Positions 1 through 64,000 of a stretch of DNA of 64,000 bases are shown here, one piece after another. The translations under genes were made by a program, and so were the position numbers. Numbering within the stretch: position 1 is the stretch's first letter; each line of letters opens with the position of its first letter. The stretch comes from Squalus acanthias (Eukaryota): contig CM059430.1 in the NCBI GenBank assembly GCA_030390025.1, forward strand, positions 75,392,001 to 75,456,000. The letters are read 5' to 3'. The notes below the pieces were generated by a model. That model was given only the letters and a program-made list of their open reading frames with translations. It did not search any database and was not told the origin of the DNA.

Positions 1-1900
1 TGGAACACCACTAGTTACTGATTGCCAGTCTGAGAATGAACCATTTATCCCAACTCTTTGCTTTCTGTTAGATAGCCAATCCTCTATCCATGCCAGAATA
101 TTACCCCCAATCCCGTGATTTTTTACCTTAAGCAATAATCTTTTGTGTGGCACCTTGTCAAATGCCTTTTGGAAGTCTAAATACACTACGTCCACTGGTT
201 CCCCTTTATCCACTCTATATGTTACTTCCTCAAAGAACTCCAGCAAATTTGTCAAACATGACTTCCCCTTCGTAAAACCATGCTGACTTTGTCCTATTAA
301 ATTATGATTATCCAAATGTCCTGTTACTGTTTCCTTAATAATGGACTCCAAAATTTTACCTACCACAGATGTTAGGCTAACCGGTCTATAGTTACCAGCC
401 TTCTGTCTACTGCCCTTTTTAAATAAGGGTGTTACATTAGCAGTTTTCCAGTCTGCCGGGACCTTAGCGGAATCCAGGGAGTTTTGAAAAATTATTACCA
501 ATGCATCTACAATCCCTACCGCCACTTCCTTCAAGACTCTAGGATGTAAGCCATCAGGTCCAGGTGATTTATCCGCCTTGAGTCCCATTATTTTACCGAG
601 TACCACTTCCTTAGTGATTTTGATCGTGTTTAGCTCCTCTCCCCCTATAGCCCCCTGTTTGTCCAGTGTTGGGATATTCTTAGTGTCCTCTACTGTAAAG
701 ACTGATACAAAATATTCATTCAGTGTTTTTGCCATCTCCATATTTCCCACCATTAATTTCCCGGTCTCATCCTCTAAGGGACCAACATTTACTTTAGCCA
801 CCCTTTTTCTTTTTATATAACTATAAAAACTCTTACTATATGTTTTTATATTTTTTGCTAATTTACTTTCATAATCTATCTTCCCTTTCTTAATCAATCT
901 TTTTGTTATTTTTTGCTGCCTTTTAAAGTTTTCCCAATCCTCTGTCCTCCCACTAGATTTCGCTACCTTATATGCCCTTGTTTTTAGTCGAATACTATCC
1001 TTAATTTCTTTACTTAGCCACGGATGACTGTCCTTTCTTTTACACCCTTTTCTTTTCAGTGGAATATATATTTTTTGGAAGTTGTAAAATAACTCCTTGA
1101 ATGTACACCACTGATCATGTGTCGTCTTACCCTTTAATCTATTTTCCCAATCCACTCTACTCAATTCCGCTCGCATACCTTCATAGTCTCCTTTATTCAA
1201 GCTTAGCACGCTTGTTTGAGATCCAACCTTCTCACCCTCTAATTGAATATGGAATTCAACCATGTTATGGTCACTCATTCCAAGGGGATCCTTTACTAGG
1301 ACATTTTTATTTAATCCTGTCTCGTTACACAGGACCAGATCTAAGGTTGCTTGCCCCCTGGTCGGTTCAGTTACATACTGCTCAAGAAACCCATCCCTAA
1401 TACACTCAATGAACTCATCCTCAAGGCAGCCCTGCCACATTTGATTTGTCCAATTAATATGATAGTTAAAATCCCCCATAATTATAGATGTTCCCTTATT
1501 ACATGCCTCAACTATTTCCTGATTGATACTCCGTCCAATAGAGTTGCAACTGTTCGGAGGCCTATAGACTACGCCCACTAATGTTTTTTTCCCCTTATTA
1601 TTCCTTATCTCCACCCAAACTGTTTCATTATTATGATTTTTTGACCCAATATCATTACTCTGTATTACAGTGATTCCTTCCTTTATTAACATAGCCACCC
1701 CACCTCCCCTTCCTTCCTGCCTGTCCTTCCTGATCGTTAAATAACCTGGTATGTTTAATTCCCAGGCATTGTCACCCTGCAGCCATGTTTCTGTAATGGC
1801 CGCAATATCATAACCATATGTAGTTATTTGTGCCATTAACTCGTCTATTTTGTTACGAATGCTACGTGCATTCAGATAGAGAACTTTCAAATATGCTTTG
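1..1900 (-). mobile_element. CR1-clade (HER1-like) LINE, degenerate ORF2 fragment (endonuclease to RT start)
   Basis: The reverse complement parallels the plus-strand CR1 ORF2 at 61190-63100 (e.g. ccatcaggtccaggtgatttatccgcc = ADKSPGPDG on minus). Endpoints approximate. Confidence 0.85.
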
Positions 1901-2054
1901 TGGCACTTAGATCCTGCTTTTTCACTTTTTACCAGTTTACCTTTTACTCCACACACTCTGTCCCTTCCTGCCACGCTCTGATTTGTGATTCCCCTACTGC
2001 TACCTATGTCTATGACCCTCTCTGTTGTCATTTTTATTTTTTGCTCTCTTGAAA

Positions 2055-2830
2055 GTTAGTGAAATTGGCGGTATTGAAGGCCGATAAAACGCCAGGGCCT
2101 GATAATTTACATCCTAGGGTACTTAAGTAAGTGTCCCGAGAAATAGTCGACGCATTGCTGATCATCTTCCAAAATTCTAAAGACTCTGGATTGGAGGGTA
2201 GCTAATTTAACCTCTCTATTTAAAAAAGGTGGTCGAGAGAAAACGGGGAATTACACACCGGGAAGCCTGACATCGGTAGTGGGGGAAATGCCAGAGTCCA
2301 TTTTAAAAGTTGTAATAGCAGAGCACTTGGAAAACAGTGACAGATTCAGACAAAGTCAACATGGATTTACAAAAGGTAAACAATGCTTGACTAATTAACT
2401 GCAATTTTTTGAGGCTGTAACTGGTAGAATAGATAAGGGAGAAACAGTGGATGTGGTTTATTTGGACTTTCACAAGGCTTTCGATAAGGTCCCGCTTAAG
2501 AGATTAGCGTGCAAAGTAAAGGACATGGGATTGGGGGTAAGGTACTGACTTGGATAGAAAACTGGTTGGCAGACAGGAAGCAGAGAGTTGGAATAAACCA
2601 GTCTTTTTCTGAGTTGCAGGCAGTGACTAGTGGGGTGCAGCAGGGCTCTGTGCTAGGACCCCAGTTATTCACAGTATATATAAATGATCTAGACGAGGGA
2701 ACTTGATGTAATATATCCAAGTTTGCAGACGACCCCTGGCTGGGTGGGCGTGTGAGCTGTGAGGAGGATGCAGAGAAACTCCAGTATGATTTGGGCAGGT
2801 TGAATGATTGGGCAGATGCAATGCAGATAG
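2055..2830 (+). mobile_element. CR1 LINE RT fragment, 5' half of a host copy interrupted by a nested insertion
   Basis: ORF 2509-2706 reads [16 protein letters not shown]...[20 protein letters not shown]. The element resumes at ~4418. Confidence 0.85.
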
Positions 2831-2832
2831 CG

Positions 2833-4415
2833 ACATAGAAACATAGAAGATAGGAGCAGGAGTAGGCCATTCGGCCCCTTGAGACTGTTCCGCCATTTAA
2901 TGAGATCATTGCTGATCATCCAAATTCAGTACCCTGTACCGGCTTTCTCCTCATATCCCTTGATCCCTTTAGCCTTAAGAAATATATCTAACTCCTTCTT
3001 GAATATACTTAATTAATTGCCCTCAACTGTCTTGTGTGGTAGAAAATTCCACAGGTTCACCACTCTCTGGGTGAAGACATGTCTCCTCATCTCAGTCCTA
3101 AATGGCTTACCCCTTATCCTTAGACTGTGACCCCTGGTTCTGGACTCCCCCACCATCGGGAACATCCTTCCTGCAACTAGTCTGTCTAGCTCTGATAGAA
3201 TTTTATAAGTTTCAATGAGATCCCCTCTCATTCTTCTAATCTATAGCGAATATAAGCCTAATCGACACAATCTCTCTTCATACGTCATTCCTGCCATCCC
3301 AGCTATCAGTCTGGTGAATCTTCGCTGCACTCTCTACATGGCGAGAACATCCTTCCTCAGATAAGGGGACCAAAACTGCACACAATACTCAAGGTGTTGT
3401 CACACCAAGGCCCTGTACATCTGCAGCAAGACATCCTTGCTCCTGTACTCGTATCCACTCGCTATGAAGGCCAGCACACCATTTGCCTTCTTAACCGTCT
3501 GCTGCACCTGCATGCTTACCTTCAGCGACTGGTGCACAAGAAAACCCAGGTCTCGTTGCACTTCCCCTTTTCCCTATCTATTGCCGTTCAGATAATAATC
3601 TGTCTTCCTGTTTTTGCCACCTAACATTTATCCACATTATACTGCATTTACCATGCATCTGCCCAATCACCCAACCTTTCCAAATCATACTAGAGTTTCT
3701 CTGCATCTTCCTCACAGCACACATGCCCACTCAACTTTGTGTCGTCTGCAAACTTGGAGATATTACATTTAGTTCCCTCAACTAGAGTATTTATATATAT
3801 TGTGAATAGCTGGGGTTCTAGCACCGTACCCGCCGGTACTCCACGAGTCACTGCCTGCCACACGGAAAAAGACCCATTTATTCCAACTCTTTGCTTCCTG
3901 TCTGCCAAACACTTTTCTATCCAAGTCAGTACCTTACCCCACATCCCATGTCCTTTACTTTTCACGCTAATCTCTTATGCGGGACCTTATCGAAAGCCTT
4001 GTTAAAGTCCAAATACACCACATCCACTGTTTGTAAATCCATGTTGACTTTTTCCGATCCTGTCTCTGTTTTACAAGTTCTCTGCTATTACATCTTTTAT
4101 AATGGACTCTAGCATTTTCCCGACTAGCGATGTCAGGCTTACCGTTCTATAATTCCACATTTTCTCTCGACCAACTTTTTTAAATAGTTTGATTACATTA
4201 TCTATCCTCCAATCCATGGAAACTGTTCCAGAGTCAATAGAATTTTGGAAGATAACCAGCAATGCATCTATTATTTCTAGGGCCACTTCCTTAAGTTCAC
4301 TAGGATGTAGATTATCAGGCCCTGGGTATTTATCGGCCTTCAATGCCGTCAATTTCCCTAACACCTTTTCCCTACAAATACTGATTTCATTCAATTCCTC
4401 CCTCTCATTAGACCC
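2833..4415 (-). mobile_element. CR1 LINE (RT plus 3' tail) nested in opposite orientation
   Basis: Tail repeat catagaaacatagaagatag at 2833. Minus-strand ORFs 3013-3231 (MRGDLIETYKIL), 3690-3965 (SKFADDTKL) and 4071-4394. Confidence 0.9.
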
Positions 4416-4417
4416 TA

Positions 4418-4947
4418 TGTATAATGTGGATAAACGCGAATGGAGGGAGTGCAGCGAAGAATCACCAGACTGATACCTGGGATGGCAGGAATGACATATG
4501 AAGAGAGATTGGATCGATTCGGCTTATATTCGCTAGAGTTTAGAAGAATGAGAGGGGATCTCATTGAAACTTATAAAATTCTAACAGGACTAGACAGACT
4601 AGATGCAGGAAGGCTGTTCCCAATGGTGCGGGAGCCAGAACCAGGGGTCACAGTCTAAGGATAAGTGTTAAACCTTTTAGGAATGAGATGAGGAGGAATT
4701 TCTTCACACAGAGACTGAGGAAACGGTGGTATTCTCTACCACAGAAGCTAGTTGAGGCCAATTAATTAAATATATTCAAGAAGGAGTTAGATATATTTCT
4801 TAAGAATAAGGGGATCAAGGGATATGGGGAGAAAGCAGGGTCAGGGTACTGAATTTGGATGATCAGCCATGATCGTTTTGAATGGCGGAGCAGGCTCGAA
4901 GGGCCGAATGACCTACTGCTGCTCCTATCTTCTATGTTTCTATGTTC
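4418..4947 (+). mobile_element. CR1 LINE 3' end (continuation of the 2055-2830 copy)
   Basis: ORF 4440-4658 EGVQRRITRLIPG...RMRGDLIETYKI. Ends in a ttctatgtttctatgttct tail. Confidence 0.88.
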
Positions 4948-5669
4948 TAGTCGTTCCTAGTTTAGCAGCTACTGTTACCAATCAAGAAATAAAAATGTGG
5001 CACGTAAAAACGTCATAAACGGCCGTATTGAACGCGACACGTGTTTTATGTTATGTTTGCATCAGTCTGCCAATCCATCACGGGAGATCTGGAGATAACT
5101 CAATAACTTTACGGGTGGTAGTGCTTTAAATCTTTCGGAATTTCCGACAGCATTGTCCGAAATATCTCTCATGTCTGATCGGAAATGGTGAAGGTCACTG
5201 AGGGAGAACTTTGGCGCAATCCTCACAATCTTCAGCTGTATCTTCGCCGGGCGATCAACGGAAACCCAGCACAAACGAAGTAACGGCCAGAATTCGCCAG
5301 CCTCGGCAGATTCCGCCGGTCTTCCGTCAGGGAACACCGCGGAAATTCTATGCGCAGAGCACTAAAATATGGAATGTTCCAGGACGAGTGCATGACCTTT
5401 ACTTCCTAGCTTTCCTTAGAGTTGGAGGTCCGGCGGCGAGGCCACTCTATCTGTGTGTGTAGAAACTTAAAATTGAGAACTGGCGCCTCTTCTGGCGCAT
5501 GTAGAACTGTTTCAGCAAATCTCACCAAAGGGACAAAGAGACATGTTCTGAATACATAGACAGGATGTCACGCTTCAGCGTGACGTATTTCATTCTCCGG
5601 CTCTTCAATGTGCTGACTAACCATCAGCTAGTTCACGGTCTGTGGTTCCGAGTGATCAATGGGTTCACA

Positions 5670-5724
5670 ATGTTGGCGAGTGCTGTAATTCAGTGCCTCT
5701 CTGTTCTGGGATTCATGTTCACAG
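5670..5724 (+). CDS. Gene 1 exon 1, signal peptide MLASAVIQCLSVLGFMFT
   Basis: ATG at 5670, 18 mostly hydrophobic codons, phase-1 donor ACAG|gtacat. Confidence 0.75.
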
Positions 5725-5894
5725 GTACATGTTGTTTCTATACCTTGCTTTCTCGCTAAAACGCATAGCTGCTTAACATTGTTTGATACAACATGTTTCA
5801 TTGTCCTTTGCACACATTGCCTTACTTACTTACCATCGCGCTTTTCCTTCTGTAATATTCTCACTAATTCGATTTTGATTTTCTTTTCCGAAAG

Positions 5895-6215
5895 GCTCCT
5901 GCGAAACTTCGCTCAAAGTGACTGAGCTCCCTGAAAGCACGAGCGGAATCACAGGTACAAACGTTTCCTTTCATTGCTCGATTGCCTTCTATCAAGACTG
6001 ACCACGGGTGAACGTGTACTGGTGGAAACAGGTTGTTAATAAATATCTAAGCACAGGACCTGATGACAAAAAAGTAAATGGCTCCAAAACTAAATTCAGC
6101 GGCTTCCTTCAGATCATCAATATGAGTTTCGAGGACTCGGGAGTATATTATTGCACTGTCGCCCTTCGAGGCAAAATAGTTGGAAACGGAATGGGATCCA
6201 ATTTAGCTGTCTGGG
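5895..6215 (+). CDS. Gene 1 exon 2, V-set Ig domain with J-like G strand (in-frame TGA 5999-6001)
   Basis: Acceptor ttttccgaaag|. Reads KVTELPESTSGITGTNVSFHC...VYWW...FLQIINMSFEDSGVYYC...GNGMGSNLAVW. Donor G|gtaagt, phase 1/1. Confidence 0.92.
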
Positions 6216-7194
6216 GTAAGTATAAAAGAAGCGGCGAATGAGATCCATGTGACTGCATTATTTCCCACTTCGAAGAAATTCTCGATGTGCTTTGTAGGAT
6301 TCACAAAGCAACTTAAATTCCGGTCGTTTTATGTGTATATATTCAAATTGCACTGTTGACTGCTACACGTTACATGCTAATATGTATTGTAATATTTCAG
6401 CAATATTAATCAAGACGAGCATTATCGGATTCATCCGAAGTACACAGTAAGCATGTATACAACAAGCGTATGAGTTTAAAATTGCAGTGTCCGTTAAGGA
6501 TGTGTATAATGGATAGGAGCGTGTATCCGCCACTGTAAGCACCGATCTTACCCTAGTTACTGGTTTCTTTTGTCTGCTAAAGCTACGGAGGACAGACTGT
6601 TTACATTGGGATTCAGATTAGCACATTCATAATTTAATGGTCTACACGTTAAGACCTTCGAAAACCAAATTGCTAACGGTTAATATCCGCACTCTGTAGC
6701 TTGATCCTCGGACCCCTTATTTTAATCATCATTGAAGCCTCCAGCAAATAAGGTTTCGCACCGGACCTTCGTGCCATAGCCCCTCTATCTTGGGTAAATT
6801 ATACTTCCTCATCAGATGTTATGCTCAACGAGATGGAGTTGGTCCGCAGATGTAACGCAAAGCAAGCGTCAGTGATTCGGCAACCCGATATACAGCACAC
6901 TCAATGTTCTGTAACATTAGAAAAGAAAATCGGCGAGCAGTAAAAGGGTGGCCTATTCGCTGCAATCCGGTTTTCGCCCGGGAAAACCAGTTAAAATTAC
7001 CGCCGATATAAAGTTGACATTTATGAAGATGCCGTTTACGATGTAATTACCAATAGCGCACAGTGAACACCAGGCCCCCACCACTACCCAAACTCCCGGC
7101 CACATTGTGCTGTCAGGAATGGTCTGGAAGAAAGACGATGGGTTGCTAACCTTGAATGATGTCCATGTAACATTCTTTTCCTCCATTTTTCTAG

Positions 7195-7506
7195 TTCCGC
7201 CAACTCCACTGAAAATTGTCTCTAAGGAACCTGAAAACGATTCACTTGCGTCTCTGACTCTACTGTGCACAACATCTCCCTTTTACCCGCAGAATATCAG
7301 CTTCACTTGTTATAAAGATGGAACCAAAATTACAACAAGGATAAGTAACAGTAATCAACCCAACACCGATGGACTATATGAAGCTTCAGGCCGGTTGGAA
7401 GAGTCGCAGACTGTCGAGACCGGGACCGTTTATATCTGCCTGGTGTCTCACAGTGCACTCAAAATTCCAGCCCTGGCTACTCACATTGTCACCTACACGA
7501 ACACAG
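7195..7506 (+). CDS. Gene 1 exon 3, C1-set Ig domain
   Basis: Acceptor tttttctag|. Reads PPTPLKI...LTLLCTTSPFYPQNISFTCYKDG...PNTDGLYEASGRL...YICLVSHSAL (FYP, NxDGxY and YxCxVxH C1 motifs). Donor G|gtaatg. Confidence 0.93.
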
Positions 7507-7519
7507 GTAATGTTTCAGA

Positions 7520-8900
7520 TAGAATCATAGAATCTTACAGCAACGAAAGAGACAATTAGGCCCGGCGTGCCTGTACGGGCTCTTTGAAAGAGCAGTCCTA
7601 TTTAATCCCCACACCAGCTTTTTCCCCATAACTCTGCAAAGTAGTCCTCTTCCAGTACACGTCCAATTGCCTCTTGAAAGTTCCTATGGAAACTGGTTCC
7701 ACCAACCGTTCTGGTAATGCGTTCTGGATCCGAACAATAATTCGTGAGAAAATAATTCTCCTCAATTCGCCTCTAGTATTTAAACAATAATTTTAAGTCT
7801 ATCACTAATGGATACCGACCCATTTTCCAGTGGAAACAGTTTCTCCCTACTTGCTCCATCAAAACCTCTCATAATTTTGAATTTCTCTATAAGGTATCTC
7901 CTTCATCTTCCATGCTCCATGAGAATAATCCCAGCTTCTCCAATCTCTCTACATAACTCCAGGCCCTCATCACTGTTATCATCCTGCTAAACCTCATCTG
8001 TACCCTCTCCAAGAACTTGACACCCTTCCTAAATTGTGCTGCACAGAATTGGCTACAGAACTCCAGCTGAGGACTAGCCTGTGATTTGTAAAGGTTTAGC
8101 ATGACTTCCTTGTTTTTGTATTCACTGCTATATTTACAAAGTCAGTCATCCCATGTGCTTAATAAATCACCTTAACGTCTTGCCCTTCCACCTTCAAAGA
8201 TTTGTCAAATGCACCCCAGTTCCCCAGCCTCTGTAAGCCGCTCAAAATAGAACTATTTGGATTACACTGCCTCTCCATGTTGCTTCACCCACGTGCACAC
8301 TTCACCTGCCCGCATTAAATTGATCCTGACTTGTGCCTGCCCGATTCAACACTCCATCTATGTCCTGCTGAATTCTGCTATTTACTTCTCACTATTTCCT
8401 ATGTTGCCAAGTTTTGCATCATCTGCAAATTTGAAAATATTATTCCCTGTATCCAAGTCCTGGTCCTTTAGGTATATCGTATAAAACATTGGTATTAAGA
8501 CCTATCCATGGGAGATCCAACTGCATAATTCTCTCCAGTCAGAAAAGGCATTCTTTCACCACTGCACTCTGCCTCCTATCACAAAGCCAATTAAGTACCC
8601 AAGGTACCACCATCCCTAAAATTCAATGCGCCTCTATTTGCCGAATAAGTCTATTATGAGGTACTTTATTAAATGACTTTTTAAAATACATATATCTTCT
8701 CAACGACCTTCATCAAACCTCTCTGTTATTTCATTAAAGATCGCAATCAGGTTAATCAGACATGATTTTTATTTAACAAATACATGTTGGCTGTCCCTTA
8801 TTAACCCATGCTTCTCCGAGATAGAATACCAAGAGTTTCTAGTAATGTTCCCACTACTAACGTTAGACTTACTAGACTGTAGTTAACTGGTTTATCTATC
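7520..8900 (-). mobile_element. Old CR1 LINE fragments in the C1-TM intron
   Basis: ORF 7887-8102 (LYKSQASPQLEFCSQF...LERVQMRFSRMI) resembles the CR1 ORF2 C-terminus. Tail atagaatcatagaatc at ~7520. Confidence 0.75.
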
Positions 8901-9616
8901 TCAATTATCGTGCAAGTAAACGGTTTTCTGTGATGCATCCCCCAATCATTTGTTTACTTTTACTCGGATACCATTATCCGTGGGGTTCTGATAGGTGTTG
9001 TGCTCCATGTTCTCTGCAACAGCTGTTAGACATATTCTGCCCCAGTGGAAGTCACGGTCGAGGTGCGGAACTGACGTGTGGGACAGTATCCCGCAGTAAC
9101 TCGCACCCTGTGGTTCCAAGTCGGAACATGTCGGAGCTGGACCGCTGTCTCCAGCATTGCTTAAATCGAGCTTTAATCTTCAGCAAGATGTACATGTAGC
9201 AACTGTCGTCCTTAGCCGTCATATACAACAACAAACTAAACATGATCGAACTGAATTCAGTGGAAATAAAAATGGGAGGTAAATTAAATCAATCTGCCGA
9301 TTGGCTATCGCCCATTTTATAGTAATGCACAATGTCAGAATTAACCGCTGATATCGCAGTCTTATTTAAAGAAGAAACAAGGATACAATCACAGCTGAGT
9401 TTCAGCCAAGATAAAGTAAAATAACTATTATTTAAGCATGAAAAATAAAACAAAGACCAACATTTTTATTTTGTTTCATAAAATTGTAGCTTAATACAAA
9501 AAATAAATGGCAAAAAATATTTAAAATATTTTAATGTTTCTGATTTTTAAGTCATTGTCTAATTGAATTGAACAGTGTAGGGATTCATATTGATATATTT
9601 CATCTCAATCTTAAAG

Positions 9617-9727
9617 GTGGTGAGATCATCCATTACTTGCTGATTTCTGCAAGTGCAGGGGGCGGGTTGGTTGTCCTGGTGCTGGCTGTCATCATTGGGA
9701 AGCAATGTGTCTCAAAGAAAAATAAAG
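9617..9727 (+). CDS. Gene 1 exon 4, transmembrane segment with no charged residue; GC donor
   Basis: Acceptor cttaaag|. Reads GGEIIHYLLISASAGGGLVVLVLAVIIGKQCVSKKNK. Donor AAAG|gcaaga sits where gene 2 has AAAG|gtaagg. Confidence 0.85.
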
Positions 9728-10363
9728 GCAAGAAATAATTTAACACTTTACTAAAGTAAGAACAGTTTTCAAAGAGAGGGTGAGCGAGAACTTCATTTTA
9801 CATGTAGAGAGAAAGTTAGTTGATTGCAACTGAACAGTTCAAAGAGCTTTTACTCTGTCTCACAGGAACAGGGGCGTTTGCTGAACATAACATTGTATAC
9901 TGCGGTTTAAACTATATGGGACGCTTCACAGCCACCCCAGTCTGCTTCATTTATACAAATTGCAGCACCTGATTTATTGACTGTGGGTTTAATCACTGCC
10001 GGTGTAGCGGAAGATTCGAATTTCTAAAATGTGGTGGAATTTTCCGAATTCTCCCAGCCATCTGCAGAGACTGGCGGGATCTTTATTGGAAAATCACTGT
10101 ACATTGATTGTCAGTTTACGCCCATTCGGGACAATGAACGTAGAATTGTGGTAGTGTCCCCGCGATTTTCCAATCAGGATCGCGCAGCTTCCGAGGACCC
10201 AGCCGCATCTGAAAATTCAATTGTCAAAAACAGGTCGGAAACCAACAAATCCTTAAAATGTGATATCTAGATCGTGTTATACTTTACATTGAATCTACCC
10301 GAAGTGTCTTTCCAGGCTGAGTAATTGCCTCATTGTAAAGTCATGAATTTCATTCATTACCAG

Positions 10364-10407
10364 GAGCACAGAACGATGGCGAAAGATCCGACTATCGCGA
10401 ACAGCCG
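10364..10407 (+). CDS. Gene 1 exon 5, short cytoplasmic exon GAQNDGERSDYREQP
   Basis: ttaccag| ... |gtatgt, 44 nt, phase 1 to 0. Same length and phase as the gene 2 exon at 31486-31529. Confidence 0.75.
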
Positions 10408-10689
10408 GTATGTGTGCATGATTCATTGTAATATATCTCAGATATAAACATATACATAACAGTTTTAATCTATTTAAAGCAATAATTTGTCACGTTAAAA
10501 TCTACTGTTCTAAAGATTCATACACAAATAGCGCAGGTTGAATACAGCGCTTATGGGAAGGATTCGTCAATAGGTCAGAGGCAGATGAATTGTAAATGTC
10601 ATCTGCTGATGGCGAATAAGCATATTACTTAAGAGTTACCATAATTAATAATAAAGAACAGTTTTTGCCTCCTGGACAAAGCGGACAGT

Positions 10690-11075
10690 ATGTTGGCGGT
10701 AGTCCATAATGCTGTGCCCATTAACTAACGCTGAACTTAATCCAGAGTACGCGAGTTCAAATCCTATCATTGTAGTTTGAGATTTTGAATTCAGTTTTCA
10801 AAATCTGTAAATAAATGATGTTATCTGCAGAAGAGACCATGAAGCTGTGGGTTTGTCTTAAAACCCAAAGTGGTTCACTAACGTCGCTCAGGGAATGAAA
10901 CCTGCCATTCTTACCCGGTCTGCACTGTATATGACTTCAGTCCACACCAAGGTGGTTGACTCTCAACTTCCCCCTGCAGTCTCCTCTGAATCACGCCACC
11001 AGCAACTTCTGAGGGAAACCAGGAATCGGCAATAAACGCCGCCCTTGCCAGCGATGCCCACATTTCGAGAATTAA
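10690..11075 (+). mobile_element. Degenerate tRNA-derived SINE
   Basis: B-box-like gagttcaaatcc at ~10753. The 3' end (gggaaaccaggaatcggcaataaacgccgcccttgccag) resembles the 3' end of the LINE at 54375-55335. Confidence 0.55.
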
Positions 11076-11685
11076 TACAAATTCTGGCACAATGTCATAG
11101 GCTGACGGTGCCAGTTTAGCTATGTGTTGACCACGCGTGTAACCAGATCACAAAGATGGAATTTTGGGTGAATTTGCGGAAATGTGAAGAAGACGGGGAG
11201 ACAGATGACGATTAATCGGCATTCCCTTCAGTCGCCTCATTTTCCCGTCATAGTATCCAACCTCCAATGTCAACGCCCAACCTTCACCTCCTTGGGCGAA
11301 ACATGCTGATTCACGGCACAGGCTGTGAGACCAAGCAAGCACGGAGATGCTTATCGGGAAATTGAGTGTTATTTGCCCGCCATCTCCTACGTATTGAAAT
11401 CAATAGACAGAAATGAGTTGGCATTAATTCGAGGTGTTCCAATATATAACGACCTTTGCATGTGATTACCGATCGCGGGAAACGTCCGCGAAATTCCAGC
11501 CCATCAAGAGAGTTATTCCAACCAAATCTGATTCGTTCAGTGTATATGTTTTTCCGGATATCTGTTCGACATTTGTTTTCCATTCGTATGCCTAGTTCTA
11601 ATTCATCTCCGTGCTTGCGTCATCAGGGTCTACCTTAAAGTGAAAGACAGATGGATATTGATGTAGATATCAATATATAAATATA

Positions 11686-11723
<38 letters not shown>

Positions 11724-12810
11724 TATAGATGTAGATATAGATATTGTGACATTGTGGATGAATGAAAATCTGCACAAAAGATTCCATGTGTAGTCCAGAT
11801 GCTCAATAAGAAGCTTTAATATAATCTCTTGTTCCATGTTGCGATCCTTTATTCCAGAATTCGATTCGTTGTTTACTTTTCTGGACATTGAAAGTGACCT
11901 GACAACTGTTAACCCCAGACCCCTTTCTGTCTCCTTGTGCTAATTCAATTCCACCCATTGTATAACTACGATACACATTTACCATTATGGCTAAAGCTCA
12001 ATTTTCCAAAGGAGTAAAATGGTTTTATAAAAAAATTCTGCAACGAAGTGTAACTTCAAGTATGGAAACCTTGCCAGATGGAGGTGATTTCAACTAGACT
12101 ACTCCTATCAATGGACTTCAGGGATGAACGTTGATCCCTTATATTTCTTTACTTTCTTAAAATGTAAATTTCGCGGGATTTCCGTAGCTTCGGCGGGACA
12201 TCCGTGCAATTCCCAGAAAAACGACGTAAAGGGCACTTTCAGCCTATTACACCGTTTCTATGGGGCTTCTGGTGGTCACCCAGCAAAGTGAGATCAGGAG
12301 ATCGGTTGTAGCTCCGCGCATTTTTGGGGGTACATTTTCGTCTTTAACGTCTGGGCGCTCAGCAATGCATGGACGGAGCGCAGAAAGGGAAATCTGGTGA
12401 GGAGGACCGCTCGTCCCGAGGGAATTTCTTTGCATTCGTTTCAATGGTAGGAAAATACGCGGGTTCTGTTGCCAGCAGTGGCTCCGCAAGATTTTCCAAT
12501 CCATGCTCAGCCCTGACGATGCTTCAGGTCCAGACGGTAAAGAATAAAACTCCTTTCACTCTGCCCCATCGGTTCCAATATTTGTGCTAATGCGAATGAT
12601 TCCGCCTGCTGGGCACTAACGGCGCAGTCACGGAGCAGAGGCAAGGTGGTTGTGGCAGCAGTGACTGATATTCCATCCATTCATTTAATGGATGGATTCT
12701 GGACCTGCTATTTTCCGGCCTGCTCGCATCGTTCTGCTCAGGGAGGGCCCAAACCTGGTATCTGCCGTAACACCATAACAAACTATATATTTGCCGTTCC
12801 ATCCATGCAG

Positions 12811-12909
12811 GGAGCAGCCGAAGTGATGGCGCCTTATGCCGCATTAGATCTGACCAAGTGCTGGAGAGGTCCAAGACCAAATCATAAAGAGAGGACAGTG
12901 TATGCCCAG
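12811..12909 (+). CDS. Gene 1 exon 6, cytoplasmic tyrosine motifs APYAALDL and TVYAQ
   Basis: Acceptor ccatgcag| in phase 0. Reads GAAEVMAPYAALDLTKCWRGPRPNHKERTVYAQ. Donor CAG|gtagtg. Confidence 0.8.
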
Positions 12910-13140
12910 GTAGTGCTGTGGAGCAGAACATAGAGTCACAGATTACCTGTAATTTATGGGCATGCGAGGTATTGTAAGAAAGACCTTTAATAGTACTATG
13001 GTAATCTTTTATATTTAATTTATAATTTATATCCTCGCTAATTCTGCGAGGATGCAGCTATTCCAATGACTGTGGTAAACATTATACTATAAACAAATAC
13101 AATATCGAAGTAATGATATGCACAAACATTAATTTCACAG

Positions 13141-13308
13141 ACCAAGCAAAGGGCGTCTGATAATAAGTTGACCTACGCTGCTCTAGACATGACAGGCTCC
13201 AAGAAAATAGGAAAGCCTAATTTTAAGGATAAGAGCACGGAGTATGCTCAGCTAGAGATGAAAAATCAAACAGCAGACGTTATTTACACGGAACGAAAAG
13301 CCAAGTAA
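13141..13308 (+). CDS. Gene 1 terminal exon with ITIM LTYAAL and ITSM-like TEYAQL
   Basis: Acceptor tttcacag|. Reads TKQRASDNKLTYAALDMTGSKKIGKPNFKDKSTEYAQLEMKNQTADVIYTERKAK, with TAA at 13306-13308. Confidence 0.85.
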   Translation, partial: TKQRASDNKLTYAALDMTGSKKIGKPNFKDKSTEYAQLEMKNQTADVIYTERKAK

Positions 13309-13964
13309 TATTGGCGTCCAATGCGGAACCCGTTTTATTTGTGCATAACTAACTAGACGCTCATTAACCTAACATCAATGACAGGGAAAATAATTGCAAC
13401 TATTCTTAGAAGAAGGGAGGGGAGCATCAGTTTAGAAATAGTTAGCAACTGAGGGCCAGCAAGGATTAGAAACGGCGCTACTGTCTGACCCTCCCCTTCG
13501 CCTTATTTTCGAAGCTGCGGATGAAATAGATTGTAAAAACCCACTGACACGCCACCCAAGCTTTGCTCTAACAGATCCCAGCCGTCCAAAGGCCAGGCAT
13601 CCTATTCGTGTACGCACTTCTATTTGGTAATTGCTGTTATGTGCTGTTTAAATTCTGTGCAGCTCTGGAAAGCGTTCGAATTAGCGCGGTTTCCCTATTG
13701 GCTGATAAAGCCTGAATCTCAACACCGTGATCGTTCACGTATAAGTAGCTTGAGTTACTTGAAAATTAATGGGAATGTGCATTTAATCTTCATGGGGTAT
13801 AAATTCGTCTTGAGTGAGTGCGCAAAATGGGCGCTAGAGAATAGACAACTGGTTTTCACTCGATTTTCCTTTATATTGAAGTCTGGCCATAGGCATTGGA
13901 TTGGGTGCAAGGAGTAAAATTAATCTCACTGAACAGGGAATGAGTTGGATGAAAGAAAAAATGA

Positions 13965-14395
13965 AATTGCCTGTATATATGCCTTTCTGAGATCTCAACT
14001 CGTCCCAATCGCTTCAAAGTCACGGAAGTACTTCACAATTGAAGTCACTATTGTCATGTAGGGAAAATGGGAGAGCCAATACGCACAGCAAGACCCCACA
14101 AACAGTAGATGAAATGTATGATCTGATAACTGTTTCATTCATGTTGGCTGAGGCATAAATATTGGCCATGAGAACAAGAGAACTTCGCTGCCTTTCTTCA
14201 AAATATGCCATGGTATCATTTACGATGAGAGGGCAGACGGGAATTTGATTTAACGGCTCATTCAAAAGACGGGACCTCTCAGAGTGCAGCATCCCTCAAT
14301 GCTGCCCCGATGTGTTAGATTAGATTATGTGCTAAAGATATTGAGTGCGTACGAAAAACTAACCTTAATACTCATAAAGGAGACTTCTGCCTAGG
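13965..14395 (-). mobile_element. Deu-domain SINE (SacSINE1-like)
   Basis: Core gcacagcaagaccccacaaacag...gagagggcagacgg...tttaacggctcattcaaaagacgg...agtgcagcatccctca...tagattatgtgct. Recurs at 15830-16230, 36370-36480 and 57140-57570. Confidence 0.65.
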
Positions 14396-15829
14396 AAGAA
14401 AGCAGTTAATGTAGGAAGTTACTGTAAACTATAAAACATTAGATAGTACAGATAAGGTGAATGCAGAATTTAAAAGTAAATACCGGTAGTAGCACCGGAG
14501 GACAAAACATAATTAAGTAAGAAATATATTTTTTAAAGGTATTAGAACGTGTTTATATTTTACTCAGAGGCTTGAATACTTCTTCAGATGGTCTACGGAA
14601 CCAAAATTGTTAGTTGTATTGTAAATGTGTCTGGATGCTCTAAAAGCAGAGCTGGGTACTAGGGGACGAGCTTCAGTGGGCCGACGTTCTTTACTGGGCC
14701 TTGACTTTTATTATGTTGTTACTATTCATTTAGTTGTAATCTGCTTTCCAGTGTATCACTGTTATTCGACAGTTAACAGAATGCCCAGACGAAAAAGCAT
14801 TAACATAATAGAATATGGATATTGTATTTTGCCTTTCTTATTTTACTGATTTGTATTCTGTAATAAATCCATTTGTAAGATTGTGTTCTGGTAAAATAAA
14901 TGTATATCACATTCCTTCCTGCCACCTGTTCACTTTGCAACTGCAGTAAGTTTAAAGTTATAGACATTTTTATGAACATAAACATAAACAAAGCTCAGTC
15001 TTGTGTGCAAAAATTTTAGACCGCCAGGGCTCTGTAATATGCATTCGGTTGTATAAACTGGAAAATCAGGTTAGTGACAGATATCTTATGAACCATGGGG
15101 ACAGCTGGGGTTGTCTGGGTTGTTGAAACAAGAATATCTTCATTTGTCAACACTAACATTCGCTGATACATTATTGATTCATATCATAAGTGAGAAGAGT
15201 AAGTGCATACTCCATGAATCCCCACCAAACCTGAAATCATTTTATTGGAGAGGTAGTCCTAATAAACGCGTATGAGATGCATCGCATGGTACAAGATGTT
15301 GTTTGATGAGTTGCACTTATAAATCTGCGCAATATTGGGACACTACATGTGCCGGTGATGGAAAGGCGCTTGCAGGAAACATTGGCCAGGAAATATTAAG
15401 TCCGCAGCACTTGATGTTCTGCGTAGTGAAGTTAAAGGACGGAACGGCAGTTATTATGGGCATCCAGTTTGCTGGTCAGCTCCCCCTTTGGGCACCGTTC
15501 GGCCTCGGGAGTTACCAAAGGGTCGAATCAGCCCTGGTATATGCTTTAGCAGAGAATGCCGTGGAATGCCCTAATTATGGTTGCAGCTCTTTTGTGCAGA
15601 ACATCGATTTGGTTTGAAGATGTAATTGCACAGTTTCTGGAAAGGTTGGATAGATCACTACGAAGCAGGGGAACAACTGAAAATTGTTCACTGACCTTGT
15701 GCAGGGTTTGTAAGAAACGAACAACGGAAGCGTACACTATTAAAATCATAAGATGAAGGGCCAGGCTCTTAGTGGAACAGATTAAGGTTTAAAAAATATA
15801 GAGAGTTATCAGAACGAAGGAAAGCAAAT

Positions 15830-16230
15830 AAAGAACAATGTGGTCCCTTTCAAGGTATCAGGACCTCCTAAAGCGCTTTGCACTCTATACACTAATTTTG
15901 AAGCGTCATTGCTTTAAAGTAGAGAACCCGGCAGCTAATTTTCACACAGCAAGATCCCACAAACAGCAATGAAATAATGACAAGATAATCTCTTTCAGTG
16001 ATGTTCCCGGAGGGATAAATATTGATCAGGATATCCGTTCTTTCAATGGTGTAATGGGATATTTAACGTCCACCTGAGAGGGCATGGAGGGCCCCGGCTT
16101 AATCGCTCATCCAAAAGACCGCACCTCCGAGAGTGCAGCACCCACTGAATACTGCACTGGAATTTCAGCCTAGATTATATGTTCAAAACTAGGGCCGGGT
16201 AGTTGAACCCTCAACCACTGAGCCAAGGTC
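15830..16230 (-). mobile_element. Deu-domain SINE (SacSINE1-like)
   Basis: Same core as 13965-14395 (cacacagcaagatcccacaaacagcaatg...cacctgagaggg...ccaaaagaccgcacctccgagagtgcagcac). Confidence 0.65.
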
Positions 16231-17462
16231 ACTTCTTGCATCGCCAGCACATCTCAGACCTCTTTTACATACTTTGAATTCCTTCTTGAAGTATATTGGC
16301 TTTTATATGTAGAGTCAATATGATACATTATCTGTGCTTCTGTTTTGGTGGGGTTGGTTCAGTCCTGCACTGCGGGAAAACCCTTATTTTTCTTCCGATA
16401 CTTTCTCTAACTTCTTATCCGAAAGGCGGCATATCTGACAACGCAGCAGAACCAGTAGGCCAGTAGATGGGATGAAGTGTTGGGCAGAAGAAATATCCTT
16501 GGTACACTAGAGAAAGCGAAAGCGGCATGTCAAGGTACTTTGACATTAACGGCTACAAAGGCGTCAGGCTGCACTTTTCTTTAACATGGCTCTGAAAAAA
16601 GCAGTTTTAAACTATGATAAAATCTTCATTATTGGAATAGCGACTTACCCTGGGATTTTTTTGGAGAAATTACTGAAGAATTGTGTTATTTAAATTCGTC
16701 TAATGTCGTTGAGACTTTTCTAAATAGTGAACGACATCACACATAAATCTCCTCCATCAGGTTGGTCAGCTATAAACATTCCATCCTCTCTCACTTAATA
16801 ATTTCCAGCCATATGTTTACAGATTCGGCAGTGTGTTTAATCATTGCTCCAAGTCAAGCCTCATTTGGGTAAATTGAACATCTATCACATCCCAATTATT
16901 GACTGTCTTGAAATTGGCCTGTTGATTAAAATGTTGTTGTCACGTGTACGTATGTTTATCTGTGATACATTCCCGGCCGTCTCGGAGCACTTCCCAAATT
17001 GTCTGACTGAATGACTGTTTGCAAAGTATTTGACTCTCAGCTAATTGTTCACGGGTTGAGAAGGGTTGGTTGTGGCTCTGGAAGAATGCTTGTGTGCGTT
17101 ACTAAACAGGCTTATGTGTGTAAATACGTTCATGACTTCGACATGGAGATGCACACATCTGCAATGTAACCAGTGGGCTGCAGATAGATTGCACAGAAAT
17201 GTCATCACTTTAAAGTACTACTAAGATAGACTCGATCAAATAGGAATAGATGTCATTAATCTGCAGCAGTGACGGGGTTAATTAGTGGATCATTTACTGC
17301 TCGTGTACGAAGCTAGATATGACTTAATCTGACCTTTTACCAAAACTGTGATGTGGTTTCTGTTGTACTGAAAACTGTTGGCCAACGTTTCTTCTATTAT
17401 CGCTGTTTATGCATAAGTGAGGACTTGAATCTTAGCACCTCTCGTGGCATCAAGCATTGAGT

Positions 17463-17872
17463 GGGCAACACGGTGGCATAGTGGTTAGCACTGGTGTCTC
17501 ACAGCGCCAGGGACCCGGATTCGATTCTGACCTCGGGTGACTGTCTGTGTGGAGTTTGCACATTCTCCCCGTGTCTGCGTGGGTTTCCTCCGGGTGCTCC
17601 GGTTTCCTCCCACAGTCCAAAAATGTGTGGGTTAGGTTGATTTGGCTATGATAAATTGACCCTTAGTTATTAGGGGGGGGGATTAAATATGTGGGGTTAT
17701 GGGGATAGGATGGGATATGTTAGGGGGAATTAAATACGTGGGGGTAGGGTGGGATATATGTACTGTGGGGATTAAAGCAGGGACAGGGTACTGGATTTGA
17801 ATGATCAGCCATGATCGTATTGAATGGTGGGACGGGCCGAATGGCCTACTCCTGCTCTTAGATTCTATGTTT
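17463..17872 (+). mobile_element. HE1-type V-SINE (tRNA head, V-domain core, CR1/HER1-derived tail)
   Basis: A box tggcatagtgg and B-box-like gattcgattc. V core tgtggagtttgcacattctccccgtgtctgcgtgggtttcctccgggtgctccggtttcctcccacagtcc. Tail gatcagccatgatcgtattgaatgg...ggcctactcctgct matches the CR1 3' ends in this window. Confidence 0.85.
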
Positions 17873-18627
17873 ATTTCAACATAATGGAAACAAGTCTTGT
17901 GGTTAGCAACTGTAACTATTAAACACCACCTTTCAATATAGATTTAATAACTGATCGGTTTTTATATATAGAAGGTTAATTCTGCCTCTTAGACAGCGAA
18001 CACGCACATGAACCATTGGATCTGCTCAGTGGCAGAGCTGGTTTCTGAGGAAGGACCGGGAATACTTAGGAGGCCTGTGTGGTTATTTCTCTACAGAATT
18101 TCACTAAACTTCACATGCCCTGTAAATGTAAATGCACATGGGGTAATTTTTACTTTGTGTGATCTATAAAACTGGTAATAACAAATCGGAAGCCCGATTT
18201 ATACCTCTCCCAATTTTTATTTCCATTGGGGCAATCTCTCTACACTATCGCACATCGAGTAATTTTAACTTTGGGCGGTTGTGTAAAACGGGCGCTATCG
18301 AATTAGACGTCTATTATAGGCCACGCCCGATTTTTATTTCCATTAAAGTCAATAGAAGTTAAATCCATCAGCGCATATCATGCCGGCAAATTCAATATCG
18401 CGAATGTTACAACACAGTCCAAAGTTAATATTACCTCCCATAGAGAAGGTGCCCCAGATGCATTTGCAGCCCTGCTCCTGTTAAATTTCACACTGAGATG
18501 TGACTCTAATCTCTGGTGGACCGGTCACATTGGAGGATAAAAACAAATAAAGCTCGAAATTCTCAGCAGGTTAACAGCACCTGTCCAGAGAAAAATGGAG
18601 TAAAAATTTCAGGTCGTTGACTCTTTA

Positions 18628-20322
18628 TGGAAGAAGACGCAAACATCCTCCCGGAAACAGTGTAGTACCAAGGGTCTAGCGAGAATGAGGAACTGAAAGA
18701 AATTAATTTTAGTAAAAAAAATAGTAATGGAGAAAATAATGGGACTGACAGCCGATAAATCCCCTGCAGCTGATGGCCTACATGCTCGGGTTTTGTAATA
18801 GGTGGCTATAGAGATAATGAATGCATTGGTTGCCATATTTCAAAATTCCATAGATTCTAGAACATTCCCCACGGTTTGGAAGGTAGCAAATGTAAACGCA
18901 CTATTTAAGAAAAGAGGGAGAGAGAAAATGGGGAACTACAGAACAGTGAGCATAACATCAGTAGTAGGGAAAATGCTGGAATCTATCATTAAGGAGGTGG
19001 TAGCAGATCACTTAGAAAATAATAATAGGATTGTGCAGATTCAACACGGATTTATGAAAGGGAAATCATGTTTGACAAATCTGTTAGAGATTTTTGAGTT
19101 TGCAACTCGCAGAATAGATAAGGGGGTCCCACTGGATGAGGTGTTTTTGGATTTTCACAATGCAGTCCATAAGCTGCCACACAAGAGGTTATTAAACAAA
19201 ATTAGGGCTCTTGGGATTGGGGTTAATATACTAGCATGGATTTAGGATTGGTTAACGGAGAGAAGACAGAGAGTAGGAATAAACGGTTCATTTTCGGATT
19301 GGCAGGCTGTAATGTGTATTGCAAGGATCAGTGCTTGGGCCTCAGCTATTCAAAATCTGGATGTGGGGAACAAATGTAGTATATCCAAATTTGCTGATGA
19401 TACAAAGCTGGGTTGGAATGTAAATTGTGAGGAGATGCAAAGAGGCTTCAAGTGGATATAGACATGCTAAGTGAGTGGGCAAGAACATGGCAAATGGAAT
19501 ATAACTTGGAGAAATGTGAAGTTATGCACTTTGGTAAGAGAAATAGAAAAGCAGATTATCATTCAAATGGTGAGACAATGGGAAATCTTGGTGTTAAGAG
19601 GGACCTGGGTGTCCTTGTACACGAATCACTGAAAGTTAACATGCAGGTACAGCAAGCAATTAGGAAATCAAATGGTATGTTGGCCATTATTACAAGAGGA
19701 TTTGAGTATAAGAGTAAAGACGTCTTAATCCAATTATATATTGGACCTTGGTAAGACCACACCTGGAGTATTGAGTACATCTTTGGTCTCCTTACCGAAG
19801 GACGGATATACTTGGCATAGAAGGAGTGCAACAAAGTTTCACCAGACTGATTCGTGGGTTGTGGAGATTGTCCTATGATGAGAGATGGAGCAGACTAGAT
19901 CAATATGCTCTAGAGTTTAGAAAAATTAGAGGTGATCTCCTTGAAACATAACAAGTTCTTACAGGGCTTGACAGGTTAAATGCAGGGAGGCTGTTTCCCC
20001 TGGCTGGGGAGTCCAGAACCAGAGTTCACAGTCTCAGAATAATGAGTCGGCCATTTAGGGCAGAGATGTGGGGAAATTTCTTCACTCAGAGGATGGTGAA
20101 TCTTTGGAATTTTCTACCCCAGAGGGCTGTGGAGGCTCAGTCGTTGAATATATTCAAGACAGAGATCGATAGATTTTCGGATAGTAGGGGAATCGAGGGA
20201 TATGGGGATAGTGCAGGAAAGTGGAGTTGAGGTAGAAGATCAGCCTTGACCTTACTGAATGGCAGAGCAGTCTCGATGGACCGAATGCCTACTCCTGCTC
20301 CTATTTCTTATGTTCTTATGTT
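18628..20322 (+). mobile_element. 5'-truncated CR1 LINE (RT to tail), inserted in an old Penelope terminal repeat
   Basis: ORFs 18802-19245 (QHGFMKGKSCLTNLLE), 19452-19754 and 20042-20230. Tail tttcttatgttcttatgtt. Confidence 0.9.
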
Positions 20323-20324
20323 AT

Positions 20325-21282
20325 TTTTTCGTCAGATCCGGCAAAGGTGAGAGATATAATACCTTTTAAGTAAGTATGGAGGCAAGGAAGCGGATGGAAC
20401 GAAAGAACAAAAGGGAATGTTTGTGATAGAGTAGAAGGCAGCAATGATTAAATGACAAAAGGGATGATGCTGGAAGGCATACGGGGGTGGTAAAGGAACA
20501 AGACAAGAAACAGACGATGGGTCCAGAGGAGTTGTAAATGGCCCTTAGCAGAATCATTATAAACAGCTTCTGTCCAAAAAATGAGAGCGGTGGTTATGAT
20601 CTGAAATTGTTGATCTCAATGTTGAGACCTGAAGGCTTAAAGTACCTAATCGAAAGAGTTGTTTTTCCTCGAGCTTCATTAGAACAGTGTAGGAGGCCGA
20701 GGACGGAGAGGTCAGAGTAGGTGTGGGAGCGAGAATTAAAATGACAAGCGACCGGAAGCTCAGGGTCACAATTGCAGAATGAAACGAGGTGCTCAACAAA
20801 GCAACCACCCAATATGCGGTTGGGCTCCCCAATGTACAGGAGACTGTAGCATAAGCAGCGAATACTGTATATTAATTCAAAGAAGTACATGTAATCACTG
20901 TTTCACCTGGAAGGTGTATTTAGGGCTCTTGACTGTGAGAAGGACGGAGGTAAAAGGGCAGGCATTCCATCAGCTGTGCATGCATGGGAAGGTGCCGTGG
21001 GAAGGGGAGCGGTTTTGGGCTGATTGAAGAGTGGAACACGGTATCCCTCCAGAATGCTGAAAGGGGATGGAAATGGGAGGGGAACATGTGTTTGGTGGCG
21101 GCATTGGCTGGATGTTGTGGAAATGGCGGACGGTGATCCACTGAAATTGGAAGCTGGTGGGGTGGGAGGTGAGAATGAGGGGAACCCTTTCATGGTTCTG
21201 GGGGGGAGGAGAAGGATTAAGAGTAGAAGTGCGGGAAATGGAATTGACACGGGGGAGGGCCCTGACAACAACCGTGGAAGGT
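20325..21282 (-). mobile_element. Degenerate Penelope-like element, GIY-YIG end (older family); terminal part continues at 18540-18628
   Basis: ORF 20594-20890 LIYSIRC...LYIGE...EHL...PVACHFNS...DLSVLGL; ORF 20970-21311 RVPLILTSHP. Confidence 0.8.
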
Positions 21283-21289
21283 GAACATA

Positions 21290-22104
21290 TAATTTTAATG
21301 TTATGCCCCATAGTTCTGAATCAACAATATAATTTTTTTATATCAACCCTCCAAATCATTGAATCACCGTAAAGATCTCAATCAGATCACCCCTTAACAT
21401 TCTATGCTCAAGGAAATACAAGCCTTGTCTGTGCAACATGCCCCCATAATTTAACTCCTTTATCCCCGTTACCATTCTGCTGAATCTGTACTGCAACCCA
21501 TCCAAGGCCAAATATCCTTCCTGAGGTGCGGTACCCAGAATCGAACGCAGTACTCCAGATGCGATGTAACCAGAGCTTTACACAACTGTAGCATGACTTT
21601 CAGCCGTTTCGATTCCTCGAGATAAATGCTAACATTCCATTAAACTTTCACATTTTTGTTCTACCTGTCCACTAGCTTTTCGTGATTTATGTATGTGACC
21701 CACTTAGTCTCTGCTCCTCCATAGTTCCTAGGTTGTCACTATATAGAAAATACTCTGATCTATCAGTCTTATGTCTAAAGTGGATGAGCTCATATTTCTC
21801 CACATTGAAATACATCTGCCACAGATTTGCCCATTCACTTAATCTATCAATGTCCCTTTGCATCGTTTTGCTACGATTTACATTACTTGCTGTGCCACCT
21901 AACTTAGAGCCATCAGCAAATTTATTTCGTTGTCCGAAGTTGTTTACTTACACAAGTAGCGCTCTTGTTGTTTAGGGGTTTGTACAGGTCTTGTATTATG
22001 ACAAATACTTCTTTGTACACCTCCCACTGTTCATCTGTAGTTTTACCTGTTAACAGATCCGCCCAGTTTACTGTGGTTACTTTCTGCCTCGTCACTTCAA
22101 TGTC
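21290..22104 (-). mobile_element. Old CR1 LINE fragments
   Basis: The minus strand gives FADGSKLGG-like and LEYCVRFWVPHLRKDI-like remnants. ORF 21922-22167 includes VNWADLLTGKTTDEQWEVYKE. Confidence 0.65.
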
Positions 22105-22202
22105 ATCCTTATTTTGATGCGGAGATGCCGGTGTTGGACTGGGGTGGACAAAATTGAGAGGTCGCACAGCACCAGGTTATAGTCCAACAGTTTTATTTGA
22201 AA

Positions 22203-22244
22203 TCACAAGCTTTCGGAGCTATCGATTGCTCCTTCCTCAGGTGA
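22203..22244 (-). ncRNA. Minimal type I hammerhead ribozyme motif in the Penelope pLTR
   Basis: Reverse complement of the 24364-24405 motif. Confidence 0.75.
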
Positions 22245-22576
22245 AGTAAATTAGATACAGAATCGCCAAAGTATATATAGATAGAAAACAAAGCATGTGT
22301 ACTTTACAATTGCAGACCACTAAATTAAATCATCCTGACTATCTGCCGAGGTGTGATAAAGTTAATTAAGTCAGCCAGGAAGGTACCACATCAAAGACAT
22401 AGCAAGATACAACTGAGACAATGAGGTGTAGTCGCAGGGGTTCTAACGTGTCAAAAGCTGCCGTCTGTATGTAAAACGAAAAGCTTTAAAAAAAAATTAC
22501 TTTTTTACTGGGAAAATTTTTACTTTTTTACTGGGAATCACATCTGTGAACAAGCTAACGACGACTCGAGTCCGGA

Positions 22577-23980
22577 TCACGTCATGTATCGTGACATAAA
22601 CCCAAGATCCCGATTGAGACCGTCTTCATGAGTGCGGAACTTGGCTATCAGTTTCTGCTCGATGATTTTGCGTTGTCGTGTGTTTCTAAGGTTGCCTTGG
22701 AGAACGCTTACCCGCAGATCCGAGGCTGAATGTCCTTGACTGCTGAAGTGTTCCCCGACTGGGAGGTAACAATCCTGCCTGGCGATTGTTGCGCGTTGCT
22801 CGTTCATACGTTGTCTCAGTGTCTGCATGGTCTCGCCGATGTACCATGCCGCGGTGCATTCTTTCCTGCAACGTATGAGGTAGACAACGTTGGCCGAGTC
22901 ACATGAGTATGTACCATGTACCTGGTGGGTAGTGTCCTCACGTGTGATGGTGGTATCTGTGTTGATGATCTGGCATGTCTTGCAGAGTTTGCCATGGCAG
23001 GGTTGTGTGGTGTCGTGGTCGCTGTTATCCTGAAAGCTGGGTAATTTGCTACGAACGATGGTACTTCTGAGGTTAGGCGGCTGTTTGAAGGCAAGTAGTG
23101 GAGGCGTGGGGATGGCCTTAGCGAGGTGTTTGTCGTCATCGATGACATGTTGAAGGCTGCGAAGAACATGGCGTAGTTTCTCCGCTCCGGGGAAGTATTG
23201 GACGACGTAGGGTACCCTGTTGGTTGTGTCCCGTGTTTGCCTTCTGAGGAGGTCTATGCGATTTTTCGCTGTGGCCCGTCGGAACTGTCGATCGATGAGT
23301 AGAGCGTCATATCCCGTTCTTACGAGGGCGTTTTTCAGCGTCCGTAGGTGTCCATCGCGTTCCTCCTCGTCTGAGCAGATCCTGTGTATTCGCAGGGCTT
23401 GTCCATAGCGGATGGCTTCTTTAACATGGTTAGGGTGGAAGCTGGAGAAGTGGAGCATCGTGAGGTTGTCCGTGGGCTTGCGGTAGAGTGAAGTGCTGAG
23501 GTGTCCGTCTTTGATGGAGATTCGTGTGTTCAGGAATGAGACCGATTCTGAGGAGTAGTCCATGGTGAGTTTGATGGTGGGATGGAACTTGTTTATGTTA
23601 TCGTGTAGTCTTTTCAGTGATCCTTCGCCATGGGTCCAAAGGAAGAAAATGTCGTCGATGTATCTGGTGTACAGCGTTGGCTGGAGGTCCTGTGCAGCGA
23701 AGAAGTCTTGCTCGAACTTGTGCATGAAGATGTTGGCGTATTGGGGTGCGAATTTGGTCCCCATGGCTGTTCCGTGTGCTTGGGTAAAAAAATGGTTGTC
23801 GAAGGTGAAGACATTGTGGTCAAGGATGAAGCGGATGAGTTGTAGGATGGCGTCTGGAGATTGGCTGTTGTTGATGTTGAGTACTGAGGCTGTTGCAGCG
23901 ATGCCGTCATCGTGGGGGATACTGGTGTAGAGCGCCGATACGTCCATCGTGGCAAGGAGTGTTCCTGGTTCCGCACTCAT
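22577..23980 (-). CDS. Penelope reverse transcriptase plus GIY-YIG endonuclease (5'-truncated, uninterrupted 467 aa)
   Basis: Motifs ATMDVSALYTSIP, GTAMGTKFAPQYANIFM, RYIDDIF and NVVYLIRC...YIGET. The initial Met comes from the junction with the inverted arm. Confidence 0.93.
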   Translation of the reverse strand: MSAEPGTLLATMDVSALYTSIPHDDGIAATASVLNINNSQSPDAILQLIRFILDHNVFTFDNHFFTQAHGTAMGTKFAPQYANIFMHKFEQDFFAAQDLQPTLYTRYIDDIFFLWTHGEGSLKRLHDNINKFHPTIKLTMDYSSESVSFLNTRISIKDGHLSTSLYRKPTDNLTMLHFSSFHPNHVKEAIRYGQALRIHRICSDEEERDGHLRTLKNALVRTGYDALLIDRQFRRATAKNRIDLLRRQTRDTTNRVPYVVQYFPGAEKLRHVLRSLQHVIDDDKHLAKAIPTPPLLAFKQPPNLRSTIVRSKLPSFQDNSDHDTTQPCHGKLCKTCQIINTDTTITREDTTHQVHGTYSCDSANVVYLIRCRKECTAAWYIGETMQTLRQRMNEQRATIARQDCYLPVGEHFSSQGHSASDLRVSVLQGNLRNTRQRKIIEQKLIAKFRTHEDGLNRDLGFMSRYMT

Positions 23981-24363
23981 GAAGACGGTCTCAATCGGGA
24001 TCTTGGGTTTATGGCACGATACATGACGTGATCCGGACTCGAGTCGTCGTTAGCTTGTTCACAGATGTGATTCCCAGTAAAAAAGTGAACATTTTCCCAG
24101 TAAAAAATTAATTTTTTTTTAAAGCTTTTCGTTTTACATACAGACGGCAGCTTTTGTCACGTTAGAACCCCTGCGACTACACCTCATTGTCTCAGTTGTA
24201 TCTTGCTATGTCTTTGATGTGGTACCTTCCTGGCTGACTTAATTAACTTTATCACACCTCGGCAGATAGTCAGGATGATTTAATTTAGTGGTCTGCAATT
24301 GTAAAGTACACATGCTTTGTTTTCTATCTATATATGTTTTGGCGATTCTGTATCTAATTTACT

Positions 24364-24405
24364 TCACCTGAGGAAGGAGCAATCGATAGCTCCGAAAGCT
24401 TGTGA
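24364..24405 (+). ncRNA. Minimal type I hammerhead ribozyme motif in the Penelope pLTR
   Basis: tcac-CTGAGGA-a-ggagc(aatcgata)gctcc-GAAA-gctt-gtga contains the CUGANGA and GAAA boxes, stem II, a tcac/gtga stem I and a palindromic AAGCTT stem III. Confidence 0.78.
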
Positions 24406-25072
24406 TTTCAAATAAAACTGTTGGACTATAACCTGGTGTTGTGCGACCTCTCAATTTTATCCTTATTTTGAACATAGGAATGGAAGTGAATGATACCATA
24501 TACGATTCCCACTCTAGTCCGAAGAAAGGCTCGTATTCTAGAGACAGCTTACCTTTCAAGATTTATTGCTGATATAAGTGATTACAAACAAACAACGATG
24601 TCTATCATATATTCAAGGCCAATCATGCTCAGACGCCCCCCGCGCCCCGACTCCAAGATACGCTGCGTTCTACATTTATACTTTTGCCACAACAGACCCA
24701 CTTTTGGTTGTATGATCTAACCCGAGCACCATGTGCTCTCCCTTTGTCTGAAAACCGACTCAAATCTGATTTGCCCAGCTCTGCGATGTGTCACCTGGCT
24801 AGTCTCAACGTGAAACTATTCGGCATCTCTTTTTTCAGATTAAATGGTCTAATGCTTCATTTTCCATGATAACTCCACTCACCCCTCTTTCTTAACTATT
24901 TAAACTGATACACTTCTAAAGTCACGTGATACAAGTTTAATTTAAGATTCTGTTGACAAAGGCCTATTTTTGCGTGAATACAGTTCATTACTTTTTCACC
25001 AGCTGCATTTAATTCTGCTTTTATACTTTATCTTGGTCATGCTGTTTTTGTCACAGATACTTCTCTGACACA

Positions 25073-25375
25073 NNNNNNNNNNNNNNNNNNNNNNNNNNNN
25101 NNNNNNNNNNNNNNNNNNNNNNNNNNNNNNNNNNNNNNNNNNNNNNNNNNNNNNNNNNNNNNNNNNNNNNNNNNNNNNNNNNNNNNNNNNNNNNNNNNNN
25201 NNNNNNNNNNNNNNNNNNNNNNNNNNNNNNNNNNNNNNNNNNNNNNNNNNNNNNNNNNNNNNNNNNNNNNNNNNNNNNNNNNNNNNNNNNNNNNNNNNNN
25301 NNNNNNNNNNNNNNNNNNNNNNNNNNNNNNNNNNNNNNNNNNNNNNNNNNNNNNNNNNNNNNNNNNNNNNNNNNN
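25073..25375. other. Assembly gap (303 N)
   Basis: Run of N. Confidence 0.99.
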
Positions 25376-25899
25376 CATACCAATTAACCCGTGATGCTCT
25401 TTTCCCTATTACGGGTTGTTAATCTATTATGTGACGCAATATCCGACACACGTCTCAAGCAACGTTTAGAATAGGATTGAGTTGGACAGTCAAACGAAAA
25501 AACAGTGGAAAGTCCACGATGTCTACAACTGCTTCGTAATGCCATGTTTGCCCTTTATGCCAGCCTACTTATGTTCTCGAAGTCCTAGGCTGCTACATCC
25601 AAAAGGTTCTCCATGACTGAGATGGTTGGTGGCGAGGATTGGGTGGCTAAATCGGATCTGTTAGAACCCTTGAAACCTGAAATAACAAGCATCTGAGTGA
25701 ACCAAATCTTCCAGAGGGACCAGCTTCCGGCAGCCTTTCTGTTTCAGAGGGTGAAGGGCCCATGTCTGAAATTTTATCATGCACAGAGTTAGGATGGGAC
25801 ATTACGGAAGCACGTCCATTACCACTATTTGTAGTTGCGGCATGTGTGTCCCTTACATTCATCCGCTTTTGGCGGGAATAGACTCAGAGGCATTGGTCA

Positions 25900-26700
25900 G
25901 TACATTGCAGAGCGAATACACGCTTGCCGATTGTCTTCTTCCTTTCATCCTTCGTGAGAACTTAAAATAACGTTAAAAGATCAGTGGTAGGGGTCCTTGT
26001 TTTCCCCAGTATGAGTGTAGGCATCACATGACACTGTGAGGTGCAGGGGAATTAGGCATTTTAAGAAATTGTCTCTGAAGTATTCCTGCAGCAGGCTATG
26101 TGATTGGACAGAGTGTTTCTTTGTTTAGATGTTGCTTGAGTACTTGAACATGTTTTCGTTTGCATGCGTGAGTTATCCTAACACCCAGGTCATCAGAGGG
26201 AAACAATATGAGACAATGAGATGATTGAAAGTTCTATCTGTGGTACAATTAATCTCTTCCTGTAGTTGTTGGATGGCGAGGTTGCACAGACTTCGTCAGC
26301 AGCTGCCCTGTAAATTGTATGAACTATCCTCCTCTGGGGCGTCCTAATCTCAAGGCTCAGCAGTCGATCATTCTCGCTTGGACGGGAACTGCGTTACCTG
26401 TCAGAAAAAGCCCGACTAGAAAGAAATGAATCCGGATCGGAGTGGGTTTGAAGGGACGGATGGAAGTCCTGCCCTGAAGTAACGCCGACAAGAAGACTAG
26501 AATCCATCCTCTGATGACCGTCTTTACCGGGCCACAGCCTTTGGAAATCTGCGGCTTCACCGGATTCCTTCTCCGAACCCATCAGCAATGGATAATAAAG
26601 ACCGAGGAAGGAAATATTGACGGGTTAGGGGCCAAGTTATTTGCAGCAGACTCAGCTCAAAATATTTTCTTTCTCAAACTTTCCGAACTTCTGTAATTGG
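25900..26700 (-). mobile_element. Possible highly decayed Tx1/L1-type LINE 3' fragment
   Basis: Minus-strand remnant LFLTGNAVPVQARMIDC*ALRLGRPRGG loosely recalls the ALPVR...CPRGG region of fish Tx1 ORF2. Weak and recognised from memory. Confidence 0.25.
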
Positions 26701-27094
26701 CAATGCAACCCTCCCATCCCACCCGTCTTCCCGCACCCCTTCCTTTCTGTAACTTCTATATAATATAAATTGTATATGCCTAATCAGGGAGTTTCATCAA
26801 CGTGTTGTTACCGGTCACTTCTTTAATGTTATGTCATTGAGATAAACCACGTACAGGCCGACCAATGGGGCTTTGGTTTAACTGCAGATTGCAGATCCTG
26901 TTAAGATGAGGTGCTCACGCACATTAACTCACATTTACGTTCACAGCTCGCCTCTTAAAATACATTATCGGAAACAGTTTTAGGCACGCGATATGACATC
27001 TCGACAAATCACAAATCTTATCGGATTATCTACAAACTGATATTTCCAAACCATCCGAGCCGCGGTTCAGTGGCAGAACAATTTCCATTGAACA

Positions 27095-27140
27095 ATGTTT
27101 GTGTGTCACTACATATGGGCGCTTGGGGTTATTTACAACG
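27095..27140 (+). CDS. Gene 2 exon 1, leader MFVCHYIWALGVIYN
   Basis: ATG at 27095, phase-1 donor G|gtattt, 160-nt intron before the V exon (170 nt in gene 1). Confidence 0.65.
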
Positions 27141-27300
27141 GTATTTTCCGTTATAATCGAATATTTTTCTTTCTTGCTTGCTTTTTTAATTTTTTGTCGA
27201 GCTCTATATACACATATGTCTATCTATCTATTTAGCGAGCTATCTATTCGTGCCTATCTTTTATCTCTATTTTGTGATTAATGTTTATTTTTTTTTACAG

Positions 27301-27612
27301 TTGCTCCCGCTGCAGTTTCCCAAACCCCTGAAAGCACCAGTGTGATGGCAGGTGCAGACATTACGTTCCATTGCAAGACCAGCTCTGTCCAGAATAATTC
27401 AGATGTGAATGTCTATTGGTGGAGACTTGGCGACAATCACTTCATACAACCAGATTCTGACGGCAGGAAACGATTCTCTCCTTTGAAAAACGGAGAGGCT
27501 TCCTTCCAGATCCCGAGTGTCCGTTTCCCAGACTCCGGATCCTATTATTGTGGAGTGAGATACACAGGTAACCCGATGATAAAAGGAGCCGGATCGAAGC
27601 TTGATGTGCACG
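27301..27612 (+). CDS. Gene 2 exon 2, intact V-set domain with J-like G strand
   Basis: Acceptor tttttacag|. Reads VSQTPESTSVMAGADITFHC...VNVYWWR...RKRF...ASFQIPSVRFPDSGSYYC...IKGAGSKLDVH. Donor G|gtaagc. Confidence 0.93.
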
Positions 27613-27769
27613 GTAAGCGACCTTGGATAAAGTTGCGGTCGCTGCTATTGTATGACAGTGTATATAGTATCTTACTTTTTTGATTATTTAATGAATTGAC
27701 CAATACAGCTAGTTTATGGGAGATGATTAGGGAACATTATTTAAAATATGCCCCACAATAATATCACGA

Positions 27770-28720
27770 TATGTTAAGTATCTCTGGGCTCCAGGACAAT
27801 ATACAGAAGGATCTGAATCCAAAGAATGTGGCAGCAATAGGGACCTTGATTTATTGGCTGTCGATAAAGAAGAAATAAGTTTGTACAAGATATTGGCTGG
27901 GCCGCACCTTGAATCCTGTGTGAAAATCTAGCACAAAAGTGGCATGGGACTATGCAAACTTTCGTCTTCAAGTATATATCCACATTCCGTTTTGAAAGTT
28001 ACGACTGAATCTGCATCCACCAGCCTTTCAGGCAGTTCAATCCAAATCATAAAAACTCGCTGTGCAAAAAAGCATTCTACACATCTCGCAATTATCTTAA
28101 ATCTGTGCCCATCTGCCACTGGAAAGGATTTCTGTGTATTTACTATATCAAAGCCTCTCATCATTTTGCACACCTTAATACATCCCCCCTTAACTTTCCC
28201 TACTCTAAGCACAACAATTGCAGCTTATCTAGCATCTCCATGCAACTGAAGTCCCTCGTCCCTGGTATCATTCTAGTAAATCTCTTCTGCACCCTCTCCA
28301 AGTCTTGACATCCTTCCTAAAACGTTATGCCCAGAATGGACACAATACTCCAGATGAGTCCTAACCAGTGATGTATACACGTTTAACTGAACATCCTTGC
28401 TTTTGTACTCTATGTCTCTGTTTATAAAGTGTCGATAGTGGTCATGATGCGGAGATGCCGGTGTTGGACTGGGGTGGACAAAATTGAGAGGTCGCACAAC
28501 ACCAGGTTATAGTCCAACAGTTTTATTTGAAATCACAAGCTTTCGGAGCTATCGATTGCTCCTTCCTCAGGTGAAGTCTTCACCTGAGGAAGGAGCAATC
28601 GATAGCTCCGAAAGCTTGTGATTTCAAATAAAACTGTTGGACTATAACCTGGTGTTGTGCGACCTCTCAATTCTGTTTATAAAGCCATGGATACCATATG
28701 CTTGTTCTGCCACCTTCAAA
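27770..28720 (-). mobile_element. Old CR1 fragment(s) in the V-C1 intron, host of the mini-Penelope
   Basis: ORFs 27928-28212 (FFAQRVFMIW) and 28273-28497 (IEYKSKDVQLNVYTSLVRTHLEYCVH). Confidence 0.7.
28430..28672. mobile_element. Non-autonomous palindromic Penelope derivative with a hammerhead on each strand; 13-bp TSD
   Basis: 95-bp inverted arms at 28482-28576 and 28578-28672 with a 1-nt loop, matching the pLTR ends of 22118-24458. tctgtttataaag occurs at 28417-28429 and 28672-28684. Confidence 0.9.
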
Positions 28721-29796
28721 GATTCTGGTAGTCCAATTGTACAAATGATCTGTATGTAAAACCCTTTCGGTTTGAACTAAACTCAGTGAGTACCCGACTG
28801 AGCTGTAACTGTGTCAATACTGACACGAAATACTGCAAGGTGTGACAGACGAGTCCTCTGTCCGGGGAGAGTTTTGTACATAAATGGTTAAATATTTAGA
28901 GAACGGTGACGGAGCGAGTCCAATGTATGCACATTTGAATAAACTCCTGGTAAATTAACAATTTGGTCTAAGGGATACTTTGATCAGTTTCGCAAGCTAG
29001 ATTTGATACTAGTCGGGAATTATACTGCATGAGTGTCGAACCCAGTCTGTGGAATCTCACGCGCTTCTCCGTGAACTGGGGTCAGATCATAACTCTCAAT
29101 TTAAATTGTAACTTTAACAAGTACGAATGGCGGGGATGAGGTGGGGTTGCGGGGGTGGCGTTCTTGACGGTGATAAAATATTTTCAGTCTAATGTTAGGC
29201 TTGCTATGTGTTACTATGGAAGAGTCTGGATTTTCAGCCACTTCCCTCATACTTCTCCAAGGATGATCCCCTCAACCCTCAATTCCCGCCATTCCCTTTA
29301 AATTAAATATCCAGCAAGTTGGGCTTTTTCTCTTTATATTTTGGACACAATTATTTTTCCAGCAGTTACAAAGTATCCCGGGATCAATGTATCGCTTCTC
29401 TGGACGGCAATTATTTCCCTGTGTTCCACATTTACAAATCCTAACGCGAGTTGTTTGAAATAATTTTTGCCTATTGATTTAAACCTGCGTAATAACAAAA
29501 CTGAGCAAAAGGTTGCTGAGTTGAAATATAAATATTTTTTTTTGCCTGGACTAAGCGCAAAGCGGCGACGGCCTGAAAATCTAGTCGCCCTGAATTGCTT
29601 TCTCCTGTTCCTGCAACACGCTACTGCAACGTCCGCATATTAGCCTAGAAAATTATGGGAAGAATCTTATTTCGAATTCTTAAATAACCAAAATGCGAAC
29701 TGGAATCATCGTATCATATTCAGGAAAGCAGGACGCCAAACGGGACAAAAATACTTAAGTCTGGGCAATAAGTGTATTCTTGAACCTCTTCCACAG

Positions 29797-30104
29797 CTTC
29801 ACCAGAACCCGTGAGACTGGACCCCAAAGTGTCCGGAACCGACACATCTACTCTAACACTTGTGTGTGAAACGGCCGAGTTCTAACCGGAGGCTCTCACC
29901 TTCACTTGTTATAAAAATAACACCAACATTGTTACTGGGATCAACACCATTATTAGCAGAATTCGGAGGGAATGTATGAAGCTTCCAGCAGATTGGAAAC
30001 GACACAGCCAGCCCAGAGCGGGGCTGTATATACCTGTGTGGTGTCTCACCTCACACTGCAGAGTCCAGCCGTGGCTGTTTACTTTGATTCCAGTTCTAAC
30101 ACAG
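29797..30104 (+). pseudogene. Gene 2 exon 3, disrupted C1-set domain
   Basis: Acceptor ttccacag|. Reads SPEPVRL...LTLVCETAEF*PEALTFTCYKN...[shift]QNSEGMYEASSRL...YTCVVSHLTLQSP. Donor G|gtaaga. 308 nt, not a multiple of 3. Confidence 0.9.
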
Positions 30105-30914
30105 GTAAGATGTTGACATTTGTGCAATACTGGCAGCCACTGAGCACTTTAAATCGGCCTTATTTGTTTCAGATATACAATTAATTTTTCAGAATGGTCA
30201 TTCACAGATTGTTTCTATTTGCTGATTTGTGAAACGGATACAAGAGACAAACGTCTGCCATCCGAGAAATGGAGTTTAATCTACAAAAATTATAATGATC
30301 AATTGAATTATACTAATCTTCACCAGATTCAATTTCTCGCCATTTAACAGCGAGAGAAAGTTCGTAGAAAGTGTTTTTCTCATATATTTAAGTATTTTTC
30401 GTTATTGAGAAGCTGCCGATCCAGATCAGTTCCCTATGTCAGCTGACCAACTTTTCGTGAGATATCACCCGAGAATGAATGGTGCTTCTGTAATTTGCGC
30501 TATAATCTTTTTAACTACCAAGTTCATTATTGTCGTGTCAATGAAAATTCAAAAGTTTCATTTTAATCCAGTAATGCAAACAATTTATGTGCCGGATTCC
30601 GCTGAGAGGAAAATAAGAATGACCATAAATATTATATCTATCTCTCTATCTATCTTTCTATATCTCTCTCTCTCTCTATCCATCTATCTGTCTTTATGTA
30701 TATATATATATAGATGTAAACCAGTTTGCACAGTTAACAGTCTCAGTCCTCGGCTTTGCTGTGGAGACACTCAAAATGTAAATGGGAGAACTTACATATG
30801 TTCAACAGACTGTTTGCACAATACTGCCGATAATGAAGAGCTGGTCATTGATTATTACTATTATCAGTAATAGCAATATTATGATGATTATTTGTATTGT
30901 GATTATGATTTTAG

Positions 30915-31028
30915 GCAATGGACTCCCATCCCTTCCGCTACTAATTGCTGGATGTACAGGGGGTGCACTGATATTTCTAGCCATCATCACTTTCATTGGG
31001 AACAGTTACCAACTCAGTAACTGTAAAG
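30915..31028 (+). CDS. Gene 2 exon 4, transmembrane (uncharged)
   Basis: Acceptor ttttag|. Reads GNGLPSLPLLIAGCTGGALIFLAIITFIGNSYQLSNCK. Donor G|gtaagg. Confidence 0.87.
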
Positions 31029-31485
31029 GTAAGGAGCCACCTATGTATTTTCACTGTTAAAGATTTGTAATAAAAAAGGGATCAACATGACGCCGAGCAA
31101 AGGAAGGAACGTTATATCTGGTCCAGGAAGGGAATTATGTTGATATGTTATAAAGTAATAATTGATTCAACAGTCTGGAAAAAAAAGATTTGCCCAAGAT
31201 TCATTCAAATGAACTTAAAGTAACTGATAAATGAGTACCGATGTTTGCATTTTTCGGTGTTGTTTTGTTGTTTTGATTCATTGATTCCCTGTGTTATGAG
31301 CCGAAGGCATTTCAGGAACCTTACATCTAGATCGTTCAACCAAGGGGGCGGGGGGAGAGTTGCGATTACATTTTCAAAACGTTTCATAAACTATGATCCT
31401 TAAGGCGTTATAAGCTGAGACTAAGTCGGATTTCGATTGCTCAGGTCTTGCTGTCTGGTCAAACTTTGATGTTGTATTTCATTAG

Positions 31486-31529
31486 GTGCACGCGTAAACG
31501 AAGAGGGTCCTCGCCACTCAGAAGAACGG
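31486..31529 (+). CDS. Gene 2 exon 5, short cytoplasmic exon GARVNEEGPRHSEER
   Basis: ttcattag| ... |gtgggt, 44 nt, phase 1 to 0 as in gene 1. Confidence 0.72.
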
Positions 31530-31689
31530 GTGGGTTTTTCTACTTAATTTTCGAAAATGTTGAAAGCGTAAAATAGAGCAATGCTATACTAAGCATATAT
31601 AATAATGTTATATATACGGTTATTTTTACGTTTATATTGGTAAATGTTTATATGCACGAGTGGCCATCTTACGAAATAAACCAATCACC

Positions 31690-32490
31690 ATCAGTCCCAT
31701 TCCCTGCTTCAAACATCTCCAGTCAAGTACAGAATGGTGTGCATGCTGACCTAAGTACCCTCTACACTGCTCCGTCAAACACCTACAGGTCTAGTGCAGT
31801 TGGGTTACATCGAGAGTAAAGCTCCTTCTACACAGTCCCATCAAACATTCCAAGGGTAGTTGCAGCATGGTTTAGATATAGTAAAGCACCCTCTACACTC
31901 CCAGGACTGGCAAAGCAAGGGTTACATAAAGAGTAAAGCTCACTCTACACTGTCCCATCAAAAACACCCAGGGCAGGTACAGCACGGGATAGATACAGAG
32001 TAAAGTTTCCTCTACCCTAATCCAACAAACACAGAAAATCGCAGGGAGAGCACGGATTAGATACAAAGTAAAGCTCCGAAAACACTGTCCCATCAAAGAG
32101 TCAGTCCCAAGGGCGGTACAGCATGCTTTGGATATAGAGAAAAGCTCCCTCTACATTCTCCATTCAAACACTCACAGGGCAGGTACAGCACACGTAAGAA
32201 ACAAAGTAAAGCTCCCTCTACACTGTCCCATAAAACATTCCCAGGTCTAGTGAAGTTGGGTTACCTACAGAGTAAAGCTCCTTCTAAACTGCCCCATCAA
32301 ACACTTCAATTGAAGGTACGCCACGGGATAGATACAGAGTCAATCTCGCTAAACACTGACCATCAAACACTCCGAATGGAGTTACAAACTGGTTAGATAT
32401 ATAGCAGACCTTCCTTTGCCCTGGTCCATTTAACTTGCACTGTGACAGTGCAGTACGGTTAGATACAAAGTGATATTCCATTACACTGTT
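31690..32490. repeat. Degenerate ~65-bp tandem repeat (about 12 units)
   Basis: Consensus roughly agagtaaagctccctctacactgtcccatcaaacactcccagggcaggtacagcacgggttagatac. Confidence 0.88.
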
Positions 32491-32769
32491 ACAATGAATT
32501 GCCTGAAGCTCTTCCTTATGAAAAACACTGCAATTGGATCAAGCGATTTTCTCCCAACTCTCCCGCAAACTAATCACTGGCTTCTCTGAGTGAGACTGCT
32601 AATTCATCAATGTCGATTTTTAATTAATTGCACATTTGCTGCTGTAAAGCAGAACACGAAGCGTTAGATTGAAACGGGCCAAGTAATGGAGAATAATCTA
32701 TCAGTGTAGGCTACACTTAAATCTCAGATCCCAAAGCACGAAGTCAATGCGTCAGCTAGTCGTCTTGCT

Positions 32770-33402
32770 CTCATAAGAATATAAGAAATAGGATAAGGCA
32801 TAGGCCATGAGGCCTCTGGAGCCTGCTCCACCAGTCAATATTTCAAGGCTAATCTTCGACATCAACTCCACTTTGCCGACCTATCCCATATCCGTTGATT
32901 CCCATAAAGTCCAAAAACATATCGACTGAGCATCTACAGGTCTCTGGAGTAGAGAACTCCAAAGATTCAAAACTTTCTGATTGAGGAAATTCCTCCTCAT
33001 CTCAGTCTGCAATGGCTGACCCCTTATCATGAGACTGTGACCCCAGGTTCTAGACTCTCTAGTTCGTGGAAACAACCTTTCAGCATGTACCTTGTTAAGT
33101 CCTCTAACACCGTTATACTTTTCAATGAGATCACCTCTCATTCTTCTAAATTAAATACAAAAGAGAACCATTCTCCAAGGAATCAATCTAGTGAACCTCG
33201 GTTGCAACTGCTCTAAGGCAAGTCTATCCTACCTTAGGTAAGGAGACCAAAACTGCACACAGTACCCCAGGTGTGATCTGACTAAAGCCCTGAATAATTG
33301 CAGCAAGATTCCGTTCCCTTATTCTCCAACTCCCTTGCAATAAAGGCTAACATACCGTTTGCCTTCCTAATTGTTTGCTGTACCTGCATGTTAACTTTCT
33401 GT
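32770..33402 (-). mobile_element. CR1 3' fragment
   Basis: ORFs 32881-33141 (MRGDLIEKY) and 33282-33554 (KVNMQVQQTIRKANGMLAFIAR). Tail cataagaatataagaaatagg. Confidence 0.85.
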
Positions 33403-33805
33403 ATCGATGGAATAATACCGATAAAACACTTCTTTGTATGGTATTGAAACGGTGTCTGAAGCAAACATTCGGAGCACAGTTCAGTTGGTGACTGAATGTT
33501 GAAGAAAATTATGCTGCTTTTCAGATCTGTTTCATGCATCACTCTGCTGACCAATCAAGGTAAGAAGCTAACCGTAAAACGCTTCGATTTTACAGACCAT
33601 TGGAGGGACGTTTGAAAATAGACTGCTATAATTGGTCGAGGTTGCAGCCAAAGACGGAAACCTGAAGAGAACAAAAAGCATAACAAAATGTCGAGGCAAA
33701 AGAATAAGGAAAGAACTTAGGCTGATCTAACAGAACAAGGAGCTAAATTATGATAATATTGGCTGTAACATTTAACTGGACCCTGCTTGTCATATCTAGC
33801 TCTGT

Positions 33806-33840
<35 letters not shown>

Positions 33841-34179
33841 CCCAACCCGACTGCTCTATCAATCTCAAATTAAAACAGAAAATGTTAGAAAACCAAAATA
33901 GGATCAGACGTCAATGCTCCTATGAGGCGTTCCATCCGAGACTTCAAACTAGCTTTCTTTTTCAGATGCTCATCTTTCTACCGTTCATTTTTCGTTAGTT
34001 GTAATATTTCCAGTGTGTTTATATTAACATTAAGACGTCCTTCTATGACTTCCTGTTTATTAAGACAACTATTAAAGTGTAAACTGCAGTGAAAGCAAGC
34101 GGTAGAGTCTTTTTTAAGAGATCTCCTATTTAAGCGGAACGCAAGCGCTGAAAACCGACATTTCCGACCTGTCAAAAAT

Positions 34180-35422
34180 CCTCTTGACAGATCCGACGCC
34201 TGCCATGGAGAAGGGCCTCTGCAGGGGTGAGTTCCCCTTTCTGCACAACCTCCGCCCGCTGAAATCAATTAAAAATCTTACGCCAGTTAAAAGCAGGCGT
34301 AACGCCTGTTTTTACGAGCATAAGTGTTTAAAAAAAGTAAAAAGAATAACTTTTTTAACTTATTTATAACTTTAAAATACTTTCAAAAAAGGTAAATGTA
34401 TTTTAATCGCGTAATAAACTTTAATCATTTTTTTCAAAAAGTTGAATTTTTGTTTAAAATATTATCTTAACCCATTTAAAAACGTGATGTTTTTAAAAAA
34501 TTGATTTAATGTTTTGATGTTTTTTTCAGTATTCCCCATTTATGCTTTTGATAGGTCTATCTGTAAAATGTATGAAGGGTGATTTCCTTCTCGCATTGGC
34601 TCGCCTGGCCCACGTGATCCCAGGGATGCTTGCGAACCGCATGCGCCCCTGGGATACCTGGGCCCTGCGCATTTCGTCGTGGAGAGTCACAGGTTCGGAA
34701 ATGGACGGACCTCGGGAGTCCTCAGGTAAGGGCTTAATTTTTTTTCTCAGTAGGAGGCATCCGCAAGCAGGAAGCAACCTATCGCAAATTGTGGGGCAAT
34801 TGGGAAGTATTTTCCGATCGGAGGCGTCCCGCGTGCGTAGGCCTCCGATCTGGAAAAACATCGATGGACTTAACTGAGGTCTTTCCAGATCCGGACACTT
34901 CCGCTCCTGTGCCTCTCCAACTTGAAATGTGCAGGGCCCAGATGTCCCAGAGGCGCATGCGGTTCGCAAGCGTACCTTGGATCACGTGGGCCATGGGGCG
35001 TCAACCAAATAAGGGAATCTCCCTTCATACACTTGACAGGCAGAACTCTCAAATATATGAATGGAGATCACCCCCAAAACACTGTAAAACATTGAATAAA
35101 TAAAAAACAACCATCACATTTTTAAAATTAGTTCAAATTACAATAAATTTAATATTTTTAACAAAAATGCAATTTTTTGAAAAAAATAATTAAAGTTTTG
35201 TACGGTGCTAAAAATAAACTTACCTTTTTTAAATTATTTTTAAATATAAATGAGGGGAACATTTTTTTTTTACTTTTTCCATATCTTATGCTGGTAAAAG
35301 CAGGCCAGCTTTTACCAGGAGTAAGATTTCTAAGAGTTTTCTGTGGGCAGAGGTTCTGCAGAAAGCGGAACTATCTGCCAGCATAGGCCCTTCTGTAGGG
35401 CAGGCGTCCGATCTGTCAAGAG
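34180..35422. mobile_element. Long fold-back MITE-like element (imperfect palindrome)
   Basis: ctcttgacagatccgacgcctgcc (34181) is inverted at ~35400-35422. Inner arms 34598-34677 and 34925-34993 are also reverse complements. Confidence 0.75.
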
Positions 35423-36549
35423 CATTCTGAAACCGGCATTTCCGATATCACTATACACAGCACGTACAAACCCGGAGGGATTGTAATATCCAGCCCATTA
35501 TCTTTATTTACTCTATCTAAGCCCTTCATGATTTTAAACACCTCTATCAATCTCCTCTTAGCTTTCTCTGCTCTAAGTAGAACAACCACAGTTTCTATAG
35601 TGTATCCACCTAACTGTAATTACTCATCCCTGGATCCATTCTAGTAAATCTTTCTGTACCATCTGCAAAGCCTTCACGTCCTTCCTAATGTGTGGCGCCT
35701 AGAAATGAACACGATACTACAGTTGGTCCGAACTATTTATTTATAATTCTTGAAAATATTTAGCTTTCCACAAATAAATCTTAGGTATTTTCATTTAAAC
35801 ATTAATGTGCTGCCGAACGAAAATTATTTGTCTATTTATGCCACCCATATTAGATTCACGACGTACCAGGGCAGATATAGGTGGCAGTGTGGAGCTCCCT
35901 CTATACTAATACAAAATATGCCGCGCTAAATCACCAGGAACAATTGTGACATTGGCATTTCCTGAACCCACCATCCTTGTGTCCTTTCAAAGAGTTTACC
36001 AATTTACTGTCAATTTTGTGTTGTGATTCGACAATTGCTGTGAACTTACTCCAAGAATATTCTGTCCAAGACTCTCACGGAAGGCTGAATAGAGAGGCGC
36101 TGAGGATCAGTCTAGGTTGATTCAGTCTCAACTTCGAGGTAAACGGACCGTGTGCTGTCGCAATGTATAAAACGATGACATCTGCAACAATCTAGTCATC
36201 ACTACATGATAGCATGCGCTGTTACTTTGAAAAAAACTGACTGAAAGTAAATGTTGTGAAAAATGCGATGTCTTAATGACAGATGTAGGAAATAGACTAC
36301 AATCTTTGCTAAATAATGAGACAATAAAACGTCTGGAAATGGAGCACATAACCGAAAAATTCAGCAATTCCGATAGTGCAGCATACCCTCAGCACTGGTG
36401 TGTTCGCCTAGATTATGTGCTAAAGTGTCTGGAATGGGATATGGACTAGAAAGTTCTCACTCAGAGGCAAGAGTGCTGGAGACAAGCTAAGACTAACCAC
36501 AAAGTAAACAGAGTTCTGGGAATCGTTTGAAGTAGCTACACAAGTTCAG

Positions 36550-37205
36550 AAGTTAATAATGATTGCAAACAAAGTAATTTGGTTCATTTCTAGAGAAATA
36601 TAATACAAAAGCAGGGAGATAATTTTGAATTTATATAGGCCTTGATGAGACCACATTAAAGTTCTCCGCAAAATTCTGGTGGACACATTACAAAATGGAT
36701 ACAGAACCACTGGAGAAAGTGCAGAAAAGATTTGCAAGGATGTTCCCAGAATGGAGAGGACAGAAATAGCAGGAAACATTGTGCAGGCTGGGACTCCTTG
36801 CTCCTCAAACGCATTAGACTAAGAAGAGACCTAATAGAGGTCTTTAAAATGGTGTAGGGGAACAATAGGTTGGATGTGGAAAAATTGTGCCACTTGTGAA
36901 TTAGTCCAGAAACGGCAGCACAACTCCAAGACAGCCAATAATAGGTCAAATAAATAATTTGGAAGGAATTACATTTTTCAGATAGTGTTCAAAATGTGGA
37001 TCTCACCGCCATATAGAATCGCTGAGGCAGATATCAGTAATCAATTTAAAGTAAGCCTTATGCATTCATGAGGTAATATAGTGAGATATGGGAACAGGGT
37101 GAGAACAGATAATTCGACTGGCAGGAGGTTCGTGTGGCTTGTAAACATCGACATAGAGCAATTCAGCTAAATGACCTGTTTCTGTGCTGGATATGTAATT
37201 CTATG
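36550..37205 (+). mobile_element. Old CR1 3' fragment
   Basis: Remnants aatttatataggccttgatgagaccaca, ctggagaaagtgcagaaaagatttgcaaggatg and agagacctaatagaggtctttaaaat. Confidence 0.65.
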
Positions 37206-38326
37206 TTGCAAATGTTATTTTTGAAAAATGTCTTTGTTTCAATGGGTATTCACTTGCAGTAGATATTAATCTAGCCCGGATATATTTAATATTTTATGTC
37301 GACACACACTTCACTCTGCAAAATCCTTCACTCTGTTACCACCCTTTGATCACTTTTCTGTGTAAACGTATTTCCACTATAATTTCCTAGGTACTTATTT
37401 GTAGTTATTGGGGCAGAATTTGTGGTCAGTATGACGATGAACTCTCAGAGTTCACAGTAATACCGCCTTTGAAATTGACAGCAACTTTGTGGATTTCTGT
37501 ACGCGCTTGCGCATGTGCTAAATCCCGAACTTGCGAACTGTCAAGTTCCGACATGACAGGTCACCCTCTGCGACTCTCAAATCTTCATTGCTGGCACAGA
37601 GTTGGGCGAATGACCCACCAACTGCCCAGCAATTATGCAGGGAAATTTTACGACTGGTGGAAACAGACGCAGGAGCCTGTTTGCAGATCGAAAGGGGAGG
37701 GATGGGGATAGGGAGCAGCTTGCAATGTAGAACAGCTATTTTCATAATGTACAAAATGTAATAAAAAATTATCTTCAAAATAAATATCTGTATCCACCAT
37801 CTAATACCTCATCTTTCTAAATATTTCAACTGATCCCAACACAGCCCGCAGAGACAAATATGCAAAGGGTGAAAACGAACTATCAAAGCTCATTTCAGCC
37901 CGAGATTACAAGTGTACTTTTATGAGAAAAAGCTGCCCTTGTGCCCAAACTGCGATGCATTTCACAAAACTGGCTCACCCGAAGAAAAAAAAGGCAAAGA
38001 ACAAGTGTCTAAATTTTATGCTTAACTGTTTGAAATGCCGATGACATAGCTGGCTATTCTATGAGGCTTTCATGATTTGAAATAACTTAACAAACCATTA
38101 ATGAAATGCAATTTCCCTGCAGCGAAACTTTTGCACACAAGAAACCTAGACGCACAAGCAGCATATTTACTTCTTCTCCGCTAAACTAAAGCAATAAAAA
38201 AATCATGAATGAGCATCGGAAATTTCGTTTTCCTGATTGGCGCACCATCCCACGTGATCGCAGGTGCGCTTACGCACACAGAGCGCCCCTGGTATCGGTC
38301 GGCCTCGACATTGCGCACAGCTCCAC

Positions 38327-39103
38327 AGTGAGTGGGCAGTAACATGACAGATGGAATATAACGTGGATAAATGTGAAGTTATACACTTCGGTAGAAAAAA
38401 ACAGAAAGGCAGAGTATTTCCTAAATGGTGATAGATTGGGGAATGCAGATGCTCAAAGGGTCCTGGGTGTCCTTATACATGAATCACTGAACGTGAATGT
38501 GCAGGTGCAGCAATCCATTAGGAATGCAAATGATATGCTGTCCTTCATTTCAAGAGGATTTGAGTACAGGAGCAAAGAACTCTTACTCCAATTATATAGG
38601 GCCTTGGTGAGACCACACCTGGAGTACTGTGTACAATTTTGTTCACCTTACTTAGGGAAGGATAAACTTGTCATAGAGGGAGTGCAACGAAGGTTCACGA
38701 GATTGATTCCTGGGATGGCAGAACTGTCGTATGAGAAGAGATTGAGTAAACTCGGCCTGTATTCTCTTGAATTCAGAAGAATGAGAGGGGATCTCTTTGA
38801 AGCATACAAAATTATTAAAGGGCTTGATAGGGTGGATGCTGGGAGAATATATCCCTTGACTGGGGAGTATAGAACCAGGGGCCACAACGTCAGGATAAAG
38901 GGTAGGCCACTCAAGACTGAGATGAGAAGAAATTTCTTCACACAGATTGTGGTGAATCTATGGAATTCTCTACCCCAGAGGGCTGTGGAGGCTCTGTCAT
39001 TGGGTATATTCAAAACAGAAGTCGATAGATGTCTCACTAGTAAGGGCATCAAGGGATATGGCGATAGGGCCGGTGAATGGAGTTGAGGCAGAAGATCAGC
39101 CAT
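38327..39103 (+). mobile_element. CR1 ORF2 C-terminal fragment
   Basis: ORF 38373-39086 LLQLYRALVRPHLEYCVQF...RMRGDLFEAYKI...NLWNSLPQ. Confidence 0.92.
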
Positions 39104-41215
39104 TTAGAAAAAAGTTTGAAATATAGCCAATCGCAAAATATGCCATGAACCAACGCAATTGCGTAGAATTTTAAAACATAATTTTTAAAATCGCTTTAAA
39201 AATGTTCCTTGATATATAGATTGGACTCTCGACTGAATATTTAGCGTTCCCTTTGTAAGTTATCAGTAAGGCAGAAATCTCAAAATGATAACCTTTATGA
39301 GACAAAGGACACCCAACCCGTCTCATATAGGACTCTTGACCAATTTGGACTTGCAAGATACCGACTTACGCTCTTTAATTAAGCCAAAGAATATATTGAG
39401 TATTGCAAAGATATACAAGATTATTACTTAACAAAGGCAATAGGTATACAGCGAGTCTTGGCTCCGACGGTTCGTGCTTCCAAGCTCTCTGGGGCACGAT
39501 CTTCTGTTCGCTTCTTACTGTGTTCTGTTGACGGTAGTCCAGCTCCTTCCTCTAAGCTTGCCCCCGATGTTCTGTAATCTCTCTTTTTTATCCCCCTTGG
39601 AGTGCTAGTGTCTCACCATATTAGGTCATGAATCATTTCAGCCGAAATGATTGGATTATGGTCCCATTTCGTTCGTCCGTGGCCTCCTGATATCACAGCA
39701 CGTATACCCGGTACAGGTGATTCCTGCTGTCTGCTTTTGCAAGAGACTCAAAGTTCACACCTTTCTTCAGTTCTACTCGATTCTGGCAACTCTGCAGTTT
39801 CACAATCGCATACTCTGACCTTTTACTCTCGTAAACATGCTCAGATGTATCTTCTTAACTCTACCATTGTTCTTGCACAAATGTTAACTTTGAAAATCAT
39901 GTCTCTCAGCATCAGTCATGCCGATTCCACGGAACCACACTTCAGCAGAACCTTATTCACTAAAGCAGGTGTTTACAGCATTCTATATTATCAACACTTC
40001 AATCAAACTAGCGCAACTACCACTTGGCAGATTTGGCCCAGCCCTCTCATCATTCCTTGCGGTTACGGTTGCCTTAACAAAGATAATAATAACATCTTTA
40101 CAAAGTAAGTAATAACAAAAAATCAGAAACGCAGAGATATTGTTAAAATGCCATATGTGGATCCATCAAACCCTACACCTTCATCCTTTAATCTATGTAA
40201 TTGCAACCCTCCCATGTACCAAAGGAAAGTTTTAAGAACTGTGCAAGAGGTAACAGGCTTGATCGAGGACAAGGAATGTGAGCTTAAAATTTTGAATCAG
40301 TACAGAATTGGATTCAGTAGAAAGCATCAGAAATTAAAAATTGTTTGAAGGAAAAAAGGATAAATAGTTTTTGATGGAATAAAGAAGAACCGAGAAGCAC
40401 GTGTCTCTTTTCTGCTGCTCTGCAGTTATTTTTTTTTGTTTTAAGTGTGGATTTTACTGTCTTTTTACCAACGATGTGTGAATGTTACCGTGTTACTGTG
40501 GATATGGCTCCTCCCTCTTTTGCAAGCTGGAAAGTGTTTTGCGTTTAAGATATTGGTCTTAATTGCATTTGAGTAATTATGGTTAACTTAACTATTAAAT
40601 TGTGAAAAACAGACTTTTATTATGGCCATTGTGAAATTCTTGTTATTTTAAATTGTGTGAAAACCTCTAGTTCTGGACATGAGACAATCACATCAACAAT
40701 TTTTTAAAAATTTCTGACCAATTTCAGTACTCAATGCTTTGATGTGATTTTAATTCCTCTGAATGATACTGGAATGTTTGACCAGAGGCGCAAAAAGGCG
40801 GCCTTGCTATGGCTCTGTGAATGATAATGAGGACATCCTGTAGTTGAATTGTACTACAGAATTGTTTCACAGAATGTTTATAGTTGCAAAAATAACAGTT
40901 TGTTTTTATTTGGTAAAAGATTTTAAGTTTAGTTGAAAGCTGTAAGAAATTGTGTGACACAAGCTTACATTGATTAATGTGTCTGATTTTGTCTTCTGTT
41001 GAAATGTACGAAGATTTGAACACTTTTCACAAGTAGCTTTATGTTTTTTGTTACCTTTTGGTATCAGGTTAAGTCTGTTCTCATTCACTGAGCAACAAAT
41101 TTTACGTTACTGTCTGTAATCATTTTGGACATTTCTGCATTTTAAGTTTCTTAATTTGAGTGGAAAGTTTGTCAGAGTGTTCTCGAATGATGCAGAAACC
41201 GAATATCCACTCGCT

Positions 41216-41427
41216 GATAAGAACATAAGAACATAAGAAATAGGAGCAGGAGTAGGCCAATCGGCCCCTCGAGCCTGCTCCGCCATTCAATATGATCATG
41301 GCTGACCTGATCCTAACCTCAAATCTAAAGAACACAAGAAGTAGGAGCAGGACCCGGCCACACAGCCCCTGGGCCCGCTCTGCCACCCACAGGGCCTTGA
41401 CCGATCCGAACTCAGCCTCATGTCCAA
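41216..41427 (-). mobile_element. Short CR1 3'UTR-only insertion (same subfamily as 44783-45803)
   Basis: (aacataag)n tail plus the distinctive cacacagcccctgggcccgctc...gaccgatccgaact segment. Confidence 0.75.
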
Positions 41428-43329
41428 TAAGAGTTAAAGACCGATCACCTTTACTGTGTATCGTAATATAGGAAGTACAGGAAAATAGAAACAGCAGTAG
41501 GCCATTCAGCCCCTCAAGCCTGTTCCACCATTCATTTACAACATGGCTGACATGGATCTTAACTTCATCTACCCGCCTTGGTTACGTAACCCTTAATACA
41601 TTTGCCGAACAAGTATCTCAGGTTTCTCCTCATAACTGTAATTTCTAATCCCTGGCACCTCGGTGGATCCATTCTGTACGCTCTCCATATGACAGGAATG
41701 CCTGTACAAATGTCTCGTGCTTCCTCGAAAATTGTTGTTGTGAACCAGAGGAGAAAGGAGGTTGCTTAACACCAATGCTTACCCATAAATCTTTTAGAAC
41801 CAGTTGTTTAAATCGTGTAATAATGTTGATCATAAATATTGTAATATCCTGATTGTGAAACAGGATTTGTTGCTATAGTTTAGTTCCTTCAGCTAGTGCA
41901 AAATCAGCTGCACAATAAAATATTTCAGAAACGCAGCTTAAAAACCCAAGCTTGGCGTCAATTGGTTATTTTTTCCGATTCATGTCCCCTTCTTTTCAAA
42001 CTTGGCGCTGCCCTGCTCTCAGGTCTTATCTTTCATTTGAGAACGTCGGTATCTGCTGACAATACTGCAACTCATCTCCTTGAGAAGTGTGCGTTTTCCA
42101 AAACATGTAAATATCAAAGATCTCAATAAAGTGATCCGGGCGGTGAGATACCTACCACGGACCGCACCCCACACCCCCACCCCACGGGGACTATTGCTTT
42201 GTCTAAGTTCTGGAGACATTTCGTTCATGTATCCAAAATACAAACCTTTGGGCAGTATTTTGAGTGAGACTACCAGACTGCCAGGGTTATTTAATATGCA
42301 TTGCACTAAACAAACAGGCAAGATAAGGCAGCTGGATGTGATTTAATATTCAACAAATTCTAGGGCATCAAGATTTCTGTGGGCTGCCGCTCATTAGTCA
42401 ATCCTATCTGCCGACCAGGGAATAAGCACCAAGGTAACTGAGAGTAATGGAGTTGTAAATACTCAATAATGAATCTTATATATATATACATATGAAGGCG
42501 AAGGACAAAAGTGAGCTTGAGTCGACCCACCAACCTGCCCTGCCCCGGCTTTCCTGTCTCCTAATGTAAAGTTCCTCATTATCTTCTGTCCTCATGAAGG
42601 TGAGGGCAGTAAATCCTGCTGAATGCAACTCGTCCCCCGTGAGACATCGGGGTTACATCTACGTATTTAGTCAGTGGGCTGAGGGCAGGAAGGAAATCTG
42701 TCGGGGAAGTTCACACGCCCTTAAGGGAACCCGTAGGATGTTCGACCCGTTAATGTCAATCGGAGGAAAATCCGACGAATTCTCTTCTGCTGTATAAATG
42801 TCACCGTTAGATTTAGCTTGCTGTGCTCCGCTAAGGAAATGCTCAGCCCAAACCGACGGAAGTACACCGACAAACATCGTGTAAACATAGTGCTCTTTTT
42901 GTCACTGCAGTTCAAGCTACCCAGTGTAGGACTGATAATAACATTTTCTGTGTTGAAAGATCATTCCCAATTTAACTCCTTCCAAGACTCTTCGTTAAGA
43001 AGACATTGAATAAGAGAGTCTCCGTTGTTCAGAGTGACTAGCGGTATAAGCAAATTTGATACGTGGTTAGCCAGTGGGCTGTCGATAACGCCGGGACAAA
43101 TTCCATCCCGTAAGTGCTCTTAGAAACATACGCACAAGAGGAGACAATTCAACCCATTCAGCATATTCCACTATTCAATTATATCATGGCTTATCTGTAC
43201 CTTAACTCTCTGTATCGGGCTTTTTTTTACAGCCCTTGATCCTCCAACATTCTACATCATCCAAGGTGCATGTATATTGTCACCTAACACAACACAGACA
43301 AGCTTATCCTCCAAAAAGAAATGTTCGCT

Positions 43330-43970
43330 GTGAGCCTCCCCCCACCATATCATTTGTTTACTTTTACTCAAATACCATTATCCGTTGAATTCTACCCGGT
43401 GTCCGGCTCCAAGCCTCTGTAACTGCTGTTCCGCCACCTCTATCCCAGATATAGAACTGATCCTTGGGGCAATATCGGACACTAACTCGCGTTCTGTCAT
43501 TCCAAGCCGCAATGCGCCGGAGCAGAACCGCCATAACCCGTGCACACAATGAGCAGCAAACTGTCATTTTAGCGAGAGCTATTATACATTTCAACATAGT
43601 AACAAAGTAATTATTATCACACTGAAGTCAATGGAAATAAAAATCGGGTGTGTGGTAAGAACAGGCTTTCGATACACTATCGTCCAAATTACAATTACAC
43701 GCTTATATCGCAGTTAGATATCAACAAGAAAGCAGGTTACGGCAAGATAATGTAGAAACAAATGTTCTCCAAGCATTACATTAAACAAAGCTCAGCACTT
43801 TTTTATTTTGTTTCATAAAACTATACCTTAAATGTAAATGCACTAAAATAGCAACAATTACTTAAAATGTTTCTGATCTTTTAGGTCACGATATTGTTCA
43901 AATGTGCCGTGTACTGCCTCATATTTATACCTTTCATCTAAATCTTGTAGGTGGTGAGATCACCCGTTAT
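43330..43970 (+). pseudogene. Remnant of a third receptor gene: C1-TM intron plus first codons of the TM exon
   Basis: Aligns by eye with 8930-9635 (atcatttgtttacttttactc; tttttattttgtttcataaaa; catctaaatcttgtag|gtggtgagatcacccgtta vs catctcaatcttaaag|gtggtgagatcatccatta). It then turns abruptly into RTE sequence. Confidence 0.8.
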
Positions 43971-44656
43971 GGACCGGGGTCAAGCAAGGCTGTGTCATCG
44001 CACCAACGCTCTTCTCGATCTTCCTGGCAGCAATGCTCCATCTCACCCTCAGTAAGCTCCCCACTGGAGTGGAGCTAATCTATAGAACAAATGGGATACT
44101 GTTCAAACTCCGTCACCTCCAGTCCAGATCCAAGGTCGTCCAGTCCTCTGTCATCGAATTACAGTATGCAGACGATGCTTGCATCTGCGCACACTCTGAG
44201 TTCGAACTCCAAACCATCATCAACACCTTCACCGAAGCGTATGAGAGCATGGGCCTTAGACTAAACATCCGTAAGACAAAGGTCCTCTACCAACCAGCCC
44301 CCGCCACACAGTACCACTCCCCGATTATCAAAATCCATGACGAGGCCTTGAACAATGTGGGCCACTTTCCATACCTCGGGAGCCTACTGTCAACAAGTGC
44401 AGACATCGCTGACGAAGTCCAACAGCACCTTCAGTGTGCCAGTGCAGCCTTTGGTCACCTGAGGAAGAGAGTGTTTGAAAACCAGTACCTCACACCCAGC
44501 ACCAAGCTCATGGTCTACAGAGCAGTAGTGATACCCGCCCATGTATGCTTCAGAGACATGGACCATGTATAGCAGGAGCCTCAAAGCACTGGAGAGGTAC
44601 CACCAACGCTGCCTCCGCAAGATCCTGCAAATCCATTGGCAGGACAGGCACACCAA
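43970..44656 (+). mobile_element. RTE-clade LINE RT fragment, copy 1
   Basis: ggggtcaagcaaggctgtgtcatcgcacca (GVKQGCVIAP). ORF 44033-44572 ELQYADD...GLRLNIRKTKVL...FPYLGS. Confidence 0.9.
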
Positions 44657-44782
44657 ATTCAGGCTTTCGATACACTATCGTCCAAATTACAATTACACGC
44701 TTATATCGCAGTTTGATATCAACAAGAAAGCAGGTTACGGCAAGATATTGTAGAAACAAATGTTCTTCAAGCATAACATTAA

Positions 44783-45803
44783 ACATAAGAACATAAGAAC
44801 ATAAGAAATAGGAGCAGGAGTAGGCCAATCGGCCCCTCGAGCCTGCTCCGCCATTCAATAAGATCATGGCTGATCTGATCCTAACCGCCAATCTACTATC
44901 TATCACAGAACCATCTCCTGCATCTAACAGAATTGCACACACGAAATAGGAGCAGAATCAGGCTACACAGTCCCTGGGCCCGCTCCACTACCCACAGGGC
45001 CATGACCGAACCGAACCTAGACTCATGTCCAAATTCCTGCCCGCTCCCCGTAACCCTTAATGCCCTTTACTTCTAGGAAACTGTCTATTTCTGTTTTAAA
45101 TTTAATTAATGTTGTAGCTTCTACAGCTTTTTGTGGCAGCATATTCCATGGACCTACCACCCTCTGAGTGAAGTAGTTCCTCCTCATCTCAGTTTTGAAA
45201 GAGCAGCCCCTTATTCTAAGACTATGTCCCCTAGTTCTCGTCTCACCCGTCATCGGGAACATCCTCCCCGCATCCACCCGATCCAACCCCTTCACAATCT
45301 TATATGTTTCAATAAGATCGCCTCTCATTCTTCTGAACTCCAATGAGTAGAGTCCCAATCTACCCAACCTCTCCTCATATGACCACCCCCTCATCCCCGG
45401 GATTAACCGAGTGAACCTTTTTTGCACTGCCTCGAGAGCAAGGATGTCTTTCCTTAAGTAAGGACACCAAAACTGTATGCAGTCTTCCAGGTGCGGTCTC
45501 ACCAATACCTTGTACAACTGAAGCAATACCTCCCTATTTTTATATTCTATCCCCCTAGCAATGAAAGCCAACATTCCATTTGCCTTCTTAATCACTTGCT
45601 GCACCTGCATACTAACCTTTTGAGTTTCGTGCACCAGGACCCCCAGATCCCTTTGCACTTCAGTACTCTCCAGTTTCTTGCCATTAAGATAATAAATTGC
45701 TCTAGGATTTTTCCTGCCAAAGTGCATCACCTCACACTTTCCAGTGTTGTATTCCATCTGCCAAATCTCTGCCCACTTACTTAGCCTGTCTATGTCCCCT
45801 TGC
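44783..45803 (-). mobile_element. Young 5'-truncated CR1 with open ORF2 C-terminus
   Basis: Uninterrupted 244-aa ORF 45023-45757 and an (aacataag)n tail. It splits sequence that is contiguous at 43780-43800. Confidence 0.92.
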
Positions 45804-45980
45804 TCGGCACTTTTTATTTTGTTTCATAAAACTATACCTTACATGTAAATGCACTAAAATAGCAACAATTACTTAAAATGTTTCTGATCTTTTAGGTCAC
45901 GATATTGTTCAAAGGTGCCGTGTACTGCCTCATATTTATACATTTCATCTAAATCTTGTAGGTGGTGAGATCACTCGTTA
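45803..45980 (+). pseudogene. Duplicate of the TM-exon remnant (intron end plus GGEITRY)
   Basis: Near-identical to 43790-43970. Confidence 0.8.
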
Positions 45981-47182
45981 CGGACCGGGGTCAAGCAAGG
46001 CTGTGTCATCGCACCAACGCTCTTCTCGATCTTCCAGGCAGCAATGCACCATCTCACCCTCAGTAAGCTCCCCGCTGGAGTGGAGCTAATCTACAGAACA
46101 AATAGGAAACTGTTCAAACTCCGTCACCTCCCGTCCAGATCCAAGGTCGTCCCGTCCTCTGTCATCGAATTACAGTATGCAGACGATGCTTGCATCTGCG
46201 CACACTCTGAGTTTGAACTCCAAACCATCATCAACACCTTCACCGAAGCGTACGAGAGCATGGGCCTTACACTAAACATCCGTAAGACAAAGGTCCTCTA
46301 CCAACCTGCCCCAGCCACACAGTACCACTCCCCGATTATCAAAATCCATGACGAGGCCTTGAACAATGTGGGCCACTTTCCATACCTCAGGAGCCTACTG
46401 TCAACAAGGGCAGACGTCGCTGACGAAGTCCAACAGCACATTCAGTGTGCCAGTGCAGCCTTTGGTCACCTGAGGAAGAGAGTGTTTGAAGACCAGGACC
46501 TCACACGCAGCATCAAGCTCATGGTCTACAGAGCAGTAGTGATACCCGCCCTTGTATGCTTCAGAGACATGGACCATGTATAGCAAGCACCTCAAAGCAC
46601 TGGAGAGGTACCACCAACGCTGCCTCCGCAAGATCCTGCAAATCCATTTGCAGGACAGGCAAACCAACTTCAGTGTTCTCGCTCAGGCCAACATCTCCTA
46701 CATCGAAGCTTTGACCACGCTCGATCAGCTCCGATGGACGGGCCACATCGTCTGCATGCCCGATATGAGAATCCCAAAACAAACGCAGTACTCGGAGCTC
46801 CGACATGGCAAGAGAGCACAGGTGTGCAGATGAAACGCTTAAAGGACACCCTCAAAGCCTCCTTGAATAATTGCAACATCCCCACCGACAACTGGGAATC
46901 CCAGGCCCAACACCGCACAAAGTGCAGGCGAAGCAGCTGGGAAGGCGCCGAACACCTCGAGTCTCTTCGCCGGAAGCAATTGGAAGCCAAGCGCAATCAG
47001 CAGAAGGACCGAACGTTAACCCAAGCACCCCACCAACGCCACCCACCACCCCCTTCAAACACCTTCTGCCCCACCTGTGACAGAGACTGTAAATCCCACA
47101 GTGGACTCATCAGTCACCTAAGAACTCATTTTTAGTGTGGAAGCAGGTCAACTTTGGTTCCGAGGGACTGCCCAAGAAGAAA
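45980..47182 (+). mobile_element. RTE-clade LINE RT to 3' end, copy 2
   Basis: ORFs 46044-46583, 46552-46833 (LRWTGHIVCMPDMRIPKQ) and 46734-47135 with C-terminal CPTCDRDCKSHSGLISHLRTH. Confidence 0.92.
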
Positions 47183-47711
47183 AGTTCGCACAAGGGGAAC
47201 CCCACTACAGTTCATTGATTTGAATTGCACCGCGGGAAACTCGAAGTTCTCGACACATGAATCGCAATATCCTTGTGCGAAGTGCACTTCGCAGCCAGCA
47301 GCTAAGAAAGAAAGTCATCTGTGGGGGCTTGTGAAATCGATCTAGTACGAAGAAAACAATTAGATTGCCAACTGCTCAGCCTGGCTTCATTTTATGGTCC
47401 AGCTACGATATAACTGCTTCAGACAGAGGTTGCGGAAAAAGTGGAACGGTCTAATCACAGTGCCAGTTTAAGCTGTTATCAATTTGAACTTTGTGTTGGG
47501 TAATTTTATTAGGCAATAGCGCCATTGAAGATTGTGCAAAATGAGGGATATAGTCTTTGCAACTGGCCCATGAATTTGATTGTTTCTCAAGCGCAATACA
47601 GCATGTGTGTGTACATGTAGGGTACTTAAGTAGATCGCATGATGCGTCATCAGTGATCACGTTTTCTGCAGTGTTCTCAGAATGATAAAGTCATAGAATT
47701 TCCTTGAATTA

Positions 47712-49408
47712 CATAAACATAAGAACATTACGTAAGAACATAAGAAATAGAGCAGGGGTAGGCCATTTGACACGTCGAGCCTGATCCGCCATTCAATGAG
47801 ATCATGGCTGATCTTGTACCTCATCTCCACTTGCCTGAACTACACCATAGCCCTTGATTCCCTTAATATCCAAAATTGCATCGATCTGTGTCTTGAATAT
47901 ACTCAACGACTTAGCTTCCACCGCCCTCTGGGGTAGAGAATTCCAAAGATTCACCACTCGCAGGGTGAAAAGATTTCTCCTCATCTCAGTCCTAAATGGC
48001 TAACCATTATTGTGAGACCGTGACCCCTGCTTTTAGACTCCCCAGACAGGGGAAACATCCTCCCTGCATCTACCCTGTCAATCCCTGTAAGAATTGTTTA
48101 TGTTTTAATGAGATCACCTCTCATTCTTCTAAACGCTAGAGAATATAGGACTTGTCTACTCAATCTCGCTTCATATGACAATCCCCCATACCAGGAATTA
48201 ATCTGGTGAACCTTTGCTGCACTCCATCTATGCCAAGTGTATCCTTCCTTAGGTAAGGAGACCAAACCTGTATACAATACTCCAGGTGTGGTCTCACCAG
48301 GGCCCTATATAATTGCAGTAAGTCGTCTTTACTCTTATACTTAAATCCTCTTGTAATAAATGCCAACATAGCATTTGCTTTCCTAATTGCTTGCTGTACC
48401 TACAATTTAACTTTCAGCGATTTGTGTACAAGGACGTGCAGTTACCTCTGCACATCAACATTTCCCAATCTCTCACCATTTAAAAAATACACTGCTTTTC
48501 TATTTTTCCTACCAAAGTGGATAACTTTACATTTCTCCAGATTATATTCCATTTGTTATGGCATTCCCTACTCACTTAGCCTGTCTATATCCCCTTGAAG
48601 CCTCTTCCCATCCTCCTCACAACTTACATTCCCACCCAGCTTTGTATCGTCAGCAAACAATGATAGATTACATTTGATCTCCTCAACCAAATCATTGATA
48701 CAGATTGTGAATAGCTGAGGCCCAAGCACTGATCCTTGAGTTACCACACTAGTTACAGCCTGCCAACACGAAAATTATTCATTTATTGCTACTCTCTGTT
48801 TTCTGTCGGTTAACCAATCCTTAATCGATGCTAGTATATTACCCTACAATCGCATGAGCCCTAAATTTGTTTAATAACCTCTTGTGTGGCACCTTATCTA
48901 ATGCCATCTGAAAATCAAAATACACCACATCCACCTGTTCCCCCTTATCTATTCAGCTAGGTACAACCTCAAAAAACTCTAACAGAATCGTCAAACACGA
49001 TTTCCCTTTCAGAAATTGGCGTTGGCTCTGCCCAATCATACTACTATTTTCTAAGTGCCCTGTCACAACGTCCTTAATAATAGAATATAACATTTTCCCT
49101 GCTACTGATGTCAGGCTAACTGGTCTGCAGTTCCCTTTTTTCTCTCTCCCTCGTGTCTTATACTCTGTGGGAACCGCTCTTAAAATATGGAATTTTGGAA
49201 AATGACAGCCAAAGCATCCACTATATGCATAGCCACCTCTTGAAAACCCTAGGTTCAGAGGATTTATCTGCTTTCGGTCCCATTAATTTCGCCAGTACTA
49301 TTTCTTTACTGAAACTAATTTATTGCAGTACCTCATTCTTGCTAGACCCTTGGTTCTCCACTATTTCCGGGAAGTTTTTGCGTCTTCTTCCGTGAAGACA
49401 GACACAAA
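47712..49408 (-). mobile_element. CR1 LINE split by a Harbinger insertion (continues 53585-53785)
   Basis: ORFs 47802-47984 and 48160-48369. gtgaagacagacacaaa at 49392-49408 rejoins aaagtctttgtttaatttctctgcc at ~53585. Confidence 0.9.
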
Positions 49409-49675
49409 GGTCGCGATCTAGCTGACCGAGGCGGTCCGGGGCGGAAGAAGTCGTTTTCGGGCTACGAACCGCTGCCATCTTCATCCCTCCTAGAAAATGA
49501 TTTTCCGTTAATGATACCTTGTTAAGCTTGCCCTTCGCGTTCACCGAACCGATTACAACGTTCAGCTCAGGTGACGTCAGCGCTGACGCTTCTTTTGCCG
49601 GTTTATTTAAAGGGATCATTGCCCCACTTCATTTAATTTGCTCCATTAGAAGATGCACCTTGTTCTTCTCCAAGA

Positions 49676-51560
49676 ATGGCCTCAGAAAGGCAGAGTGCTG
49701 CTCCTCACTTCAGTGATGACTCCCTTCATGTTCTTGTGGATGGAATACGATCACGCAGGGACGTTCTCTTCCCTGCCAATGGTCGGAAGAGACCTCCCCA
49801 GGAGACCATGGCAGCCAGGCTGCAAATAGCTAAGGATGTAACTGGCAGGTGTGTGATGATGAGGACCTGGGTTCAGTGCTGCAAGCGTTTTCATGATCTT
49901 CTACGATCGAACAAAGTGAGTCTAAATCCACACTAACCTTCATGCTGCTGTGCCTGTTATCACTTCCCCATTACTCAGCATTCCCAACCCTACTCATGCG
50001 TATCGTAACTCAATGCAACATTCCTTGGACCTTCATCCATCCCTCTCTATCTATCTACATTATTGGATCCCTATCTTACTATGCACCCCTCACACTCACC
50101 CTCATTCTAATGTAATGACACCAACTGGCCACTGTATTGGATGTGACTTGTTAGAGTCACCCCCACTCCATTATAGTCTCCCTGTAAAGATCTACCACAA
50201 ATATTCCTTAAACTCATTCCATTAGTCTCACTCAACGTTCTCTTCTTTCCCTCCCTGCAGGAGAAGAGAGTCCGCAACAAAAGGGAGAGGGAGAGGACGG
50301 GAGGTGGCCCTCAATCATTGGCCATTCTGACTCTTGCAGAGGAGGTTGCCCTGGAGATCACTGGAGCGGTGGACCAGCCGGAAGTGTGAGAAGGAGAGAA
50401 GGGCTCATCTGACCAACCTGGTGCCAGAATCATTTCCCATACACCTACATGTCATTCATCAGTCACTCATATGGTGGCTACTGTCAACTGGATTTATGGC
50501 TCATAATGCACATCATGGTATCTGTATTCAATGTACATATCATATATTTAACTGATGTATTTACCCTCCCACAGGTCCATCATGAGCGCCCCTCTCCAAT
50601 GTCCATGAGGAACTGGAGGAGCACAACTCAGAGGAGGCTCCAGCAACTGAGGGTGCAGCATCACCTGCGACAAGGCAAGTCAGCACCACCACAGATACAA
50701 TCGCCTCAGTGGGTCCATCGCGAGAAGAGTAGTGTTGTCACCTGGTTTCTCATACATCACACGCGAGCAGGAGCAGATGGTGGAGACAGGACCAGCATTG
50801 GAGATACCTCGTCGGAGGGTGCAGGAGTCTCCTAGCTCTGCTCAGCTGCTTGCAGACGCTGAGGCTCGGAGGCCATCAAGGAACAGGGCGTTCTTGATGC
50901 TGGAGCAACAAGTGCAGGAGGCTCTGACTGGTTTTGAAACGGGGGTGACTGCAAATGAGCAGAGAATGGAGGAGCCCATCTCAAGCATGAGCACCACCGT
51001 GGCGCATGCACTCACGACTCCTGGTTCCTCCATGGATATGATGACCACCTGCCTGGTGGATCTAATGCGCCAGTCGCATGAGCACATGGTCTCACTTCAA
51101 AATACATGGTCATCTATTGAGAATAGATGGGCAACTATCGAGGAGAGAAAACAAAGGCACATAGGGGTCCTTGCTAGGAGGTCCTCATAGCTCCACTGAT
51201 ATGCCGGAAGGAGCTCTCCAGCTACTTGCTAGCAGAGAAGTGCGGATGGCACATGAGAGGGATGATGGTGGGAGGGTACATGGACGCAGGGGACTCTCTC
51301 CCAGCGCTAACACTTCAACCCTATTGCCTACCCCTCAGTCAGAGTCCCAGATGCCTCCACTGACAACGATGGCCGAGTCTGCCACTGCACAGTCGCAGGA
51401 GGAGCAGACTTTGGCGGGGCCCAAACAGGGTCCGCAACCCAGAGGACGACCGTCAAAGGCATCTAAGCAGATGCAGCAGGGAAGTGAACAGGCTGCCTCT
51501 ACCTCTGCTGAAGCTACAGGGGAGGTTCACCACGTAGAAACACTCGGAAAAGAAAGTTGA
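49676..51560 (+). pseudogene. Harbinger Myb/SANT-like DNA-binding protein (spliced, degenerate)
   Basis: Exon 49676-49915 (APHFSDDSLHVLVDGIRSRRDVLFP...RTWVQCCKRFHDL) splices in phase 0 to 50261 (EKRVRNKRERERTGGGP). Confidence 0.8.
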
Positions 51561-51857
51561 CACACCAACAGACTTAAAAGTGTAGTAACGTGGGTGTTTC
51601 TATCAATGTTAATGACTAGTTTCTGTTAATTTTATGTTGAGGAATAAATCTTTAATTCATTCAAATACTGTTCCTTCACAAATGTGTGTTGACACTTGGA
51701 AATGGCAGAGTGGATGGTCAGGGATGCTTGAAACTCCATCAATGGTGTGGAGATTGAACGGTAGGACTGGTTATTGTAGGGATGGTTAATGGTGTTGATG
51801 TGGGCTGATGCCAATATGCTAAAGCATGTGGCAGCCACATGACTGTGTAGCGTGAAC

Positions 51858-52900
51858 TTAGCTAAGCCTGGCCATGATGAGGAGATTCCTGGCCTCACGG
51901 GCAGCAATGTGTTCGTGTACTGGTAGCATTGGCAGTGCTGGCTGATTAAGGTCTTCCTCATCGTCGCCATCATTCTCCTCCTTCTCCTCCAACTTCTCCT
52001 CCTCCAAAGAGGCTGTGCACTCTGTGCATTCTTCCTCCTGCAGCATTAAGCCTCGCTGCTGTGCTATGTTGCGCAGGGCGCAGCAGACCTCAACGATTCT
52101 GGAGACACTGGCTAGAGCGGACTGCAGGGCTCCTCCAGATCTGTCCAGGCATCTGAAGCGCATTTTAAGCAAACCAATCGTCTGCACTATGACAATTCTG
52201 GTGGAGATCGGGCGTTGATTATACTGTTCCTCGAGGTCGTTTTATTGTCTTGCTCAAAGGTGTCATGCACCACGTCTTTAATGGATTGCTCTTGTCCTCA
52301 AGCAGCCACCCAGGAAAGACTGTTTGGAGGTATGAAGAGCAGAGGAACGGTGTAGTGGCACAGGATGTAGGAGTCATGGCAGCTCCCCGGGAACTTGGCG
52401 CACACATGGAGAATGATGTTCCTATGGATGAAGACTCCTTGCACATTGAGGGAGTGGCAGCCCTTGCGGTTAATAAATACTGCTGGGTCATGAACGGGTG
52501 CCGTGATGGCCACATGGGTGCTGTCGATTACGCCCTGCCCCCGTGGGAATCCAGCCAGAGCCGCAAAGCCATCCGCGCACTCAGCAGCTCTGCTTCATCA
52601 GTTGCAAAGTTTATATCATTTGCTGACTTATCAAATATGGCATCGGGGATGCGCAAATGTCTGCTGCAGATGCCTGGAAGGAGCCTGAGGTGACGAATTT
52701 GAGTGCAAGTGTGACTTTCACAGCTACTGGTAAGGGGTATCCACCCGCTACTCTGGGCTGCAGCTCTTGCTCCAGCAATCTGGAAATATCCGCCACATCC
52801 TGGCGTGATAGCATAAGCTTCATTTGGCACTGCTGCTCAGTCATGTTGAGGAAGCTCATCCTCTGGCTGTAAACCATAGAGGTAGCACATCCGCCGAAGT
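51858..52900 (-). pseudogene. Harbinger (HARBI1-like) DDE transposase, frameshifted
   Basis: Fragments [33 protein letters not shown]...[13 protein letters not shown] and TIGLLKMRFRCLDRSGGALQ...CCALRNIA. Confidence 0.88.
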
Positions 52901-54374
52901 CCAGGTCTGTGCCGATGCCCTCTGCCCTGTGCAGCATCAGGTGGTTGAGGCTAAGGTTGGGGCTCTTGCTGTTGTTGTGGCTGCTGGGTTGCCTGGTTCT
53001 CCTGGTGTTGGGGCTCTTCGTGGGCAGAATCTGAGGAACAATGTGATAGACTGTAAAGCGTACACATTCTGATGGTAGGTGACAGAGAGATGACTGAAGC
53101 AAAACTGTGTGCTAAGAGAGGTTGTTACAATGATTTGGAAGTACATAGAGAGTTGGCTCCAAACACTTGCAAGCTGCACAAGACTACATTTCTTCCAAGT
53201 GCATTAACCAACGGTTTCTGAGCTCTGAAAGTGAACAGCTGCAACACGGTATCCTTTATGCAACTTCTGCAGCTGTCAGTTAACCAGATAATGCAATGCA
53301 GAGTCAACTCACGACCTGGTGAGCTGACGTGTTCACCGAGCAGCGGATAACCCGTTGGGGAGCACGCAAAATTGAAATGCAGCATTAAAATAACAGTTAA
53401 TTGGATGCTAATAATCAAGTTAATGATTTGAATTGCCTCCCCCGCCGCTTGGTGTCGGGTCTGTTTTGCGGCGACTTACCCGACACCTGGGAGACTCGCG
53501 TGGAGGCGAGTTGACAGCGGGTTCCCTATCCGCTGTCAACCTTTGTCATTTTCACACCTGACCGGCACCGGCAGGATCGCGGCAAAAGTCTTTGTTTAAT
53601 TTCTCTGCCATTTCCTTACTCCCCATTATAATTTCTCCAGTCTCGGCCTGTAAGGGACCCATATTTACTTTCGCTAATCTTTGCCTTTTAACATACCTAT
53701 AGAAGCTTTTACAATCTGTTTTTATGTCTCTCGCAAGTTTACTGTCATATTCTATTTTCCCTTTCTTCATCAATTTCTTGGCTATGTAAAGCACAGAAAG
53801 ATACAATTCGGTACATGCTGGTGTTTATGCTATATACGACCTTCCTCCTAACCCTCGTCATCAAACCTTATCACACTTTATTAGCAAGTTATCTTCCTAA
53901 TGAAAATCCTACTAGCGTGCCTGCGTGGATTTGTACGGGTGCTTTGAGTGGCTTATTTAAGCAGATCGCATAATTTGTCACGGGTAACCATTGTTTCCTG
54001 TCGTTTGCTCAGAATGACCAATTCATAAAATGTTCTAGCACTAAACGACACCTTTCGGCCCAACTCGTCCGTACGGGCTCGCTGAAAGAGCTGGCAATTT
54101 CCCTCCGCTTCAGTCCGTTCCATCATGCACCACGTTATACGTAATCCACACTTAGAAGTTTATCTGTTTCATCTATTCAGTTATGTTTGCAAGTTATTGA
54201 TCTGACCGTCATTTTTCACATGACCCAGCTGGTTGACAGCTGTTTACTTAACAGACTGTCGGCGCCCAATGATTTGTTCCAGCCACGTACATTGACCAAT
54301 AGAGGCATGTTATTAAAAAGTCTGTTCATAAAGTGTGTTAGATAGAATAGGTTCGTTCACAGAAACAACGAATC

Positions 54375-55335
54375 TTACAGTAGTTCCTCAAGGCAGTGTA
54401 CGATACCCAACCATTTTCTGTGCTTCATCAATGACATCCCCTCCATCATATGGTCAGATTTGGGGATGTTCGCTGATGATTGCGCAGTGTTCAGTTCCAT
54501 TCGCAACTCCTAAGATAACGGATCAGTCCATGCCCGCAAGCAGCTAGACCTGGACGACATTCACGGTTGGGCTGGTACATGGCAAATAACATTCGCGCCT
54601 CACAAATGTCAGGTAATGACTACATCGAGCAAGAGAGCATTTAACCACCACCCCTTGACATTCAACGGATTGCCATCGCCATAAACCACACCATCAACAT
54701 CCTGGGGGTCAGGATTGAACAGAAACTTAACTAGACCAGACTCAAATAATATGTCTTTAGAGCAGGTCAGAGGCTGGGTATTCTGCTGCGATTGTCTCAC
54801 CTCCTGACTCTCCAAATCCTTTCCACCATCTAGAAGGCACAAGTCAGGAGTGTGATGGAATAGTCTCCACTTGCCTGGATGCGTGCAGCTCCAAGAAAAT
54901 TAAGACGTTCTCATCATCTAGGACAAAGGAGCCCACTTGATTGACACCCCATCCACCACCTTAAACATTCACTCCCTCCACCACCAGCACACCGTGGCCG
55001 CAGTGTGTAACATTTACAAGATACATTGCAGCAACTCACCAAGGCTTCATGGCTAGCACCTCCCAAACCTTTGACCTCTACCACCTAGAATGACAAGGGT
55101 AGCAGGAAATGCGAACTCCCTCATCTCTAATTTCCTCTCCAAGTCACGCACCATCCTGACTTGGAAATATATCGCTGTTCCTTCATTGTCGCTTGGTCAA
55201 AATCATGGAACTCGATCCCTTAAAACACTATGGTAGTACCTTCACCACAGGGATTGCAGCGGTTCAAGAAGGGGGCTCACTACCACCTTCTTAAGGGCAA
55301 TTAGGGATGGGCATTAAATGCTGGTCTTGTCAGGA
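54375..55335 (+). mobile_element. LINE 3' fragment of a second family (CR1/L2 group)
   Basis: Remnants VPQGSV, FIND, GMFADDC and YKAQVRSVMEY-like. 3' end caccttcttaagggcaattagggatgggcattaaatgctgg. Confidence 0.75.
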
Positions 55336-55479
55336 ACGAAAGGATAAGCAGAGAAAGATGCCATTGAGGCGGAGCTGCCTGTACTGACGCTGTGAAAGAG
55401 CGAAAGGAAAAACAAAGAAAGATGAAATTCGGACCTTATTCGTTATTCGTTATATAACCTGCCTGTGCTGACGCTTTGA

Positions 55480-55985
55480 AAGAGCTTTCCAATTTAGTCC
55501 AATACCCCTGGTTGTTCCCCATCACTATTCAACTACATGTCGAAATACGTTTTGAAAGTTTCTATGGAATCTGATTCTACCTAAACTTCAGGTAGTGCTT
55601 TCCAGATCCTGTCAACCCTCCGTGTGAAAAAAATTATCCTACTTTACCCTCTTGATATTTTGCCATTCATTTTAAATCTATGACTTCTGGTAACCGAAAC
55701 ACTTGCCAGAAGAAACAGTTTCTACATACTTGCTCTATCAATACCCCTCCTAATATTGAATAATTTTATTTGTTCTCCCCATAACCTTCACAGCTCAAAT
55801 GTGAAAAATACCAGCTTGTCCAATCACTCCACGTAAATGAACTGCCTCATCCCTGGTACCACCTGGTAAACTTCCTCTCTACCCTCCCAGGGCCTTGACA
55901 TCAATCCTAAAGTGTGCTATCATGACTTGTGCACAATAATCCAGCTGAGTCCTAACCAGAGATTTGTAATGGAGTCCTTGTACAA
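55480..55985 (-). mobile_element. Old CR1 3' fragment
   Basis: LHYKSLVRTQLDYCAQV...DVKAL in ORF 55879-56148. Confidence 0.65.
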
Positions 55986-57139
55986 CGACAATGAAATCAT
56001 ATCTTAAAATGAAATCTTTGCGATTTCGTTCAGTCAGGGCAATTCTACTCCCACAATGTATGGGCCCTCGCTGGGTGAAGCAAAGGTCAAGTTCTGGAGA
56101 CAGAATGCAGAAAGTACAAGATAAGTACAAAGGTATTTTGCTTCCCACTCGCGAAATTATTTCAAATCAGCCTCTTTTCAATCAGGGTCAAAAAGAGAAA
56201 AATGAAAATGGCTGCTGCAGTAATCTGAATTTCCTTTGATCGGTTAGCTCTGAAACTAATTCAATTCAAAAGTTACTATCGCTGCAGAACGATTGATAAC
56301 TCGTAACATTTGAATGGCATAAGATGGTCAGTAGAATTTTTTTTTACTTTTAAACTATTTAGTTAATTTGAATCATATTTACAGGGCATTGGACTATATG
56401 TCGAATGACATATTCGATTTTTTTGTGTTTAATACGAACCACATTTAACCCTTGCTGCCATATTACTTCGCTGGCAGCTCAGATTGGTTTTGTACCTCCT
56501 TTAGTGCACTTTTTCTAAGGAAATGCACATTTCAATTACTGACACTAAATTTGCGCTCTCGCATTTCTTGGCAATAAATCATTCTTAATTTTCTTCTCAT
56601 TCTTCTTCCCTGAAGTCAAAAATTGGAATCATTATGATTTACAAGCACGATATTTTGGCCCCAACACAAGGTTGCTCCCGGTCTTTCTTTTCCACATCGG
56701 ATGGACATCTGAAGACTCTTGCGTGAGCTTTAGAAATCTGTCCATTGACTAGTCAAACAGTTATTTAATCAGGAATGATACGTTATGATAATTAATTAGC
56801 GACATTATAAACGTTATCCTGAAATATTCTACTGTTGGGTATTGCCAAGAAATCATAAAAATCCTGAAACGGCTGAATTGACAATTTCATCTTAGGTGCA
56901 GGCCAAAGGAAACTTTCAAGGAGACATTTGTTATTCCGATACACACAGCTTCTTGAGGTCTTCAGCCAGCGAGTGAAAACAATTGTCCTGATTGAGCGAA
57001 ATCGCAAAGTTTTAATTTTAAGTCATAGCGACCAGACTAATTCTTGGGCAACATGATGCAAATAGAGATCACCAATCCATAGTAATTTGCCTTGTTTGAA
57101 GTATCACCAGAGCTGAGTCCAAGAAATTGTAAACAATGG

Positions 57140-57572
57140 ATTTATTCGGAGCCTCTCGTGACCTCAAGGCGTTCCAAAGCGTTTTACCGCCAATAAATTC
57201 GTTATAAAGTGTAATCACTGCTCATATGTAGAAACAATGTCGGCAACCGAAATGTGCACAGCAAAATCCCACCAAGCCAAATGAAATAAATGACCGGCCA
57301 ATCTGTTTTGGTGGTGTTGCTTACAAAATGAATGCTGACTAGGACACCTGGAGAACTTACTTGGTTTTCTTCAACTCGTGCCATGGAAGCTTTCTTGTTC
57401 ACCTCAGAGGGCAGACACAAGGTGCTCGTTTGAGGTATCAACAGAAAGGCGCATTTCCCTCAGTACTGCACTGAAGTATTGATCTTGATTATGTGCTCAA
57501 ATCTCGGAGTCGGGCTGGAACCCTTGGTATTCTTACTCAAATCCGAGAATAGTACCACTGTGTCAAGCTGAC
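57140..57572 (-). mobile_element. Deu-domain SINE (SacSINE1-like)
   Basis: gtgcacagcaaaatcccacc...tgccatgg...cacctcagagggcagac...ccctcagtactgcactgaag...gattatgtgctcaa. Confidence 0.65.
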
Positions 57573-58379
57573 ACTCAAAGAACACAAGGCTGCTAAGGTA
57601 AAACATAGACAATTCGCACTGATGCAATTGGGGGAGCTATATGGAGTCTGGGGAAAAGGTAAATTCCATGGCGGATACTGAAGTGGCTTTCCGTTGCTAA
57701 TAGCCCATGTCATACCTGTCTGCTCGAAATGAACACGGAGTACCCAACCTAGAAAGTGTCCCATTCCCCTACACTAACATTCTTCTTAACGACAAATAAA
57801 TTGGCACTGATTGTGCGTTAATAAAAGCGGTGAGACTGTCAGCGCTCGCTGTTATTATGGAGTAAATCGAACAGGACCTTTCGGAATCCATACATATGCC
57901 GTTGAATGTGGCAATCCGGAAGTTGCTATTTGGTTGCCCTGCTCTTCCACATGTTGCGCTTCACAGGTCCCTTGGGATAGACTCAGCATTGAAATCCAAG
58001 TAATGGGGTGAAGTTGCTGTACTTACCGACAAGTTACCCACTAAACACGCCAGAAAATATAGGGCTGGTGCATTCAGGTATAAGGGCATTTTTCATGACG
58101 TGATAAGTCTTGATTACTGCCAAACAACGTGTCTGGTGCTGAAAAATGTAAAATATGTAAGAACTGCAATTTATGTTTACTTTTCTTCCTGTCTCTGTTT
58201 TCTCTCTTTCCTGCTCCCATCTTTCTTTCCATCTCTTTATTTCACTTTCTGTACATAATTTTACAATTAATTTCATAATCTAATTTTTACTTCATGGTTT
58301 AGAATCTCATTCGTTGAAGAGACACGCTTTTTTGCAGGCTCGTACATGCCATAGATCCCCTGTAGAGGTCCATGCGCTC

Positions 58380-59120
58380 CATCATAGAAAGTTACAACAT
58401 GGAAGGAGGCCATTTCGGCCCATCGTGTCCACGCCGGCCAACAAATAGCTATCCAGCCTAATCCCACTTCCCAGCTCTTGGTCCCTAGCCCTGCAGGTCA
58501 GAGCATCCAAAGTGCACATCCAAGTACTTTTTAAATGTTGTTCAGGTTCCTGCCTCTACCACCTTTCAGGCAGTGAGTTCCAGACACCCACAACCATCTG
58601 GGTAAAGAAACTTCCCCTTAAATGCCCTCTAAACCTTCACCCAATCAGTTAAATTCTGTGCCCCCTGGATTTTGGCCCCTCTGCTAAGGTAAATAGGTCC
58701 TTTCTATCGACTTTATCTATGCCACACAGAACGTTAAACAGCTCAATAAGGTCTCCCCTCGGCCTACTCTGTTCCAAGGAAAACAGACCCAGCCTATCCA
58801 GTCTTCCCTCATAAGTAAGATTCTCTACTCCCAGCAACACCCTTGTAAATCTCCTCTGTACCCTCTCTCGTGCAATCACATCCTTCCTGTAATGTGGTGA
58901 CCAGAACTGCACGCAGTACTCTAGCTGAGGCCTAACTAGTGTTTTATACAGTTGAAGCATAACCCCCTGCTCTTGTAATCTATGCCACGGCTAATAAAGG
59001 CAAGCATTCCGTATGTTTTCTTAACCACCTTATCTACTTGGCCTGCTACCTTCAGGGATATGTGGACATGCACTCCAAGGCCTATTTGTTCCTCTACACT
59101 ACTCAGTCTCTCACCATTCA
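58380..59120 (-). mobile_element. CR1 3' fragment
   Basis: ORF 58649-58960 LYKTLVRPQLEYCVQFWSPHYRKDV. Confidence 0.88.
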
Positions 59121-59699
59121 GTTTTTAGTTTCATCAACTTATTCCAAATAGAGAAACAAATTCCCAAATAACAAATTAACAGTAATAGCAATATCAACAT
59201 AGCGACTGCAGTCAAGACTCTTAAAAAGTTACTGCTGCAACTTGCATTCTATGAAACCAAATACCAAAAACAAGAACAAAATCTCTAGTTCTTTGAATAT
59301 CAAAATGTTACATCAAGTCTCCATCTTTTTTTAAACTGAAATTTGATATTTTAGCAATGGATTGCTCAAGGTTAGCTATTGGAAATATTGTGCAACCTTT
59401 GCGAGTGGGCTGCATTATCTGTTGAATTGTAACTTAAAATTGTTCTTTTTAAGAGATGGGCGCCTTGGATGGAGCTGAGCAGCGGACCTGTGAGAGGCAC
59501 CGAATCAGCGAGAGGAACTCAGCACAGGAATGACGTCAGAATTCAGAAGTGAGATGGTCAGAGGGGAGCTGATTGGTGAGTAGCTGGTGGGTATTTTCTG
59601 TTAGGTTTTTTGTTCAGTTTTAAATGTATTTCTGCTGAGCAGTTCATAGCCCATTACTAGAGGGGGAGCGATCATTGGCGAGTTGCAGGTGAGTGTTTT

Positions 59700-59972
59700 T
59701 TTAAAATTTATAAGTTTATTTCGCGGGCTTTTTTACAGGGGCCAGTGTCGGGAGCGGAGAGAGCAGCAGCACTGTGAGTAGTTAAACTCACTTTCGCGGG
59801 CTTTTTGGCAGAGGCCAGTGTCGGGAGCGGAGAGAGCAGCAGGGCTGTGAGTAGTTAAACTCACTTTCGCGGGCTTTTTTACAGAGACCAGTGTCGGGAG
59901 CAGAGAGAGCAGCAGCACAGTGAGTAGTTAAGCTCACTTTCCTGGGCTTTTTACAGAGGCCAGTGTCGGGAA
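59700..59972 (+). repeat. ~63-bp tandem repeat (about 4 units) in the CR1 5'UTR
   Basis: Unit roughly tttcgcgggcttttttacagaggccagtgtcgggagcggagagagcagcagcactgtgagtagttaaactcac. Confidence 0.9.
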
Positions 59973-60058
59973 AGGGCCCCTGATTATATCATTTACTTGA
60001 AGTGAAATTTGTGGGATTCATTTTAATTAATTTTTATTAATTAATTAAAGGGTAAGTC

Positions 60059-61015
60059 ATGCCAGGAGAGCTCCGCCACGTGATATGCTCCTCCTCCGAT
60101 ATGTGGGAAATCAGGGACGCTTCCTGTGTCGCTGATGACCATGTGTTTGGGAAGTGTATCCAGCTGCAGCAACTGATAGACCGCATTGCGGCGCTGGAGC
60201 TGCGGATGGATGCATATTGGAGCATTTGCGACGCTGAGAAAGTCATGGATAGCACGTTTAGTGATTTGGTCACACCGCAGGCAAAGGGTGTACAGGAAAG
60301 AAGTGAATGGGTGACCACCAGGCAGAGTAAGAGGTGCAGGCAGGTAGTGCAAGGGTCCCCAGTGGCCATCCCCCTCTCAAACAGATATACCACTTTGGAT
60401 GCTGTTGGGGGGGCTGACTTATCAGGGGAAGGCAGCAGCAGCCAACTTCCTGGCACCATGGGGGGCTCTGCTGCACAGGCTGGGAGGAAAAAGTGTGGAA
60501 GAGCTATAGTGATAGGAGATTCAATTGTAAGGGGAATAGATAGGCTTTTCTGCGGCCGCAAACGGGACTCCAGGATGGTGTGTTGCCTCCCTGGTGCAAG
60601 GGTCAAGGACGTCTCAGAGCGGCTACAGAAAATGTTGGTGGGGGAGGGTTAACAGCCAGTTTTCCTGGTGCACATAGGTATCAACGATATAGGTAAAAAA
60701 ACGGGATGAGGTACTAAAAGCAAAATATAGGGAGTTAGGAGGTAAATTAAAAAATAGGACCTCAAAGGTAGTAATCTCAGGACTGCTACCAGTGCCACGG
60801 GCTATTCAGGGTAGAAATAGGAGAATATTTCAAATCAATAAGTGGCTTGAGGAATGAAGCAAGGGGAGGGATTCAAATTCCTTGGAAATTGGAACCGGTT
60901 CTGGGCGAGGTGGGACCAGTACAAACGGGATGGTCTGCACGTGGGCAGGGCCGGGACCGATGTCCTGGGGGGAGTGTTTGCTAGTGCTGTTGGGGAGGGT
61001 TTAACTAAAGTGGCA
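60059..61015 (+). pseudogene. CR1 ORF1: zinc-finger/coiled-coil plus SGNH (GDSL-like) esterase
   Basis: VICSSSDMWE...KCIQLQQLIDRIAALE; AIVIGDSIVRG...CCLPGARVKDV; RDGLHV in ORF 60854-61141. Confidence 0.85.
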
Positions 61016-64000
61016 GGGGGTTGGAACCTGAGCAGGGAGACAGAGGAGAGTGAAACAATGATAAAAGCAAAAGACAGGAAGGAGAAAAACAAAAGTAGAA
61101 ATAAAAAACTCAACGATTTAAATCAAACATTGTCACAGTAAATAATAATTCATATAGGTCTGAAAGCGTTAACAAAACAGGCCTGAAGGCTTTGTATATT
61201 AATGCAAGGAGCATTTGGAACAAGGTGGATGAATTAGCTGCACAAATAGAGGTAAATTAAAACGATTTGATTGGGATTACAGAAACATGGCTCCAGGGTG
61301 GCCAAGGCTGCGAACTCAACATCCAGGGGTATTCAATATTTAGGAAAGATAGGTAAAATGAAAAGGAGGTGGGGTAGCATTGCTGGTTAAAGAGGGGATT
61401 AACACAATTGAAAGGAATGATATTAGCTCTGATGATGCGGAATCTGTATGAGTAGAACTGAGAAATAACAAAGGGCAGAAAACGTTAGTGGGATTGTTAT
61501 ATAGACCTCCAAACAGTAATACGGAGTTGGCGATGGCATTAAAAGGGAAATTAGAGAAGCATGCAGTAAGTTCACAGCAGTCATCATGATTGACTTTAAT
61601 TTACATATAGATTGGGCTAAACAAATTAGTAAAAATACTGTGGAGGAGGAATTCCTAGAATGTTTACAGGATGGTTTTCTGGAAAAATATGTCGAGGAAA
61701 CAACCACAGATCAGGCCATCTTAGACTGGGTATTATGTAACCAGAAAGGATTATTTAGCAATGTTGTTGTACGAGGACCCTTGGGTCAGAGTGATCATAA
61801 TATGATAGAATTCCTCATTAGAATAGAGAGTGAAGTAGTTGAATCAGAGACTAGGGTCCTGAATTTAAATAAAGGAAACAGTGATGGTATGAAACGCGAA
61901 TTGGGCAGGATAGATTGGGGAACGTCACTCAAAGGGTTGACGGTGAATAGGCAATGGAAAACATTCAAAGACTGCATGGAAGAACTACAGAATTTGTCCA
62001 TCCTAGTGTGGCATAAGAATAAAACAAAAAGGGTGACTCAACCGTGACTAACAAGGGAAATTAGGGATAGCATAAGATCCAAGGAGATAGCATTTAAATT
62101 GGCCAGAAAAAGCGGCAACCCTGGGGATTGGGAGCAGTTTAGGATTCAACAAAGAAGGACAAAGTGATTAATTAAGAAGGGGAAAATAGAATATGAAAGT
62201 AAGCTTGTAGAGAACATAAAAATTGACTGTAAGAGCATTTATAGATATGTGAAGAGAAAAGGATTAGTGAAATCAAGTGTAGGTCCCTTGCAGTCTGAAG
62301 CGGTGTAAGTTATAATGGGGAACAAAGAAATGGCAAATCAATTAAATGCATATTTTGGTTTTGTCTTCACAAAGGAGGACACAAATAACCTCCCAGAGAT
62401 GTTGGAGAACATAGGGTCTGATGAAAGGGAGGAACTGAAAGAAATCAGTATTTTGCAGGGAAATGGTGTTAGGGAAATTGACGGGATTGAAGGCCGATAA
62501 ATCCCCAGTGCCGGAGAATCTACATCCTAGGGTACTTAAGGAAGTGGCCCTAGAAATAGTAGATGCACTGCTGATCATCTTCCAGCATTGGATGGAATCG
62601 GGAACTGTACCCATGGATTGGAGGGTAGCTAATATTACCCCACTATTCAAACAGGGTGGTAGAGAGAAAGCGGGGATTACAGACCGGTAGGCCTGACATC
62701 GGTAGTGGGGAAAATGATAGTGTCCATGATAAAGTATGTAATAGCTGAGCACTTGAAAAACAGTGACAGGATCGGACAAAGTCAACATGGATTTACAAAA
62801 GCTAAATCGTGCTTGACTAATCTAATGGAATTTTTTGAGGATGTAACTGGGGAAATAGATAAGCGAGAGCCAGTAGATGTGGTGTATTTGGACTTTCAAA
62901 AGGCTTTCGATAAGGTCCCGCATAAGAGATTAGCGTGTAAAGTTAAGGCACATGGGATTGAAACAAGGTATTGACTTGGATATAGAACTGGTTGGCGGAC
63001 GGAAAGCAGAGAGTAGGAATTAATGGGTCCTTTTCCGAGTGGCAGGCAGTAACTGGTGGGGTACCGTAGGGTTCAGTCCTTGGACCCCAGCTATTCCCAA
63101 TATACATTAATGATCTGGATAAGGGAACTAAATGTAATATGTCCAGGTTTGCAGATGACACAAAGCTGGGTGGGCGTGTGTGCTCCGAGGAGAATACTGA
63201 AAAACTCCAGGATGATTTAGACAGGTTGGGTGAGTTGGCAGAAGCGTGGCAGATGCAATATAACGTGGATAAATGCTAGGTTATCCACTTTGGTGTCAAA
63301 AACAGAAAGGCGAACTAGTATTTGAATGGCAATAGAGTGGGTGAAGGGGAAGTGCAACGAGACCTGGGTGTCCTTGTGCACCAGTCGCTGAAGGTAAGCA
63401 TGCAGGTGCAGCAGGCGGTGAAGAAGGCAAATGCTATGTTGGACTTCATAACGAAAGGGTTTGAGTATAGGAACAGGGCTGTCCTGCTGCAGTTGTACAG
63501 GGCCTTGGTGAAACCACACCTTGAGTACTGTGTGCAGTTTTGGTCGCCTTATCTGAGGAAGGATCTTCTTACCATGGAAGGAGTTCAGCGAAGATTCACA
63601 AGGCTGATACCTGGGATGGCTGGAATGACATATGAGCAGAAATTGTGTCGATTGGGCTTATACTCGCTGGAGTATAGAAGAGTGAGAGGAGATCTCATGG
63701 AAACATATAAAATTCTGACAGGTCTGGACAAACTAGATGCAGGAAGAATGTTCCCGATGGTCGGAGCATCCAGAACCAGGGGTCATACTCTAAGGATAAG
63801 GGGTAATACATTTAGGACAGAAATGAGGAAGAATTTCTTCACCCAGAGAGTGGTGAACCTGTGGAATTCTCTGCCACAGAAGGTAGTTGAGGCCAAGTCA
63901 TTAAATATATTCAAGAATGAGTTAGATATATTTCTTAAAGCTAAAGGTATCAAGGGATATGGGGAGAAGGTAGGTATAGGGTACTGAGTTTGGATGATCA

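What the first reader, a model, noticed from the sequence alone, without database searches (positions are those of the whole stretch)
5670..45980. Tandem cluster of non-rearranging VJ-C1 (antigen-receptor-like) membrane receptor genes in a cartilaginous fish
Seen: at least three same-strand paralogs. Two show leader / V / C1 / TM / cytoplasmic exons in identical phases. Each V exon carries its own J-like G-x-G-S-x-L-x-V strand (GNGMGSNLAV, KGAGSKLDV) and splices to a single C1-set domain, and no RSS flanks the V exons. Established: V(J)+C1 is the unit of Ig light chains and TCR chains; C1 domains are otherwise largely confined to Ig/TCR, MHC/B2M, tapasin, SIRP and some B7 members; mammalian SIRPs are V-C1-C1 and NKp30 is V-only. 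Inference: this is a diversified innate receptor family with TCR/IgL-like ectodomains and inhibitory tails, possibly uncharacterised and relevant to the pre-RAG ancestor of antigen receptors.
Basis: partly seen in the sequence, partly recalled or inferred. Interest (0 to 1): 0.9.

Follow-up and report, generated by a model that had tools for sequence, protein, structure and literature searches.

The report
Shark SIRP-like VJ-C1 receptor genes
Two neighbouring, apparently damaged copies (plus a fragment of a third) of a large shark, ray and chimaera family of immune-receptor genes that resemble mammalian SIRP receptors and antibody light chains; the family sits in public annotations under inconsistent names, and I found no study of it.

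Summary
The V and C1 exons are real, not chance: Pfam V-set 2.4e-11 and C1-set 2.9e-11. Each V exon carries its own J-like strand, and no RSS lies nearby. The window holds two genes, not three. The "third" is a LINE-truncated relic with no V or C1 exon.

Both genes are defective in this assembly. Gene 1 (5670-13308, ITIM/ITSM tail) has an in-frame TGA in its V exon. All 7 of 7 DNA contigs from two other samples read G there, which gives Gly, so the stop may be private to this haplotype. Gene 2 has a TAA and a frameshift in C1, and no ITIM tail exon was found.

Both belong to a multigene family seen in 19 chondrichthyan species. RefSeq annotates it inconsistently (SIRP-alpha-like, tapasin-related-like, Ig-lambda-like and others). 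The family has inhibitory, Arg-TM activating and short-tailed forms.

Among solved structures, SIRP-alpha (64.7 bits per V-C1 unit) ties with Ig light chains (63.2) and beats UrIg2 (49.2). I read it as a SIRP-like paired-receptor family with a single C1 domain. None of my seven literature searches found a paper on it.

The scan's first readers noted similar genes elsewhere in this genome. Interest is moderate. The link to a pre-RAG ancestor is speculative, and UrIg/UrIg2 already fill that role in print.

The parts
5670..5724 (+). Gene 1 leader exon (ATG at 5670, 18 codons + 1 nt, phase 1, GT donor)
   Evidence: Sequence read. 74% identical to the leader of Heterodontus protein P0188.
5895..6215 (+). 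Gene 1 VJ exon (321 nt, phase 1-1) with an in-frame TGA at 5999-6001 and the J-like strand GNGMGSNLAV at 6182-6211
   Evidence: V-set; family HMM 1.2e-22 and 6.2e-06 for the two pieces; the stop replaces Gly of P0188/P0189. In one search, 7 of 7 contigs read G at 5999.
7195..7506 (+). Gene 1 C1-set exon (312 nt, phase 1-1). The reading frame is intact, but the family's invariant Trp is Cys (TGT 7308-7310).
   Evidence: C1-set 2.9e-11; 3.7e-40; W in 69 of 69 family rows.
9617..9727 (+). Gene 1 transmembrane exon (111 nt, phase 1-1, no charged residue). The donor is GC (9728-9729), not GT.
   Evidence: (6.3e-08).
12811..12909 (+). Gene 1 cytoplasmic exon A (33 codons, phase 0-0): ..APYAAL.. and ..TVYAQ
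   Evidence: 8e-05; 62% to P0188.
13141..13308 (+). Gene 1 last coding exon B: ..LTYAALDM.., ..TEYAQL.., ..VIYTER.., stop TAA at 13306-13308
   Evidence: 2e-13; 6e-16.
25073..25375 (.). Assembly gap (N), intergenic between gene 1 and gene 2; not filled
27095..27140 (+). Gene 2 leader exon (15 codons + 1 nt, phase 1)
   Evidence: MFVCHYIWALGVIY against P0001 MSMCQCVWALGIIY.
27301..27612 (+). Gene 2 VJ exon (312 nt, phase 1-1), intact, with the J-like strand KGAGSKLDV at 27582-27608
   Evidence: V-set 2.4e-11; 71% to P0001; 6.1e-36.
29797..30104 (+). Gene 2 C1-set exon, broken. It has TAA at 29883-29885 (Tyr in relatives), a 1-nt loss between about 29946 and 29959 (308 nt against 312), and Trp to Cys (TGT 29907-29909).
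30915..31028 (+). Gene 2 transmembrane exon (114 nt, phase 1-1, neutral TM, GT donor). Read-through gives a stop after 9 more codons. No ITIM exon was found downstream.
   Evidence: (7.8e-05).
43328..43969 (+). Relic of a third, gene-1-type paralogue. It is the distal C1-TM intron plus the acceptor and the first ~24 nt of a TM exon, then cut by a LINE. There is no V or C1 exon.
45811..45981 (+). Duplicate of the relic's 3' part, within a ~2-kb tandem duplication that includes the LINE
   Evidence: The duplicated 179-aa RT ORFs at 44033 and 46044 are.

Best explanation
The window holds two tandem, same-strand members of a large chondrichthyan multigene family, plus a LINE-truncated relic of a third. 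The family encodes non-rearranging type I membrane receptors built as follows: a split leader, a V domain with a germline J-like strand (family consensus NGTGSxLxV), a single C1-set domain, a transmembrane segment and a tail.

The family comes in three signalling designs.
- Long tails with paired ITIM/ITSM-like tyrosines (..YAxLN.. ..ERTVYAQTKQ.. ..NKLTYAALDL.. ..TEYAxL).
- A conserved Arg-containing TM with a very short tail.
- A neutral TM with a short tail.

This is the logic of a paired-receptor system such as SIRP-alpha/beta/gamma. I infer the following mechanism; none of it is shown here. The V domain binds a ligand. Inhibitory members recruit SH2 phosphatases after tyrosine phosphorylation. 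Arg-TM members couple to an ITAM adaptor. Short-tailed members act as non-signalling or adhesion forms.

Gene 1 is an inhibitory-type member of a lineage shared by sharks and rays. In this assembly it carries a nonsense codon in V. That codon reads as Gly in contigs from other individuals, so it is probably a null allele (or an assembly error) rather than a fixed pseudogene. Gene 2 belongs to a short-tailed lineage and is a pseudogene here, or at best a V-only form made by skipping the symmetric C1 exon. This pattern fits birth-and-death evolution of an innate immune receptor cluster in repeat-rich DNA.
For: DOMAINS AND EXON STRUCTURE
-.

FAMILY MEMBERSHIP
- The V2 exon finds 359 proteins at E<=1e-3. 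The best is 71% identical over V.
- Gene 1's exons are 63-77% identical to Heterodontus P0188. Gene 2's exons are 56-87% identical to P0001.
- The family HMM hits every exon.

TAXONOMIC SPREAD
- 46 of 46 hits and 68 of 70 hits are chondrichthyan.
- 20 of 20 named family-type representatives are chondrichthyan. In total 19 species, including a chimaera.

OLD LINEAGES
- Gene 1's V falls in a 9-row clade with sharks and batoids (SH-aLRT 100). Gene 2's V falls in a 4-row clade (98).
- Gene 1's C1 falls in a 9-row clade (99).

THREE SIGNALLING DESIGNS
- 28 of 71 models have a TM plus a 69-153 aa tail with 1-3 [SIVLTAP]xYxx[LVI] motifs.
- 8 have the (H/P)(R/Q)F(I/V)L...(D/E/V)H TM with a tail of 3-19 aa.
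- Gene-2-type models P0001 and P0178 were typed with a neutral or near-neutral TM (P0178's window includes one Lys) and a 16-23 aa tail. P0193 was not typed by the script, but its sequence ends shortly after its TM.

CLOSENESS TO SIRP
- The family profile against PDB puts SIRP-alpha third and SIRP-gamma sixth of more than 10,000 matches.
- Per V-C1 unit: SIRP-alpha 64.7 bits, lambda 63.2, kappa 63.2, UrIg2 49.2. SIRP-alpha d3 scores 46.2 bits against the C1 part.
- The two nearest named ESM-Atlas clusters are SIRP-alpha-like (0.96; 205 and 204 of 256 features).

STOP CODON
- All 7 of 7 contigs over position 5999, in 3 DNA runs from 2 samples and 2 studies, read G.
- Relatives have Gly at that position.
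Against: - There is no expression evidence. The only run guessed to be RNA covered 9 of 30 bins, all in repeats.
- Ligand, adaptor and phosphatase coupling are inferred from motifs alone.
- The contigs laid at 90% likeness may include paralogues. Depth over the V exon is about 20 times that of a single-copy bin, so the G at 5999 may not be this locus's allele.
- Gene 1 also has a Cys for the invariant C1 Trp, 2 of 13 conserved V columns changed, and a GC donor. It may be decaying anyway.
- The SIRP affinity is not exclusive. Ig light chains score the same. With the V exon alone, SIRP is absent from the best 60 PDB rows. The named non-chondrichthyan V relatives are NITR-like, NKp30, kappa-like and A33-like.
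- Tail-only searches were blank. The likeness of the tail to SIRP-alpha's four tyrosines rests on my recall of the human sequence.
- ITIM tails of the LxYAAL type also occur in a teleost NITR-like hit (P0130).
Confidence: 0.8

Rival explanations
1. These are true co-orthologues of the tetrapod SIRP genes. The family descends from the same ancestral gene as SIRP-alpha/beta/gamma. The difference in C1 number is either a loss in cartilaginous fish or a duplication of the C1 exon in bony vertebrates.
For: - SIRP-alpha has the best per-unit V-C1 score among solved structures. Its d3 is the best single C1 match, including the VPPT hinge.
- The two nearest named Atlas clusters are SIRP-alpha-like.
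- RefSeq's most frequent name for family members is SIRP-alpha-like.
- The same three signalling designs occur.
- Tail motif order matches, by my recall of SIRP-alpha.
Against: - The score is a tie with Ig light chains.
- There is one C1 domain, not two.
- No tetrapod SIRP appears among the best 150 V relatives; this holds for the 30 of those 150 whose names I looked up.
- A 2026 survey places the origin of the SIRP family at Tetrapoda (PMC13262535, table passage seen).
Confidence: 0.35
2. This is an independent chondrichthyan family. It derives from an antigen-receptor-like or UrIg-like VJ-C1 gene and acquired common ITIM/ITSM tail exons and an Arg-TM exon convergently or by exon shuffling. 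It has no special relation to SIRP.
For: - The single C1 exon's best PDB match is UrIg2 (7.5e-15, summed over three domains).
- The V exon's best PDB matches are Ig light-chain V domains.
- LxYAAL...VYxQ tails occur in a teleost NITR-like protein too.
- All exons are phase 1-1, so shuffling would be easy.
Against: - With the family profile, UrIg2's V-C1 unit scores lower (49.2 bits) than SIRP-alpha (64.7).
- UrIg and UrIg2 have three to nine C domains (PMC12227049).
Confidence: 0.35
3. These are germline-joined immunoglobulin light-chain or TCR genes, or pseudogenes of them. Germline-joined Ig genes are known to occur in sharks (recalled).
For: - NCBI names several members 'immunoglobulin lambda-1 light chain-like'.
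- The V-C1 unit aligns with lambda and kappa chains at 63 bits.
Against: - TM and cytoplasmic exons are conserved across 19 species.
- The residue before G-x-G is Asn, not Phe/Trp.
- Identity to Ig V is low. E is 1e-6 to 1e-8 for the V exon, against 1e-39 within the family.
- There is no RSS.
Confidence: 0.03
4. Gene 2 is not dead. It makes a V-only, short-tailed membrane protein by skipping the broken C1 exon.
For: - The V, C1 and TM exons are all phase 1-1, so V-to-TM splicing keeps the frame.
- The V exon violates 0 of 13 conserved columns.
- RefSeq has V-TM models without C1 in this family (P0082, P0136, P0139).
Against: - There is no RNA evidence.
- The C1 exon still has good splice sites, so inclusion and nonsense-mediated decay would be expected.
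- The V-TM models may be prediction artefacts.
Confidence: 0.15

Closest known systems
SIRP family (SIRP-alpha/beta/gamma) of mammals
   Same: - The N-terminal V domain has a germline J-like G strand. SIRP-alpha's KSGAGTELSV aligns with the family's NGTGSxLxV.
- C1-set domains lie below the V domain.
- The same three designs occur: inhibitory tyrosine tail, basic-TM activating form, and short-tailed form (the SIRP side is from the abstract of PMC12975943, seen in the listing).
- SIRP-alpha has the best-scoring V-C1 unit among solved structures.
   Different: - There is one C1 domain instead of two.
- There are many ancient lineages and dozens of genes per genome.
- The activating TM has Arg near the outer face plus Asp/Glu-His near the inner face. 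SIRP-beta instead has a Lys (recalled).
- There is an N-glycosylation sequon inside the J-like strand.
- CD47 binding is untested.
UrIg / UrIg2 (non-rearranging shark VJ-C1 genes; PMC12227049)
   Same: - A single-exon VJ domain with a split leader, followed by C1-type domains.
- Elasmobranch origin.
- The window's C1 exon has UrIg2 as its best PDB match.
   Different: - UrIg has three C domains and is secreted. UrIg2 has nine C domains (passages seen).
- The family here has one C1 domain, a TM, and ITIM or Arg-TM signalling modules.
- The profile score to UrIg2's V-C1 unit is lower than to SIRP-alpha.
Immunoglobulin light chains and TCR chains
   Same: The V(J)-C1 unit is shared. Lambda and kappa score 63.2 bits against the family profile.
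   Different: V and J are contiguous in one exon with no RSS. There are TM and signalling exons. Asn stands in place of the Phe/Trp before G-x-G.
NITR (teleost novel immune-type receptors) and NKp30/NCR3
   Same: - Joined-VJ V domains.
- They are among the nearest named non-chondrichthyan V relatives: Clarias 'immune-type receptor 15a' and Leptodactylus NCR3.
- ITIM tails of the LxYAAL type occur in P0130.
   Different: They have no C1-set domain.
PRARP (Fu et al. 2019; not held in the library, so features are recalled)
   Same: Non-rearranging VJ IgSF genes with ITIM-type tails. PRARP is cited with NKp30 as a VJ gene in PMC10751288 and listed with SIRP in PMC11599192.
   Different: As I recall it, PRARPs have a single V domain and no C1, and they were reported from bony vertebrates.

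Membership tests
SIRP family | N-terminal V-set domain whose exon includes a J-like G strand | tested here: met
   Pfam V-set. The J-like strands lie inside the V exons. SIRP-alpha's GAGTELSV aligns with the family motif.
SIRP family | Three-domain ectodomain V-C1-C1 | tested here: not met
   There is only one C1 exon between V and TM in both genes. The family models are V-C1.
SIRP family | Paired signalling forms: inhibitory four-tyrosine tail, basic-TM activating form, short-tailed form | tested here: met
   This is met at motif level only. Gene 1's tail has APYAAL, TVYAQ, LTYAAL, TEYAQL and VIYTER. Function was not tested. The comparison with human SIRP-alpha's tail is from recall.
SIRP family | Sequence closer to SIRP than to other IgSF families | tested here: inconclusive
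   SIRP-alpha scores 64.7 bits against 63.2 for lambda and kappa. The Atlas's nearest clusters are SIRP-alpha-like. With V alone, SIRP is absent from the best 60 PDB rows.
SIRP family | CD47 binding; conserved synteny with the tetrapod SIRP locus | not testable with these tools
UrIg / UrIg2 | VJ domain followed by three or more C1-type domains; secreted (UrIg) or nine C domains (UrIg2) | tested here: not met
   There is a single C1 exon, then a TM exon. The UrIg features come from passages of PMC12227049.
UrIg / UrIg2 | Linkage to the MHC (UrIg) or to the IgH/TCR-alpha-delta complex (UrIg2) | not tested
   The only lead is that the scan's MHC notes all lie on other sequence pieces of this genome. 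These are unchecked AI notes.
Rearranging antigen receptors (Ig/TCR) | Separate V and J segments flanked by RSS | tested here: not met
   V and J are contiguous in one exon. No RSS with 4 or fewer mismatches lies near the V exons.
PRARP | Ectodomain of a single VJ domain without a C domain (recalled; paper not held) | tested here: not met
   A C1-set exon is present in both genes.
NITR | V(J) domain with or without an I-type second domain, no C1-set domain; teleost (recalled) | tested here: not met
   The second domain is C1-set at E 2.9e-11.
B7 / butyrophilin (NCBI names: CD276 homolog, NCR3LG1-like) | Closest sequence relatives are B7 members | tested here: not met
   CD276 appears only at about 2e-05 (C1 exon) and about 4e-06 to 7e-06 (V exon). 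It is absent from the best 60 rows of the family-profile search, all of which are at or below 1.3e-20.

The most novel reading that the evidence does not exclude
This family may be the membrane-bound, signalling counterpart of UrIg. On that reading it is a surviving lineage of the ancestral two-domain VJ-C1 receptor that predates the split of cartilaginous and bony vertebrates. Both SIRPs (by C1 duplication) and the single V-C1 chains of Ig light chains and TCRs (by RAG invasion of a relative) would then descend from it. This would move the origin of the SIRP-type paired-receptor system from tetrapods to the base of jawed vertebrates.
Probability: 0.15. Interest if true: 0.8.

Novelty: new variant of a known kind. 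Interest (0 to 1): 0.45.

Why it matters
Joined-VJ plus C1 genes are the class of molecules from which rearranging antigen receptors are thought to have arisen. Sharks have already supplied the best published candidates, UrIg and UrIg2.

A second VJ-C1 family that is much larger, membrane-bound and found across cartilaginous fish would matter for three reasons.
- It would show that SIRP-type paired receptors are older than a recent survey states. That survey places the SIRP family at Tetrapoda (PMC13262535, passage seen).
- It would give comparative immunologists a tractable family for asking what VJ-C1 ectodomains bound before, or alongside, adaptive receptors.
- It would let RefSeq's five or more inconsistent names for the same family be corrected.

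The two copies in this window are themselves ordinary. They are defective members of a birth-and-death cluster.

Tried and rejected
LED NOWHERE
- Tail-only homologue search (P0006 residues 288-377): it found only itself among 48 candidates.
- Tail-only Atlas search: no usable hit.
- Family-profile search for bony-vertebrate relatives: only two weak teleost hits.
- Search for gene 2 tail exons and for the small cytoplasmic exon(s) between gene 1's TM exon and exon A: none found.
- Search for the rest of the relic's TM exon: none found.
- HMM of the family's Arg-TM exon against the window: nothing. The best E was 0.87, on an unrelated stretch.
- Rfam at gathering score: 0 matches in the window.

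LITERATURE
- Seven searches found no paper on a chondrichthyan SIRP-like VJ-C1 family.
- Most subscription journals are not held. The two most relevant J Immunol papers (UrIg 2023 and PRARP 2019) could not be read. Supplements were not opened.
- A description could therefore exist that I could not see.

CONSIDERED AND REJECTED
- Chance ORFs: the E-values rule this out.
- Germline-joined IgL or TCR: the family has TM and tail exons, and identity to Ig V is low.
- B7 family: only distant matches.
- A degenerate C1 exon at 24416-24490 next to the gap: HMM E 1.4, and the surrounding frames are not Ig-like.
- The CACAGTG site at 7059: it has 3 mismatches and lies in the V-C1 intron, not at a V end.
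- Short gene conversion as the cause of the shared Trp-to-Cys: the 16-nt identical run around it is not clearly longer than other conserved runs. This is left unexplained.

NOT DONE
- A deep phylogeny with SIRP, Ig, TCR, UrIg and tapasin was not done. No tool gave me those sequences, and I may not type them from memory.
- Gene 2's lesions were not checked against reads, because the one read-laying run went to gene 1.

Full report
WHAT IS IN THE WINDOW

The region is repeat-rich vertebrate DNA with many reverse-transcriptase fragments. A six-frame scan and tblastn found exactly two V-type and two C1-type exons, all on the + strand. Pfam calls the intact V exon (27303-27611) V-set at E 2.4e-11. 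It calls the intact C1 exon (7188-7490) C1-set at E 2.9e-11. The broken exons match the same models more weakly.

Reading the DNA and aligning to the closest database proteins gives these gene models.
- Gene 1: leader 5670-5724, VJ 5895-6215, C1 7195-7506, TM 9617-9727, cytoplasmic exon A 12811-12909, and last exon B 13141-13308.
- Gene 2: leader 27095-27140, VJ 27301-27612, C1 29797-30104, TM 30915-31028.

The leader/V, V/C1 and C1/TM junctions are phase 1 in both genes. An RSS scan found nothing with 4 or fewer mismatches within 300 bp of either V exon.

1. There is no third gene with V or C1 exons.
   - tblastn with 33 family proteins gave 14 hit clusters. Seven are the exons of genes 1 and 2. 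The other seven come only from the retrotransposon-like N-terminus of one RefSeq model, P0012.
   - A family HMM against all 2,735 stop-free stretches of 15 aa or more gave 11 hits at E<=5e-4, all in the two genes. The next hit was E 1.4.
   - What exists is a relic. 43328-43969 is collinear with gene 1's C1-TM intron (8928-9636), including the acceptor and about 24 nt of the TM exon. After that a LINE begins. Its 3' part is duplicated at 45811-45981.
2. Gene 1's V exon has an in-frame TGA at 5999-6001.
3. Gene 2's C1 exon has a TAA where relatives have Tyr, and it is 308 nt rather than 312 nt long, which shifts the frame.
4. Only gene 1 has tyrosine-motif tail exons. None was found for gene 2. 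Its closest relatives are short-tailed models.
5. In both genes the C1 Trp is Cys (TGT), although it is Trp in 69 of 69 other family rows. I cannot explain this shared change.
6. Gene 1's TM exon has a GC donor.

THE ASSEMBLY GAP

The gap at 25073-25375 lies between the genes and touches no exon or frame. The tandem order depends on that scaffold join.

IS GENE 1 REALLY DEAD?

The one read-laying run laid Logan contigs of four runs on 5600-9760.
- All contigs that cover position 5999 read G, which gives GGA (Gly). That is 1 contig in X1, 4 in X2 and 2 in X4, from two samples and two studies. The T of the assembly was not seen.
- The closest relatives have Gly exactly there: FFQDGP in P0188 and P0189.

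The stop is therefore a G-to-T change that is private to the assembled haplotype, or an assembly error. One caveat applies. Contigs were accepted from 90% likeness, and summed depth over the V exon is about 20 times that of a clean single-copy bin. Some of these contigs may therefore be paralogues.

The one run guessed to be RNA covered only repeat bins (9 of 30), so there is no expression evidence either way. Gene 2's lesions could not be checked against reads.

WHAT FAMILY IS IT?

The V2 exon, searched against 1.84 billion representatives, found 359 proteins at E<=1e-3. The best was 71% identical.
- The family-type hits I looked up (20 of 20) are from chondrichthyans.
- So are all 46 hits of a full-length member, and 68 of 70 hits of a 20-sequence profile. 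The other two are weak teleost Ig-domain hits.
- In all I saw 19 species: sharks, rays, skates, a sawfish and the chimaera Callorhinchus.
- The NCBI names are inconsistent: SIRP-alpha-like (the commonest), tapasin-related-like, Ig lambda-1-like, NCR3LG1-like, CD276 homolog and SIRP-beta-1-like.
- In each species where a contig was on record, the listed hits sit on one chromosome-scale contig. For example, about 24 clusters at 90% identity sit on one 99.65-Mb Heterodontus contig.

The alignment of 20 full-length members gives the family plan. It starts with V ending in NGTGSxLxV, then the VPPTPL hinge, then C1. A TM follows, often opening GCAxGG. The tail reads ..YAxLN....EERTVYAQTKQ....NKLTYAALDL....TEYAxL. 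Gene 1's exons A and B fit that tail consensus closely.

V and C1 trees (IQ-TREE quick search, about 105 columns, so deep forks are unresolved) give these placements.
- Gene 1 falls in a 9-row clade that holds Heterodontus, Scyliorhinus, Mobula, Hemitrygon, Amblyraja and Leucoraja (SH-aLRT 100 for V, 99 for C1).
- Gene 2's V falls in a 4-row clade with Heterodontus, Mustelus and Pristis (98).

The two window genes therefore represent different lineages, each older than the shark-ray split.

SIGNALLING DESIGNS

Typing 71 models showed three designs.
- 28 have a TM and a 69-153 aa tail with 1-3 ITIM/ITSM-like motifs.
- 8 have a conserved TM of the form (H/P)(R/Q)F(I/V)L...III(V/M/A)(D/E/V)H and a tail of 3-19 aa. 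This is the hallmark of adaptor-coupled activating receptors.
- Others have a neutral TM and a short tail, and gene 2 is of this type.
- The rest are partial or TM-less models.

This is the architecture of a paired-receptor family. That inhibitory members recruit SH2 phosphatases, and that Arg-TM members pair with an ITAM adaptor, is inferred from motifs and established receptor biology. It is not shown here.

COMPARISON WITH KNOWN FAMILIES

The family profile matched more than 10,000 distinct PDB sequences at E<=1e-6. The top three are an IgA1 heavy chain entry (2rcj_C) whose matched stretch is a lambda V-C unit, UrIg2, and SIRP-alpha. SIRP-gamma is sixth.

Bit scores per V-C1 unit:

| Structure | Bits |
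|---|---|
| SIRP-alpha d1-d2 | 64.7 |
| Ig lambda | 63.2 |
| Ig kappa | 63.2 |
| UrIg2 | 49.2 |

SIRP-alpha d3 is also a strong match to the C1 part (46.2 bits) and shares the VPPT hinge. The two nearest named ESM-Atlas clusters are SIRP-alpha-like (0.96), ahead of kappa-like (0.94).

Against a SIRP-specific reading stand these results.
- The V exon alone prefers Ig light-chain V domains.
- The C1 exon alone prefers UrIg2.
- The named non-chondrichthyan V relatives are NITR-like, NKp30, kappa-like and A33-like proteins.

I therefore describe the family as SIRP-like in how it probably works. I do not file it as a SIRP member, because the V-C1-C1 architecture is not met and orthology is untested.

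LITERATURE

- UrIg and UrIg2 are published as non-rearranging shark VJ-C1 genes and candidates for the gene invaded by RAG. For PMC12227049 I saw the abstract and passages. For PMC10751288 I saw passages.
- SIRP is listed with CD79, NITR, CD8, NKp30 and PRARP as joined-VJ IgSF members (PMC11599192, passage seen).
- A 2026 survey table places the SIRP family at Tetrapoda (PMC13262535, passage seen).
- None of seven searches turned up a description of this chondrichthyan family. The UrIg 2023 and PRARP 2019 papers are not held, and I did not open supplements.

EARLIER NOTES OF THIS SCAN

The scan's first readers flagged similar VJ-C1 genes with SIRP-like tails. They lie 22.7 kb and 113 kb before this window, and 7-13.5 Mb away on the same piece. 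This agrees with a large clustered family, but I did not check those loci. Their MHC notes all lie on other pieces.

VERDICT

The family-level idea is sound and apparently undescribed in print, but it is a variant of a known kind: SIRP-type joined-VJ/C1 paired receptors. The two copies in this window are defective, and the pre-RAG link is speculative.

Synteny and fold comparison were therefore not done.

Noticed in passing
window 7308-7310 and 29907-29909: Both C1 exons encode Cys (TGT) at the position of the Ig-fold Trp, which is Trp in 69 of 69 other family rows. The two genes belong to different old lineages. The shared change is unexplained; it could be short gene conversion, a species trait or decay.
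   Followed up: partly
window 9728-9729: Gene 1's TM exon ends with a GC (G|GCAAG) donor rather than GT. Read-through would give a short-tailed protein (..KNKGKK stop).
   Followed up: no
window 6188-6199 and 27588-27599: The family's J-like strand carries an N-glycosylation sequon (NGT in NGTGS). Both window genes have lost it (NGMGS, KGAGS). A glycan on the G-strand bulge would argue against Ig-type V-V pairing; this is an inference.
   Followed up: no
window 22115-22247, 24361-24462, 28445-28676: Near-identical (98-100%) copies of a ~100-130-bp palindromic repeat lie on both sides of the assembly gap and after gene 2's V exon. Rfam at gathering score found nothing in the whole window.
   Followed up: partly
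An HMM of the family's conserved Arg-TM exon gave no match at this place, so similarity does not support it.
   Followed up: partly
window 43736-47135: A ~2-kb tandem duplication carries a 5'-truncated LINE (179-aa RT ORFs at 44033 and 46044) together with the receptor relic it interrupted.
   Followed up: partly
window 7059-7096: A perfect CACAGTG heptamer with a 22-nt spacer and a 6/9 nonamer sits in the V-C1 intron of gene 1. It is one of two sites with 3 or fewer mismatches in 64 kb, is not at a V end, and I take it as chance.
   Followed up: partly
protein P0012 (Heterodontus francisci XP_067905015): The first ~150 residues of this RefSeq model are retrotransposon RT-like and hit LINE copies across the window. 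It is probably a mis-fused gene model.
   Followed up: no
proteins P0082, P0136, P0139: Some family models go from V straight to TM and an ITIM tail without C1. These may be V-only isoforms made by skipping the symmetric C1 exon, or prediction artefacts.
   Followed up: no
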